From Eledone cirrhosa (taxonomy: Eukaryota): a stretch of DNA of 64,000 nt. Both the position numbers and the translations under genes were made by a program. The notes under the pieces were generated by a model. The model saw only the letters and a list, made by a program, of their open reading frames with translations, was not told where the DNA came from and ran no database searches. Of the stretch, positions 1-64,000 are shown piece by piece (positions within the stretch are counted from its first letter, which is position 1; every line of letters begins with the position of its first letter). The DNA lies in NCBI GenBank assembly GCA_964016885.1, contig OZ024741.1, positions 232,190,001-232,254,000 of the forward strand, in the 5' to 3' direction.

Positions 1-99
1 CTGAATTACGTTCCTAAAATTCAAACAACAAAACGTAAGCGACAACCTTTCGTCATTCGAAACAGAGTACAAAAATATTTCGCACATACAAAACATAAT

Positions 100-410
100 T
101 CACGATTTCAGCAAATGTCGAAAGTACAACCACAACAACGTCACCGTCAACAAAAACGCTGTCATCTCCATCCCTATTGACACAACCAACGAGGCTGCCC
201 CTGCTGACGAGGACAACAACAAATATAACAACAGCAACAATAATAGCCACAACAACCAAGACAAACAACTGCAACCACAAGAACTCCGCCAAAAACAACA
301 ACAACAGAGACAAAAGCAACAGCAGCAACAACAACAAAAATAAAAACAACAACAAGCTTAATGGAAAAAATAATGACACCGAATTGACTCAGTCCAAGAT
401 GATAATATAA
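100..410. repeat. AAC/ACA-rich low-complexity tract
   Basis: Degenerate (AAC)n/(ACA)n sequence; ORFs here are Thr/Asn-rich or Leu/Val-rich artefacts. Confidence 0.7.
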
Positions 411-1204
411 TCTGAAGGCGGAAAGACAGCTTTTTAAGTGCAGAAGGCGCAATAGACGTTATGTTCAACTAAGTGCATATTGGAGTGAGGAGTTCATCCT
501 ATATCCGACCTGTCTTTCAAGAGAAATGACAGGCGGAGAAAAACGGGTATTCCGCCATAACAAAATCTCTGGGGTATCTTTTGACAAGCAGATGTTGGGG
601 CCAGATGCACATTTCACAGAACCTCGAGATTATGCTGCAAGTAAAGCCAGATCAAACAGAAAAAAAGTTCTAACCTAATATAGATGCCAATCGAGTACGA
701 CCCGAAGAAAATTATTGAAGGCAAAAGGTCAAAATACAATCAGTTTAAGGCTAGAAGTCATCTTAATATTTTCTGACCTCCAACAATATGACGCACGAAG
801 CCAAACAAATTAACACGGCCTCAACAGGACTAACAGCTGCATATAAAAATCAAAAGTCACTTAGAGAAAAACAGCCCCAACATCAGTAGCAGAAGCACCA
901 CCACCATCATGAACGTCCATGGAAGTCATGCCCTTCCCCAATATAACACATGAGGATATTGGTCGGGACAACGTAAGGGTGTGGCATTGCATCGGTCACT
1001 AGAACAAAAAGAAAAAAGAAAATGCGACATGTATTCGCCACATATAAAAGAGGCGAATATGAAGGCAAAAAAAAAAAAACAGCAGTGGAGAAACTAAGGC
1101 CAACATCCACACAGTCCTCCCAATCATCACCACCAGCTACGGGAAAAGTTCCATCCACGACCACTTCCACCTTAAGTGATATATAATATAGATAATTGTT
1201 TATA

Positions 1205-1297
1205 ATTTAGGCACAAGGGCAGCAATTACTCAGTGCATTACTGGTACTTTATTTTATCGACCCCGTGAGGATGAAAGGCAAAGTCAACCTCGGCGGG
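1205..1297 (-). mobile_element. SINE 3' fragment (octopus OK-like family)
   Basis: CTGGTACTTTATTTTATCGACCCCGTGAGGATGAAAGGCAAAGTCAACCTCGGCGG; same family as the copies at 6345, 19699, 32975, 47003 and 54935. Confidence 0.8.
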
Positions 1298-1451
1298 ATA
1301 TATAATAGAGATAATAACAGAGAAACCTGGCACGATCGTCGTTTGTTTGGCTTTGATTTTTGCTGATCATTGGTATATGACGTTAGTGACTACCTTCAAT
1401 TGGTAGCGAAAGGCCTTCAAAATGTTTCTAAAAACAACCTACACTATATAA

Positions 1452-3456
1452 CACTGGTCAACAAGTATTTTACATCAAGCATATGTCAGGGTGTACTTAG
1501 TGAAATTGTTAATGCTCATTTCAAATATACAATTAGTTTTACATCACGTACAGTTTTCAAGATGAGAAAGTATTTTGGTTTTAGCTCAAGCATTATATAG
1601 AAATTCAAATTAATGACGTATATCAATGTATATTATTTACATCATGGAAACATCTCTTTAAAATAAACTACATGATTCATTGCTGCATATTTCAGATGCA
1701 ATATTTCATCATCTTAAATTAACCAATTAAGTTTTGTCTGATGAAATAGATATTTCAACATCTCAAATTATCCAGTCATAATTGGTCTGATGAAATATTT
1801 CATCATCTCAAATTCAATATAAGTATAACCGTTTGTATCTATTTCCTTACTTCTTTTACAGTGCTAACAATGTCAAGACAGTGTAGAAATCGTCCTGATG
1901 TGCTCTGTTATGTCTGTGGACAATTTATTGCGAAAGCTCAAAAATGTACAATAACACCAGAGATCAAGAAGATTTATAAGCTATACGTTGACTGTCCTCT
2001 TGGAGATCAGGACAAGTTATGGGTACCACAACCACATTTTATCTGCCCAGCTTGCTCAAATGGCTTACGTGATTGGTTCAATAAGTAGAAGTCCGTGCCT
2101 TTTGCCATTCCAATGATATGGAGGGAGCCGAAATACCATTTTAATGACTGTTATTTTTGCAAAGTAAAAGTTACAGGATGTTCTATGAAGAATAAACACA
2201 AAATTATGCATCCCATTTTGGATTCTGCAATGAGAACTGAACCTCACAATGGACGTCGGCTTATTCCAGTTCCACCAAATGATGGTATTCAAACATCAGA
2301 TGATGATGCTGACTGTGACGATGGTGCTGCTGTGGAAGATTACGTGGCTGATGACGATAGCTTTGAACCTCAGAAATTTTCCCAAGCTGAACTGAATGAC
2401 CTTGTCAGAGACCTATCCCTCTCAATAGATAAAGCAGAACTGTTGGCATCAAGACTGGCGTAGAAGTATCTGCTAGAGCACGGTGTTCGTATAACTTATT
2501 TTCGGCAGAGAAATTCTACAAACGTTTTTCTCTGTTGAAGGCCCGCTTTGCTTTTGCAGTATCATCGATGGACACTTTTCGAATATTTAGCACAAAATCA
2601 TGATCCTGTAGAGTGGCGTTTGTGTATTGACTCTTCAAAACGAAGTTTAAAAGTGGTACTTCACCATAATGGTAATCTGAAGCCCCACCCCCACCCCTTT
2701 TCCTATTGCACACTTCGTTCATCTTCATGAATCATATGAGAATATAGAACTTTTATGTCATGCCTATGAATGATACTCATGAAAAATATGTGGAGATTTA
2801 AAAGTCATTGGAATGTTAATGTGAATGCAGTCACGTTTCACAAAATACTGTTGTTTCTTTTCTCTATGGTATAGTCGGGCAACTGACAGACAAGAACATC
2901 ATACAATCCAGGACTGTCTAGCGTCAAGAATACACCTCTTCTAGATCCATGTAATGTCTTATTGCCTCCTTTGCACATAAAGCCTGGACTGATGAAACAG
3001 TTTATAAAGAATAAAAATGCTATGCTAGAGCTATGGAGAAAGAGACCTAGGCTTCTGGAATGACAGTATGCTGGCTGACTACTGCCAGTCACTTTACCGT
3101 GATCAACCAGATCAGTAACACCGCAGGAAATCCCAATCACAATGTTTCTAACTCTGTTGTTCTAACTTTGTCTGTGTCTTTCTGACCCATTTTTTGGTGT
3201 AATCACTCTTTGTACAATGATAGTCATGATTTTTAACTCAATAAATTTATTTAGTTTCTAAAAATAATATGTCCTTATTTATTACGTTAATGATTTCATA
3301 CATACAAATATGTCAATATTTGTATGTATCTACTGAAGAGCTGATACGTGGTGCATACAAATGTAGTGAACATTTGAAATCAGCATGAAACATTAGTCTA
3401 AAATACTTGGTTTGCATACATAATGAGTATAATACATTTAATTTTGTTGACCAGTG
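1452..3456 (+). mobile_element. Chapaev3-like (CMC superfamily) DNA transposon, decayed
   Basis: TIRs CACTGGTCAACAA (1452) and TTGTTGACCAGTG (ends 3456); flanks TAA/TCA resemble a degenerate 3-bp TSD; internal broken transposase. Confidence 0.8.
1870..3010 (+). pseudogene. Chapaev3-type transposase remnant
   Basis: CRNRPDVLCYVCG...LGDQDKLW...MPFAIPMIWREPKYHFNDCYFC...FSQAELNDLVRDLSLS...WRLCIDSSKRSLKVVL; stops and frameshifts. Confidence 0.8.
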
Positions 3457-3520
3457 TCATTAGATATACTCTATGTAAATTCATATACGCATCGCTATTT
3501 CAGAGCACCAACTCAAATCA

Positions 3521-3611
<91 letters not shown>

Positions 3612-3780
3612 CGATATTAATAAATGGAAACTATATTTATAAAACCATATTTATTTCATTATATATATTCCAGGGATACCATATTAATATCGTATATCTA
3701 CTCCAAAAACTTGTCGAGTGCTTTATATCAGTTATAAAAATATTTACTTGTTGTATCCCAACAACTTTAAATAGTACTTT

Positions 3781-3814
<34 letters not shown>

Positions 3815-3942
3815 TGCATCTATGTATGTATTTATGTATGTAGATGAAATCTCTAGACAATTTTAAAATAGTTCGACTGGAAAGTTGCTGCGTGCTGGAT
3901 TTAGATATTGACACGTCTCTTTTATCATTCTTCTATTAACAG

Positions 3943-4140
3943 AGTGGAGGATGCAAGGCTTTTATCTTTCTATTAACTCAGGTCCTAATGGTGAGCTAGT
4001 AACAATGTTTGAAAGTAAAGAGGATGAACACTTAGAAGGACGCATCCCCATTAGATTTGATAAACCATACCTAGCGGATACTGTCACCATCACTAATCTC
4101 CGCGGTCGTATACTTTCTTTGTGTGAAGTTGAGGTTTTAG
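3943..4140 (+). CDS. Host receptor gene, internal exon: C-terminal half of an F-type lectin / F5-8 type C (galactose-binding-like) domain
   Basis: Acceptor ttctattaacag, donor G|gtgagt, phase 1-1, 198 nt; WRMQGFYLS...TVTITNLRGRILSLCEVEVLG matches the LxLCEVEV end of these domains. Upstream exons not found in the window. Confidence 0.8.
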
Positions 4141-5130
4141 GTGAGTAAATTCACCCATTTAATTAACTAATCTGTCGAATATTGTATTACTTTAACAGGT
4201 TTTAATCATTGGGCTTCAGCGACTAGTGGGGCACACCAACAAACAATGCCAGTAAATATTTATATATGCTATTTATTTCATAAATGTAATTAGTGCGTCG
4301 TGAAACAGGAGAGAGGGGAGCTGAGAGGCGGAGTTAAGAGAGTGAGGATAAAATTATTTGACCCCGGCAACTATCCATGCGGTATGTGTTTCTGTCTCTA
4401 GACATCGAGTTTCGTTTTTGTTGATTATTTATTGGTTTTAATCTTCGCCGCCAGGTGGTAAATTTGTTTAAGGTTACACCTCTAGTATGATTTCAACCAA
4501 GATTAATGAGCTTGTCCTGCCCATGAAACAGGATGGAGAAGGACAGAAAAAAGGAGAGACACAAAATAACAAATTAATCACTAAGGAGGTAGCACAATGT
4601 GAGACAAAAAAGCTTTGACAATAAATAAACATACATCCTTTTAATAAACCAACCCTCTGGTAATTTGTAATAAATTGAAGGGAATACCAACAAGTGTATG
4701 TGTATGTATTGGCACTATAACCCTTCCAGATTATAGCAATATCTGTTTCAACACACGTTTTCAGATAAGAACACACACACCCACACGCACACACACACAG
4801 ACCCACACAAACACGCGTATGTGTGTGTGCGTTTTTTGTGTGTTTATGTGTGTATGTGTCTGTGCGTGTCTCTCTGTGTGTTGGTGCATATGAGTTTTTA
4901 ATTGTTATTCAGCAATATGTTCCGGCCAGATGAGGCATGCGCAATTCCATTGAAATAAATTAGTTTGTACACCGGTGTATGGTACAAAGAACGCGGAAGC
5001 GGTTTGTGTATATCTGACACCCTCCTTCCCCCGAAAAATCCTCAGTAAACACGAACTTAGACATGAGTTGACATTTTATTGTGCCTGAAGGCTATCTCTT
5101 CTAACCTTGCAAAACTTCCAACTGAGGATA

Positions 5131-5191
<61 letters not shown>

Positions 5192-5200
<9 letters not shown>

Positions 5201-5604
5201 TAAAAGGAAAAGAAAATGCTGACAAATTGTTCCCAGTGAAAAATAGTTTAATTAGGAATAAGTAAAAATTAGTAATAGTATTGGTTAGTATTCAGTTTTG
5301 GTTTTAAGTTTTACCGGTTGCGCATTTCTAATGCTTTTCAAAAATAATTTTGAGATAGAGCGCCCGTGATGTTTGCTCTAATCTGCATGTGTCTATGTGT
5401 CTGTGCGTGTCAGATTAGAGCAAACATCACGGGCGCTCTATCTCAAAATTAATTTTGAAAAGCATTAGAAATGCGCAACCGGTAAAGCTTAAAACCAAAA
5501 CTGAATACTAACCAATACTATTACTAATTTTTGTTTATTCCTAATTAAACTATTTTTCACTGGGAACAATTTGTCAGCATTTTCTTTTCCTTTTACCAAT
5601 ATAT
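5192..5604. repeat. Near-perfect long inverted repeat (194-bp arms, 25-bp spacer)
   Basis: 5192-5385 is the reverse complement of 5411-5604 with few mismatches; sits in the (TA)n tract upstream of EGF exon 1. Confidence 0.95.
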
Positions 5605-5634
5605 CATAACTCGTGTGTTACACCTCTATTCTTT

Positions 5635-5674
<40 letters not shown>

Positions 5675-5696
5675 AGCTTTCTATTCTTTTTCACAG

Positions 5697-5840
5697 AATG
5701 TAAACCCGGATTTTACGGATATTTGTGTGAAATTAATTGTACAGATTGTATAAATACGGCATGTGAAAGTTATTATGGTCTCTGTGATATTGGTTGTAAA
5801 AATGGCTTACCTTGGGATGACGCAATTAAAAGATGTCCAA
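5697..5840 (+). CDS. EGF/MEGF-like exon 1 (ECKPGFYGYLCEINCTDCINTACESYYGLCDIGCKNGLPWDDAIKRCP)
   Basis: tttcacag acceptor, gtaagt donor, 144 nt, phase 1-1, 8 Cys, open frame. Confidence 0.9.
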
Positions 5841-6344
5841 GTAAGTAATATTTTGGTTGGGAAGATATTACTTTTTACATGGTCGTTCTGTAAATGCTGT
5901 TTGTCGGAGGTGTTGGTAGAATGTAGAACGAAATGTCTTGGGGGTACTTGCTCCGTTTCTGTGTCCATCTAGGACTGGAATTGTTTAAGAATTTTGATGA
6001 AATACGTGGTGGCAATATTTGTCTCGGCATTACCAATTCTGAGGTTACATTCTAACATATCCTATCAGGGTGAATTGAGACTAAAGTTTTAACTCAGTTT
6101 ATCTCAGCCTGGCCCTTAATTGCTGTTAGCAGAGTTTATTCTCTTACAAGAATTTGAACATGCCTCTGGTTTCACGATACATTCATTTGTATAACAAGTC
6201 AACTTAGTGACAGGTAAACTTAATCCTTCTCCCAGTTAACAAAAGTCCATGATTTTTTGCTTTCCATTGCGCCTGATCTTCTTCGTAAAGGTAACTCCCA
6301 ACTTAATCTTGTAAGTCCGGGAAACCCTGACATGGCTGACGGAC

Positions 6345-6535
6345 TCTGGTGGATTGGCAGTATCGTTAGAGGGTCGGACGCCATGCTTTGACGCATATAG
6401 TTACAGCCCTTGCCATTCAGAGTTCAAATTCCGCCAAGGTTAACTTTGCCTTTCATCCTTACGGGGTCGATAAAATAAAGTACCAGTAATGCACTGGGTA
6501 ATTGCTGGCCTTGTGCCAAAAGTAGAAACAATTAT
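6345..6535 (+). mobile_element. tRNA-derived SINE (OK-like)
   Basis: A-box-like TGGCAGTATCG, B-box GAGTTCAAATTCC, conserved body ...CCTTTCATCCTTACGGGGTCGATAAAATAAAGTACCAG. Confidence 0.85.
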
Positions 6536-7169
6536 TTGATTAAGCGAAAAGAAGAAATATTTGTTACAAAACATAGCTTACAAAGAGAGCACTCCAGAAA
6601 TCCTCACTATGACAATTACAAGGTCATCTCCTATTAAAAGCAATACACTCTACTTGCATCATACAATTTAGCATATATAGTACATAGAGACGCTAAACCT
6701 AGTAAAATAGACGCTAATTAAATGTATCACCAGCTGAAATTCGGTCTGCTCCTATTTAGTTGCATCTTGGAGACGTTCAAGTCATCACTATAGTCGAAAG
6801 TCGTTAATCTGGTAGACGGAAAATACGGTCAGCCAGGTAGAACGTTCGTTTCGCCATTTTTACTTGCAGTGGTATAGTATACAATCCTTAAATTACTAAA
6901 TATTAGAGATAACTTCTCTAAACATTTGTTTTTTGATTACAATTCACTTATACGATGCGTTCCAACTTACATACATTTTTAAATTTTATATTACTAACCA
7001 TATACAATAATAGATTACGCATAATACTATACATATTTACTTTAAAAATATAATTACATTCACATTCTTAAATTATATGTAAAAAATGCATATATATTAT
7101 TGCTTGATCGATCTTACGCTCATTTATAATTCTATGTCTATATATATAATTAAATAAGATCTATATTCA

Positions 7170-7865
7170 GGCATAATCATTTATGTACCATGTACACGAA
7201 CATGCTAGACAACAACATGACGGTAACATAGACAACATTGTAATTAGAATAATATCTAAACATAGAAATGACCCAGCAGATAGGCAAATCAGAGAGGCCA
7301 GTGAAATAGAAATTAGAAGACCAAGACTAAACAGAAAGAATGAATGGAATAACAACAACAACCATACAACACTGACCTAAGAGAAGTATAAATAAGTAAA
7401 TAAAATAAAATAAATAAATACATACACAAGCACAATAACAACAAGCACATAAACACACACTAGTCACCCATCACACAGCAAACAAAACACTATACACACA
7501 CGCAAACGCATGCGCAAAGAAGACAAAATAAAATAAACAAACAAGCAAATATATAAATAAATATATAGACAGAGTGAAGAAAAATGGCGTAGACATACCA
7601 CACAACAGGAGGAAACGATAACACCACTGACGATGCTGCAGATGTGCAACGAAAGATTTATGATAAACTATATATATGTGTTTGTGTCTATATTGTATCT
7701 GTATTATTTTTGACCGTCGGTCAGTCAATGGCAACATTGAGGACCGAGTAAGTTAGATTACCGATATAAAAGACACACAAGCGAAAAGCGAAACCCAACC
7801 AAACAGTGAGTGTGTTCTGTTATTAATTCTGGCAATATTACACAAATATGACCCTCCCCAAGTAT

Positions 7866-7870
<5 letters not shown>
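7170..7870 (+). mobile_element. Penelope-like fragment (C-terminus of GIY-YIG endonuclease plus 3' repeat)
   Basis: HARQQH...RQIREASEIEIRRPRLNRKNEW resembles the GIY-YIG C-terminus also seen at 51420-51730; its 3' part resembles the reverse complement of 54640-54930. Confidence 0.6.
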
Positions 7871-7924
<54 letters not shown>

Positions 7925-7946
7925 AGTTGTGTATGCTCTTTCGTAG

Positions 7947-8090
7947 GTTGCGAACACGGATTTTATGGATATAAGTGTGAAAAGAAATGTATAGATTGTA
8001 TAGACATGTCATGTGAAACTGATTATGGTGAATGTCTCAAAGGTTGTAACATAGGTATGGATTGGGATGACAAAACTAAAAGATGTAAAG
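7947..8090 (+). CDS. EGF/MEGF-like exon 2 (CEHGFYGYKCEKKCIDCIDMSCETDYGECLKGCNIGMDWDDKTKRCK)
   Basis: ctttcgtag acceptor, gtaagt donor, 144 nt, phase 1-1, open frame. Confidence 0.88.
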
Positions 8091-9709
8091 GTAAGTGAAA
8101 TTTTCGTGGTGAAGATATTACTTTTTACCTGGTCCTCCTATAAACGATGTGTGTCGGCAATGTTGTTAGAGTGTAGAACAAAATGTCTTAGGGTACTTGT
8201 TCCGTTTTCTGCATCCATCTAGGACTGGAATTGTTTTAAAATGTTCATGATATGTGTGGTGGCTATATTTATCTCGGCATTACTCATTCTGAGCTTACGT
8301 TCCAATATATCCTATTAGGTTAACGTGAGACGTAACATTTCACTCTGTTTATCTCAACCTGGCACCTGGTTGTTTTTTGGAGGAGTTTATTCTCTTACAA
8401 GTATTTGCATAAGTCTCTGGTTTGATAATAAATTCATTGGTATAATAAGTCAACTTAGTGATAGTTAAACTTAATCTACTCTCTTAACAAAAGTCCCTAT
8501 TTTTTTTTGGGGGGGGGGGGGCTTTACGGCTGATATTCATTGTAAGGATAACATACAACTTAATATTGTAAGTGCGGGAAACCATGACATGTATCATGGG
8601 CTCTTTCCGTCATGCTTTGATTGAGAGAAAAGAGAAAAAATATGTGGCAAACTAATGCTTATCAAGAGGGCTCCCCAGAAATCATCATTCTCATAATAAA
8701 CTTTTTATCTTCTTTTGAAAGAAATACACTTTACTGGCATCATACAATTTAACATGATTAACACATAGAGTCGCTAAACCTAGTAACTTAGACGCTAATT
8801 AAATGTATCACCATCTGAAATCCGGTCTGCTCCTATCTCAGTTGCATCTTGGAGACGTTCAAGTCATCAGTATTGTTAAATGTCGTTGATTTGGTAGATG
8901 GAAAATATGTTCAGTCAGGAAGGACATTATTTCAGCCATTTTACTTACAGTGGTTGTGATTTACTCTCCACGGAATTCCTCTATTAGTAAACTAGGTTCG
9001 CCAGGTTATCTTGTTTAATATTTCTGATGTACACTAGATAGAACACAATCAGCTTTCTGGCAATGTTTGTTGTGATTTGAGGTCGCTTTGGCATACACAG
9101 TGTAGAGAAGGGCTGGGTCGTATAGACAAATTTTAACATCTGCGCTCATAGTTGATGCTGCGCAAACAAAGCGCATTCACAGGAACACCTTCACGGCCTC
9201 ACCAATACTGCTGATGACGTCCAGTTTTATTGTTGCTATTGTTGGAATACTTCATGCGGTTTCCTAATTTTTGTTGTTGCACACCATAGTCAACTAACCC
9301 AATATTTAGCTGCTACAGATTTGAACTGTTTTCTGTTAAATAGCGAAGTTTACAGACTTTCTCTCCATGGAATTATTTGGCTGGTTCCTCCATGTGACTG
9401 CGTGTCTGTGTGTGTTGGTAAATATATGAGTTTTCAATTGTTATTTAGTAAAGTTTTCGCGCTTGTTTCGTCATGCGCTATCCCTTTGAAAGACAGTATT
9501 TTATAAATCGCTTTATGGTCCAGAGAAAGCTGACGTGGTTTGTGTGCATCTGACAGCCACCTTCTCCCGAAAATCCTTCAGTATTATGAACTTTGGCGTG
9601 AGCTGACCTTATATTGTGCCCGAAAGCTTTCCCCTCTAACACTGTAAAGCTTCAATCGGAGGTAATTCGTATGTATATATTTATGATAGTTGCGTATTCT
9701 CTTTCATAG

Positions 9710-9853
9710 AATGCAAACCCGGATATTACGGATTGAACTGTGTACATAATTGTTCAGATTGTATAGACATGTCATGTGGAAATGTTAATGGTGAGTGTCA
9801 CCTTGGTTGTAAGCCAGGAAAGCAATTGGATCTAGATTCTAGTAAATGTAAAG
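9710..9853 (+). CDS. EGF/MEGF-like exon 3 (ECKPGYYGLNCVHNCSDCIDMSCGNVNGECHLGCKPGKQLDLDSSKCK)
   Basis: ctttcatag acceptor, gtaagt donor, 144 nt, phase 1-1, open frame. Confidence 0.88.
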
Positions 9854-11400
9854 GTAAGTGAAATTTTCGTTGGGAAGATCTTACTTTTTAACTGGTCATT
9901 CAATAAATACTGTGTGTCGGAAGTGTTGTTAGAGTGTAGGACAAAATGTCTTTGGGTACTTGTTCCGTTTTCTGTATCCATCTAGGACTCAAATTGCTTA
10001 AGGATTTGGACGACATTTGTGGTGGCAATATTTGTTTGGTTTTACGCATTCGGAGCTTACATTCCAATAAATCCTATTAGAATAAAGTGATAAGTAGACT
10101 TTCACCCCGTACATCTCAACCCCGCTCTTAGTTGCTTTTAGCAGAGTTTATTCTCTTGCAATTAATTGAACATGGCTCTGGGTTGAAGATACATTCATTG
10201 GTATGACTAGTCAACTTAATGAGAGTTAAACTAAATCCTTCTCTAGGATAACAAAAGTCCCTGATTTTTTTAGTTTGTTTGCGGCTATTCTAATCTGTAA
10301 TGATAAATTACAACTTAATCTTGTCCGGTAAACATCGACATAGATGATGGGCTCTATCCTTCATGCTTTGATTAAGCGAAAAGAAGAAAAATATGTGGCA
10401 AATAGCTTATAAAGAGGGCTCCTCAGAAATCATCTCTCTGATAATATAATTCTCATCTTCTTTCGAAAGCAATAGACTTTACTTGCATCATACTATTTAG
10501 CATACATAATACATAGAGACGCTAATACTAGTAAAATAGACACTAATTAAATGCATGGCCAGCCGAAATTTGGTCAGCTTTTATATCTGTTGCATTATGT
10601 CTTTGATCTGTTAGACGGAAAATACGTTCAGCCAGGTAGAACCTTCGTTCCGCCATTTTACTTAGAACGATTGCGATTTGCTCTCCACGGAATTTTTTTT
10701 ATTTTTAAACGCGGTTTGCCAGTTGATCTTTTGTAATCTTTCTCAGCCAAAATTGATGGAGCACATTCAGCTTTCTGGAAATCTTTGCTGTTTTCAGGTC
10801 GCTTTAGCATACACAGTTGTGTGGAGAACGACTGTGTCGTAGAGACAAAGTTTGACCCTGAGCAAACAAAGCGCATACATTGAAATACCATCACAGCCTT
10901 TCCAATACTGCTGATGACGTGCAGTTCATTGTTGCTTTTGTTGGATCACTTCACTGCGGCTTCATTAAATGGTGCGGTTTCCCACCATCAGCAACTAACC
11001 CAATATTTTGCTGCTGCAGATGTGAACTAGTTCCTGATATTAAGGCGATGTTGACAGACTTGTGTGTGCTCTACATGGAATTCATTTGCTGGTTACACCA
11101 TGACCGTGCGTGTTGGTGCATATATGAGTTTTTAATTGTAATTAAGCAAAAGTTTCGCGCTGGATTAGGCATACGCAATCCATTTGAAAGACACTATATT
11201 ATACATCCGTTTATTGTACGGGGAACGCTGAAGTGGCTTGTGGCAGCCTCCTCTACTGGAAAACCCTCAGTAATCATGAACTTTGACATAAGTTGATTTT
11301 TATTGTGCCCGAAAGCTATCCCTTCTAACATTGCAAATCTTCAATCCTAGGATATCTATATATGTATATGTTTGTGATAAATGTGTATTCTCTTTCACAG

Positions 11401-11544
11401 ACTGCCCACCCGGATATTACGGATTGAAGTGTGCAAATAATTGTACAGATTGTATAGACATGGAATGTGAGAATTATATTGGTAAATGTGTAAAAGGTTG
11501 TCTCAAAGGTATGGGTTGGGATGACGAAATTGAAAGATGTGAAG
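11401..11544 (+). CDS. EGF/MEGF-like exon 4 (DCPPGYYGLKCANNCTDCIDMECENYIGKCVKGCLKGMGWDDEIERCE)
   Basis: ctttcacag acceptor, gtaagt donor, 144 nt, phase 1-1. Confidence 0.9.
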
Positions 11545-13124
11545 GTAAGTGAAATTCTCGTTGGGAAGATATTACTTTTTATCTTGTGGTTCTATAAATG
11601 ATGTGTCGGAGGTGTTGGTAGAGTGTAGAACAAAATGTATTGGTGTACTTGTTCCATTTTCTGTAACCTTCTACGACTGGAATTGTCTGATAATTTTGAT
11701 GACATGCGTGGTGGCTATATTTGTCTCGGAATTACGCATTCTGAGCTTCACATTCCAATATATCGTATTAGGGTAAAGTGAGACGTCAAATTTCACTCCG
11801 TTTTTCTCACCCTCGCCCTTGGTTGTTTTTTGAGGAGTTTATTCTCTTACAAGTATTTGAATAAGTCTCTGGTTTGAAGATAAATTCATTGGTATTCCAA
11901 GTCAACTTAGTGATAGTTAAATTTAATCCTCTCTGTTAACAAAAGTCCCTGATTTTGTTTAGTTACTTTGCGGCTCATCTTCACTGTAAGGATAACATAC
12001 AACTTAATCTTGTAAGTCCGAGAAATCATGACATGGATCATGGGCTCTATCCTTCATGCTTTGATTAAGCGAAAAGAAGAAAAATATGTTGCAAACCATA
12101 GTTTATCAAACGGTTCCCCCAAAATCATCAATCTGATAATATAATTTTCATCTCCTTTTGACAATTTAGCATAATTAACACATAGAGTCGCTAAACCTAG
12201 TAACAGATACTAATTAAATGTATCTCCATCTGAAATTCGGCCTGGTTCTATTTCAGTTGCATCTTGGAGACGTTCAAGTCTTCACTATTGTTAAATGTCG
12301 TTGATTTGGTAGATGGAAAATATGGTCAGCCAGGAAGAACCTTATTTCAGCCATTTTACTTATAGTGGTTGTGACTTTCTCTCCACGGAATTCTTCTATT
12401 AGTAAACTAGGTTCGCCAGATTATCTTGTTTAATATTTCTGAGGTACACTTGATAGAACACATTCAGCTTTCTGGAATTCCTTGCTGAGATTTCAGATCG
12501 CTTTGGCATACACAGTGTGGAGAAGGGCTGGGTCGTATAGACAAAGTTTGACATCTGCGCTCATAGTTGAGGCTGAACAGACAAAGCGAATTCACTGGAA
12601 CACCTTCATCGCCTCACTAATTCTGCTGATGACGTCCAGTTTTATTGTTGCTATTGTTGGATAACTTCACTGCGGCATCCTAATTGTTGCTGTTGCCCAC
12701 CATTTTCAACTAACTCAATATTTAGCTGCTACAGACCTGAACTGTTTTCTGCTAAGTTAGCAAAATTTACAGACATTCTCTCTATGTTTTTCATTGGCTA
12801 GTTCCACCATGTGTCTGCATGTTTGTGTGTGTTGATGCATATTTGAGTTTTCAATTGTTATTTATTAAAGTTTTCGCGCTTGTTTAGTCATACGCTATCC
12901 CTTTGAAATACAGTATTTCATAAATCGTGTTATGGTCTAGAGAACACTGAAGAGGTGTGTGTGTATTCTACAGCCCACTTCTCACGAAAATCCCTCAGTA
13001 TTATTAATTTTGACGTGAGTTGACCTTTTATTGTGTCCGAAATCTATCGCTTCTAACCTTGCAAAGGTTCCATCGTAGGTTGTTTATATATATATTTATG
13101 ATAGTTGTGTATTCTCTTTCACAG

Positions 13125-13268
13125 GATGCAAACCCGGATATTACGGATTGGAATGTGCAGAACGTTGTACAGATTGTGAAGACATGGCATGTGATAAGTA
13201 TACTGGTAAATGTGAAAAAGGTTGTATCAGCGGTATGGTTTGGGATGACGTAATTAAAAGATGTGTAG
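13125..13268 (+). CDS. EGF/MEGF-like exon 5 (GCKPGYYGLECAERCTDCEDMACDKYTGKCEKGCISGMVWDDVIKRCV)
   Basis: ctttcacag acceptor, gtaagt donor, 144 nt, phase 1-1. Confidence 0.9.
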
Positions 13269-13278
13269 GTAAGTGAAA

Positions 13279-13404
13279 TTACGGATATATGTGTGAATAT
13301 AATTGTAGATTGTCTAATCATCTCATGTGGAAGTTTTAATGGTGAGTGTCACCTTGGTTGTAAGTTAGGAAAGGAATAGGATAAAACTTTTAGTAAATGT
13401 AAAG
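13279..13404 (+). pseudogene. Dead EGF exon copy (exon-3 type) lacking its acceptor
   Basis: Begins about 10 nt after the exon 5 donor; 5' end and acceptor deleted; frameshift and a TAG; donor gtaagt retained. Confidence 0.85.
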
Positions 13405-14957
13405 GTAAGTGAAATTTTCGTTGGGAAGATCTTACTTTTTAACTGGTCACTCAATAAATACTGTGTATCGGAAGTGATGTTAGAGTGTAGGACAAAATGT
13501 CTAGGGGTACTTGTTCCGTTTTCTGTATCCTTATAGGACTGAAATTGCTTAAGGATTTGGACGACATTTGTGGTGGCAATATTTGTCTGGGCTTTACGCA
13601 TTCTGAGCTTACATTCCAATATATCCTATTAGAATAAAGTGATAATTAGACTTTCAGCTCGGTTATCTCAACTCGGCCCCTGGTTTCTTTCAGTAATTAT
13701 TTGAACATGGCTCTGGGTTGAAGATACATTCATTGGTATGACTAGTCAACTTAATGAGAGTTAAACTAAATCCTTCTCTAGGATAACAAAAGTCCCTGAT
13801 TTTTTTAGATTGTTTGCGGCTAATCTACTCTGTAATGATAAATTACAACTTAATCTTGTCCGGTAAACATCGACATAGATGATGGGCTCTATCCTTCATG
13901 CTTTGATTAAGCGAAAAGAAGAAAAATATGTGGGAAATAGCTTATAAAAAGGGCTCCTCAGAAATCATCTCTCTGATAATATAATTCCCATCTTCTTTTG
14001 AAAACAATAGACTTTACTTGCATCATACTATTTAGCATACATATTACATAGAGACGCTAATACTAGTAAAATAGACACTAATTAAATGCATGGCCAGCCG
14101 AAATTTGGTCAGCTTTTATATCTGTTGCATTATGTCTTTGATCTGTTAGACGGAAAATACGGTCAGCCAGGTAGAACCTTCGTTCCGGCATTTTACTTAG
14201 AACGATTGCGATTTGCTTTCCACGGCATTTTTTTTTATTTTTAAACGCGGTTCGCCAGTTGATCTTTTGTAATCTTTCTCAGCCAAAATTGATGGAGCAC
14301 ATTCAGCTTTCTGGAAATCTTTGCTGTGTTTTCATGTCGCTTTAGCATACACAGCTGTGTGGAGAACGACTGTGTCGTAGAGACAAAGTTTGACATCTGC
14401 ACACATAGTTGACCCTGAGCAAACAAAGCGCATACATTGAAATACCATCACAGCCTTTCCAATTCTACTGATGACGTGCAGTTCATTGTTGCTTTTGTTG
14501 GATCACTTCACTGCGGCTTCATTAAATGGTGCGGTTTCCCACCATCAGCAACTAACCCAATATTTTGCTGCTGCAGATGTGAACTAGTTCCTGATATTAA
14601 GGCGATGTTGACAGACTTGTGTGTGCTCTACATGGAATTCATTTGCTGGTTACACCATGACCGTGCGTGTTGGTGCATATATGAGTTTTTAATTGTAATT
14701 AAGCAAAAGTTTCGCGCTGGATTAGGCATACGCAATCCATTTGAAAGACACTATATTATACATCCGTTTATTGTACGGAGAACGCTGAAGTGGCTTGTGG
14801 CAGCCTCCTCTACTGGAAAGCCCTCAGTAATCATGAACTTTGACATAAGTTGATTTTTATTGTGCCCGAAAGCTATCCCTTCTAACATTGCAAAGCTTCA
14901 ATCCTAGGATATCTATATATGTATATGTTTGTGATAAATGTGTATTCTCTTTCACAG

Positions 14958-15101
14958 AATGCCCACCCGGAAATTACGGATTGGAGTGTGCAAATATATG
15001 TATAGATTGTGTAGGTGTGGAATGTGATAGTTATATTGGTAAATGTGAAAATGGTTGTTTCGAAGGTATGGGTTGGGATGACGAAATTAAAAGATGTGGA
15101 G
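14958..15101 (+). CDS. EGF/MEGF-like exon 6 (ECPPGNYGLECANICIDCVGVECDSYIGKCENGCFEGMGWDDEIKRCG)
   Basis: ctttcacag acceptor, gtaagt donor, 144 nt, phase 1-1. Confidence 0.9.
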
Positions 15102-15869
15102 GTAAGTGAAATTTTCGTTAAGATATTACTTTTTACTTGGTCGTTCTATAAATGCTGTGTGTCGGAGGTGTTGGTAGAGTGTAGAACAAAATGTCTTGGG
15201 GTACTTGTTCTATATTCTGTAACCATCTAGGACTGGAATTGTTTAAGAATTTTGCCGACATGAATGGTGGCTCTATTTGTCTCGGCATTACGCATTCTGA
15301 GCTTACATTCGAATATATTATATTAGGGTAAAGTGAGACGTCATATTTCACAGCTGTGTGGAAAACGATTGTGTCCTATAGACAAAGTATGACATCTACA
15401 CTCATATTTGAGCCTGAGAAAACAAAGCGCATTCACTGGAACACGTTCACAGCCTTTCCTATTCTGTTGATGACGGTCAGTTCATTGTTGCTATTGTTGG
15501 ATCACTTCACCGTGGCTTCCTAAATGGTGCTGTTGCCCACGATCAACAAATAACCCAGACTTGAATGTTCTCTCCATGGAATTCATTGGCTTGTTCCACC
15601 ATGCCCGTCCGTGTCTATGTGTGTTGGTGCATATATAGGTTTTTCATTGTAATTTAGGAAAACATAACGCTTGTATATGCATAGGCAATTTAATTTGTAC
15701 ATCGATTTTTAGTCTAGAGTAAGCTGACGAGGTTTGTTTATATCTGACAGACTCCTCTCGAAAAACGCTCAATAATTATGAAATTTGACCGTTGACCTTT
15801 TATTGTGCTCGAAATCTATCCACAGTAACATTTCAAAGCTTTCATCGGAGGGTCTCTGTATATATATAT

Positions 15870-17304
15870 ATATATAAACAATGAGTTATTTGGTTTGTTG
15901 ATTATTCAACAAAATTAATTTTACAATAGATTAGAAGCACTCAACAGTTTTATCCGGAGCATCATTAATATCAATGATATTAATAAATGGAAAATATCTT
16001 TATAGGACCATATTTATTTTACTATACGTATTTCAAGGTTACCTATATTTAAGGGCGCTTTGGTCAGATAAAATATAATAATTGGTGTTAAGATAGTGAC
16101 ATATCTTAATGTGAACAGCATGTTATAAGTTCAGTGAAGATAGTGAAGATAATTTTTTGTAAACTCAAGAGGAATATACTAATGAGGATAACGTTAAAAC
16201 TGAAAAGATCCGTTAATTTTAGACTAGATAAATTGAAAATATTTATATACTTTGTTAAAAAAAGTGTGCCATTAAATTTGAAAATGTTATTGTAGAGTTA
16301 TTTTTAAAATAATTATTTAGTACATAAAGTATTATGCGTGAATATAGATCTTATTTATGTATATATATAGAAATAGAATTATAAATGACCGTAAGATAGA
16401 TCAAGCAATAATATATATGCATTTTTTACATATACTTTAAGAATGTGAAAGTAATTATATTTTTAAAGTAAAGATGTATAGTATTATATATAATCTATTA
16501 TTGTATATGTTTAGTAATATAAAATTTAAACATTTATGTAAATCGAAATGTATCGTATATGTGAATTGTAAACAAAACCATCTTTTAAGGGAAGATAATA
16601 CTAATATTTAGTAATTCAAGGAATCTACACTATAGATATGTAAAATATATTGTTTTATCTAATGTTTAACATAATAATTAATTTTAATTTATATTATAAG
16701 ATAAGTAAACATTTCTATACGAGTTTAGAGCACCATATAGTAAATATGGTGTTGATAATAATAAATAATTAAATATGTATATGTATAAACTTTGATAATA
16801 ATAAATATTTCTATGTATAAATTTGATGATAAGAAATATTTCTATGTATACATTTAAGAACATTTAAAGACAACCAAAAATATATACTGTACATAGGCAA
16901 CCTATATAGACCATACTGTAGTAGCTTCTATGTATTATAAATATTCTGAAATGTTCTGAAGAATCGATGCAAACAAGAATTAAATATTTCTCTTTTTTTT
17001 TTTGTTAATAATATTACCAGGATTGGTAATGATATGAAAGATTTCTTCAATACAGAGATGACAAATTCTTGAGAGAGCCATATTTTAGTAAAGTGGTAAA
17101 ATGCATCGATTCTCCAGAACATTTCACAATATTTATAATTAGGTTAAACATTAGATAAAACAATATATTTTTAAATATCCATACTATACATTCCTTAAAT
17201 TACTAAATATTAGAGTTACCTTCCCTTTAAATATTTTTTGTTTACAATTCACATATACGATACGTTCCAACATACATAAATGTTTAAATTTTATATTACT
17301 AAAC
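15870..17304. mobile_element. AT-rich inserted repeat with internal inverted repeats (unclassified, possibly Penelope-derived)
   Basis: Interrupts a duplication unit at its (TA)n tract; about 16505-16670 is inverted at 17140-17303; about 16332-16630 is inverted at 6875-7176. Confidence 0.55.
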
Positions 17305-17896
17305 ATGTCATATAGACAAAGTTTGACATCTGCGCTCATAGTTGAGGCTGAACAAACAAACCGCATTCACTGGAAAACATTCAGCGCCTCACCAATACTG
17401 CTGATGACGTCCAGTTTTATTTTCCTATTGTTGGAATACTTCACGCGGCTTCCTAATTGTCGTTGTTGCCCACCATTGTCAACTAACCCAATATTTAGCT
17501 TCGGATGTGAACCCTTTTCTGCTAAGATGGCGTAGTTTACGGACTTTCTCTCCATGGAATTCATTGGCTAGTTTCACCATGTGTCTGCATGTCTGTGTGT
17601 ATTGGTGCATATATGAGTTTTCAATTGTTATTTAGCAAAGTTTTCGCGCTTGTTTAGTCATACGGTATCCCTTTGAAAACAGTATTTTATAAATCGTGTT
17701 ATGGTCTAGAAAAAGCTGAAGAGGTGTGTGTGTATCTGCAGCCTCATTTTCCCGAAAATCCTTCAGTATTATGATCTTTGAAGTGAGTTGACCTTTTATT
17801 GTGCCCGAAAGCTATCCCTTCTAACCTTGCAAAGCTTCCATCGTAGGATATCTGTATATATATATATTTATGATAGTTGTGTATTCTCTTTCACAG

Positions 17897-18040
17897 AATG
17901 CAAACCCGGATATTACGGATTCAACTGTGCAAATAATTGTACAGATTGTGTTGACAGGGTATGTGATAAGTATATTGGTAACTGTGAAAAAGGTTGTATC
18001 AGCGGTATGATTTGGGATGAAGAATTTATAAGATGTGTAG
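17897..18040 (+). CDS. EGF/MEGF-like exon 7 (ECKPGYYGFNCANNCTDCVDRVCDKYIGNCEKGCISGMIWDEEFIRCV)
   Basis: ctttcacag acceptor, gtaagt donor, 144 nt, phase 1-1. Confidence 0.9.
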
Positions 18041-18050
18041 GTAAGTGAAA

Positions 18051-18179
18051 TTACGGATATATGTGTGAATATGATTGTACAGATTGTCTAAATATGTCAT
18101 GTGGAAATGTTTAATGGTGAATGTCACCTTGGTTGTAAGATAGGAAAGGAATGGGACGTAGATTTTAGTAAATGTAAAG
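18051..18179 (+). pseudogene. Second dead EGF exon copy lacking its acceptor
   Basis: Same fused junction GTAAGTGAAATTACGGA as at 13269; +1 frameshift (GTT TAA); donor degraded to gtaaat. Confidence 0.85.
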
Positions 18180-19366
18180 GTAAATGAAATTTTCGTTGAG
18201 AAGATCTTACTCTTTAACTGGTCGTTCAATAAAGGCTGTGTGACGGAAATGTTGTGAGAGTGTAGAACAAAATTATTGGTGGGGGGGGGGGGGGGGGGGT
18301 GAGTGTTCCGTTTTCTGTATCAATCTAGGACTGAAATTATTTAAGGATTTTGTCGACATGCGTGGTGGCAATATTTGTCTCGGAATTACGCATTCTGAGA
18401 TTACATTCCAATATATCCTATTAGAGTAAAGTGATAATTAGACTTTCACCCTGTTTATCTCAACCCGGCCCATGGCTTCTTTTAGCAGATTTTATTCTCT
18501 TGCAATTATTTGAACATGGCTCTGGTTTGAAGATACATTCATTGGTATAACAAGTCAACAGAAAATACGATAAGCTAGGTAGAACATTCGTTACGCCATT
18601 TTACTTAGAACGATTGTGATTTTCTCTCCACGGCATTTTTTTATTTGTAAACGAGGTTCACCAGTTGATCTTGTGAAATATTTCTGGGCCAACTTTGATG
18701 AAGCACATTTAGCTTTCTGGAAATATTTGCTGTGTTTTCATGTCGCTTTAGTATACACAGCTGTGTGGAGAACGACTGTCACGTATAGACAAAGTTTGAC
18801 GCCTGCACTCATATTTGAGCCTGATCAAAGAAAGCGCATTCACAGGAAAACCTTCACAGCCTTTCCAATTCTGCTGATGACGTGCAGTTCATTGTTGCTT
18901 TTGTTGGTTCACTTCACTGCGGCTTCATTAAATGGTGGTGTTTCCCTCCATCACCAACTAACCCAATATCTTGCTGCCACAATTTTGAACAAGTTCCCGC
19001 TATTAAGGCGATGTTGACAGACTTGTGTGTTCTCTCCATGGAATTCATTTGCTGGTTCCACCATGACCGTGCGTGTTGGTGCATAAAGAAGGTTTTACTT
19101 GTAATTTAGCACAATTTTTGCGCTAGATTAGGCATACGCACTCCCTTTGAAAGACACTATTTTGTACATCAGTCTATGACCCGGAGAACGCTGAAGCGGC
19201 CTGTGGCAGCCTCCTACTCCCAGAAAACCCTCAGTAATCATGAACTTTCACATAATTTAATTTTTGTTAATCCCGAAATCTATCCCTTCTAACCTTGCAA
19301 AGCTTCCATCGTAAGATATCTATATATGTATATATATTTACGATAAATGTGTATTCTCTTTCACAG

Positions 19367-19510
19367 GATGCCCACCCGGATATTACGGATTCAAGTGTGT
19401 AAATAATTGTACAGATTGTTTATACATGAAATGTGATATTTTTATTGGTAAATGTGAACAAGGTTGTATCGAAGGTATGATTTGGGATGACGAAATTGAA
19501 AGATGTCAAG
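19367..19510 (+). CDS. EGF/MEGF-like exon 8 (GCPPGYYGFKCVNNCTDCLYMKCDIFIGKCEQGCIEGMIWDDEIERCQ)
   Basis: ctttcacag acceptor, gtaagt donor, 144 nt, phase 1-1. Confidence 0.9.
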
Positions 19511-19698
19511 GTAAGTGAAATTTTCGTTAAGATATTACTTTTTACCAGGTCGTTCTATAAATGCTGTGTGTTGGAGGTTTTGGTAGAGTATAGAACAAAA
19601 AGTATTGTGGTAGATGTTCCGTCTTCTGTATCCATCTAGGACTGGAATTGTTTAAGAATTTTGACGACATACGTGGTGGCATTATTTGTCTCGGCATT

Positions 19699-19890
19699 GG
19701 ATGGCAGGTGGATTGGCAGTATCGGTAGAGGGTCGGACGTCATGCTTTCCAGCATAGTTACGTCCCTTTACGATCTGAGTTCAAATCCAGCCGAGGTTAA
19801 CTTTGCCTTTCATCCTTACGGGGTCGATAAAATAAAGTACCAGTAATGCACTGGGTAATTTCTGGCCTTGTGCTAATAGTAGAAACAATT
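19699..19890 (+). mobile_element. tRNA-derived SINE (OK-like) with 18-bp TSD
   Basis: Flanked by ATTATTTGTCTCGGCATT at 19681-19698 and 19888-19905; other units show the empty site. Confidence 0.9.
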
Positions 19891-20439
19891 ATTTGTCTCG
19901 GCATTACCCATTCTGAGCGTGCATTTCAATATATCCTATTAGGCTGAATTGAGACTAAAGCTTTCACTCAGTTTATCTCAGCCTGGCTCTTGGTTGCTTT
20001 TAGCGGAGTTTATTCTCTTACAACAATTTGAACATACCTCTTGATTCACGATACATTCATTTGTATAACAAATCAGCTTAGTTATAGTTAAACTTAATCC
20101 TTCACTCAGTTAACAAAAGTCCCTGATATTTTGCTTTCCGTTACGTCTGATCCTCTTCGTAAGTGTAACTCCCAACTTAATCTTCTAATCCGGAAAACCC
20201 TGACATGGATGACGGGCACTATCTTTCTTTATTTGATTAAACGAAAAGAAGAAAGGTTTGTTGCAAACCATAGCTTATGAAGAGAGCTCCCCGGAAATCA
20301 TCACTCAATAACACCTCCTATTGAAAGCAATACACGTTACTTGCAGCATACAATTTAGCATACATAGTACATAGAGACGCTAAACCTAGTAAAATAGACG
20401 CTAATTAAATGTATCACCAGTTGAAATTCGGTCTGCTCC

Positions 20440-21005
20440 TATTTTAGTTGCATCTTGGAGTTCATGTCATCACTATTGTCGAAAGTCGTTAATCTGGTAG
20501 ACGGATAATACGGTCAATCACGTAGAACGTTTGTTCAGCCCTTTTTACATGCAGCGGTTGTGATTTGCTCTCCACGGATATTTTTATTTGTAAACAAGGT
20601 TCGACAGGTGATCTTTTGAAATTTGTTTGAGGTCCCTTTGATGGAACACATTCAGCTTTCTGGCAATCTTTGCTGTGTTTTCAGGTCGCATTGGCATACA
20701 CAGGTGTGTGGATAACTACTGTGTCGTACAGGCAAAGTTTGACAACTGTACTCATAGTTGAGCCTTAGCAGACAAAGCGCATTCACTGGAAGACTTTCAC
20801 CGCCTTTCTAATACTGTTGATGACGTCCAGTTTTATTGCTGTTACTGTTGGATCATTTCACTGCGGCCTCCTAATTGGTGTTGTTGCCCAGCATAGTCAA
20901 GTAAACCAACATTTAGATGCTACAGATTTGAACTAGTTCCTACTATTAAGGCAACGTTGACAGATATGTATGTTATCTCCATTGAATTCATTGGCTGTTT
21001 CTACC
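20440..21005 (-). mobile_element. Antisense RTE-clade LINE relic (representative copy; homologues near 8830-9650, 10600-11330, 12250-13070, 14140-14890, 15350-15850, 17305-17840, 18560-19310)
   Basis: Minus-strand translation across frameshifts gives DVINSIRKA..VF, VKLCLYDTVV..PVYANAT*K, KLNVFHQR..KQI..., which resembles the RT C-terminal region of RTE LINEs. Confidence 0.7.
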
Positions 21006-21009
21006 AACA

Positions 21010-22400
21010 ACTCTTTTAAAACCAACATTAGCAACCAGTAGTACAAGAGGGAACAGGGGAAGCACTCTTGGATTGGTTCTCAAACAATGTTATCTTAGTC
21101 CGTTGTTCCAGGCATATAAAGTTGCTTAAAAATGGTTAGTGGGAAACTACATAATAGAACAATGCTTCAGGGTCATTTTCTTGGCACACTATCAAATGCT
21201 TTCTAGAACTCGATGATACTAAAACACTAGTGGTTTCAGATATCCGATACAGTGTTAAATGATGCTAGTCAGAATGAACATTTGATCAAGGAATATGCTG
21301 TTGTTTCAAAAGGCAATAAGTACTTCCCATTGGACAGAATCTACAGCATGGTGTAGTATTCTAAGTAGCAGTGTGCAGAACAATTTGTATGGGATCAAAA
21401 AATGTGATCTCTCGTCAGTCTTCGCAAGCTACCAGATTACCCTTTTTTAGTAACTTTCTAATAATCACTTGTTTACTCTCCGTGGATAGTGGCCCTTAAT
21501 TCCAGCAGTTGTACATCAGCTTGGTCATTGCTGAAATTATTCTGCTGTCATCAAACTTCAAAAGCTTTTTTGAGTTCTCATTCAATCCAACAGATTTGTT
21601 ATTCTTCAAAGAATTTAGTGAAATTATCATCTCCCTTACTATAATTGTTTCCCTGGCAGGCATACAGAGGTGTGTCGACTGCTGGTGTATAAAAGCTGAA
21701 TTCAAACAAAGTAACTGTGGCTGGCTAGTTTATCTCCTGGAAGTGTTCGATCCATCTATATCTTGCTCTTTACTTGTCACCAGCCTTTAAATTCTTTTCA
21801 TTTATTGTCATGCTCACATTTCATCAGACGCCTGTTAACTCTCTTACAGTATTACACATGGTTATTGATTCATTTCCATCCGCCCCTTCCTCAGCCTCCG
21901 TGCACGTTTTCCCTCGCGAGGGCAATTTATTTCGACTCATTATGCAGCATCTGTTTTTCCTTCGTTTCACTTCTTGCTATGTCCCTTAAGAATTTTTGCC
22001 TTCAATCTTCAATCGATTAATTCCAAAACTGTTCGCAGAGGCACGGCTCTCATTTTGATCACCTTCGTCTCTTATATAGGGGTTTACTATTCTTGAGTCT
22101 CACCCTCACTGCAGCTCACTGCAAATATTAGACTGATCCAATGTGTCCCCCACTGCACAACCTGACATCCGACAGCATTAATTTATATTAATGTAGTCGT
22201 TTCCCATGCAAGAATTCCTCTCCGCTGACTGCAAGATTATTTTATGTATGAGTACGTGCCGGAAATAGGATTAGCAAATTCTGTGGTTGTTGATGTAGCA
22301 GAAAAACAGCACGAGTCCTCCGTTATCTTTGTCTGCTGGGCAGAACCTAACGGTACGATGACACGGTATTACTGAAGCCCATATTCACGAGTCACCTATA
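21010..22400 (-). mobile_element. Decayed LINE (RTE-like) RT/EN fragment truncating the last duplication unit
   Basis: Minus-strand LKNNKSVG motif and IEF*KAFDSV (about 21190-21220). Confidence 0.65.
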
Positions 22401-22549
22401 TATTATAAACTTTCCCAAAGGAAAGCAGTTCGATTTTGCTCATTCACTCGCACTTTCTTTTACAAACGAAACTTGAAAACCCTCGATGTGACTCTGACCA
22501 AAGAGGAATGTCTCACATACCACACTCCTCAATCGTATTACCACACTAA

Positions 22550-24700
22550 AACATTTGCTATCGCCAACAGAATTAGAGAAGGAACTACTGCCCTCCCTAA
22601 ACAGGCATGTCTAAAGACAACAGAGTGCATGTAGGATTTATATCAAATTGGTAGCACTCCTCGTTAGTACTGCCAGACCAGATACTTCTGGAGCTCGTCC
22701 ATCTGCTAGTCCACGCGAGCAACTCTGCTCCACACATATGTGTGCGGTTTTTTAGCAGCAAGTGACTCAGGTATTGAAGATGAGAGGTGGGCCATTTCGG
22801 AAGATGGACTTCATTACATACCTCGATGGCACGCCACCACCCATGACATAGGAGTTGTACTGCTGCGAAAGCCCGATAACAAACCCACGAATATCGGAGA
22901 GAATAGCTGTCTGTACAAGAGGCAAAACGCTGTATTTTGCTGGTCTGTACTTCAGGTTTTACGTTCAAATGTCATATTTGTTCGGCGATATTTAGGTGAA
23001 CGTCTACAACAAAATTCAGTAGAACGTGCGATTTCAAAATGTCAGCGAAATTGTTATCAATAAGATTGTTGTTTTTTGTCATGAGTTTGATTGGTGGGAG
23101 GCAGGCATGCGCCAACCACAAACTTTCTGCCACGACATGCAATATATCATAGCATGTATTAATAATAAAGTAACTCTGCAAGAACGGGACCGTAATTAAC
23201 TTGTAGATCTATCTAAAACTTTAGATAGATCCACCATCACAACTTGGTAGCTAACTTTAGGGCTGCCAGTTTTGGCCCTATATTCAGTGGATAGTTTTCG
23301 GTAATTTACAACGATATCTGCCCGGTGGTTATTGTGAATTACCATACATCGGAATTGTTCGATATCAAGCACTTCGTCTTCCAATGACGCCCCCTCTCCT
23401 CTCTCGTATACGCTCATTCCAGAGCCATTAATGCGCAACTTAAAAATACAGAGGTGCAACTCACACGTACTAGAATCCCAGGGAAACGTATCGGCACATT
23501 CGGATTACGTCACGGCAGTGATGTGAACAAATGTTAATCAGGAAAATCTATAGTTGTACGGATTGCACTTAGAGAGTCCGATGTTTATCATCCAACAGCG
23601 TGATTACGCGGTGGACGAGTGGGCATATTAAGTTGCTCAGAATCTTGTTCGGAGAACAAAACAAAGTAACGAAGCATGCATTATGTTATTGGAAACTATT
23701 CCAAGAATGTGGGGAGGAGGTGGTGAAATAATATATCACCTCCAGTATCGACTACTACATGATCGTCATGAATTGGCTCTATTCAAATCTTAATATACCG
23801 GAGCGCACGCCCTTTACATTTTTTTAATGGTAAGTTCAAATGATTTAATGCTCCATCCTGTGTAGAAACCCGCTGTATTGAAAACTGGGCAAAATGTGGC
23901 TGACATTCAGTAGATATGCGCCATGGCTACATCTCCAACGTTTCCTTAACCATGATCATGTGGAGTTCAGACAGTTGATTCAATAACACCTTTCTCCTCG
24001 ATGTAGTTACAGTTCTAAATGAATCAAAGACTGGCAACTTGAACATGTTGTGTTCACAGTCTTCTAACACTTGGGCACTTGACTCGGTGGAAATCCACTT
24101 TAACATTCTGCCGAAGATCAGAAATACGGGGAGAGATATAACGTTCTGGGCTACACTGAGTGGCGAATATAATCGAATACACACCGATGGATAAATTCTA
24201 GAAATTCGTGGCCTGGTAGAGCTACCGATGACATTGACGTTTTGAAATGATCTCAGAAAGCACGGAAGTGCCGTCAACTGAGGCTTTTAGAGATGCACAC
24301 ATGGGGAAAAAAAACCTTCCTGAAAGCACTCATACAAAGTTTGAGTGTGTATTCCTGAGTCGTGTTGCTATGTTGAACAGATGGATCTGGCTATCAAGTG
24401 AGTCCATAATAAATATAGTCTCACCTGCCTGGCCCTGCAGGCTGTGTTCATGCTCCTGGTAGTCCTTTCAAAAGAGATTATATCGGGAAAGTGGTTGAAA
24501 ATTGCGTGGAGACACATTGCTGTTCGGCGAAGTCCTAGTTAGCCTTTTCAAATTTTACCTGAAGAGAAAGATCAGTGGATGGAGGGAAGTGTTACCTTCC
24601 AATCAGTTTGTGACAGGTGAATTTGAAGTTAAATGGTCCAGCACTCACCGTGACCGTGCCATTATGTCTCGCTGCTTTCGGGAAATATGCGTTTTTTGTT
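22550..24700 (+). mobile_element. Highly decayed L1/Tx1-like LINE ORF2
   Basis: Degenerate DLSKTLDR (about 23200), RPLSSLVYALIPEPLMRNL (about 23390; QGCPLSPLLY motif) and VSAHSDYVT (YADD-like, about 23490). Confidence 0.6.
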
Positions 24701-25922
24701 TTCCATTTAAAAGTAAGTATTGTTTTATCTTTAAAACCCATAGCCTATGGCCTCTTGTTGCCTTTCATATCTTCACCATAGTAACCCTTTTAATGTAACA
24801 GAAATCATTCTTATTTTCACTAACAAAACACATAGTAATGTAATTTCTGCGGCAGTAAGTAAATTTGACCCACACACATTTCACTGCAGTAACTCATATT
24901 ACCTATACAGTATCTCCCGAACTGTGAACAAATTAGTTATGTATTGGAGGGCAAAATACCAAATTGCACCAGGTGTATGAAAACAAATCCGCTTAAGACA
25001 TTTGAACTCATGCAAATGGAGGCAAATTTACAACTTCAAATTCATTTCTTGCAACACCTCAACCTTACTAGTAAAATAAAAACAGGAGTATCTATATCCC
25101 ACATACCCCGAGCGTTCATATTTACCAGAAGGAATTTGCCGCAACTTATCCTGAAGCCACACATAGTGACACCTCCTCCATATTCAATAAAAGCAGAAGA
25201 TTGGAGGACTACACAATTTGAATCCGAATGACAACTGCTAGTGGAGCAGCGAGTGGTTACAGAAATGCTGTATATTGAAAACAGCGCCACAACCCTAAAA
25301 TAAAAATAAAAACATCACTAAAGCCAACAACGCAACAAAGCCTCCCAGAACAACCTCAGCAATGGTGGCTTCAACAACTACTATTACAAGTGATCTAGAA
25401 AGCCAGAAGTGTTAAAGCAACAAAGAAAGGCACAACAGTCGTGGAGCAGGAAGATAAAACAAACTCACCAGCAAGCCTCAACCACAATAAAAGAAACAAG
25501 AACAATTTAACAGGAACTTCATCTACACCTCTTCCGAATATGAAAATTTGATTTGATGGAATGTGTACAATACAACAAATACAATATTATTTCTTCGAGC
25601 GTGAGACTGGACGGGATAATGTTCTTCAGATCCCTATAGGGAGGAGATTTAGTGAGGACTATATTTGAAATATATATATCTCTTAGAAAAGTTTGCCCAT
25701 AAAACGCAGGAATCATAAAATTATTTCAATAAAGAGAGCTGTACGGCCACAATGAACAAGACGATTAGCCATGTCATGTATCCTGCTTTCTCCTCCCCCT
25801 CCTCCTCCTTAATGTTTGTAGGCATCATAATAGCATGGGGCCTGGGGTCGGCATGGACACGGAGACGTCTGCCCAACGAACCTAGTTCATTGCGCCTGGA
25901 TGTGCTGCACCATTGTGTAATT

Positions 25923-28120
25923 CAGGGGTCACCAAACTCTTTTCACCGTGGGCCGGATAACTGACAGAATGACGAGCGCGGGACGCATAATCATTCTGTT
26001 CAATACTTGCAAGCCAGAACGAAAGCTCTGGGAAAAAAGACGAAACACTACGTTTAGCATTCCATGTTAATCGTGGGTGAGTGGCGTGCAATGCATAAAA
26101 GGCAAAGACAACCAACATATTTATTTACTAAAAAGTTATCAAAGGAGGCGACGTTAGCAAAAATATAGTTACATCAGCCCTATCCGAATCTTACAAACTA
26201 AGCAGCAAAAAAGGTTAGTGAGATTTGGGAAACTGTCGTTTGGCTTTCAAGATATCATCAATGTTTTGTTTGGAATTGCTGCATCCAATCAAGAGAATTG
26301 CTTTCAAATGTTCATCAGTCAATCTCGTTCGATGTGTTGACTTCACATACTTCATTTTTGAAAATGTTTGCTCACAGACATAAGTTGTTCCAAACAATGA
26401 TGCCATACCAGCGGCAAATTTCTTCAATTTCGGAAACTCAACATCAGGTAAGAAGCGGTAAAATTCAACAAGTTTTCCTTCTCAGTGCTTCTCTTTCAAC
26501 AAGTCATTTGCTTGCAAATCAATGAGTTCCAACTGTAGTTCAACTGGATTCTGGAACAGAAGAATGTCACTCTCAATTCTGTCGAGATCTGAAAATCTCT
26601 CCAACAAATGCTTCTTCAAGTCACGAATAATCTTTTTTAGGAAAATCGATGTTGACATCTTCAGCAATTGTAGCGCAAAACTGTTTGAAACAGTGAAAAT
26701 GAGAGAAGTTTTCTCCTTCCAGTTGTGCTTCAAACGATGACAGCTTTCTCCGAAATCCTTTGATGATTCTGTAGAGATCACAGACAAGGTTATCCTTTCC
26801 CTGAAGTTTCAAGTTCAGTTCATTCATGTGGGATGTGATGTCGACCAAAATTGACAACTTTGACAGCCAGGTAGGATCTGACAGCTGTGGATCAGCTCTA
26901 TATTTTTCAGCGAGAAAAACATCTAATTCGTTTCTGAGCTTGTAAAAACGAAACAGGACTTTACCGCAGCTGAACCACCTCACTGCTGTGTGATAAGGCA
27001 AGTTACAGAAATCAGAATCAATTTCTTCAAGAAAAACCTGGAACTGACGGTGATTGAGTGCATGTCCCCGAATGAAGTTCACAGCAGAAACGACTGGTTT
27101 CAGTACACAAGAAATATCCAACTCTTTCCCATAGAGTGCTTGCTGATGTATGATGCAGTGTATGAACAGAGCGCCCCGAATTTGCAAATCTTCCAACTGA
27201 GTCCTGATCTCCCCCACCAGACCCTTCCTCACTCCAGCCATGTTTTTTCCACCATCAACTGTAACACTTGGAACTGATTCCACTGAAAGTTTTCTGCACT
27301 TCCATGAAAATGTATTTTCCAGTTGTTGTTCCATGCATGCAGCAAACGGATGCCAACTCTTCCTTTATCTGAAAGTCCAAATTGACACCACGAATGAAGA
27401 CAAGAAGTTGTGACGTACTCGAGAGATCAGTAGACTCATCCAGCGCCTGAGAATACCACAAGTTCCTAGCTTTCTCTCGTATCTGTAGCACTATGTTCTC
27501 TCCAAGTTCTTCTGTTCTCCGCGCAACTGCACTTGCTGAAAGGCTGATATTTCCAAACAAATCGGCTTTCTGAGGACACAAGTCATTTGCTGCTTCCATG
27601 ATACAGTCTTTAATGAAGTTGCCATCAGTAAACGGTTGTCCTTGCTCTGTCAACTTATGCACTATTTTGTAAATTGTACGAGTGACAGATTTATTTTCAG
27701 CAAACTTTCTTGCGGAGAGATTTCTCTGAGACTCTAAACCACGTTTCATGGACACATATTTCACAGAGCGTAACGTTCCAGAAAACTTTAAATATGTTGA
27801 TAGATGTTTTGTTTCATAGTGACGCCGGAGATTTTACTCTTTCAAAACGGCAACACTTTCACTGCATACCACGCAACTAGCTTTCTGGTCCTTTGTTTCC
27901 ACAAAGAAGTACTTTACTCCCCATTCTTCATTGAAAACCCGACACTCGGCGTCCACTTTTATTTTCTTACTAGCAATAATAAAGGGTGAAGAAAATGGGA
28001 TCTGAAAATGAAAAAGACATTGAATTAGAAACATTTCGTGTTCCATCCGTTTTATCACGCAAATGCAAGTACCGTCGGCGGGCCTGATCCGGACTGCGGG
28101 CCGCAGTTTGGTGACCCCTG
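25923..28120 (-). mobile_element. hAT (Charlie/SPIN, GTF2IRD2-like) DNA transposon with broken transposase
   Basis: TIRs CAGGGGTCACCAAACT / AGTTTGGTGACCCCTG; perfect 8-bp TSD GTGTAATT; motifs ALDESTD, TVDGGKNM, IHCIIHQQAL, FGTTYVCEQTFSKM. Confidence 0.95.
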
Positions 28121-29199
28121 GTGTAATTGCTTACATTCATTCTCGATGATTACAAACATAGGCATCGTCCTGGACGTGAGAATAGCGACATAAGTGCTTT
28201 TAAACTGATGACAATCTATACCCCAGCACGAGAACGGTGGTCACTCATTCATAGTCTTAGTGACAACCCTAAACCATGTCACTCACTAGTACTAGAGGGC
28301 GATATACGGCATTTTGTACGTACGCACAGATTCTGTAACAATAAACGTTAGATGTACTATATACAAAATCCTCGCTAACCTGTTCAGTTTTATCCAATTG
28401 TCTGAAAGTTTTAGTTGCGATTTTTCAGATGGGTCATTATGAGCCTGTCAAATAGCAGTGACTCCTGTAGAACTTATCTAGAATGTTGTTCAGGTTTCAA
28501 TTAGAAATAGTGTAAGTTACTCACAACATTTTATAATTGCCTATCATTATAGAGTCCAGTGAGAAAGATCTCTCTGTCTGATATCTTATCTCTATATAAT
28601 ATCCACTCACTGAGGTGTTTAAGTATTAGAGACTAATTTGTGCCATCAAATTAAACCAGATCATATGTCAGGGTGCCCTTTGCTGGAGCTAAGCGCCTCT
28701 TTCACAGAGCAGAAATATTTAAAAGGGATGGGTTTCACTCAAAAGATAACAATAAAATTTACATCAGTTATCTTTAGCACAATTAACCAAAAGTAGAGGT
28801 ACCCTAACCTTTCACAATCTATGTACATATCTCTTTCTTGAACTGGCCATTTGCAACTCCTGATTCCACCAGCAGAACGCTCATATGGTTTCACCAAAGT
28901 TAGAAACATGGGCATATTCTTGATTATTCCATCTGTCGTAAACGAGATTTCAGGTTCTCTGCAATGCCTGGGTCATGTGAGGAACAGACAATGATCATGT
29001 GTGTGGCAAATAGACTCCAGAACATTGGAACACCAGATGAATTAGGTTTTGGGCTCTAAAGTCCACGTACACGATACCACTCAGGTCTAAGGGTGAGTCT
29101 GTCCTTTTTAAAGATTCGAAACTACGCTGGAGCGAGCAATTTACGAATCCATCGGAGTTTTGCGCAGGTATCTTTAATAACTTGCCTCAATTGTATATA

Positions 29200-29990
29200 A
29201 TTCAAGAAATGTCAGATCATCCTAATCTGTAGATGTCCAACAGACTGTAGGGAAGATTGATACCTGGAAGGCACCAGGTATTGATGGTATTCAGTCTTGC
29301 TTCATAGATGTGACAAAATTGGGTGGACATTTACCGTTTGATTGCTGATAATCGGAGACGTACGCCTGATTCTCAACTATGGATGCATGCGATACTTGTT
29401 TCCTTGTTCAAGGGGAATAACTCTTCTTGGAACAGGGGGTAATGTTTTTGCAAATCATCTCTCTAATAGGCGAACCAAATGTATTTGCCCTTGAGTGATT
29501 AAGTAGACACAATGTAGCTTTAGACTAGGCAGGAGGTTTATGCCAACTTTAGACCAGCTTTAGACCAGCTTTAGACCAGCTTTAGACCAGCTTTAGACCA
29601 GACAGGAGCACAATGGACATGATCGTTCTTGCTGAGCAGCTGAAGGTAAAATGTTTAGAATGTCACGTGGTTTTGACCCAGGTTTTTATTGACCTCACCA
29701 AGATATTGACTCCGCGAATACGGATGATCTGTGGACCATTCATGTTAAGGAGAAATACACACCGGGTTTCGTGAGATTGTTCAAACAACTACATCGAGGG
29801 AAGAAAGGGAGGGTTTACTCTGCAGGTTGTCTGTCTAAACTCATAGCCATTTTAAATGGCGTTCAAACAAATAGACATCCCAGCACCGACTCTGTTCTCC
29901 TTGTTCTTCGTCGTGATACTCAAAGAAGCTTTTCAGAATTGCGATATATGTGTGTACCTACATTTCAGAACCACGGAAAGAGTGGAGAAT
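29200..29990 (+). mobile_element. Decayed RTE LINE RT fragment
   Basis: GKAPGIDGI, FRPDRSTMDMI, VFIDLTK motifs; internal 11-bp tandem repeat (TTTAGACCAGC) about x5 at 29548-29600. Confidence 0.7.
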
Positions 29991-30101
29991 TAACAGAATA
30001 TTATATTTTGACAATTTAATATGCCGTGAGTTAAAATATATATATGTATATATATGATTCTTTACAGACGAGGGCCACCTCTTCAACACTGTTGTTAGAT
30101 T

Positions 30102-30137
<36 letters not shown>

Positions 30138-30142
30138 GAGAG

Positions 30143-30183
<41 letters not shown>

Positions 30184-30354
30184 GAGAGAGAGAACGGGTT
30201 AAAAACCGCTCGGTAAAACGTGCGTACGTGAATATGGTTTGCTTAATTGTTGTGGAACTAACTCTATATCGAGATATAACCTCCATTCTTTACCACTGTG
30301 TATATATATCTATGTGTGTGTGTGTGTATATATATTTAGATTCTCTTTGATCAG

Positions 30355-30445
30355 TGTCAAATTCCGCGGCTATGGTGAAGATATTTGTAATTGGATTGTT
30401 GCTGATCCTCTGTCTCCTTGGAATGGGGTTAATGTACTTATTCTG
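30355..30445 (+). CDS. Host receptor gene, transmembrane exon (VSNSAAMVKIFVIGLLLILCLLGMGLMYLFW)
   Basis: ttctctttgatcag acceptor, TG|gtatgt donor; phase 1 in (matches the EGF exons), phase 2 out; hydrophobic stretch of about 22 aa. Confidence 0.8.
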
Positions 30446-31150
30446 GTATGTGATTTTTTTCTTTTATCATAATTATTTTTCTAACTAATACTTGATTTTG
30501 CATGAGTATGAGGTGTAGTTATATAATCAATAATAATACTTTTTGTTATATAGTTGGATATGAGGGTAATGGAACTCAGTAGATTTCAGCGATGAGTGTT
30601 CAAATTATTTGGTGACTAAAATTAGCTAATTTTTAAAGAACTCTTTAACTTAATTTCATTCATAAACCTTAATTGTAGCCAAAGGTTATGTTAACAAACA
30701 GTAATTCATAATACCATGCAGTGGGAGCGATATCATAACAGCATGAAATTAATATTTGCCGCAATTCGTCTATGCTGCGCTCATTGAGGCATACACTTTA
30801 CTTAATTCCTAAGTCATAAAATTACAACGATATATATGAATACATATTTTCCCCTTTACGTGGCTTTTTGTGAAAATGAATTGCCACTTATATTGATAGC
30901 AAATTAAATAATTGCCATGATATTGCAATAAATATTGGACAAAATTATTGCTTCATATTTCTTGCCCAGGGAATTTTGTTAGATTTCTTTACTTGACACC
31001 GACTCAGTATTTGTGTTGATGTTGAAACGATAACATAAATATGTCTCAAAAATATTTGAACACTGAGACACCAGTCAAAAAGCTATAAAATTTACATTAT
31101 ATTGGAAGTTAGAAATGTCAGTGGTGTGAATGTGTTCGACTTTAACAGCA

Positions 31151-31231
<81 letters not shown>

Positions 31232-31469
31232 CTGTAGTAGTATTGCTTATAATAAATATTTCTAACACAGGTAACCTCATATAAACTAACATGACATATT
31301 TATTAAGAAATGTAATCGCTGTGCTCTATATGAATGTTAAATAATCTACCGACGACGTAGTTGCGACGAAAACCAAAATCCTCTCGCAGCGTAAGAGATA
31401 AAGTAAGCGAGATAAGTTTCTATTACGTGACACACTGGTTGATAATAAAATATTTACATGATGTTTCAG

Positions 31470-31671
31470 GAAGAAAAGACGCGGAGTAATGGAAGGAGAA
31501 GAAGAAGAAGAAGAAGAATGGGACGATGAAGAAGAAGAGGAAGAAGAAGAACATGATGAAGAAAAAGAAGTTGAAGAAGAAAAAGAAAAAGAAAAAGAAG
31601 AAGAAAAAGAAAAAGAAAAAGAAGAAGAAAAAGAAAAAGAAGAAGAAGACGGAGGAGAATCAACACATTAA
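31470..31671 (+). CDS. Host receptor gene, terminal exon: WKKRRG stop-transfer signal and Glu/Lys-rich cytoplasmic tail
   Basis: gtttcag acceptor; phase-2 join TG+G gives Trp, then KKRR directly after the TM helix; in frame with ORF 31489-31671 to TAA. Confidence 0.8.
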
Positions 31672-31804
31672 TGATGACACTCTGGAAATACAGGGAAGTA
31701 GACGGTTTGAAGGTATTCCGCAAGATACGCGTGCGTTGCTTCTTAGTGACGCTTCATTTTGTATATTTGTTTTTTTTGTGACACGATGATAGTCGCGAAA
31801 ACCA

Positions 31805-31810
31805 AATAAA
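31805..31810 (+). promoter_or_regulatory. Candidate polyadenylation signal
   Basis: AATAAA about 135 nt after the stop codon; the motif is common in AT-rich DNA. Confidence 0.4.
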
Positions 31811-32974
31811 TAATTGTTTAGTCCCTGTTATTTTATACATGTTTTATATTTTTCCAAAATATCATAGAAGTCAATTGATACACATTGTAGATAATAAGGA
31901 CACCACCATATGGAATTGAATGAGGCCGGCATCCTTTTGAGGAACAAGTGTACTGCCATATGTTGGCACTATCTTGTGGGATGAGACACAATATTGCGTA
32001 CATAGACACACACACATACTTATGCATATACACATAATCGCGTGTGTATATATCCTACCAGAGGCATCCGGTGTTGCCCGGGGATGAAATTGTTCCTTAT
32101 ATATTAAAAGAAAGAAGCAAAATATGTTGTATAGAAAGTTATTATTCTAAATTCAATTTATTCTTCAAGTGGTATAAATGATGAAATCAATTCTGAATTG
32201 ATAATACAAGATAAAAAAAATACAAAACTTACCACTTTTATGAAGCGAGATAAATTCAATCCCATAGAAGGAAATTATGCAAGAGCTTCTGGGTAAACAT
32301 CATTCTTCGTTTTCTGGTTTAGTGTATACACAAATACGTATTTTAAACTACCCACCCTGGATCAACCAACATAAAGTTGACCATGAGTTAACGCAAGGCT
32401 CAATTAAGTGCAAACCAGTAGATTTCAAAGTCTGACCTTGACGGTTATTGATTGACATTGCGAAGAAAATCGCAATGGGAATTTTGTTGGTTTGAACTCA
32501 AATGTCATGTCTGTTGGTTTCATTGGAATTCATGGAATGAAAATATCTTCTTCAGAGGCACATCCAGTGATGATTGTAGCTTCTATCACATTATGTGATA
32601 ATTTCTTCGCAATCAACCTTGTCTCATTACATAATTTAGAAGAATCTAAATTTCTTAGAAGCATTATTGGGACTTATACCTTAAGAAAAATGTTTATGTT
32701 GAGGAATTCCAGTGGCCCAAGTGAATTAAGGAAGTCTTTTGGTTAGTGGACAACTTGATTTTCATCGAGGAATTAATCAACTGATTAGTACTCCAATATG
32801 ATTGTTGGAATCTTATTCATTAATTCATGGTTAATGCTTGCTATTCTCTCGTTTTTATTTAGCAAGAATTGCCCTTTCACAAAACCATTTATGTGAATTA
32901 TAATTATTACTGAAGTTTGGAAATACGCTGTCCTTCAATTCAGCTGTGGGGATTTACCATGATGATAATTGTTT

Positions 32975-33160
32975 CTACATTTGGCACAAAGCCAGCATTT
33001 TTCCAGTGTATTACTGGTACTTTATTTTATCGACCCCCGTAAGGATGAAAGGCAAAGTTAACCTCGGCGGGATTTCAACTCAGAATGGCAAGGGCCGTAA
33101 CTCTATGCGCCAAGGCATGGTGTCCGACCCTCTACCGATACTGCCAATGCACCGCCATGA
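32975..33160 (-). mobile_element. OK-like SINE nested in the Helitron
   Basis: Reverse complement of the SINE family at 6345. Confidence 0.85.
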
Positions 33161-33451
33161 TAATAATATGAGCAAAATTGATATCACCATTCCCATGTAC
33201 TGCTACTTTCCCATTTCCAAATTGGAGAAGTTGGGTTGAAAACTGTTCTGCAAATTGGTCCCCATGTAATAAAGCTCGCATGTTAGTATTGAAGGAGAAT
33301 GTTTGTACTGTATTCCATAGGAGCGAATACTTAATGCTTGCTTTTATTTCATCAGCTCATGTTATTCTCGGAATGACTAGTAATATCTGTCTGAAGTTTC
33401 CTGAAAAAACTAATGTAACTCCTCCCAGAGATTTATTGTTGCCTCTTATGT

Positions 33452-33720
33452 GGTGGAGGCACGTAGCCTAGTGGTAAGGGTGTTAGACTTACGATAATAA
33501 TTTCATGGCTTCGATTCTTTGGTTGCGTGTTGTGTTCTTGACCAAAAGACTTCACTTCACGTTGCTCCAGTATACTCAGCTGAAATGAGTACCAGCAGTA
33601 GCTGGAGTGTTAAACCTGCGATGGACTGGTGTCCTGTCCAGGGGCTAGTCTTGTACTCTCAGTCGCTTCAGACCTTGAATCAGGAATAAGCATTGGCCTG
33701 ATGAGCCTCCTGGCTTATGA
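33452..33720 (+). mobile_element. Second tRNA-derived SINE family nested in the Helitron
   Basis: GGAGGCACGTAGCCTAGTGGTAAGG (A box), GGCTTCGATTC (B-box-like), then a body with CCTGCGATGGACTGG...TCCAGGG. Confidence 0.7.
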
Positions 33721-36274
33721 CAGATTTATGTCCTGTAAGGACTTAGCAAGAGCTTCCATTGCAACTCTATGTAACACGGGTTTTTCAGCCAAACGACCAG
33801 GTGGCATTGGCGCATAAATTGGACTGTCATTTGAGAATAGGTTTAGCGGTAATTTAAAAGCAGAATGTACTGTTTGTCCTCCTGGAAGAAGGGTGGCAGT
33901 AATGCCAGATGATGCTACTGCAACTGATATTCTTTTTGTTGCCTTATTAAGAGAAGAAATGATGTTACAACTGTTTTACCTGTGCCACCTGGAGCATCTA
34001 GAAAGAGAATACCCCCCGCTTTTTTCTCTGACTGATGAAATAGTTTTGTTATATGAAAAGCGTTGTTCTGGAAGAAGTTTAGGTTCATGTTCATTTACAA
34101 ATGCAGCCAAATCTGTGATGTCATAATTTGTTTCTCTTGCCATGTCTCTTGAATTTAAATCACTAATTTGACGGTTTGTATTTAGCAGTCCAGAGAGAGA
34201 CTCTTGCAATCATTTACCTGCCATGCCCAAAACGTGATCATCAATCTCAATCAGTGCTTGGTAGAAATGTGTTTCAGAGAACTGTATGATACCTGGATTT
34301 GAATTTTGAACTGCATACATTAATTCTAAGCAATATCCACATGATGCTTCATTCAAAGCTATAGGGGACTGCCAAGTTGACACATATTCAGTATAATTGC
34401 AAAAAAGGTTACGGAGTTTCCTTGGAGAATCTTACACTGATGCTTCAGCCAATGCAAGTTTCCTCTTCTGCCATTTATTTTTTTCTGCGGGTGTCAAATA
34501 CACAGGTTAATGGATACTGGAGTGCACCATATAATCAGTGGGTGCATTTATCTGCTGTATCTTATTTCTACTTCCTTGAATAATAATATCTCTCTTCCCC
34601 TACTCGTCGCCTCTAATAATTGCTGCTATTTCATTTTCTGTTGGGGAATTGTAGTGGCATCTGTGTTCAACAACAGGCTTTTTGTCTGTATCAAAAACTA
34701 TCTTGTATTCAGTGGGTAGTGCAGATTCCATTGCATACTTGAGGCTTCTGATGTCGCTATGGTTTGCAGGCAACATATCTTGCATATCAAATATCATTCT
34801 TCTATCAAAGCTGGAAGGTTAACTGACCGTTGCAACGCCTGCTCCTTGTAATTTGCCACAAAATATAGCTGTAAAAACTGAGAATGTTTGCCTTCAGTTG
34901 GCAACAGAAACAACGATACGATGGTATACCTGACTTGAACCATAACAGTTGGCTTCATGTTCCCTTCTCTTATAGTATTGCTACCAAAGGAGGTCATTCG
35001 GAAAGCAGAATTCAAATTCCTAATGCTTTTCAAGAAGTGCATGCTCCTTGCTGTGTTTCCCAAAAGCAATGCCTTCAATGTATCTGGGTGTGTACTAAAT
35101 ATTGGTAAAACAACCGTTCCTCTACTGCAAAACACAGTGGTGTTTTCTTTTTTCCATATCTTTCCTTTGAAAGAAACTGCACTCTTTTGACATTGCTCCA
35201 ATATCAATCAATTTCTCTGTAAAATAATAATGTTTTGGATCATAGTTGAAAGCTGATCATTTCCAAATCCCCTTGAAAGTTGCAACTACTTTGTCAAAAG
35301 TATTCAGCCTATCTATATCAAGATGCATACGTCTTTCATATGAGGTGTGGTGAATTCTTGCAGCAACTGTTTGCTCCTGGTGTTTTCTTTGTTTAAACTC
35401 TCGCTAACCTATTGTCTCATTGGTAACTCCGGCAGCTTGTCTTTGTCTTGCATCATTTAAATACATTTCTCTTTCTCTGTTTGACTCTTCGCTCCTGTGT
35501 GTTGCATTTTGTTGACGTAATTGTTATAACCGTTTTTCCCTTGCCTCTTGTGACTCATTGGTCCTGCTTGCAGCTGTTCTACTCCGGTCGATTTCATGTC
35601 TTTGCTGTCGCTGTGCAGAGGTCTCTAGTGACCTTGCTCTGGCTAACTCTACTCGTCTTTGCTTCACTATAGAATACTAATCATCTACATCTACCCCCGT
35701 CTCCTTCTGTAGATAGTGAGAGCATTTTTCACAGGAAACTTTTTGATAATTAAAATGGGGATTAAATGAAAAAATGAGTGAATGGTACATGAATACCTTC
35801 ACAAGAGTGATTAAAATAAATGGCGATTGTGGAACGCCGCACGCACACACACACGCGCCGCGTAGAGACACGCGTGCACGTACACACACAAGCACTCACT
35901 CACACAATTTAATAGTTTTCACTTCCGGTGGAACACCGCACGCACGCACGCACACAAAAACACACACACTCACGCACGCAAGCATGCGTGTACGTATGCC
36001 CACGTGTTAACAGTTATTGCTTTCCTTTCCCTCCTATTTCCACACACATCACACACACATGTATCTACAATGACGCATATACGTACAGTATCAAACATAC
36101 AGCATATCCCTCTTTCTCCCTTTAACTGCATCTTTTTCAGCGTCTCCTATAGAAAATTGTTCTCTATCGGTGTGTCTTCTCTCTGTCTTTTTCTTATTCC
36201 GTTCCTCTCGCTCACGCATTTTCTTTCTCACGCTCTGTACCACTTCCCCTCATTTAGTCTATGTCTGTTTTTTT

Positions 36275-36349
<75 letters not shown>

Positions 36350-36539
36350 TTCTCACTCACCCACACACGATTTACATTTCTCCCTATATCGAAAGACGCT
36401 GTGACGAATGAGGAGTTGGGGGAGAAGTAAAGAGTTACTTGCTCACATCGCCTCTCTGTTTCTTTCACTCCCCTCTCCATCCTTCATTGGCATTATGCGC
36501 AGACATACAATTACATACATCTGCTAATATATAAATATA

Positions 36540-37326
36540 CTAGCAGAATGGCCCGGCGTTGCTCGGGATTTGCTATAGGGTTCTTATATATTTGATATAT
36601 ATTTATCCTTATCGAACCTCGTGAAATAAATACGTTTGTTTATATTTTGTTATTGTGTATGCAAAAATATCTGTCCATAAATATATAATTATATATATAT
36701 ATATATATATTAAAATAACAGACTAAAGTTTAAGCAAAGAATCACTGCTTTCACCCTTAACGGGATATTCTACCTAAAAGCAGTATGAAGTACATACACT
36801 AAGACTAATTGATGTAATCTTTGGCCTTGTTTGTTTATATTTTGTTTTTGTGTATGCAAAAATATCTGTACACGAATATCTATATTAAAATAACATATTA
36901 ATGTTTAAGCAAAGAATCGCTGCTTTCAACCTTAACGGGATCTTCTTAAACTAAAACAAATTAATCTGGAAAACAGGAAGACAAATACTTTGGTTAGTGA
37001 AGACGTTCCCTGGCATAAGAATATATACACACACTGATCGCGTCTTAATGACGTAATGCAGACATCAGGCATACAGACAGATATTATGAAGGGGCGACGT
37101 CACATCTATGTATCTATCTAAAAAGAGAAAGACTAAGAGAAAGAGAAAGAGATCGCTAAATCGTCTAATGCGGTCCCTAGGGAATTGAACATTTGAAATG
37201 TGTTTTGCTGAAAACACTGCCTGGGTCATACGAGTTACATGTATACAGATTGAAAAAAACCGGTTGGGTACTTCTCGAGTTTTAGGGAAACAGACACACA
37301 GACATCCTCTGTTTTATATATATAGA
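36540..37326 (-). mobile_element. Non-autonomous Helitron
   Basis: Minus strand starts A^TCTATATATATAAAA (37326) and ends CCCGAGCAACGCCGGG...CTAG^T (36540): canonical termini and A^T target. Confidence 0.8.
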
Positions 37327-37539
37327 TAGATCGATATAGGTGAGGAGACGGTTGATTTTGACAGGAGCTGATGGAAAGAGTTTGAGTACTCTTCAGCCAT
37401 GACTCTCTCAAGAAGAAGAAGAAGAAGAAGAAGAAGAAGAAGATCCACGGAGAGGGACGAGACGTTCCATAGTCACTCATGGAAAAAAAAACCACCTAAG
37501 ATCACGGGTGTCCTCGTCTATGTGGTAGGTACCCTGCCC

Positions 37540-39250
37540 CATTTGATATCCTCTCGAAAAGAGCGGATAATTGATTTCCAGTCTTCCAAAAAGTGGGTGT
37601 TGATAGCAGATGGACAGCAGGACCATACGAAAGCATCCCTTCCAAAATAAGCGGAAGAGCAAATTATCCAGTGCTGTATAGGACAAGGCACAGACGGTCT
37701 GGCATTTATAGAAAGCGGACACGATGTACGAGTTCACCTTTCAAGGACAACTATCCCTCATCCCATTTCTGGGTGAGATTTGCCATTCTATTTCCTCACA
37801 ATAAACCAGTTTTTCTCCATGTTGCGATTCTGACCTATCTAGACCTCGAGCAATTCAACCGATCCATCTGTTCAGAGTACGAGGAGCAATGCTATTCACA
37901 TCGATGTGTGTGATACTCGACACTACAACGATGACGTCGTCGGACTAAGCTGACACAGATGTCCCATCCGCTCGTGCGTGCGGGATGACCCTCAGCGTCC
38001 CTTTGAGAAGTTGTGGGTTTAGTGTCAATACACACTGCTGGGATGAAAGGTGATGCTTCGTGGTCCGTGCGTATAGAGTTGAACGTCTGAAATGTGACCG
38101 TTCACTCTAATCACAGAGCAGATCTTGCTGTACAAAGCAGCGATCAACCATCTGAAAACGGACCCAAAGCCTGCTACCTTCAGGACTGCCGCCAATTACT
38201 TATGGTAAACCCTATCGAATGCTTTCGATTCATCCAAGTTGATCGCTGCCCCCACCTCCGCTTTGCCTTCATCCTGAGTCAGCCTCTTTATAATGTATCG
38301 CATAAGGGAGGGGGCGTCGTCAAGTACAGATCTCTTGAGAATGTCACATATCTGCGCCTTTCCTGCCAAATCATCGACGACAAGCGCCAAACTCTTCAGT
38401 AACACTTTGTACACTACATTTAGTAAAATTGCGTGCCTAAAATTATCGAAGCAAATCCGCTTTCTACGAATCCTTTCTCAGAAGTGCAATGACTCCTCGG
38501 CTGACAGAAATTGGGAATTCTCATATTCTTCTGCTGTCAGTTGCAGAAGACGTACGTCAAGATGTCACCAAACATGTCTTGAATGTGAACACAAGACTCG
38601 TAGGGCAGACCATCGAAACCGGGTGATTTACTTCTCTTGCAGCTGTTCATTTCCTCTGGTATAACAGCGGCTTTTATTGCCGTTCCGCAACACTCCGCTT
38701 CCGTCACTAATAGCAATGGTTGCCCGTCGAGATGAGCAGTGAAGTACATCACGTGATCCAGCGTGCCGCTGCTCCAGAAGACCCAGGCAAAATGTTTGTT
38801 ACAGAAAAGCCATACATGTTGCATCAGCGATCGGATTTAGGCTTTTTCTCTCCAAGCTGCATCTCTGCCATTCAAGCCTATTGAACGGCTTTCGTCCCTT
38901 GGTGTCTAAGAGCACTTGCCTTAGCTCCGACCAAACAGCTTTCGTGCTTAGCATTGAAGACTGTCCAGGGCCAATCTCGCCGCCAGAAAGTCGCTTGCGA
39001 AGCCTTTGCTAATAACCTCTTGTATTTTAAAAGAGTACTCTTTCCTATCTAATTATCTCTAATAATAAGCAGATGGTCCATATTGCGATATCCTGGCCTT
39101 TCCGGAACAACACAACAAATTCGCATCTATATTCCGGAAGGCTCGTAGTTGAGTAGAACATTTAACCGCCGAAGATGAATGACACAGTACTTGCGCAAGA
39201 GTCTCCGGTCAGACAAATAACATCAACATCATTCTCCAATTACCTGAGGT
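37540..39250 (-). mobile_element. Decayed L1/Tx1-like LINE ORF2
   Basis: KSPGFDGLPYE, AAINLDESKAFDRVYH, LLKSLALVV motifs. Confidence 0.75.
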
Positions 39251-40244
39251 CCTGAAACAGGTGGCGTTGTTTCCAAGACGACCCGAAGAGATGTGCATTT
39301 ACATTGCCTAACTTGAGTGAGGCCATGATCGTCTAGGAGGACGAGGAAGTTGAAAATACCTGTTACCTGAGATTTGTTTTGTACGGACTGTTCTTTCGTC
39401 CTTCCGGTTGCTTGTGGTCTGTTGTTTCGAATTGTCTGTCTAGAATCTTTTAGATAGTCGACCCCCGGACGAATCGAAAAGAAACGGAGAAATTTATTTT
39501 TAGGTGTGTGTATTTTTTTGTGGCAAACCATGTACTCTGGTGTAATTTGACGTCTTGCAGTGCTGTTTATACGTAAGGGTTACATCAGGACGTCTCGTTG
39601 ATAACAGGTTTAAGTAGGTAAGAGCCCTCTCCCTACGTTGTATCCATCCAGCTTATAGATGGCTATCAAATGATCGGAATAAACGTTTAAACAGAAGTTA
39701 CATAGTCATATTTATCGTATTTCTTTGAAAGCGGCGTGGAGTTGTTTTGCAATCATTACAAAGCGACCTGCATCAGTTTGACATCATCAGATGTTAACAC
39801 AATTATGTGGATAGGTCGATATGTTGTTTGCTAATGTGACCATGTTTGCGAAGTCCGGAAAACACAGGTCGCTGCCGTCACGTTTGTTTAACAGCACCAA
39901 CAGTAATGTGTATAATAATTATGATTATGTAACATGCATAAATGGACTCAACGACTGTAGATTATATAATGACGTAAAATTGTGGATATTGAATAAACAC
40001 CACAAACAAACCACTTAATACGCGTTCGAAGTTCCCGAAATTTCTTCATGTTTCTAAGCGCCTCGCAAATAATCCATTTATATATTTCTTTGAACATCGA
40101 TTTATTTTTAGCCCCCTAGTTATTTTAGTATATTTTTGTTATTTTAGGTCAGATTCTCTCCCCTAAATCTATCCGGATTATCTGTCCATTTTTTTACTCT
40201 CCACACTTTATTTTTGCCCCTTTGAGTAAACACTTCTGTTCATT

Positions 40245-40540
40245 TTCATAAATTGAATGAACAAAAGCAATCGCCGTTCTGTCTCAACTTGCTCAGTTTT
40301 CTCAGGGAGTTTTCCGAATTTGGATGCAATAGCATCTGCATAACCTATCTTTTCTTCATTATGCAGCAACTCTTCCCACTTTATCCTGTACTTCGCCTTG
40401 GACCTGATAGTTTTGGGGGCATTTTTGGCTTCAGGCTGTCTCAAGTTTCAGATAACTGGGCGGTTACCAGGCGAGAGCACATCCCCTCTTTTACCACGGA
40501 CATATTTTCTATACAACCTCCCTTGGTTGCTACTACGTGT
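40245..40540 (-). mobile_element. LINE (RTE-like) EN-RT linker fragment
   Basis: KYRIKWEEL...YADAIASKF-like linker after an endonuclease-end-like motif. Confidence 0.45.
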
Positions 40541-40746
40541 TAGTAAGTATGTATATGTAGAAATGCATACACATTATTATACAATTCATCACGTTCCAAG
40601 ACCCATCCTTCAAACATACAAACATACCTACACTAACACAAACCAAAGAGTAATTGTGTTTAATTTCATATTTCTGGCAATTTTATGACAACATAATCCT
40701 CCCCAAATATAAAGATATATATATATGTGTGTGTATGCGTTTATGA

Positions 40747-40796
<50 letters not shown>

Positions 40797-41109
40797 ATAA
40801 TAATAAATTTGAAGACTAAAATCCAAAGATTAACAATCAGATGTACAATATAAACAATTAGGGACGTACAATATAAAGGAACAGAGAGAATTCCTGAAAG
40901 TTAACCTGCTGAAGGCGGCAGCAGTAATATGTGGCTGGGGCAGAACTTTAGGCGTGAGGAGAGTAACTTGGTGGTGGAACATTAGGGTAGATGAGACAAT
41001 CATGTCGAATGGGCTGGCTTGGAAAGAATGCTGGGTTGGGGATAAAGATAGTCTGTCCCAAGTTCATTAAACAGAGGGAACAACTGTACAAGTTAGTGAC
41101 AGTATAGTA

Positions 41110-42660
41110 AATAAGGCAATCAAAGATATGAAGACAGGCAAGGCATCTGGGCTTTCGCATATAGTTGCTGAGATTTTGAAAGCATCTGGAACGGTGGGGC
41201 ATACTCTGGTCACCCGCAAAGTACTCCAAGTAATACAGAATGAGTTCATACCAAATAACTGGCGTAGCTGCATCGTCGTTAACTGCTACTCGGATAAAGG
41301 AGACGCTCTAGATAGAGAAAACTATAGAGGCATTAAGTTAGTTGACTAGGTCATGAAGGTCACAGAAAGAGCTATCAAACAACTGATCAGAAAGCGAATT
41401 GATCAAGATGAAATGCAGTTTGGTTTTTTGCAAGTTGAAAGTACCACCGATGCTCTCTTCATTCTACTTCCACCACAGGAGAATTACCTAGCTAAAGGTA
41501 AATCTCTCTACCTAAATTTTGTTGAATTGGAGAAAGCTTTTGAGAGGGACCCGCGCTCCATTATCTCGTGGGCTCTTAGAAAACTAAGTGTAGATGAGTG
41601 GCTTGTGAACGTTATACAAGCCATGTATAGAGGAACAATCAGCTAGATTACAATTAGCAATGAATATAGCGAAGCATTTAGCGTAACAGTAGGTGTTAAC
41701 ACAGGATTCGTCCTTAGCCCCTTCCCGTTTATCATTACCCTACAGGCAATAACAGAAGAGTTTAGGACTGGATGTCTATGGTGTGTTTTAAATCTAACTC
41801 TCATAGCTGAATCTATGTCTGAACTAGAGAATAAATTCCAAATAGGGAAGCAAGGCCTATAATCAAGATGCCTTAAATTTAACTTGTTCTAGTATGTAGA
41901 AAGGAATATAAGGAACAGGTGCCCTCTGGAAAATGGCCTTGCACAGTGTGTTGGAAAGGAGTAAGTAAAAACCCCATTCTATGACCCAAATTCAAACTAC
42001 AGGGTTATAAAGATATAGTGGAATCACAGGCATACTATTAAACAATGTAGGTTTTGTATGTGGTCGATGCTCCGGTGCAATAAGTAGTAAGTGCCCATGG
42101 ATACTAGCCCATTCAACATCCCAGATGGCTCTATAGAAATAGTAGACACTTCCGTTACCTGGGTAACAAAATCAAGAGTGAGGTGCGTGTTCTGAAATTA
42201 CAGTAGCCAGAGTTAGAACAGGGTTGGAAAAGTCAGAGAGCTAATACCACTGTTGGCCACAAAAGTTTTCTCGCTAGAAATAAACGTCCAATTGTTTGAT
42301 GCTTGTATGCCACCAGTAATATTACATGGTAGTGACTCATGAGCATTGTGTTCATAATATCTGCGTAGATTGGAAGGAAATGAAGCATGCATGTTCCGAT
42401 TAATGTGTAATAGTAATATAAAAGAACGAGAAATGAGAAACTAGACATAAGAGGGATCCGATGCAATTTACCAGAGAGGAGATTACGTTGGTTTGGTGAT
42501 GCATATGAAGGATGACAGCTTTATAAAAATGTGCAGGGCGATCAAAGTAGATGGAAGCTACGGAGTAGGTAGACCCAGAAAGACCTGGGACGAGATGATA
42601 AAAAAACTGACCTTGCACACTTGCACCTCTCTAAGACATTGTGATAGGATCGAAATCTTA
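41110..42660 (+). mobile_element. RTE LINE remnant
   Basis: MKTGKASG...ENYRGIKL, EMQFGF...STTDALF, FVELEKAFER, and C-terminal GRPRKTWDE. Confidence 0.88.
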
Positions 42661-42789
42661 GACGCTATGCAGTAAAACAGAAGATTTGCCTTCCCACGCA
42701 CACGGACTTGAACCTACACTCACCCAGGTCCGCCCACACCACGCCATCTTTTTAAAGTTATGTTGGTACCAAAAAATATCCAGCCCACA

Positions 42790-42955
42790 TTGTAAATGTG
42801 TTTGGCTTTAGGAAGTGCATCCAGTCGTAGAAAACCAGCCAGAAACAATTCTATACGAGTAACACACTGTCACCCGACCCAACTTACATCAAGTGCGACA
42901 AAACCGTGTAACCCATGCTAGCCTGAAGGATAGATGTTAAACAATGATGATGAAT
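42790..42955 (+). mobile_element. SINE 3' fragment
   Basis: TTGGCTTTAGGAAGTGCATCCAGTCGTAGAAAACC...GATGTTAAACAATGATGATGA tail. Confidence 0.55.
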
Positions 42956-42961
42956 ATATAT

Positions 42962-43011
<50 letters not shown>

Positions 43012-43057
43012 TAGCGAGAATCGTATTTCAGCTTTGGAATTAGCGAAAAACAACTTC

Positions 43058-43131
<74 letters not shown>

Positions 43132-43155
43132 TGTGTGTGTGTGAGAGAAACATAC

Positions 43156-43194
<39 letters not shown>

Positions 43195-43539
43195 GGGTGA
43201 AATTGAGAGAAAGAAAAAGCGAGAGAGTGCAGGAGAAAGAAAAAAGAGAGAATGATTGGAGAGAAAAATAAAAACTCTATCCGTACATTATTTTTCAACT
43301 TCAAGGGAAGTTGACATCTCGCTCATAGTGCAGTAAATTCGAAGCAACTGTGCCATATTTTTCTGGGGTTTGAACTCTAGCGATTCCACGAATTCTCACA
43401 GAAAACAAAATGTAAAAATACCAAAAATGTTTTTCCTCTATAAATAGTCATTGATGTCCGCTACATCAGCCATTCTACAACATAGAATTCCTTTCTTAGC
43501 TCATCATCATATCTTGTCGCGCCTGTGCTGTAACCATTG

Positions 43540-45910
43540 AAGTGCAGCGTCGTTTGCTTCCATCAGGTCTTGGTCATGCACGATGCAAAAGACAATGCAT
43601 CCTTCCAAAGCGCACCCTGGAGGAGAGGATATAACCCCGACCTAGCTTTCGTATCATCTAGACACTACCAGAATTTTGACAAATTAATTGGTAATCCAAT
43701 ACCCAAGTCCCATCACCGACCGATGGTCATCGAAATAATACCTGTTATCAGACCACGAGAGACGGTACCTAACGCCAGGTTTAACTTCCGTAATGCTAAA
43801 TGGGAGAACTTCTCATTAGACCTAGAAGCTGTGATCCCCAACATCCGTACAAAGCCACTGCAGTATTATGACTTTCAAACACTGGTGTGGGAGGCCGCAA
43901 AGAAAAATATCCCAAGAGGCTGCAGGAAGTCTTACATCGCAGGACCCAATGAGCAAAACAAATAAATGTACCAGGAGTACGTCCAGACGTATAATGACGA
44001 CTCATTTGCCATAAACACCATAGAGCTCGGAGAGATCCTGACAGCCTCGATCAACAGAAAAGAAAGAGCGCTGGCATAACCAACATCGATATGACTCATA
44101 ACAACAAAAACGCCTGGGCAAACATAAAAAATTTAAGCTCTGAAAAGAAACCACAACCAAGAATAGCTGCCGTTACCCCAAACGAAGTGGCACACCAACT
44201 ACTTCTCAATGGTAAGCCCAAGAATAGAAAAAGGGGATACCTAAGGGAAACGAAACAGGACATGAACCGTGCCATGCACAACTCTGACAAAAACTTTGAA
44301 CCCTTTAACATGGAAGAGCTGCATGCAATTATGAAACACCTTGGCATCATAGTGGGGGTGATACTGCACTTTGGAGAAATGGCGAAAACGTGTCTCCTGT
44401 CGCTCTTTACCAAATGTGCATCAACCTGTCAAATACCAAGGATATGGAGAAAAGCTAGAGTGGTGAATCTCTTGAAGCCAGGAAAAGACCCGGCACCTCC
44501 AAAGAACTACCTACCAATATCCTTACTGTGCACCCTTTACAAACTATACGAGCGCATGATCATGGCTCGATTGTCCCCTACTGTAGAAGAACAACTATCT
44601 CCAGATCAGGCTGGCTTCTGACCCGGCCAATCATGCCACTCAACCTGACTCAATACATCGAGGCTGGATTTGAGGCCAAACAAATTACTGGAGCAGTCTT
44701 TGTCGACCTCACAGCTACCTATGACACAGTGACCCACAGATCACTTCTTTTAAAGAGGGTCCAAACAGTTCGGAACACCACTGCAGTCCGTATAATTGAG
44801 TTACTGCTCATCAATCGGCGGTTCTTTGTTGAGATGGATGGCAGAGGAAGTATGTGTAGGGTTCAGAACAACGGACTCCCACAGGGCTCTGTGCTAGCCC
44901 CTATGCTCTTCAACATTTACCCAAATGACCAGCCGCAGTTCCACAATATTCGTAGATTCATATATGCGGATGACCTCTGCATCGCAACACAGTCCTTTGA
45001 CACAATCGAGGAAAGACTATCAAATGCCCTGACAACTCTCTCTGCATACTATAAAAAATAGTACCTTAACCCTAATGCCAGCAAAACGCGGGTGTTTGCC
45101 TCCCATCTTAACAACCACCAAGCAAGCAGGAAACTAAAAATCAGATGGGGCAACAATGAACTGGAAAACCACCCTCATCCAGTTTATCTCGGAGTTGCCC
45201 TTGATAGAACGCTCTCCTTCAAACAACACATAGACAAACTTAAAAGTAAACAGGCAACTAGAAATAATCTCCTCAGCAAACTAACCAACACCAGCTGGGG
45301 TGCAGATCCCATAACACTGAGGCAAACAGCACTGGCACTCTGCTACTCCACCGCAGAATATTGTTCACCAGTATGGGCAAGGTCGTGCCATGCAAATAGA
45401 GTTGACCCAGAGTTGAACAAAACATGCCGGATGATCACCGGAACATTAAAAGCAACTCCCCTTCCAGCCGTATACACACTTCCCGGCATTCCACATACGA
45501 CGAAAGGTCAACGAAATAAACAGAACGGTACAAACAACAACACGATCCCAGGCACCCACTCTATGGCCACCAGGAAATAAGAAGACGATTAAAATCTCGA
45601 AAAAGCTTATTAACCGTGGATAGCCTGGAACATTCACAATCGGCGGCTTACAGGTTGGAAAAGTGGAAGGAGAGTGACCGCCGCCAACCCAACGCGGCCT
45701 TACCGAGCCCAAATGAAAGCCTCAATGGAACATCTCTTAGCAGAAACGACTGGGTAAACCTAAACAGGGCCAGAGCCAAAACGGGCAAAACTGGAGACAA
45801 CCTCCACAAGTGGGGATTGGCCACCTGCGCTGAGTGCCCCTGCGGTGAGATCTCCCAGACCATAGCCCATATCCTCTTTGGATGTTCACTGGGACCCACA
45901 TGCTCCTTTC
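43540..45910 (+). mobile_element. Vingi/Ingi-like LINE, fairly well preserved but frameshifted
   Basis: GYNPDLAF (EN end), QAGF, GLPQGSVLAPMLFNIY, YADD, SWGADP..LRQTALALCYSTAEYCSPVW, C-terminal CPCG..QT.AHIL.C. Confidence 0.85.
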
Positions 45911-46064
45911 TTAGGTGTTATAATGTTACGATGACCCAACTTCAACGCCAAATATTAAATGATGTCGATTTTTAACACGAGGAATACTCGAGGTGATTCG
46001 CGACCAATCAGAAGTTCTTTTATTTTTTATTCAAATCTATAAGTACCGCTCTTTTGTATTGACC

Positions 46065-46152
46065 TGCATTATATGTCCTTGTGGAGTCGACAAAATAAAT
46101 ACCAGTAAGCACTGGGATAATTGCTGGCCTTGTGCCAAAAGTAGAAACAATT
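46065..46152 (+). mobile_element. OK-like SINE 3' fragment
   Basis: GTCGACAAAATAAATACCAG...CTGGCCTTGTGCCAAAAGTAGAAACAATT. Confidence 0.7.
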
Positions 46153-47002
46153 ATGCTTTTCTCACGCAACTCTCTTCTGTTTGGTCGAGCACTTTGTAGA
46201 ATGCTGCACATGTTTCGCAGCGAAGTCATTTGATATTTGGCGTTAAAGGCTACCAAATAAAATGTCTCTTATTTCTGAAAACAATGAATATTTATCTACA
46301 TATTAATTGTGACAATATTTCTTTTACATACATATTATTCCATATAATTTGGTTTTGCAAGACCTCGGAGATAGGTGAAGTACGGTATTAAATATATGCA
46401 GATATTGGGCTGTTCAAATTAACAACACCTCCATGGTGGTGGCCAATACCAGACTCCACTGTGTTGTAAATATTCGTAAATGTGCCTTTGTCCCACATAC
46501 TTCCCCTCATGCTCCGCTGCCACAGACACCATGAAAATGCATATGAACAGTACTCACCATGTATTGCCTAAATGACTAAATAAACAAAATGTCAGATAAA
46601 TGGATGAATAAATAAATAATGCAAAATCTAAAAAGAATATCGTCAAATGAGTTCCAATCCTAAATATCTCGTGATTAATATACTAGAAAAGACGACGTCT
46701 CGTGACACTGAACGTGTACGATTGTTCCGTTAGCATCATCATAATGATGAACGCCTCTCCGATAACAAGTTTCAGATAATGGAAAGCAGTTTCATTTTCT
46801 AACTTTGATTTGAAGTGTGTTAATCTGCCTTGCAATGCCTCCACATTCTATTGCCGGAATTATTATGTTATTAACTTTGGAGTCAACATTAGCCATTGGT
46901 AAGTAATAACATCCTTGCTAACTTATTTACGTATTGAATATTTTGTTTGTCTGTCTGTCATGAAATGCTTTATTCTCATTTTTATTAAATAAATACATCT
47001 TA

Positions 47003-47192
47003 ATAATTGTTTCTACTTTTGGCACAAGGCCAGCAATTATCCCAGTGTATTACTGGTACTTTATTTTATCGAACCCGTAAGGATGAAAGGTAAAGTTATC
47101 CTCGGCGGGATTTGAACTCAAATCGTAAAGAGCCGTAACTACGCTGGAAAGCATGTCCGACCCTCTACCAATGCTGCGAATTCACCGCCATT
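47003..47192 (-). mobile_element. OK-like SINE
   Basis: Reverse complement of the family at 6345, including the B box. Confidence 0.85.
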
Positions 47193-47340
47193 ATTCATCT
47201 AATTCACCTAAATTCATCTTAATAATGATGGGAGTATATTCTACCATTGTATCGACTGAAACAGCATCTAAGATCAACACTATGCGTATCTTCACACACA
47301 CACACACATACTTATATATATGCTTGAAGCATCCCACACC

Positions 47341-47427
<87 letters not shown>

Positions 47428-47461
47428 TGTATGTGTGTGTGGGTGTGTATGTGTGGGGGGG

Positions 47462-47499
<38 letters not shown>

Positions 47500-47519
47500 G
47501 TGTGTGTGTGTGTGAAACA

Positions 47520-49035
47520 TACAGACTGAGCGACTTTATAAACATACTACTAAAAACAATTATCAAACACATACCAAGTCTTGTAAGATACGATCTGGAC
47601 CTCTTAAACCACCTCCCCAAACATGTCAACAACGATACTAGTATTGAGTCTTTCGATGTAGAGAATCTCTACACAACGATCCCATACCAATAAGGACTAC
47701 AAGCAATAGGATTCTGGCTAGATAAATATCCCAATGTGATACCTGACAGAATAGAAAAAAGCTTCATCACCGAGGGATTAAAATTTATCTTACAGAACAA
47801 CTTTTTTGATTTCGATGGCAGTACTTACAAGCAAATATCGGGGACTGCGATGGGTACAAAAGCCGCTCCGACTGATGCCAACTTAGTCATGGCATACTTA
47901 GAAGTCCAGATTTATGAACAGTCCAAATCAAAATACGGATTGAACTTCCACAAATATTTATCAGAGAATTGGAAATACTACTTGGATGATTGTCTCATTC
48001 CTTGGACCCCACACTCAACCAACTGAATGATTTCAAAAATGCAATAAACGGCATCAATAAGCACATCCAATTCACAATGGAATACAGTCAAGATCAACTC
48101 CCATTTCTGGACATCTTAATCTTAAAAAAAGACACAAATATTGAAACTGACATACACTACAAACCAACAGATTCCAAACAATACCTGCTATTCAGCTCCA
48201 ACCATCCAAAGCACACGAAGACGAACATTCCTTTTAACCCAGCAAGAAGAATTTGCACAAATGTCTCCAATTATGAAACGCGAAATAAAAGACTTCAAGA
48301 ATTAAAGGAAATTCTACTCGAAAGACAGTACCCATCATTACTAATAAATAATGGAATAGAAAGGGCTAAAGTAATAGGCATTGATGAATTACGAAAATAG
48401 AAACAAATTAAAGGTACGTCCAATATTCTATCATATATCTCAACACACAACCCAAGAAATGCGGAAGCTTACAACACTATTCACAAGAACATCCCACTAC
48501 TGAAACAAGACCCAAGAATGAAAAAAAGCCCTTGAAACACACAAAATAATCAAAAGCAAAAGACAACCGAAATCACTGAAAACATTACTCACCAATTCCA
48601 AATTACCTACCACAAACCCACAACCAACTGTCAAAAAATGTGGTCGCTCTAATTGTGGAACCTGCACTCACCTCATTGAAAGCAACACGTATACATTTAA
48701 ATCAGGACAAATTTTGCTGTAAAAAATCACTTCACTTGCTCATCAAAAAAGCTGATTTATGCCATTAAATGTAAAGGATGCAATGACTATTATATAGGAA
48801 AAACTAAACTCACACTCAGAAATAGAATGACAGTTCATCGCCAACAGTTACGTGATCCAACAACGAGACAGATACCACTAAGCGCACATCTAGACATTTG
48901 CGCAAGTAATAAGACACCCATATTCCAAGTCTTCCCATTTTAACTTTGCGCTGACAATACAACAGAACAAATACGAATAAATAAGGAAAATATGTTTATT
49001 AAAAAATATAGACCAGCATTAAATATGGTTTAATA
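47520..49035 (+). mobile_element. Penelope-like retroelement (RT plus GIY-YIG), decayed
   Basis: SFDVENLYTTIP, YKQISGTAMGTKAAP, YLDD, LPFLDI, YKPTDSKQYL..SNHP, IYAIKC...YYIGKT. Confidence 0.92.
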
Positions 49036-49744
49036 TACATTATGTCAACACCATAACATGCTAACCATCCAAACAGACACATACACACACACATAACACC
49101 TTCTACTTTAGAAAATAAAAACCCGAACTAAATAAAACTTAACATACGTTTGCACTGACAATACAATAGAACAAATACAAATAAGTAAGGAAAATATGTT
49201 CATTCAAAAATATTCCTACTAACGGAATCATTTTCCTACACACACACACACAGACACACACACACACACACAAAATATATATTCTCTTCATCTTAACATG
49301 CTAACCATGATCCCACACGCACATAACACCCATACACCCCCCCCCCCACAAACACACACAACTCCCTCACCCATTTCTACTAACAGCATCACTTTCCTAC
49401 ACACACACACACAAAATATATATATTATCTCCATCTTAACATACTCCCACACACATACACAAAACACCCATATGCACACACACAACTATTTCTACCAATA
49501 GAATCATCTTCCTATACACACGCACACACACACACACATACACACACACACACCACACACACACACAAATAAACATACATATGTCTACTTTCTTTATTTC
49601 AATAGAAAATCTGAACTCTGACACCCCAGCGAACTAGCCATATTCACTGAACCAGAACAATTCTCCCATCCCATTTCTATTGACCATTCTTTTGCTTCAT
49701 ACAATTCATACAATTCTCTAAATGGCTACAAAATAAATAATACG

Positions 49745-50135
49745 GGCGCGGAACGTGTTCACGTGACAGTCATAATTTCATTTATAACCAATCAAATTGC
49801 ATTTTTTTTAAAAAGCCTTCGGGAGCCACTTTTTTTATTGTCATAAAATTCTGTAAAAAGTTACAAAATAAATTCCGAAATACGCGCGCAAAATGTAATG
49901 AACTTGTTCACGTGACAGCCATAATTTCATTTATAACCAATCAGATTACATTTTTTTTAAAAAGCCTTCGTGAGCCACTTTTTTTATTGTCATAAAATTC
50001 TCTAAAAGGCTATGAAACAAATTCAGAAATACGGGCCCAAAATTTATTGACCTTGTTCACATGACAGCCATAATTTCATTTATAACCAATCAGATTACAT
50101 TTTTTTTTAAAAGCCTTCGTGAGCCCCTTTTTTTA
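49745..50135. repeat. Three tandem copies of an about 150-bp unit
   Basis: GTTCAC(G/A)TGACAG(T/C)CATAATTTCATTTATAACCAATC at about 49757, 49906 and 50056. Confidence 0.9.
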
Positions 50136-50561
50136 AGTAAAAAGTAATTCAAACACTCATATATGAAAAAACAACCTGAGCAAACCCTCCCCCTTGTTTG
50201 AAGAACTTTGTAACGCGAAATGGCGCAAAATTTATTATACTTATTGACCAACCAATCAAATTACTTCTCTAGAAAACTGGCGTTTCGAGCCACATTTTTC
50301 CATATAAAACAAGTAACATTCAAAGACCAACCAGATGTGAGAAAAACCACACACCCTCCATCTCAACTCTACTTTTGAAAAGCAGAAGAACTGCGAAACC
50401 GGTAAAGGAACCAAATAAATATATATATATATTTTTAAATAAGACTCCAGTTGCATTTTCGATTTCATCTTTTTCTCTTTATACTTTCACTCGTGTAGGA
50501 GACCTCGGTTATTTTTCATTTTGTAAAAAAACATCACATTCTAATATATATATATATATAT

Positions 50562-50596
<35 letters not shown>

Positions 50597-51005
50597 TATA
50601 TATATTAATGGAAGTAAGCACATGTACACATATGTATATATACATACACATACATACATATACATATGTACATGTGATCTATAATGAACGTTAATAATCA
50701 TATTCGATTCGTTGGTAAATAAACGGCCAGATTTGTAGCTGCGCTGTGCCGGTGTCTTAACATGACCTGTTGTTTAACACTGGCTTTTAGGACCGTATAC
50801 CTCTGACACTCTGTTGAACGGTTGAACATTTTTAGTATTTTGATAAGTATACACCGGCTGAGTAGCCTTATTTGCATAGCGAGCGAGTTACGGGTGGGCT
50901 TACCAAATATTTTTAAAAAATGTTATTTCTCGCCAAAGCACGGCTGATAAATAAATGTAAGTATGCACACGTAGACACACACGCACACACACACATACAC
51001 ACACA

Positions 51006-51046
<41 letters not shown>

Positions 51047-51088
51047 ATACACACACACAGACATATCACACACTCACACACACACATA

Positions 51089-51173
<85 letters not shown>

Positions 51174-51209
51174 TATATATTGTTATACTTTATGAGGGTC
51201 ATGTTGCCA

Positions 51210-52090
51210 TATAATAAATTTATAATAAATTTATAAATTTATAAATTTCTGGTTGGTTGGTTGCTTCCACAACCAGATAGTTGTTTATATATTGTCATAG
51301 TTCTTTCGTCACACACTCTGTGACCTGTTCAGTGACTGGGGATTCCTTTCTTTGTTTCTGTGCCTCTCCTTTGTTCTGTCCTACGCCATTTTGTTTCTGT
51401 TTGCTCATCCATATTAACTGTAAAACTAGAAATGTAGTGTATAGCATAAGATGTACCGAAGGACAATGTAGAGACAAAAATATAGTGTACATAGGTGAGA
51501 CAGCTTGCAGTGTAGGGGAACGGATAAATGAACACTGGCGAGACCTTCAAGATAGTAAAGAATCATATGTACTCTACCAACATGCTAAAATAGAACACAA
51601 GGTAAATTAGAGAACATAGAAATAAAAATAGAATCTACACACAGAAAAGACGCAATGTTTAGACAAATTACAGAGGCAATAAACATAAAGGAATTACAAC
51701 CAAAATTAAATAGAAAATATGAGTTGAACAGCAACATCACAACTTACAATTAAGGACAAAATGAAAACACACACACACATAGAACAAACAACCAACCAGT
51801 AACATGTAAATAAACAAATAAATAAATGAACATAAACACACACAGACACCCGGATGTGACGCACGCTCAGACTGAGCAATCAACACACACACAGAAACAA
51901 AATGGTGTAGGACAGAACAAAGGAGAGGCACAGAAACAAAGAAAGGAATCCCCAGTCACTGAAGAGGTCACAGAGTGTGTGACGAAAGAACTATGACAAT
52001 ATATAAACAACTATCTGGTTGTGGAACCAACCAACCAACCAGAAATTTATAAATTTATAAATTTATTATAAATTTATTATAATAAATTGA
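51210..52090 (+). mobile_element. Penelope GIY-YIG fragment flanked by about 190-bp inverted repeats
   Basis: CKTRNVVYSIRC...VYIGETACSVGERINEH; 51210-51400 is the near-exact reverse complement of 51890-52090. Confidence 0.85.
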
Positions 52091-52215
52091 AGTGAAAGCA
52101 ACTGGTGCGTGTGTTTCTTATTGGCAACATGACCCTCCCAAAGTATAACAATATCGGTTTCAACACACGATTTCAGAAAAAGAATCTTGCTAAACAAATT
52201 CAGAAACGAAATATA

Positions 52216-52253
<38 letters not shown>

Positions 52254-52716
52254 CATATGTACGTGTGGGTTATATCGACCGGTACGGTACAACTTCAGAT
52301 CGGGCTGTTTGTTTACAAACAAATCAAACATTATTATTAATGTCTGAATAAACCACAGGTAGATATGTATATGTATGTATATGTGTGTGTGTGTGTGTGG
52401 TCTGTCTGTGTGTGTGAGTGTATGCGTGCGTGAACATACTAACATTTAAGCATCAACTGTGGTAAGGTGACAAATAAAATTATAATTTTATTTTTAATAT
52501 TCAGCAAGGCCAGCCGGCTCTTACTCGTAATGCAAATGGCGGCTGCCCTGCCGATGTGTACTTAAGAAAATACTATATATTTTCAAACATTCAACACACT
52601 GGCAGAGGTATATCCCACGATTTTAAAATAATATTAATCGGTAACCATATAGCCACTCATTTTTAATTCTACAGAATTCTGTGTGTTTAATAGACTTTGA
52701 TATATTTATATATATC

Positions 52717-53931
<1,215 letters not shown>

Positions 53932-54321
53932 AAGTTTTACAGTAGATTATCTTTCCCTCTTTATAAATCCTTTTCCAGTGGCTATCACTGGCTGTTATAA
54001 TTCATGAGACGTTTTCCTAGATATATCGTAGTATCATACATTTTAAAACACTTTATAACAGTTACAGTAAGCAACGTTTTTTTCTTACTCACACTTTCTC
54101 TAAAGTATTTATTACGTTTTCGCATTTTCTGATAATTAGGCTATATAAGTAAAAGTTTCTCTCGGGTTAATAACTACCTTGATTAAATCTTAACCATTTA
54201 ACATCTCAGGGTATGTCATGTATCATTATATTTTGTCTGATGTGGGCGTACTGTTGTACATCCGAAATATGTATAATAAAATGTAATTGATCAAAACAAC
54301 ATCTATTTTATTAATATTATA

Positions 54322-54408
<87 letters not shown>

Positions 54409-54587
54409 TGTATATATATATATTGTTACATACGGGGAGGGTGATATTCTTGTAATATTCCCAGTAATATTAATAAAATAATAAAACACTCACTACTTGG
54501 TTTGAATTGGTTTTCGCTTCTGTATATTTTGTAACTCCACAGTTAATTGAGGCGGCAATTGATTTACCAACGATATATATTTATATA

Positions 54588-54645
<58 letters not shown>

Positions 54646-54934
54646 ATCAAAATTCTTCCATCACACACATGTGACATCATCAGTGGTACTATTATGTTTC
54701 CTCCCGTTGTATTGTAAGGTGTATTCTATTTTTTATTTAATTATTTATTCTTGTCAATATTTGCGCATGCCTTTGTGTGTGTGTGTTTTCTGTTTGGTGT
54801 GTGTTCGTGTCTGAGTCTGTGTTTGTTTGTATTCTAGCTTTGCTCCCTAGTGTGTCTTTATGTGTGGTTGTTGTACCTGTGTATATTCATTTATATTTAT
54901 CTTAGGTCACTATTGTGTGTTTAATTATTATTTC

Positions 54935-55125
54935 TTGGCAATATCGGTAGAGTAGAGCGTCGGACGCCATGCTTTGACACATAGAGTTACGGCCCTTGCC
55001 CTTCTGAGTTCAAATCCCGCCGAGGTTAACTTTGCCTTTCATCCTTACGGGGTCGATAAAATAAAGTACCAGTAATGCAGCGGGTAAGTGCTGGCCTTGT
55101 GCGAAAATTAGAAACAATTATTATT
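54935..55125 (+). mobile_element. OK-like SINE
   Basis: B box GAGTTCAAATCCC and conserved body; flanked by ATTATTATTTCT direct repeats. Confidence 0.85.
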
Positions 55126-55327
55126 TCTGGCAATATTATAAGCCCTCCTCAAATGTAAGAATAATTGTTTAGGAACACAATTTCATATCAAAAATATTGC
55201 AAAGCAAATATATATATATATTATTTATTTATTTATTTATTTATATTTATATGGAAAGGTTCATCTCGACAGCTAGATCCGAACGTAACGATCTAGCCTT
55301 CAAAACAGCTGAACTTTAGCCGGTATA

Positions 55328-55388
<61 letters not shown>

Positions 55389-55499
55389 AAAGTAAGTCCA
55401 GAGAAATGGAAATCCGTTTGGATTATCTATTTATTTGGGGGTTTGAAACCGCGCGGTAAAGGCATATATAGTAAGTACAGTGAACTTTTTTAAATTATC

Positions 55500-55972
55500 T
55501 ATCCGTTACAAGATGAGGTTATAACCTTACCATTGTCGATACGACATGGTCATGTAACCAACGCTTATTTTGAGACGTTATTTTCCGCACCTGTTTGTCT
55601 GGGTCGTTTGAGGCTGGGTCTGGTATGCATGGTTAGTTTCCTAGGTGTTATTTTGCAGCGCCTGCCCGCCGGAGTGTTAAAACTTGTTGCAGGGGGATCC
55701 GGTGCACGGTTTCACTTCTTATCCTTAACCCACCTGAAGAAGGATATTTTTAGGCGATGTGTTGAACTTATCGCTGTTTCAGCTATGCTGTTGATGAGCT
55801 CGTGGGGTGCAGTTATGATGTGATAGAGCTCCATGAGGCAAAGATCGCACTTCCTCTTGAAGTTGTACGGTGCAGCCTGCCGACAATATCCCAGTGCGTG
55901 GAGAAGCTGATGTGTACATGACCCTATGCGTATCGACAATGGTAAGGTTGTAACATCATCTTGTAACGGATA
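55500..55972 (-). mobile_element. Penelope GIY-YIG C-terminal fragment flanked by about 44-bp inverted repeats
   Basis: AAPYNFKRKCDLCLMELYHI resembles ARSYNGNKRPCDLCAAEALEI at 56677+; 55500-55543 is inverted at 55929-55972. Confidence 0.7.
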
Positions 55973-56219
55973 AAATTTGTCCGGGAAAGACTGCCCTAAC
56001 ACCGGTCAGAGTTACCTCCCTTGACCTGCTGCAAAATCAAAGCACGCTATTTTTGCAAGCAATGAACATTGACGTGAATTTAACCCCAAAAACTCTTTCC
56101 GAGCAATCTAAGGAACACTTTTTGTTATTTATGCCCTTGAGAAGCCCAACTGGGCGAAAAGTACGTAGGTGCTGTTTTAAATAAACATGTTTTAACGGTC
56201 TATTCTCCGATTTCTTACT

Positions 56220-58320
56220 TTTCCACGTACCGTGACGATGGTCTTTTGACCATGACTAAGTACGGACCTCGTGCTTGTGACAGGTTCAGAAAAGAACTCA
56301 CAGGCTTCTTTAAAGGTTTCAACCTCTCTATACAGGTTGAGGCCAATCTCTCGGTCGTTAATTACCTCGACGTTACCCTCAATTTATTGAATGGGTTGTA
56401 TTACCCGTATAGAAAGCCGAATGATACGCTTAATTACATAAGTAAGCATTCCAACCATCCTGCCAGCATAACCAAGAACCTGGTAAGAAACGTTTCGTTG
56501 AGGCTTTCCCGTCTTTCCACCAACGAGCGCATTTTCAACGACCATTCCACTTATTACAATGAAGCTCTTGCTCTGCTCGAAATGGATTTGTCGATAAGGT
56601 AGCATATACAGAGTACGAAAATAGACCTAGAAGAAAGAGATCCCGTCGCATTTGTTGGTTTAACCCACCATATAATATGGAGGTGGCCACACCATTAGCT
56701 AAGATCTTTCTTTCCCTTATTACGAAGCATTTTCCCCCTTCACATAAATATAGTAAAATTTTTAATAGAAATACTATTAAAATTTCTTACTCTACGACTC
56801 CTAACCTTGCACATAACATCACAGCTTCAAATTTAGCTAATCTACCTAGCTGTAGGAACACGTGCAACCCTGTAGTTAGTACTAACTATAATTGTAGGAA
56901 TCGGGCTGATTGCCCCCTATCCGGGAAATGCCTCTCTAGTAACATTGTCTACAAATGTAAGGTTGTAACACCCACGTCCCATAGGGCCTACATAGGGTTA
57001 ACCGCCAATAGTTTCAAGCAGCGTCTTTACATGCATACCTATTCTTTTCGCTACCCTCTCAGAAGGAATATGACGTCACTTTCAGCTTATATCTGGAGTC
57101 TAAAAGATAACCACACCCAATATAAGTTACACTGGGAGATCCTAGCTAGGGCTAGATCGTATAACGGAAATAAAAGACCATGTGACCTCTGCGCCGCTGA
57201 GGCCCTGGAAATACTCTACGCCACAGACCACATCTTAAACAAAAAATCTGAGGCAATTTCGGCTTGTAAACATAAATTGCACACCAGTTTCCTGTATTAC
57301 AGCCCCACGTTATACCCTAACGGATAGCACGACCTATACGTGGATATTTTACGTCTTGATGTGGGAGCTAAGTATATGTTTTGTTTATTCCTTTACTTAT
57401 TTGCATAGGTAAGTATATATTACCCGTATGTTTTGTGAAGGTATGTATACTTTCTCGTACGCATATTTGACTGTTATGGCGTATAATTTTTACATAGTCT
57501 GGTATTTAGGGTTTGGCTATGTGTATACGGGAGTTTTGCGTCTGCGTGAGTATGCAGGTTCGTACGTATGGTGGGTGTGTGTATATGTGTACTTCTTGTT
57601 TTAGTTGTCTTACGTCTCCGAACATTCGTGTATTTATATGTAGGTATGCGTGTGCGCTTGTTATATACGTATTTATTTACTTATATACGTTGGTATAATT
57701 ATTTATTTATTTATTTGTACACAAGCATACACACACACACACATATTTATATGTGCGTGGTTTTGTATACCTATGGTAAGGTTTTGCGTATGCTTGTGTA
57801 TGTACGTATCTGTTTGAATGTATGTATTTATTTGTTTCTATTACTTCTGTATTGTATTTATTTACTTTGTTCTTAACTCTATAGCGGAGATTAATTTTAG
57901 TCTACGACTTCTGCTATACCATTTACGTGGTTTTGTCTTTGCGTGCTATTGTTCTCCACGCTCCACATATGACTTATTATCTTCGTTTTTTCGTTCATTG
58001 CCAGAGAACGTCTCTATGCACCACCTAAAAGAACATTAGTCTACGACCTCTTTTATACCATAAACGTGGTTCTGTCTTTGAGCGTAATTGTTTTTCACCG
58101 CTCCTATTAATGACGTAGTATTCGTTTTTTCCCGTTCTTTGCCAGCGAACGTTACCACGAACCAAAGTATCGTCTTCCTGTCTTCCTCCGGTTGCAACGT
58201 TTTTTGAAATATCCAGTTCTGCGTTTACAGATTGACTTTGTTAGTTTCAGAAGATCCCGTTAAGGGTGAAAGCAGCGATTCTTTGCTTAAACTTTAATCT
58301 GTTATTTTAATAAATATTTG
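56220..58320 (+). mobile_element. Penelope-like retroelement, 5'-truncated (RT C-terminus, GIY-YIG, 3' region)
   Basis: YRDDGL, VNYLDVTLNL, YRKPND..YI..HSNHP, WFNPPY, CNCR-like CPLSGKCL, AYIGLTANSFKQR; two about 140-bp tandem copies at 57897-58152. Confidence 0.9.
58243..58293 (+). ncRNA. Degenerate type I hammerhead-ribozyme-like motif in the Penelope 3' region
   Basis: AGTTT-CAGAAGA-tCCC..GGGt-GAAA-GCA..TGC-TT-AAACT; stems I, II and III can pair, but the core reads CAGAAGA rather than CTGANGA. Confidence 0.5.
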
Positions 58321-58402
58321 CTCTACGGTTCTTATATATTTGATATATATTTTCCTTATCGAGCCCTCTTTGGATTTTAGTCTTCAATTTTATTATTATT
58401 AC

Positions 58403-58433
<31 letters not shown>

Positions 58434-58472
58434 GCATACATACAGATATACATGTACATTGACGCATATATA

Positions 58473-59356
58473 CGAGGTGCGTCAGAAATGTTCCAGGACT
58501 GATGTCACAAAAGATTTATTTCAAATCTAAACTTCACACAAGAGATTTCACCTTCAAATAAACACCCTGGAGTCTAATGCACTTTTCCATCCTTTTCTGC
58601 CACGCTTGCATGCACTCCTGAAAGGATTCTTCCAGGATCCTCCGCAGTTCCGTCGTCACGGCCTTTTTGAAGTCGTCCACGTCTTCAAAACGGATCCCCT
58701 CCGAATCGTACTCGAAGATCCATGACTCATCACCGGTGATGACTGTCCCTAGCAAGTCTGGTTAGGTTTCAAAACGCTCGAGGATGACCTGGCACACTTG
58801 AATGCGTCGACCCTTCTGGTCATCGTTCAGCAGTTTTGGCACCATCTTCGCGCAGATTTTCCGCATGTCCAAATCTTCAGTGAGAATATTCCAGATGCTG
58901 TCCCGATTCTTGCAATGCTCATTTGCCATCAATTGAACAGTCAGCCGACGATCGCTACGCACCATCTGCCTGACGCGCTCAACGTTGACCTCAGTCCTGG
59001 TTGCAGATAGCCTTTCGCTCCTGGAGTCATCTTGCACCACTCAAAAACACGTGAGCGTGACATCGTTTCATCTCCATACACTTACTGCAGCAATCCCAAT
59101 GCTTCTGACGGAGGTTTCCCCAACCGTACCAGAAACTTCAAGTTTGTTCGTTTCTCTGTGCTCATTGCTTGACGGCCTGCAATAGAGGACATGTATTTAA
59201 AATTATGAAGAAAAAAGTGTGATCGTTGCAGAGAGCAAGGAGTACAGTTACATACTCCAGGGGGGTTACTTTGAAGGAGAAAACTCTTAGTGTGAAGTTT
59301 GGGTTTGAAAGAAATCTCTTGTGACATCAGTCCTGGAACTTTCCTTACACACCTCG
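58473..59356 (-). mobile_element. Internally deleted mariner (Tc1/mariner) element
   Basis: TA TSD; TIRs CGAGGTGCGTCAGAAATGTTCCAGGACTGATGTCACA.. and inverse; VITGDESWIFEYD, KMVPKLL, QAWQKRMEKCIRLQGVY. Confidence 0.93.
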
Positions 59357-59505
59357 TATATGTATACAAACATATGTAAGCGCTAGGTATAAAAATAAAA
59401 TAAAAGTAAACATGTACATACATACACATATACATACATATACACACGCACATACATATTAATACATAGATATATATATACATACATATACATATATATA
59501 ATTAG

Positions 59506-59583
<78 letters not shown>

Positions 59584-59722
59584 ATATTAAATAAATGGTA
59601 GCTATATTTATAAAACCATATTTATTTTGTTATATATATTTCAAGGGTACCACAATATTTTGGTACGCTTTCTACAGATGAAATACAAAGTTTGTTTCAT
59701 AAATAGAGACATAACCAGGAAA

Positions 59723-62700
59723 ATCATACCTTATCTGTTGGATATTCTCTGTATAGTATCATACCTTATCAATTAGATATTCTCTGTATAGTATCATACC
59801 TTATCAGTTAGATATTCTCTGTATAGTATCATACCTTATCAGTTAGATATTCTCTGGATAGTATCATACCTTATCAGTTGGATATTCTCTGGATAGTATC
59901 ATACCTTATCAGTTGGATATTCTCTGGATAGTATCATACCTTATCAGTTGGATATTCTCTGGATAGTATCATACCTTATCAGTTGGATATTCTCTGGATA
60001 GTATCATACCTTATCAGTTGGATATTCTCTGAATAGTATCATACCTTATCAGTTCGATATTCCCTGGATAGTATCATACCTTATCAGTTAGATATTCTCT
60101 GTATAGTATCATACCTCATCAGTTAGATATTCTCTGGATAGTATCATACCTTATCAATTAGATATTCTCTGTATACTATCATACCTTATCAGTTGGATAT
60201 TCTCTGGATAGTATCATACCTTATCAGTTGGATATTCTCTGTATAGTATCATGCCTTATAAGTTGGATATTCTCTGGATAGTATCATACCTTATCAGTTG
60301 GATATTCTCTGGATAGTATCATGCCTTATAAGTTGGATATTCTCTGGATAGTATCATACCTTATCAGTTGGATATTCTCTGAATAGTATCATACCTTATC
60401 AGTTAGATATTCTCTGGATAGTATCATACCTTATCAGTTAGATATTCTCTGTATAGTATCATACCTTATCAGTTGCATATTCTCTGGATAGTATCATACC
60501 TTATCAGTTGGATATTCTCTGGATAGTATCATACCTTATCAGTTGGATATTCTCTGTATAGTATCATACCTTATCAGTTAGATATTCTCTGTATAGTATC
60601 ATACCTTATCAGTTAGATATTCTCTGGATAGTATCATACCTTATCAGTTGGATATCCTCTGGATAGTATCATACCTTATCAGTTGGACATGTTCTGGATA
60701 GTATCATACCTTATCAGTTGGATATTCTCTGTATAGTATCATACCTTATCAGTTGGACATTTTCTGGATAGTATCATACCTTATCAGTTGGATATTCTCT
60801 GGATAGTATCATACCTTATCTGTTGGATATTCTCTGGATAGTATCATACCTTATCAGTTGGATATTCTCTGTATAGTATCATACCTTATCAGTTGGATAT
60901 TCTCTGGATAGTATCATACCTTATCAGTTGGATATTCTCTGTATAGTATCATACCTTATCAGTTAGATATTCTCTGTATAGTATCATACCTTATCAGTTA
61001 GATATCTTCTGGATAGTATCATACCTTATCAGTTGGATATTCTATGTATAGTATCATACCTTATCAGTTGGATATTCTCTGGATAGTATCATACCTTATC
61101 AGTTAGATATTTTCTGGATAGTATCATACTTTATCAGTTGGATATTCTCTGGATAGTATCATACCTTATCAGTTGGATATTATCTGGATAGTATCATACC
61201 TTATCAGTTGGATATTCTCTGTATAGTATCATACCTTATATGTTGGATATTCTCTGGATAGTATCATACCTTATCAGTTGGATATTCTCTGGATAGTATC
61301 ATACCTTATCAGTTGGATATTCTCTGGATAGTATCATACCTTATCAGTTAGATATTTTCAGGATAGTATCATACCTTATCAGTTGGATATTCTCTGGATA
61401 GTATCATACCTTATCAGTTCGATATTCTCTGGATAGTATCATACCTTATAAGTTGGATATTCCATGGATAGTATCATACCTTATCAGTTAGATATTCCAT
61501 GGATAGTATCATACCTTATCAGTTAGATATTCTCTGGATAGTATCATACCTTATCAGTTAGATATTCTCTGGATAGTATCATACCTTATCAGTTGGATAT
61601 TCTCTGGATAGTATCATACCTTATCAGTTGGATATTCTCTGGATAGTATCATACCTTATCAGTTGGATATTCTCTGGATAGTATCATACCTTATCAGTTA
61701 GATATTCCATGGATAGTATCATACCTTATCAGTTAGATATTCTCTGGATAGTATCATACCTTATCAGTTAGATATTCTCTGGATAGTATCATACCTTATC
61801 AGTTGGATATTCTCTGTATAGTATCATACCTTATCAGTTGGATATTTTCTGGATAGTATCATACCTTATCAGTTGGATATTCTCTGGATAGTATCATACC
61901 TTATCAGTTGGATATTCTCTGTATAGTATCATACCTTATCAGTTGGATATTCTCTGGATAGTATCATACCTTATCAGTTGGATATTCTCTGGATAGTATC
62001 ATACCTTATCAGTTGGATATTCTCTGTATAGTATCATACCTTATCAGTTAGATATTCTCTGTATAGTATCATACCTTATCAGTTAGATATTTTCTGGATA
62101 GTATCATACCTTATCAGTTGGATATTCTCTGAATAGTATCATACCTTATCAGTTAGATATTCTCTGGATAGTATCATACCTTATCAGTTAGATATTCTCT
62201 GTATAGTATCATACCTTATCAGTTAGATATTCTCTGGATAGTATCATACCTTATCAGTTAGATATTCTCTGTATACTATCATACCTTATCAGTTGGATAT
62301 TCTCTGGATAGTATCATACCTTATCAGTTGGATATTCTCTGTATAGTATCATGCCTTATAAGTTGGATATTCTCTGGATAGTATCATACCTTATCAGTTG
62401 GATATTCTCTGGATAGTATCATGCCTTATAAGTTGGATATTCTCTGGATAGTATCATACCTTATCAGTTGGATATTCTCTGAATAGTATCATACCTTATC
62501 AGTTAGATATTCTCTGGATAGTATCATACCTTATCAGTTAGATATTCTCTGTATAGTATCATACCTTATCAGTTGGATATTCTCTGTATAGTATCATACC
62601 TTATCAGTTGCATATTCTCTGGATAGTATCATACCTTATCAGTTGGATATTCTCTGGATAGTATCATACCTTATCAGTTCGATATTCTCTGGATAGTATC

Positions 62701-64000
62701 ATACCTTATAAGTTGGATATTCCATGGATAGTATCATACCTTATCAGTTAGATATTCCATGGATAGTATCATACCTTATCAGTTAGATATTCTCTGGATA
62801 GTATCATACCTTATCAGTTAGATATTCTCTGGATAGTATCATACCTTATCAGTTGGATATTCTCTGGATAGTATCATACCTTATCAGTTGGATATTCTCT
62901 GGATAGTATCATACCTTATCAGTTGGATATTCTCTGTATAGTATCATACCTTATCAGTTGGATATTTTCTGGATAGTATCATACCTTATCAGTTGGATAT
63001 TCTCTGGATAGTATCATACCTTATCAGTTGGATATTCTCTGTATAGTATCATACCTTATCAGTTGGATATTCTCTGGATAGTATCATACCTTATCAGTTA
63101 GATATTCCATGGATAGTATCATACCTTATCAGTTAGATATTCTCTGGATAGTATCATACCTTATCAGTTAGATATTCTCTGGATAGTATCATAACTTATC
63201 AGTTGGATATTCTCTGTATAGTATCATACCTTATCAGTTGGATATTTTCTGGATAGTATCATACCTTATCAGTTGGATATTCTCTGGATAGTATCATACC
63301 TTATCAGTTGGATATTCTCTGTATAGTATCATACCTTATCAGTTGGATATTCTCTGGATAGTATCATACCTTATCAGTTGGATATTCTCTGGATAGTATC
63401 ATACCTTATCAGTTGGATATTCTCTGTATAGTATCATACCTTATCAGTTAGATATTCTCTGTATAGTATCATACCTTATCAGTTAGATATTTTCTGGATA
63501 GTATCATACCTTATCAGTTGGATATTCTCTGAATAGTATCATACCTTATCAGTTAGATATTCTCTGGATAGTATCATACCTTATCAGTTAGATATTCTCT
63601 GTATAGTATCATACCTTATCAGTTAGATATTCTCTGGATAGTATCATACCTTATCAGTTAGATATTCTCTGTATACTATCATACCTTATCAGTTGGATAT
63701 TCTCTGGATAGTATCATACCTTATCAGTTGGATATTTTCTGTATAGTATCATGCCTTATAAGTTGGATATTCTCTGGATAGTATCATACCTTATCAGTTG
63801 GATATTCTCTGGATAGTATCATGCCTTATAAGTTGGATATTCTCTGGATAGTATCATATCTTATCAGTTGGATATTCTCTGAATAGTATCATACCTTATC
63901 AGTTAGATATACTCTGGATAGTATCATACCTTATCAGTTAGATATTCTCTGTATAGTATCATACCTTATCAGTTGGATATTCTCTGTATAGTATCATACC
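59723..64000. repeat. 35-bp tandem satellite/minisatellite, about 120 copies, running off the window end
   Basis: Unit ATCATACCTTATCAGTT(G/A)GATATTCTCTG(G/T)ATAGT repeated head to tail without spacers. Confidence 0.98.

Follow-up and report, generated by a model that had tools for sequence, protein, structure and literature searches.

The window, the stretch of 64,000 nucleotides that we analyzed, carries a chain of eleven predicted exons between positions 3943 and 31671; all of the features described below lie on the forward strand. When joined, the exons encode 547 amino acids with a single terminal stop, whereas the other two frames contain 30 and 72 stops. All 11 exons have an AG acceptor and all ten internal ends have a GT donor, the donor hexamers along the chain being GTGAGT, then eight times GTAAGT, then GTATGT. 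The exon phase is 1 through the repeat array and 2 past the transmembrane (TM) exon. The donors rank in the 98.1–99.9th percentile among the GT sites of the window and the acceptors of exons 1–9 in the 96.8–99.9th percentile; the acceptors of the TM exon (91.2) and of the tail exon (94.4) are the weakest. These percentile ranks rest on a scoring matrix of approximate textbook frequencies. At the sequence level, the join bears out the original prediction of eleven in-frame exons with GT-AG sites and matching phases, ending in a TM helix, WKKRR and a Glu-rich tail. That prediction also took the chain for a hidden 28-kb gene, but it is not a whole gene. The exon model contains neither a start codon nor a signal peptide, and the chain is the 3′ part of a likely functional gene, likely of an octopus, whose 5′ end is missing. 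Because protein searches gave no close match, the gene may be unannotated. No paper on it was found in the literature searched (most subscription papers were outside the reach of this search).

Reads from three sequencing runs covered positions 3900–21100 in 30 out of 30 bins. Because the introns were covered as well as the exons, these reads behave as DNA. Among about 1,020 read joints, the 15 that we examined all connect two copies of an interspersed repeat. The three runs derive from one sample, the kind of which is not on record and which is possibly the source of the assembly itself.

The visible exon 1 (3943..4140, phase 1 at both ends) encodes 65 amino acids. We assign them to a galactose-binding-like domain with the F-type-lectin fold, roughly 150 amino acids long, of which they make up the C-terminal half. 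The assignment comes from tblastn matches to Octopus proteins, including XP_029645473.2 (44% identity, E = 7e-10) and XP_014769031.1 (39%, E = 8e-8). The original prediction suggested a check against domain models. In a Pfam search, the single exons matched no lectin or EGF family at the cut-off; the regions of three Octopus proteins that align with exon 1 (E = 7e-10 to 9e-5) are PF22633/PF00754. Exon 1 was also missed by a lectin profile built from bivalves; a word-index protein search returned 18 candidates, none at E ≤ 1, and PDB sequences gave only a chance match (E = 1.4). In the Atlas, its best matches are unnamed, and a cluster labelled F5/8 type C (0.92) serves as a lead only.

Exon 1 ends with C-E-V-E-V, in agreement with the Cys146/Glu147/Glu149 end strand of canonical F-type lectins. 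It has a single Cys and hence lacks the Cys108-Cys124 disulfide of these lectins. The fucose motif of F-type lectins is given in passages of PMC5712786 as H-X24-R-X-D-X4-R/K. Exon 1 keeps the last Arg of the triad, the only triad position that falls within the window. We consider fucose binding doubtful because the closest relative, XP_029645473.2 (P0058), lacks the His and the Asp of the motif: its residue at the His52 position is Ser, and Arg79 is not followed by the Asp. For a structural model of another Octopus relative, XP_052834032.1, the best match was to F-type lectins (E of about 2e-8). Judging from the relatives, the exon 1 domain would adopt the F-type fold, and both the N-terminal lectin half and a signal peptide would sit upstream of the window; positions 1–3942 yielded no additional lectin exon when searched with a profile built from the upstream part of the relatives.

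Exon 1 is followed by eight long-loop EGF-like repeats, identified by their Cys pattern and frame, each on its own exon: R1 (5697..5840), R2 (7947..8090), R3 (9710..9853), R4 (11401..11544), R5 (13125..13268), R6 (14958..15101), R7 (17897..18040) and R8 (19367..19510). All eight have the same length (144 nucleotides, 47 amino acids) and share 16 invariant positions, 8 of which are Cys, and all 64 Cys are intact. Past position 19510, the Cys pattern gave chance matches only. The ending GxxWDDxxxRC that was originally read in the repeats is present in seven of them (as GxxWD[D/E]xxxRC); the exception is R3, which has a divergent loop where Leu replaces Trp. For comparison with the long Trp loop of the other repeats, we counted 1,338 last loops in 171 proteins. 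Most of them (1,174) have the usual 8 residues, and 12 residues were found in three, all from Octopus; different 11-residue last loops occur in other compared proteins, one of them a named bivalve protein. The original prediction overstated how unusual this motif is, as the long Trp loop is not unique to this gene.

A profile built from the eight repeats found 23 proteins among 352 candidates, 22 of them molluscan and 10 with PF22633, and gave 804 matches at E ≤ 0.001 against representatives. In a profile search, the repeats match SCARF1 (8hna, E = 1e-4), and their Atlas neighbours are EGF_laminin/EGF_PEAR1L. None of the single repeats was matched by the Pfam EGF models. The fold predicted for a single repeat was poor (pTM 0.42), with no structural match at E ≤ 0.001. 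Based on the relatives, each repeat exon would form one four-disulfide module of an extended stalk.

Self-comparison with blastn showed that the repeats lie within duplication units that are 74–92% alike across blocks of about 1.9–3.8 kb; they arose through exon-plus-intron duplications of about 1.7–2.2 kb. A final piece of the duplicated unit intron, 75–77% alike to the unit introns, is found at 19890..21006 with no repeat exon behind it. Two further copies are dead. One R3-type copy is fused directly after the R5 donor (13275..13403), without an acceptor and with a 2-nucleotide deletion and an in-frame stop; a second R3-type copy, after the R7 donor (18047..18179), has no acceptor and a 1-nucleotide insertion. 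We considered read-through from R5 or R7 into these copies and ruled it out, as an in-frame stop lies immediately past the donor. A tree of the repeats (28 rows, 48 columns), in which Octopus relatives nest among the repeats, is too weak to place the eight in one clade, so the case for in-gene duplication rests on the homology of the introns. In our reading, a single long-loop EGF exon was copied in tandem into eight intact repeats. The locus is also mosaic: R4 and R6, for instance, differ by 1.1% just upstream and by 10% just downstream.

The array is separated by a 10.8-kb intron from the predicted TM exon (30355..30445), which is entered in phase 1 and left in phase 2, splitting a Trp codon. 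Positions 19560–59500 offer 46 candidate exons that are open in phase 1, and this one is the most hydrophobic of them (2.68 versus 2.01 for the next); it is left out under a stricter acceptor cut-off. The last coding exon (31470..31671) encodes a basic stop-transfer KKRR and a 66-amino-acid tail, and ends with the stop TAA. Both hydropathy and homology, including the WKKR that follows the TM segment in P0174, point to a single TM helix with a basic stop-transfer. The tail comprises 37 Glu, 4 Asp, 11 Lys and no Tyr, and its coding DNA is a GAA-rich microsatellite. An AATAAA 134 nucleotides past the stop (31805..31810) is a candidate polyadenylation signal, with a second hexamer at 32103.

The only Trp of the tail lies within a Glu-Trp-Asp, inside an acidic run. 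According to passages of PMC6214655, the TPR domain of kinesin light chain (KLC) is a binding site for W-acidic motifs, EWD among them, and such motifs can drive the transport of a membrane protein. One may thus imagine a neuronal or epithelial identity or adhesion protein whose tail recruits kinesin-1 light chain in a calsyntenin-like manner. We regard this as very unlikely: two places before the Trp there is a Glu where the SKIP motif has Leu, a tail derived from a GAA microsatellite can yield such a motif by chance, and the motif is absent from the relatives examined.

Among the relatives, XP_052834032.1 (O. bimaculoides, P0061, clustering with P0173 and P0174) has the order lectin, two long-loop repeats, TM, WKKR and phosphatase, and the gene described here matches this order up to WKKR. 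In this cluster, the C-terminal lectin half is 39–45% identical to exon 1 and the long-loop repeats are 37–53% identical, and in P0174 the TM segment is followed by W-K-K-R as here. XP_052834032.1 differs in having two long-loop repeats rather than eight, and in running on into a PF00102 phosphatase. The C-terminal lectin halves of XP_029645473.2 (O. sinensis) and XP_014769031.1 (O. bimaculoides, P0178) are 39–44% identical to exon 1, and like exon 1 they have an NSG-x-NG insert and lack the inner Cys pair. Both have one long-loop repeat after the lectin, their other repeats being of the ordinary 8-residue-loop type, and XP_014769031.1 ends, as here, with a TM segment and a short tail without a phosphatase. 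The long-loop repeat is absent from P0181 (O. vulgaris) as annotated. Unlike the gene described here, neither P0181 nor P0058 nor P0178 has an acidic tail. These Octopus and molluscan matches support the original placement among F-type-lectin-like membrane proteins with EGF arrays, a family common in molluscs.

In passages of PMC12297450, molluscan MEGF/GBD receptors are described as having a galactose-binding (F-type-fold) domain, an EGF array of varying number, a single TM segment and many paralogues, with some members lacking a phosphatase. The SudRes1 cluster of Biomphalaria sudanica encodes MEGF/GBD receptor phosphatases (RPTPs) in a region of schistosome resistance (PMC12297450, same passages). 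Our gene shares with this family a lectin-type, galactose-binding-type domain ahead of an array of multiple EGF-like repeats and a single predicted TM segment. It differs from the MEGF/GBD RPTPs by eight 12-residue Trp loops produced by in-gene exon duplication, by a Glu-rich tail and by the lack of an intracellular protein tyrosine phosphatase (PTP) domain. The predicted protein stops after the 66-amino-acid tail, and a profile of 40 PTP proteins searched in six frames found no phosphatase exon within the 64-kb window (best E = 0.7); this profile detected 3 out of 6 control fragments at E < 1e-5 and 5 out of 6 at E < 0.15.

The locus could in principle still be a receptor phosphatase gene, either decaying because the microsatellite destroyed the juxtamembrane exon, or one that uses an alternative splice to phosphatase exons located past the end of the window. 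The tail does start like the juxtamembrane exon of the phosphatase-bearing relative before becoming GAA repeats, there is a weak in-frame GT after 31485 (score −2.4), and the window ends 32 kb further on, within a satellite. We nevertheless consider this improbable, given the lack of any phosphatase-like piece in the window, the stop and AATAAA that follow the tail, the intact frame of the ectodomain and the existence of a phosphatase-less relative (XP_014769031.1). Rather, a short acidic tail derived from the microsatellite has likely taken the place of the phosphatase end.

MEGF10, Draper and CED-1 are defined by an N-terminal EMI domain and cytoplasmic NPxY and YxxL tyrosine motifs. These proteins and SCARF1 share 8-Cys EGF-type repeats and a type-I topology with the predicted protein, which differs in having a lectin-fold domain directly ahead of the repeats and a tail with neither NPxY nor YxxL. 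The original likening to MEGF10/SCARF thus fails in the signalling sense, as the 66-amino-acid tail has no tyrosine. Database names of the kind 'MEGF10-like' were given to molluscan relatives automatically. F-type lectins (AAA, 1k12; FBP32, 3cqo) share the fold of the relative's domain, the last triad Arg and the terminal Cys-Glu-x-Glu; the inner disulfide pair is missing here, and the repeated unit is the EGF module rather than the lectin. The original prediction overlooked the relative with a phosphatase, the two dead copies and the signal of selection that is described below.

In order to assess how the repeats evolved, we compared their codons with each other and with the introns; all selection tests span 8 × 47 codons of one mosaic locus. 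For 26 out of 28 repeat pairs, which are not independent, pN exceeds pS (means of 0.26 and 0.15). The M0 omega is 2.1–2.3 (p = 0.02–0.04), and M2a is preferred over M1a (p = 4e-6; 2dL of 24.7 under one frequency model and 18.4 under another), with about 65% of sites at omega 4.7–6.3. A test for recombination within the exons gave no signal (p = 0.92). Synonymous change, however, runs at about 0.3 times the intron rate (p of about 0.003–0.01), the cause of which is unexplained, and plain dN/dS is inflated because synonymous change is low. When scaled on the intron tree, the variable codon class evolves 3.6 times faster than the upstream and 2.1 times faster than the downstream introns (p < 1e-7), while the conserved framework class evolves at 0.02–0.05 of the intron rate.

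One may argue that the gene is real and its stalk a mere spacer, with repeats multiplied by unequal crossing-over and neutral non-framework codons, the signal arising from mosaic introns and from a synonymous rate kept low by splice enhancers, codon bias or conversion. The reduced synonymous rate fits this explanation, as does the patchy intron divergence, which makes the intron controls imperfect because the R4/R6 flanks differ so much. Over whole exons, nonsynonymous change is significantly above the upstream intron in just one out of four close pairs (p = 0.50, 0.15 and 0.07 for R4/R8, R5/R7 and R6/R8). We did not accept the contrast between R4 and R6 (exon 12.5%, intron 1.1%, p = 3e-9) as clean evidence, since on the downstream side their introns are 10% different. 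Pseudo-codon controls made from introns gave omega values of 0.65–1.13, and M2a was nominally preferred over M1a (p < 0.05) in two of six, at 2dL ≤ 7.1 compared with 16.5–24.6 for the exons. Conservative tests on disjoint pairs gave p = 0.004–0.17, below 0.05 in 5 out of 8 settings. Against a neutral spacer, the variable class still evolves at 2.2–3.7 times the intron rate when the synonymous rate is left free, and a tree-free comparison agrees, with non-framework pN above the available intron distances in 23 out of 24 pairs. Homogenisation of the introns only would predict a high dS, and dS is low. We therefore give the neutral explanation a minor share of the probability and consider the eight repeats likely to be under diversifying selection. 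Should the selection signal be an artefact, nothing would set the gene apart within its large family.

Nonsynonymous diversity is reported for the MEGF/GBD cluster, and the passages of PMC12297450 contain no repeat-level dN/dS test. Compared with these passages, the receptor family is already known, and what appears new from the sequence is the set of eight in-gene-duplicated repeats, the dead copies and the signal of diversifying selection.

The predicted protein is likely a candidate recognition receptor, as originally proposed, and may act in pathogen, self or gamete recognition. In oyster bindin, positive selection, recombination and splicing together diversify repeats of the F-type lectin domain (passages of PMC5712786). 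Bindin offers a precedent for a gamete or mate-recognition protein with tandem exon repeats and dN > dS, and the F-type fold of the relatives fits such a protein. Bindin repeats the lectin domain, however, while here the EGF stalk is repeated, and the nearest relatives are proteins of the receptor-phosphatase and MEGF types; we thus see only a slim chance of a bindin-like function.

A recognition receptor or decoy is proposed because the repeats change fast and an acidic tail stands where the relative has a phosphatase. Our best explanation, which we hold at about even confidence, is a predicted single-pass lectin-plus-EGF surface protein of the MEGF/GBD type, with an exon-duplicated and likely diversifying stalk and a phosphatase that was likely swapped for an acidic tail, which would serve in recognition or as a decoy without catalysis of its own, parasites or microbes being the most likely targets. 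The stalk surface itself would be the contested ligand-binding surface, not a mere spacer, and the protein would bind or block a foreign ligand but not signal by itself, perhaps working alongside relatives that carry a phosphatase. An immune role is possible; passages of PMC13070813 describe numerous MEGF and receptor-phosphatase transcripts in the haemocytes of oysters. A broader and clearly more speculative scheme is one of octopus paired receptors, in which phosphatase-bearing lectin-EGF proteins are accompanied by decoys, the serial copies of a cephalopod-type long-loop EGF exon, pushed apart by positive selection, form a multi-specific ligand array within one gene, and the microsatellite-born tail maybe carries a kinesin-binding motif.

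Little is known about the immune and self-recognition receptors of cephalopods; in snails, GWAS has already linked this family to resistance against parasites. The locus records the birth and death of exons in place, with eight live and two dead copies. An EGF stalk that is likely diversifying repeat by repeat, and not only at the lectin tip, would point to the place where ligands are bound.

The original prediction of eleven exons joining in frame at 3943-31671 (forward strand) was borne out: the exons have canonical ends, their phases agree and, joined in silico, they form a single open frame of 547 amino acids. The window DNA is that of an animal, AT-rich and with many microsatellites and mobile-element remnants. 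Each of the eight repeat exons (R1, 5697-5840, to R8, 19367-19510) has 144 nt and encodes a 47-residue unit with eight invariant cysteines. Splice-site scoring found all donors to be strong, with the weakest acceptors at the transmembrane (TM) exon (30355-30445) and the tail exon (31470-31671). The TM exon ranks first in hydrophobicity among 46 open candidate exons 3' of the array. We consider it highly probable that the gene is real and has the predicted splicing. The chain lacks both a start codon and a signal peptide, and a search of bases 1-3942 with a profile of relatives' upstream parts matched no upstream exon, so the gene likely starts left of the window.

To place the gene among its relatives, we used a profile of the repeat, which matched 23 proteins among 352 candidates. 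All but one of the 23 are molluscan, 10 contain the galactose-binding-like domain PF22633 and four a tyrosine phosphatase. A wider, exhaustive search matched 804 representatives; among 10 proteins inspected from the 150 matches listed, picked mainly for full-length repeat matches, three were from Octopus. In Octopus bimaculoides XP_052834032.1, a lectin-fold domain is followed by two long-loop repeats, a TM helix and a phosphatase. Its cluster member P0174 shares Trp-Lys-Lys-Arg after the helix with the 30445>31470 join. The predicted structure of P0174 has a mean pLDDT of 65 (87-95 across the long-loop repeats), and the model's best structural match is to F-type lectins. In XP_052834032.1, O. 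sinensis XP_029645473.2 and O. bimaculoides XP_014769031.1, the lectin domain aligns over its C-terminal half with exon 1 at 38-44% (E=9e-5 to 7e-10). Such relatives make an octopus the probable source of the DNA. We are nearly certain that the gene belongs to the molluscan multiple-EGF plus galactose-binding-domain (MEGF/GBD) family; it would resemble the recognition receptors of that family in how it works, and is classed there. Receptor phosphatase, canonical fucolectin and MEGF10/Draper orthologue were not assigned, because the window sequence does not show all of their defining features.

The original interpretation is supported in part: receptor family membership stands, but the GxxWDDxxxRC-type long loop is not this gene's own. 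A 12-residue last loop occurs in 3 of the 1,338 loops counted in 171 proteins, all three from Octopus, so in these comparisons the motif is an octopus subtype that this gene has amplified rather than invented. Different last loops, of 11 residues, occur in other examined MEGF-type proteins (P0010 from Mya arenaria, P0027, P0036, P0046, P0096, P0104 and P0132), one of them a named bivalve protein, and lengthening of the last loop may have more than one origin in molluscs.

Self-comparison of the window resolved exon-plus-intron units of ~1.7-2.2 kb, 74-92% alike, and a two-exon block (9722-11796) that recurs at 13275-15351. Divergence along the duplicated blocks is patchy, and therefore unequal crossing-over or conversion likely acted on the array. 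For instance, the intron patch 10700-11395 differs by 1.1% from the copy upstream of 14958 and ends at the exon edge, whereas divergence reaches 12.5% between exons R4 and R6 and 10% in the downstream intron; we read this patch as a recent conversion or crossover tract. Two R3-type copies (13275-13403 and 18047-18179) have lost their acceptor and each lies directly behind the donor of R5 or R7. A brief stretch of shared sequence at the junction suggests that a deletion was responsible. These dead copies later acquired frameshifts and a stop.

Mobile elements lie within and around the gene. The 10.8-kb intron holds a 2,198-bp DNA transposon (25923-28120, reverse strand), which we take to be a hAT, with perfect 15-bp terminal inverted repeats, an 8-bp target-site duplication and a transposase split over at least two frames. 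A high-copy interspersed repeat of ~190 bp, presumably SINE-like, occurs at 1191-1299, 6348-6538, 19701-19893, 32962-33161, 46076-46154, 47001-47194 and 54935-55124 (84-92% alike), with two copies within introns of the gene. Intron 1 contains a palindromic high-copy element, flanked by TA runs (about 5150-5650), that we assume to be MITE-like, and a larger inverted repeat (69%) lies downstream (50796-52612). Broken, transposon-like open frames (1750-3150, 32500-35700, 43534-45975, 47694-48400 and 56141-57327) look to us like a DNA transposon, a Helitron, an RTE-type LINE and two Penelope-like elements. A 35-bp tandem satellite (122 copies, 94% match) spans 59723-64000 and extends past the window end. 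No second host gene was seen within the 64-kb window.

Among the repeats, pN exceeds pS in 26 of 28 pairs. In codon models that we implemented for this analysis, overall omega is 2.1-2.3 and M2a is preferred over M1a (p=4e-6 and 1e-4); ~35% of codons hardly change, and 65% fall in a class with omega 4.7-6.3. Taking flanking introns as the neutral clock for two sets of six units, the variable class evolves 3.6 and 2.1 times faster than the introns (p<1e-7) and synonymous sites at ~0.3 times their rate. In a tree-free test, with framework positions defined from the repeats of Octopus relatives, 23 of 24 pairs have a non-framework pN above the available intron distances. Recombination gave no signal inside the repeat exons. 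A less likely rival explanation is that the repeats are a neutral spacer. Several results count against selection. Whole-exon pN against the upstream intron is significant in only one of four close pairs, and that pair is confounded; conservative disjoint-pair tests give p=0.004 to 0.17; of six intron pseudo-codon controls, two are nominally significant (p<0.05), although 2dL is at most 7.1 for these controls versus 16.5-24.6 for the exon sets; and the synonymous rate is low. Synonymous divergence is 0-6% among R4, R5, R7 and R8 and for R4/R6, with most flanking introns at 10-25%. Weighing these sequence comparisons, diversifying selection on the repeats seems to us fairly probable. Contigs of one sample differ from the window at five bases in R2 and R7 (8082, 8087, 17994, 18025 and 18032), each seen in a single contig and four altering the amino acid, and contigs of the same sample carry two inserted bases within the first dead copy (13303). 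These contigs would represent either a second allele or a further paralogue.

The 66-residue tail, with 37 Glu and no Tyr, is microsatellite-derived and is followed by a stop and AATAAA. A profile search that found three of six control fragments at E<1e-5 matched no phosphatase within the 64-kb window. This counts against the rival explanation of a decaying, or longer, phosphatase gene; a main form without a phosphatase is, we think, reasonably likely. The only Trp of the tail lies within Glu-Trp-Asp-Asp (31516-31527), which resembles kinesin-light-chain W-acidic motifs and, we presume, Arp2/3-binding acidic motifs; the likeness may be chance. Under another rival explanation, the protein would be a cargo with a role in neuronal adhesion that bears a W-acidic motif, a motif described in the available part of PMC6214655.

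The MEGF/GBD family and its phosphatase-less members are already known. In the accessible portion of PMC12297450, the Biomphalaria sudanica resistance region SudRes1 has 10 MEGF among 23 genes, three MEGF genes are receptor phosphatases with a galactose-binding domain, and a resistant snail shows EGF loss. Excerpts of two further papers report many MEGF and receptor-phosphatase transcripts expressed in oyster haemocytes (PMC13070813) and, in B. glabrata, a MEGF gene as one of three up-regulated in both resistant lines (PMC13619432); PMC9334734 contributed no further specifics. In a partial coverage of the literature, we found no description of an in-gene long-loop array that shows a signal of diversifying selection and is joined to a microsatellite-derived tail. 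We give an immune or parasite-facing role about an even chance, perhaps slightly better; one rival is a gamete protein, for which the available text of PMC5712786, also a source of F-type lectin criteria, offers the bindin precedent.

The product would be a type-I membrane protein whose lectin-fold head sits on a stalk built from eight disulfide-framed modules; a helix and a basic stop-transfer follow, and then the acidic tail. Because a fixed framework with fast-changing positions has the look of a contested binding surface, the stalk probably binds, or evades, a partner that itself changes. With neither phosphatase nor tyrosine, the protein would not signal in the manner of its relative, and would instead capture, block or present ligand.

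Follow-up and report, generated by a model that had tools for sequence, protein, structure and literature searches.

Results

A probable lectin-EGF receptor gene with eight uniform EGF-like exons

The window, a 64,000-nucleotide stretch of the Eledone cirrhosa genome (contig OZ024741.1, positions 232,190,001 to 232,254,000), holds part of a gene whose 5' portion lies beyond it: the last 65 residues of a lectin domain, eight EGF-like exons (E1 to E8), predicted transmembrane (TM) and tail exons, and the remains of further exon-intron units (Table 1).

Table 1. Features of the lectin-EGF locus, in positions of the window
Feature	Positions	Strand	Remarks
F5/8-type C / fucolectin-like domain exon, C-terminal third	3943..4140	+	ends LSLCEVEVL, phase 1 donor
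EGF-like exon E1	5697..5840	+	144 nt, phase 1-1, 8 Cys
EGF-like exon E2	7947..8090	+	144 nt, phase 1-1, 8 Cys
EGF-like exon E3	9710..9853	+	144 nt, phase 1-1, 8 Cys
Intron stretch ~98% identical to 13757-14957	10222..11400		ends at E4/E6 acceptor
EGF-like exon E4	11401..11544	+	144 nt, phase 1-1, 8 Cys
EGF-like exon E5	13125..13268	+	144 nt, phase 1-1, 8 Cys
Dead E3-like copy	13278..13404	+	9 nt behind E5 donor, acceptor absent, 2-nt deletion, GTAAGT donor intact
EGF-like exon E6	14958..15101	+	144 nt, phase 1-1, 8 Cys
Shortened unit intron, downstream exon missing	15102..15876		followed by AT-rich high-copy insertion
EGF-like exon E7	17897..18040	+	144 nt, phase 1-1, 8 Cys
Second dead E3-like copy	18050..18179	+	behind E7 donor, junction as at E5, 1-nt insertion
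EGF-like exon E8	19367..19510	+	144 nt, phase 1-1, 8 Cys
Ninth unit intron without exon	19511..20997		homology to other unit introns
Predicted stalk and TM exon	30355..30445	+	phase 1-2, hydrophobic run
Predicted cytoplasmic tail exon	31470..31671	+	KKRR stop-transfer, then Glu/Lys-rich GAA-repeat stretch, then stop

The uniform length and phase of the EGF-like exons, on which the first-pass annotation had built, are borne out by the coordinates and by an AG acceptor and a GTAAGT donor at 8/8 exons; with phase 1 introns on both sides and a length divisible by three, all eight are class 1-1 exons. The further claim that any subset of them would keep the reading frame between the lectin and TM exons also holds, since all 256 of the 256 subsets reach the same stop when 3943-4140, the subset, 30355-30445 and the tail from 31470 are joined in silico, and E1-E8 joined in the same way have no stop codon at a cross-exon junction. 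The splice contexts, described in that annotation as near-identical, are fairly but not exactly so: the mean difference between exons is 14% over the acceptor region (-25 to -3) and 5% over the donor region (+3 to +12), compared with 25% for the exons themselves. This likeness is to be expected, since whole exon-intron units were duplicated, with a unit period of 1470-2939 nt and 74-92% likeness between units. The encoded modules retain 8 Cys in 8/8 cases and share 16 invariant columns out of 47 in an alignment of the eight products, and the modules of Octopus relatives have the same register. A model of the 47-residue module reached pLDDT 72.7 and pTM 0.42. Judged from DNA and homology, all eight exons are likely to be spliced.

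The best matches to both the lectin exon and the modules are Octopus proteins. The lectin exon product shares 39-44% of its residues with the lectin domains found in three FTP/MEGF proteins of Octopus, with BLASTP E values against Octopus proteins of 1e-12 to 9e-7 in a small database; two of these carry PF00754/PF22633, and the product falls in an Atlas F5/8 type C cluster (0.92). A galactose-binding/fucolectin-like domain thus precedes the repeats, as read from BLASTP on its last 65 residues. A Pfam scan of nine exon products returned no EGF family and no lectin family, a homologue search with the lectin exon as sole query gave 0/18 candidates, and tblastn revealed no earlier lectin exon in 1-3942. 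The residues of the F-type lectin motifs (HX24RXDX4(R/K) for fucose and h2DGx for the cation, as given in PMC5712786) belong to exons upstream of the window. The module profile matches molluscan MEGF10/SCARF/RPTP-like proteins (23 hits), human SCARF1 (8hna_B, E 1e-4) and, weakly, Tie2, and the modules fall in Atlas laminin-EGF/PEAR1L clusters (0.91), identifying them as MEGF10/SCARF/Tie2-type EGF-like repeats. Foldseek and VIA-align gave no significant match for the 47-residue model, a comparison that is uninformative for so small and disulfide-rich a domain. The gene is thus likely to be an octopus member of the molluscan single-pass SCARF/MEGF10-like lectin-EGF receptors; we found no paper on it among the titles and abstracts of the open-access literature.

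Of the Octopus proteins compared (XP_052834032.1, annotated 'MEGF10' in O. bimaculoides, XP_014769031.1 and XP_029645473.2), the first consists of a lectin domain, two long-loop EGF modules, a TM segment and a PTP domain. The Octopus relatives share with the present gene the lectin C-terminus, the 8-Cys module with its 12-residue, Trp-bearing last loop (at best 25/47 residues identical), a module placed directly after LCEVE, and a short stalk, TM segment and KKR; they differ in having 0-2 modules of this kind rather than eight and in lacking the acidic tail, and no PTP exon was found in the window by tblastn. The TM exon would be linked to the array across a 10.8-kb last intron that contains transposase-like ORFs. 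The start of the tail exon, W-KKR, matches O. bimaculoides relative P0206, and Tyr is absent from the Glu/Lys-rich stretch of the predicted tail. The tail appears to be short and acidic, and we therefore propose a receptor without phosphatase output.

Duplication, loss and probable recombination of whole units

In addition to the eight intact exons, the array contains two dead copies and two exon-less units that were not part of the first-pass annotation. Reading through from E5 into the first dead copy leads to a stop after two codons, and the donor of the second is degraded to GTAAAT; DNA contigs covering 18043-18520 match the second copy without differences in 2/3 runs. The junctions behind E5 and E7 are identical over 30 nt and have the same 3-nt ATT microhomology, and block homologies of 84-92% each span two exons. 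Whole exon-intron units have been duplicated, and one deletion junction has been copied twice. No additional exon was found by tblastn in the exon-less unit 19511-20997.

The nearly identical introns upstream of E4 and E6 share a 311-bp exact match (at 10911 and 14468, a spacing of 3557), and the likeness ends at the exon border, with 3 mismatches in the 300 nt upstream followed by 18 within the 144-nt exon. On its sequence, this pair is a recent conversion or crossover tract. We infer that homologous introns recombined, by unequal crossover and by gene conversion, and that this caused the changes in the array. As history, the intronic unequal crossover that had been proposed at the outset is thus supported by the block duplications, the shared dead-copy junction and the ~98% identical 1.2-kb intron pair; the in-frame length alleles expected from it in living populations would be an extension of that history. 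On these sequence grounds, the copy-number idea appears better supported than that of alternative splicing. Among contigs from one DNA sample (three runs, covering 7925-21100, with E1 outside), the 15 contig joints listed of 389 all touch a SINE at 19707-19893, which dominates the tables of joints and loose ends; of the 11 groups of variants, six have no matching unit within the window.

Amino-acid diversification of the modules

What is new relative to the earlier account is that pN exceeds pS across the array, in 28/28 exon pairs, which are not independent of one another. Five codon models put omega at 2.1-2.7, with 2dL against omega = 1 of 5.3 (GY) and of 9.1 and 8.6 (MG), and the pooled pN/pS of 1.99 was matched by 1/150 neutral and 0/150 Cys-constrained simulations. 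The excess stems partly from a low pS (0.00-0.11 among E4-E8), and pN is close to the divergence of the flanking introns. Between E3 and the second dead copy, pS is 0.12 and pN 0.16; values for E3 against the first dead copy and for the two dead copies against each other were left out because the 2-nt deletion misaligns the rows. Conversion among copies violates a single-tree model and can inflate omega. With this caveat, the excess of amino-acid over silent changes suggests diversifying selection.

Discussion

How the array may be spliced

On balance, we consider it probable that duplication of one exon-plus-intron unit left a SCARF/MEGF10-like receptor with eight intact phase 1-1 exons, which have diversified and which are by default joined one after another in the transcript. 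Exchange among the homologous introns, through unequal crossover and gene conversion, would multiply, delete and homogenise the units; all eight exons would be included by default, with occasional skipping, to form a long cysteine-rich stalk, and alleles differing in module number would be present in the population. Glycan binding would fall to the N-terminal lectin, while the modules would determine reach and offer variable surfaces. By analogy, the receptor may have an immune function at a host-pathogen or self/non-self interface.

Default inclusion is likely, as argued from the annotation of related genes and from the absence of mechanisms for exclusion. In O. bimaculoides XP_052834032, two long-loop modules are present per chain in 3/3 records covering the region (annotated models), and all 150 of the 150 profile matches listed have at least three matched stretches, a count biased by the adding of scores over repeats. 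The annotations also record variation: isoform X1 of C. gigas LOC105345149 differs from X3/X4 by one 46-aa module (annotated skipping), and an O. vulgaris model is without a long-loop module that is present in its near-identical O. sinensis counterpart. The symmetry of the exons, which the first-pass annotation had taken to allow combinatorial splicing, does permit skipping, but class 1-1 modules ordinarily have it (PMC3927616), and it is therefore not evidence for alternative splicing.

That combinatorial cassette skipping is instead the main mode, with tissues or cells making a ladder of module numbers and sets as bindin does, seems to us unlikely. Every subset is in frame and bindin offers a precedent, and skipping of one module is annotated in the oyster relative; this is one of four isoform sets compared, however, and the isoforms of the other three have alternative 5' ends or differ elsewhere than in the EGF repeats. 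A pair of inverted repeat arms (258 nt, 91%) around E2-E6 could loop these exons out, but the arms are high-copy repeats and one of them has a closer local partner. The low pS may reflect exonic splicing constraint; the consensus GTAAGT donors (8/8) and pyrimidine-rich acceptors of E1-E8, on the other hand, argue against regular skipping. Dscam-like mutual exclusion, with one module per transcript and a short receptor drawing on eight alternative variable domains, is harder to credit, and we hold it quite unlikely. The tandem homologous exons of equal length and phase, with their duplicated introns, provide a setting able to create competing RNA structures (PMC6071210), the copies are strongly diversified, and the 0-2 long-loop modules of the nearest Octopus relatives are the pattern that a choice of one in eight would mimic. 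The other known enforcers of exclusion are steric hindrance (<50 nt), U2/U12 mismatch and frame shift with NMD (PMC5740500); the array has none of these, its introns being at least 1326 nt long (the shortest has this length) and all GTAAGT..AG with U2-type donors, and its exons all 144 nt. A docking-like helix did not rise above shuffles in 3/3 and 16/16 settings, in a weak test without a positive control that covered ungapped helices of 12-20 pairs shared by 4 or 6 of the 7 introns, with repeats masked, in one species. Dscam-like exclusion thus draws no support from these DNA-level tests, themselves weak, of frame, intron length, U12 sites and docking helices. In addition, each exon apparently corresponds to a whole module, so that jointly included modules should fold, and the O. 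bimaculoides relative carries two modules in one chain. Two candidates were set aside: a hairpin at 5135-5670, considered as a docking element, folds strongly but has both arms in one intron, and seven equal-length S. cucullata RPTP isoforms, considered as a precedent for exclusive exons, differ in their phosphatase domains rather than in EGF repeats.

A broader proposal, in which one or a few of the eight positively selected modules per transcript would make up a lectin receptor repertoire that recombination in the introns keeps renewing, a cephalopod counterpart of Dscam and bindin built on a different fold, we regard as improbable. Very improbable, finally, is that the array is a by-product, either a decaying or loosely constrained spacer, moulded by duplication and gene conversion, with an artefactual omega excess or a set of exons to whose transcript the TM and tail exons do not belong. 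The closeness of pN to intron divergence, the tolerance of dead and lost units, the long last intron with its transposase-like ORFs and the GAA repeat of the tail would fit such a view. Against it, 8/8 exons remain in frame, with every Cys and both of their splice sites intact, while frame shifts have occurred in 2/2 acceptor-less copies, the observed pN/pS is seldom reached under neutral simulation, and the TM-tail junction matches that of the Octopus relative.

Relation to known receptor systems

A parallel in architecture is offered by the Biomphalaria lectin-EGF-TM receptors, which, as described in the available accounts, combine a galactose-binding/fucolectin domain, Tie2/MEGF10/SCARF-type EGF repeats, one TM segment and a small tail, and lie in genome regions of variable structure that have been linked to resistance against parasites. 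They belong to another mollusc class, and in these accounts their variation is described between genes or haplotypes rather than as a selected exon array within a gene; within-gene variation is little described there. With its young, alignable units, dead copies and diversifying-selection signal, the present locus therefore offers a clean test case for changes of length and surface in mollusc recognition receptors. If its exons were alternatively chosen, cephalopods would have a way of diversifying receptors in addition to those named in a 2026 review, which gives FREPs in molluscs and the splicing of Dscam in arthropods; if not, the locus would be an ordinary EGF stalk, expanding and under selection.

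Like arthropod Dscam1, the array consists of diversified paralogous exons in tandem that share one length and phase, in a predicted single-pass receptor; it differs in its EGF-like rather than Ig modules and in that no docking-selector signal was found. Neither conversion nor positive selection is reported for the paralogous Dscam exons in PMC3236188 (omega 0.26, at low power), whereas here omega exceeds 2 and a recent intron conversion tract is present; the tract is a further point against Dscam-like exclusion. Class 1-1 modules in general, with phase 1 introns on both sides, are duplicated and deleted by intronic unequal crossing-over and may be lost by exon skipping (PMC3927616); the mechanism would be the same here, with duplications so young that the introns still align.

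The analogy with Pacific oyster bindin, drawn in the first-pass annotation, is apt for the F-type-lectin context, the tandem repeats, the intronic recombination and, given the conversion caveat, the positive selection among repeats, but is otherwise loose. According to PMC5712786, bindin is an acrosomal sperm protein in which the lectin domain itself is repeated, alternative splicing determines the number of repeats per mRNA (1-5), and recombination takes place within an intron that interrupts each lectin domain midway; here, an EGF-like module is repeated and a TM segment is predicted. A microsatellite lies upstream of each bindin repeat exon (PMC5712786), and its counterpart in the present array is short TA runs.

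An in-frame array of duplicated EGF-like exons

The first-pass annotation had placed eight EGF-like exons (E1–E8) between a lectin exon and a transmembrane (TM) exon and had held that any subset of them splices in frame. Both points were confirmed: each exon is 144 nt long, lies between AG and GTAAGT, and opens directly after the AG with two bases that close a phase 1 codon, and when the lectin exon, every subset of E1–E8, the TM exon and the tail exon were joined in silico, 256/256 subsets reached one stop, with a predicted product inside the window of 162 + 48n residues (n being the EGF modules included). The exons share the pattern C-x8-C-x3-C-x2-C-x4-C-x6-C-x3-C-x12-C, with 16 of 47 columns invariant and pairwise amino-acid identities of 38–70%. 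Eight copies of such exons are far beyond chance; they are alike because whole exon-plus-intron units of 1.5–2.9 kb were duplicated.

Features of the window
Feature	Position	Remark
Lectin exon	3943–4140	+ strand
E1–E8	5697–5840, 7947–8090, 9710–9853, 11401–11544, 13125–13268, 14958–15101, 17897–18040, 19367–19510	+ strand
TM exon	30355–30445 (predicted)	+ strand
Tail exon	31470–31671 (predicted)	+ strand
GAA-rich repeat	31492–31649	within tail exon
Dead E3-like copies	13278–13404, 18050–18179	behind E5 and E7
Units without their exon	15102–15876, 19511–20997	
Stop-free frames, 144 codons	10862–11293, 14419–14850	introns 3 and 5
Inverted copies of high-copy repeat	6873–7188, 16320–16634	either side of E2–E6
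Local partner of second arm	17169–17306	
Foldback element, MITE-like	5135–5670	194-nt arms 98% complementary; −367 kcal/mol, z −45
SINE-like repeat	1188–1299, 6348–6538, 19701–19895, 32965–33158, 47001–47191, 54952–55124	six copies
Transposase-like frames	25900–28120	last intron; − strand ORFs 26624–27364, 27258–27833
Degenerate stretches	1860–3150, 21000–21960	second adjoins ninth unit's end
Long open frames	43534–45972, 47990–48397, 56141–57324	
35-bp tandem repeat, satellite-like	59723–64000	at least 122 copies, 94% match; continues past window end

The gene's 5′ end lies beyond the window. A profile of the module matched proteins from molluscs under the names MEGF10, SCARF, draper or RPTP (F5/8-type C domain in 11/23) and, among solved structures, SCARF1 (E = 1e-4). 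At an E cut-off of 0.001 there were 804 representative relatives; among the 150 listed, the best single-module match is an Octopus protein (25/47 residues identical), and the best lectin matches are Octopus proteins as well (39–44%), which makes the window probably octopus DNA. The nearest architecture, O. bimaculoides XP_052834032, comprises a lectin, two long-loop modules (EGF-like, with a 12-residue last loop), a short stalk, TM, KKR and a phosphatase, whereas the gene in the window carries eight modules, with a predicted tail that is short and acidic. This Glu/Lys-rich cytoplasmic tail, predicted from the GAA-rich repeat, is without tyrosine, where the Octopus relative runs on into the phosphatase domain; tblastn found no phosphatase exons in the window. 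Two results count against a tidy family label: a Pfam scan of nine exon products matched neither EGF nor lectin families, and fold searches with an AlphaFold model of the module (pLDDT 72.7) gave zero matches. The open-access literature yielded no published work on this octopus gene. In S. cucullata, seven equal-length RPTP isoform models (proteins P0015, P0025–P0032) are pieced together from two paralogous sets of phosphatase exons; they could be annotation chimeras, or the alternative 3′ ends could be real.

Repeated change in unit number

The two dead copies, which have frame shifts and no acceptors, each begin 9 nt past a donor. The 30 nt at the junction are the same in both, and donor flank and exon start have a 3-nt ATT microhomology there; the simplest reading is a single deletion, later copied in the duplication of a two-exon block. 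Block homology is 85% between 12532–13750 and 17307–18559 and 92% between 9722–11796 and 13275–15351. Over a 1.2-kb stretch, intron 3 is about 98% identical to intron 5, and 311 bp of the two match exactly at a spacing of 3557 bp. The likeness stops at the acceptor: the final 300 intron bases hold 3 mismatches, the exon 18. To judge from these dead copies, block duplications, lost exons and near-identical introns, the array has gained and lost units more than once and still offers a substrate for doing so; crossover in the 311-bp match would gain or lose two modules with the frame kept. Such duplication and loss is known behavior of class 1-1 modules (PMC3927616), and the array works like any of them. 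The interpretation in the first-pass annotation stands in part: past copy-number change via homologous introns is borne out by the block duplications, the copied junction and the 98% intron pair, and the alternative splicing it allowed for is less probable, as set out below. The stop-free frames in the same two introns are probably due to chance in duplicated sequence.

In DNA contigs from three runs of one sample, all 30 of 30 bins had depth. Of 40 listed variant rows (165 further), 16 lay in high-copy repeats and were set aside, and the other 24 form 11 sets. Among the rows listed, 5/11 sets agree with a different unit of the window and 6/11 with none, pointing to either a second, divergent allele or a paralogue.

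Selection on the exons

Nonsynonymous exceed synonymous differences in 28/28 exon pairs (which are not independent), with 15 vs 0 for E4–E8 and 17.5 vs 0.5 for E5–E7. Codon models, on only 47 codons, gave omega of 2.1–2.7; relative to omega = 1, 2dL was 5.3 (GY+F3X4) and 9.1 and 8.6 (MG). In simulations on the exon tree under a GTR model fitted to the introns, the pooled ratio of 1.99 was attained in 1/150 neutral runs, 0/150 with Cys fixed and 0/150 with all 16 invariant residues fixed. Omega can be raised spuriously where copies recombine. Moreover, pN about equals flanking-intron divergence, with pS lower than that divergence among E4–E8, so exon-centered conversion or synonymous constraint contributes. 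These caveats notwithstanding, the substitution pattern says that selection acts on every one of the eight exons at the protein level, and it suggests a module surface meeting a variable ligand. Phase symmetry is the lesser point; what deserves following is the signal of selection, together with the recent recombination tract.

In combining repeats, intronic recombination and positive selection the gene resembles bindin, but in bindin the lectin is the repeated part and splicing is demonstrated (PMC5712786), whereas here the EGF-like module is repeated. Dscam differs in that no conversion or positive selection was detected among its paralogous exons in a low-power comparison (PMC3236188). Schistosome-resistance regions of snails are filled with related lectin-MEGF genes (PMC12297450).

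Inclusion, skipping or exclusion of modules

All eight exons are probably included by default. Frequent combinatorial skipping seems unlikely: one of four isoform sets compared has an annotated one-module skip (C. gigas LOC105345149), an O. vulgaris model is without a module that its O. sinensis counterpart has, and the inverted repeat pair around E2–E6 predicts an E1-to-E7 skip, but kin have modules annotated in series (two per chain in 3/3 O. bimaculoides records). An isoform repertoire drawn from the eight selected modules is a still more doubtful prospect, and that the array is a by-product is the least credible reading, with very little probability.

We consider mutually exclusive choice improbable. 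The closest Octopus relatives carry only 0–2 long-loop modules, and competing structures can arise when introns duplicate along with exons (PMC6071210), as exclusion would have it; against it, the enforcers listed in PMC5740500 are absent, there being no frame shift, a shortest intron of 1326 nt and U2-type sites throughout. A scan for ungapped helices (repeats masked, bulges disallowed, no positive control), which covered two unit introns, the intron upstream and the full length of the last one, found no docking-type helix common to most unit introns above shuffles in 3/3 and 16/16 settings; protein-mediated exclusion would escape such a scan.

The inverted pair around E2–E6, one arm of which has a second, local partner, could favor the E1-to-E7 skip or a circular RNA. 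The dead copies' donors are GTAAGT, intact, at 13405 and GTAAAT, decayed, at 18180; putative use of either would bring a stop two codons past the exon and a TM-less or NMD product.

Other elements in the window

Our use of the labels SINE, MITE, transposase-like and satellite is presumptive and follows how the repeats behave. Presumably, the long open frames are fragments resembling non-LTR or Penelope-type retroelements; the degenerate stretches resemble DNA-transposon remnants. The DNA contigs reach very high depth over one SINE-like copy (19707–19893), and the near-perfect foldback element sits in a TA run immediately upstream of the E1 acceptor.

Follow-up and report, generated by a model that had tools for sequence, protein, structure and literature searches.

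Excess amino-acid replacement in the EGF-like, lectin-like and transmembrane exons of a predicted receptor gene of Eledone cirrhosa

The window analyzed here is a stretch of 64,000 nucleotides from Eledone cirrhosa (assembly GCA_964016885.1, contig OZ024741.1, positions 232,190,001 to 232,254,000 of the forward strand). Omega exceeds 1 in the EGF-like, lectin-like, and transmembrane (TM) exons of the gene described below, and its array of EGF-like exons is real, is under selection, and is of a kind known in molluscs. The array is best read as the EGF-like stalk of a predicted surface-receptor gene, which would belong to a birth-and-death recognition family driven by parasites or pathogens (probability about 0.6). 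In its live copies, amino acids change at a higher rate than silent sites and introns do, probably because parasites or pathogens drive an arms race. The recognition-receptor mechanism is proposed because the architecture is shared with snail receptors linked to resistance. In this role, the disulfide scaffold would stay fixed and the surface built on it would differ from one paralog or repeat to the next, with replaceable surface residues and a variable number of repeats.

Exon array and predicted gene

The eight EGF-like exons are located on the forward strand at 5697..5840 (exon 1), 7947..8090 (exon 2), 9710..9853 (exon 3), 11401..11544 (exon 4), 13125..13268 (exon 5), 14958..15101 (exon 6), 17897..18040 (exon 7), and 19367..19510 (exon 8). 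As the earlier note on this DNA had claimed, each is open, 144 nt long, codes for 8 Cys, and has intact splice sites (AG/GTAAG); all are of phase 1-1, so that splicing any subset of them would keep the frame. Short-read contigs from one sample, possibly the source sample, had 0 differences to exon 1, exon 3, and the dead exon copy behind exon 7. The kind of these contigs is unrecorded, and an exon-exon joint was seen in none of their listed matches. The 144-nt repeat ends in a G-x2-W-x6-C variant. A Pfam search with single EGF exons gave no EGF family match, AlphaFold modeled one exon poorly (pLDDT 72, pTM 0.43), and Foldseek returned 0 matches at E 0.001 with the single-exon model. A profile built from 28 exons matched SCARF1 (E 2.9e-6) and, weakly, Tie2 (E 0.033) over repeat positions 1–29. 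The introns of the array contain a repeat that we take to resemble an octopus SINE.

The gene product is predicted to be a single-pass type I membrane protein with an EGF repeat, an F-type-lectin-like domain, eight SCARF/MEGF-type repeats, a TM helix, and an acidic tail of 66 aa. Its exons would be spliced in this order, and the gene is presumably expressed. The further exons were located through splice sites conserved in paralogs. An additional EGF exon lies upstream of the window (at about L015:1006-1150), as does the first half of the F-type-lectin-like domain (L014:6835-7095; PF22633, E 8e-9, 36.4 bits against a cut-off of 27.8). The second half of this fucolectin/galactose-binding fold is at 3943..4140 (forward strand, phase 1-1), open and splice-conserved in paralogs; Pfam gave nothing for this exon in six of six paralogs, and a homolog search with it found none. 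F-type lectin structures were matched by the lectin-like domain at E 5e-7 to 3e-3. Fucose-binding F-type lectins carry the motif His...Arg-x-Asp-x4-Arg. The lectin-like domain departs from it, as the position of the fucose-site His is Lys in the window gene and is variable, but never His, in the five aligned paralogs; a glycan is thus at most a candidate ligand.

The predicted TM exon (30355..30445, forward strand, 91 nt, phase 1-2) has a hydropathy of 2.7 over 19 aa, its splice sites and frame are kept in paralogs, and exon phases let EGF exon 8 join it directly. The predicted last coding exon (31470..31671, forward strand) contains basic stop-transfer residues, the Glu/Lys-rich tail, and a stop at 31669-31671. 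Paralogs B, C, and D also stop in this exon, after about 42, 10, and 3 aa. NPxY and YxxL are Tyr-based tail motifs, and the predicted tail contains no Tyr and thus neither of them. The predicted gene ends in a stop 66 aa past the TM helix, with no phosphatase domain; tblastn gave no PTP hit in the window, nor did PF00102, for which only the best candidates were scored. PTP exons occur 0.5–0.8 Mb downstream in the same region (232.70, 232.73, and 233.04 Mb), and a protein whose tail has no recognizable motif might act as a binding or decoy partner of such phosphatase-bearing relatives. At the other end, the 11 kb that precede the first EGF exon located yielded no candidate signal-peptide exon; homologs extend further N-terminally than the exons located here.

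The gene is part of a tandem paralog cluster. The lectin exon had seven matches on contig C2, which is the contig of the window. Of the 27 matches to the TM-flanking intron, 16 fall within a 1.4-Mb cluster on contig C10. Each of the 22 TM-flanking-intron loci that were retrieved contains an open, hydrophobic exon in the phase of the window TM exon; no lectin exon and no tail exon were located in the C10 genes. In total, some 25 or more diversified paralogs are found in several clusters, and some family copies are pseudogenes, with stops in some and a frameshift in another. Among named proteins, the closest homologs come from Octopus, and those of Octopus sinensis and O. vulgaris have the same lectin-like domain ahead of EGF repeats.

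Replacement, silent, and intron divergence

The earlier counts of 18 nt differences between exons 4 and 6 and 19 between exons 5 and 7 are correct; exons 4 and 8 differ by 17 nt. The 16, 15, and 15 differing codons given for these pairs were recovered as 15, 14, and 14 whole codons plus one intron-split codon each, with 0 purely synonymous codons in every pair. These three pairs are the best cases of the array. The absence of purely synonymous codons extends to eight of the ten pairs among exons 4–8, but the 18 pairs with at least one of exons 1–3 all have 1–3 such codons. The Cys codons had also been described as frozen. Their silent tree length over eight codons was 1.97 (95% range 0.8–4.0), compared with 1.9 in introns, and freezing beyond the neutral expectation is not supported. 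This equality of rates agrees with the reading given for conotoxins in the available part of PMC3823881, where identical Cys codons result from amino-acid conservation and recent ancestry.

Site models were fitted on fixed topologies with our own code (MG94-type; GY94-type for the F61 run), not with PAML or HyPhy. For the eight window exons, M0 yielded omega 2.6–2.8 (2Δl 7–10 against omega = 1), and M2a yielded omega 5.6–6.3 at 62–63% of sites (2Δl 23–29). The M2a result was present under all four codon-frequency schemes, the comparison of M8 with M8a led to the same result, and 2Δl stayed at 26.7 when double and triple hits were allowed. For 23 EGF exons of the family, omega was 2.0–2.35 in M0 and 3.1–3.9 in M2a (2Δl 40–58); C7, D4, and H1 (downstream intron not homologous), C6, I1, and F1, as well as the stop-bearing C2x, C4x, and E2x, were left out of this fit. 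Fifteen canonical-type EGF exons from three more distant-cluster genes (two on contig C10, one on C2) had omega 1.9 (2Δl 21–24).

Several artefacts can be set aside. Multi-nucleotide mutation is ruled out as a cause, as multi-hit models keep the signal. GC-neutral changes alone proceeded in the EGF exons at 2.4 times the intron rate, and GC-biased conversion is ruled out, since A-T and C-G changes also ran at 2.4–6 times that rate. Null simulations gave 2Δl of 2.4 or less in 18 of 18 runs; nine of these included tract conversion under one conversion regime, and conversion-driven false positives were seen in none of the nine. The earlier note had allowed that the excess might vanish once codon usage and conversion were corrected for; omega stayed above 1 under all four schemes and against the conversion nulls.

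Dead exon copies served as an internal neutral control. Two copies of exon-3 type, at 13280..13404 and 18052..18179 (both forward strand), are without an acceptor and miss codons 1-5; the first has a 2-nt loss and an in-frame stop and the second a 1-nt gain, which bears out the frameshifts reported for them. Six further live/dead exon doublets of the same kind were found in one paralog. In our codon models, the eight dead copies had omega 1.04, and M2a brought no gain. Scaffold positions differed at p 0.104 in dead copies and at 0.000 in the adjacent full-length exons; the Cys/Gly scaffold is invariant in live, not in dead, copies. At variable positions in the doublet subset, full-length exons differed at 0.199 compared with 0.159 in dead copies, which is only 1.25-fold more.

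Introns were used as a second yardstick. Across 229 exon pairs, pN exceeded the p of the downstream intron in 95%, and mean pS (0.19) was close to the intron mean (0.17). The comparison of dS with flanking introns that had been proposed earlier thus gave near equality family-wide, but not in exons 4–8, where the silent length was 0.09 (0.01–0.27) and that of flanking introns 0.42–0.46, a 5-fold difference (2Δl 9.1). Silent change is nearly lacking in these exons, which inflates the ratios noted earlier, whether through a younger ancestry of the exons or through some constraint on their silent sites. With introns as the anchor, omega in exons 4–8 was 1.2 over all codons and 1.8 at the variable ones; family-wide, it was 2.4. 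In variable codons across the family, silent divergence was about half of the intron level (2Δl 6.9).

The exon-intron array is a mosaic. The introns upstream of exons 4 and 6 are 0–3% apart over ~1.2 kb, and the exons themselves differ at 18 of 144 nt (12.5%); exons 5 and 7 resemble bodies of exon-4 type set within units of exon-3 type. The array may have grown by unequal crossing-over and conversion, which would make exons 4–8 look younger than their introns.

The silent deficits, the mosaic introns, and the small number of silent sites (~26 in an EGF exon, 21 in a TM exon) would all suit an account without positive selection, in which the stalk and TM helix are relaxed and omega is raised artificially, because silent change is suppressed in exons and introns are homogenized by conversion. 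This is improbable, because both yardsticks would have to fail together and replacement change exceeds intron and silent change in the same gene pair. Over six ectodomain exons, the window gene and paralog B had pN 0.182, pS 0.071, and intron divergence 0.095 (N vs intron, P 2e-9; N vs S, P 2e-5; S vs intron, P 0.26); taken singly, two of the four EGF pairs with paralog B did not surpass introns (P 0.6 for W1 vs B1, P 0.056 for W8 vs B4). In addition, M1a requires a neutral length of 3.66 compared with 1.9 in introns. The omega of the dead copies also argues against relaxation, as do the TM exons on contig C10, which differ at 15–24 of 91 nt with nearby flanks 0.5–6% apart (three disjoint pairs). 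Diversifying selection on inter-Cys residues, as proposed earlier, is thus backed by codon models, introns, dead copies, simulations, and GC-neutral changes, but its extent had been overstated.

Transmembrane exon and recognition

The signal, ascribed earlier to the EGF exons, extends beyond them. M2a brought a gain in both lectin-half exons (2Δl 11.6 and 18.0), and M0 omega was 2.5 for the second-half exon in four paralogs. The TM exon was the fastest-evolving exon measured: pN was 0.41–0.45, pS 0.11–0.22, and divergence in 75–85 nt of downstream intron 0.07–0.09, with M0 omega 7.5–7.8 in three paralogs (2Δl about 16). Nine TM exons of the C10 cluster gave omega 5.0–5.2 (2Δl 18–20) beside an intron tree length of 0.14; they are those of the 22 exons that are 91 nt long, minus one from contig C2. 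The helix core alone had omega 4.8 and 8.0. The L045 and L046 exons, for example, differ at 15 of 91 nt, with 10 amino-acid-changing and 0 purely silent codons, and their flanks at 6/284, 3/598, and 12/692 positions. The acceleration survives multi-hit and GC-neutral checks, with few silent sites and with the duplicated receptor family alone compared. The new element of this analysis, with the literature on TM selection weakly checked, is that the whole protein is accelerated and that the rate is highest in the TM helix, as seen in two clusters; the fast helix is the part that a specialist would not expect.

Pathogen binding alone does not explain why the TM helix is fastest. This result is better explained by a self-recognition or cell-identity code of the allorecognition or cell-sorting type, in which selection would make paralogs differ from one another in the ectodomain and the TM helix, and each would pair only with itself. 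Such a code would suit diversification of the whole protein with the TM exon ahead (helix core omega 4.8–8), hydrophobicity and frame preserved in each of the 22 further TM exons retrieved, short and variable tails, and EGF exons of a single phase that can be spliced in any subset. The closest described relatives are, however, tied to parasite resistance in the available parts of PMC13712769 and PMC12297450, and the pseudogenes and copy-number turnover fit birth-and-death families of either kind. On balance, the code seems rather unlikely as an account of the whole family.

Tentatively, the membrane helix itself could be a selected specificity element that serves partner choice or escape from a parasite protein that acts against the receptors within the bilayer, and skipping of EGF cassettes may add a combinatorial code. 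The choice would lie between self and paralog, or would concern phosphatase-bearing co-receptors. The dozens of lectin-fold/EGF receptors have little or no cytoplasmic signaling motif and, on this view, would be under pressure to diverge inside the membrane, where omega is 5–8 in two separate clusters.

Molluscan lysin and VERL have an established selection signature of this type. A gamete-recognition or other reproductive surface protein under sexual selection would leave the same statistical signature, but the some 25 or more paralogs in several clusters are more typical of immune families, and none of the relatives found is named as a gamete protein. This origin is highly improbable.

Comparison with known systems

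For the preferred reading, a recognition family driven by parasites or pathogens, the nearest systems are the LG5R and SudRes1 clusters, both associated with schistosome resistance in Biomphalaria in the available text of PMC13712769 and PMC12297450. LG5R subgroup 1B is described there as having a fucolectin signature, SCARF/MEGF10-like repeats, one TM helix, and a small tail, with phosphatase-bearing 1C members beside it in the resistance-associated cluster (PMC13712769). The window gene, with its splicing predicted, has the same features: a galactose-binding/fucolectin domain, Tie2/SCARF-type EGF repeats, a single TM helix, and a cytosolic part that is small and featureless. Its paralogs, too, are clustered, with fragments among them, and relatives that bear a phosphatase lie nearby. 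The gene differs in being a cephalopod gene with the G-x2-W-x6-C repeat end, and the likeness described here is one of architecture. The available part of PMC13712769 mentions neither a dN/dS test nor TM diversification for the snail 1B genes.

The SudRes1 cluster of Biomphalaria sudanica has many replacement differences and EGF loss according to the part of PMC12297450 available. Its MEGF/GBD receptor-type phosphatases and bivalve MEGF10-like and RPTP proteins share with the window gene the ectodomain plan, recent duplications, replacement differences, and EGF gain or loss; unlike SudRes1 and subgroup 1C, the window gene is without cytosolic tandem PTP domains. In another snail receptor, an excess of replacement diversity is reported in the available text of PMC10875847. 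SCARF1/SREC-I, the EGF region of Tie2, and MEGF10/CED-1/Draper have the Cys pattern of the repeat, whereas the window gene adds an F-type-lectin-like domain and a predicted tail without Tyr.

Conotoxins and the Mytilus MgCRP-I peptides, as covered by the available parts of PMC3823881 and PMC4558851, share invariant Cys and positively selected inter-Cys residues, the latter source reporting that positive selection acts on a Cys scaffold in the Mytilus peptides. The conotoxin pattern named in the earlier note is apt for the selection signature. It is not apt for the molecule: the peptides are short and secreted, whereas the window units are tandem exons of one predicted membrane receptor, with a Cys silent rate equal to that of introns and with non-Cys domains accelerated too. 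In the literature searched (main texts, without supplements), the family is undescribed in cephalopods. The receptor type of lectin-fold/MEGF single-pass proteins, mapped to schistosome resistance in snails, is here given quantitative evidence of strong diversifying selection in a cephalopod. This points to a mollusc-wide recognition-receptor family whose octopus members are candidates for variable immune or identity receptors.

EGF-like exons and their introns

All EGF exons in the array at 5697-19510 were in phase 1-1, so that any subset of them could be skipped in frame. The intron tracts at 10154-11400 and approximately 13750-14957 differed by 0-3%, and the similarity stopped at the edge of exons 4 and 6, respectively. 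The comparison suggests that exon-sparing conversion or duplication lies behind the near-identical introns upstream of exons 4 and 6. The dead copies within the array, which are degraded exon-3-type sequences just behind full-length EGF exons (13280-13404 and 18052-18179), have retained their own donor sites.

TM exon and paralogs C and F

The TM exon (30355-30445) was the fastest-changing exon, as it also was in the 16-copy cluster on another contig (C10, loci L034-L051), where the introns flanking it were approximately 92-100% identical. Paralogs C and F were covered by loci L009-L011, L005, and L028. Paralog C had nine EGF exons, two of them with stops, and six dead doublets; a lectin exon was searched for in this paralog and not found. 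In paralog F, the lectin exon was frameshifted and two scaffold Gly residues were changed.

Phosphatase exons and a possible cytoplasmic relic

PTP exons were located on the same (+) strand of contig OZ024741.1, downstream of the paralog cluster (232702416, 232727245, and 233040592). They may belong to phosphatase-bearing paralogs, which would give pairs of short-tail and signalling receptors. The stretch at approximately 32165-32290, 3' of the predicted stop (31669-31671), may be the relic of a cytoplasmic exon and carries a Tyr close to its end; it was frameshifted in paralog B.

Repeats and transposon-like sequences

From 59583 to 64000 the sequence consisted of a satellite with a 35-nt unit, which ran on through the further locus L016; the window holds at least 118 copies, approximately 95% identical. 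The lectin-domain intron contained an interrupted coding-like stretch (1860-3010), common to paralog B at approximately 91%, which may represent a decayed DNA transposon, judging by its appearance. Two inverted repeats, at 5192-5604 and 51210-52081, had 194-nt arms that were 98% complementary and were spaced by 25 and 484 nt, respectively. The former was high-copy by read depth, and both were MITE-like.
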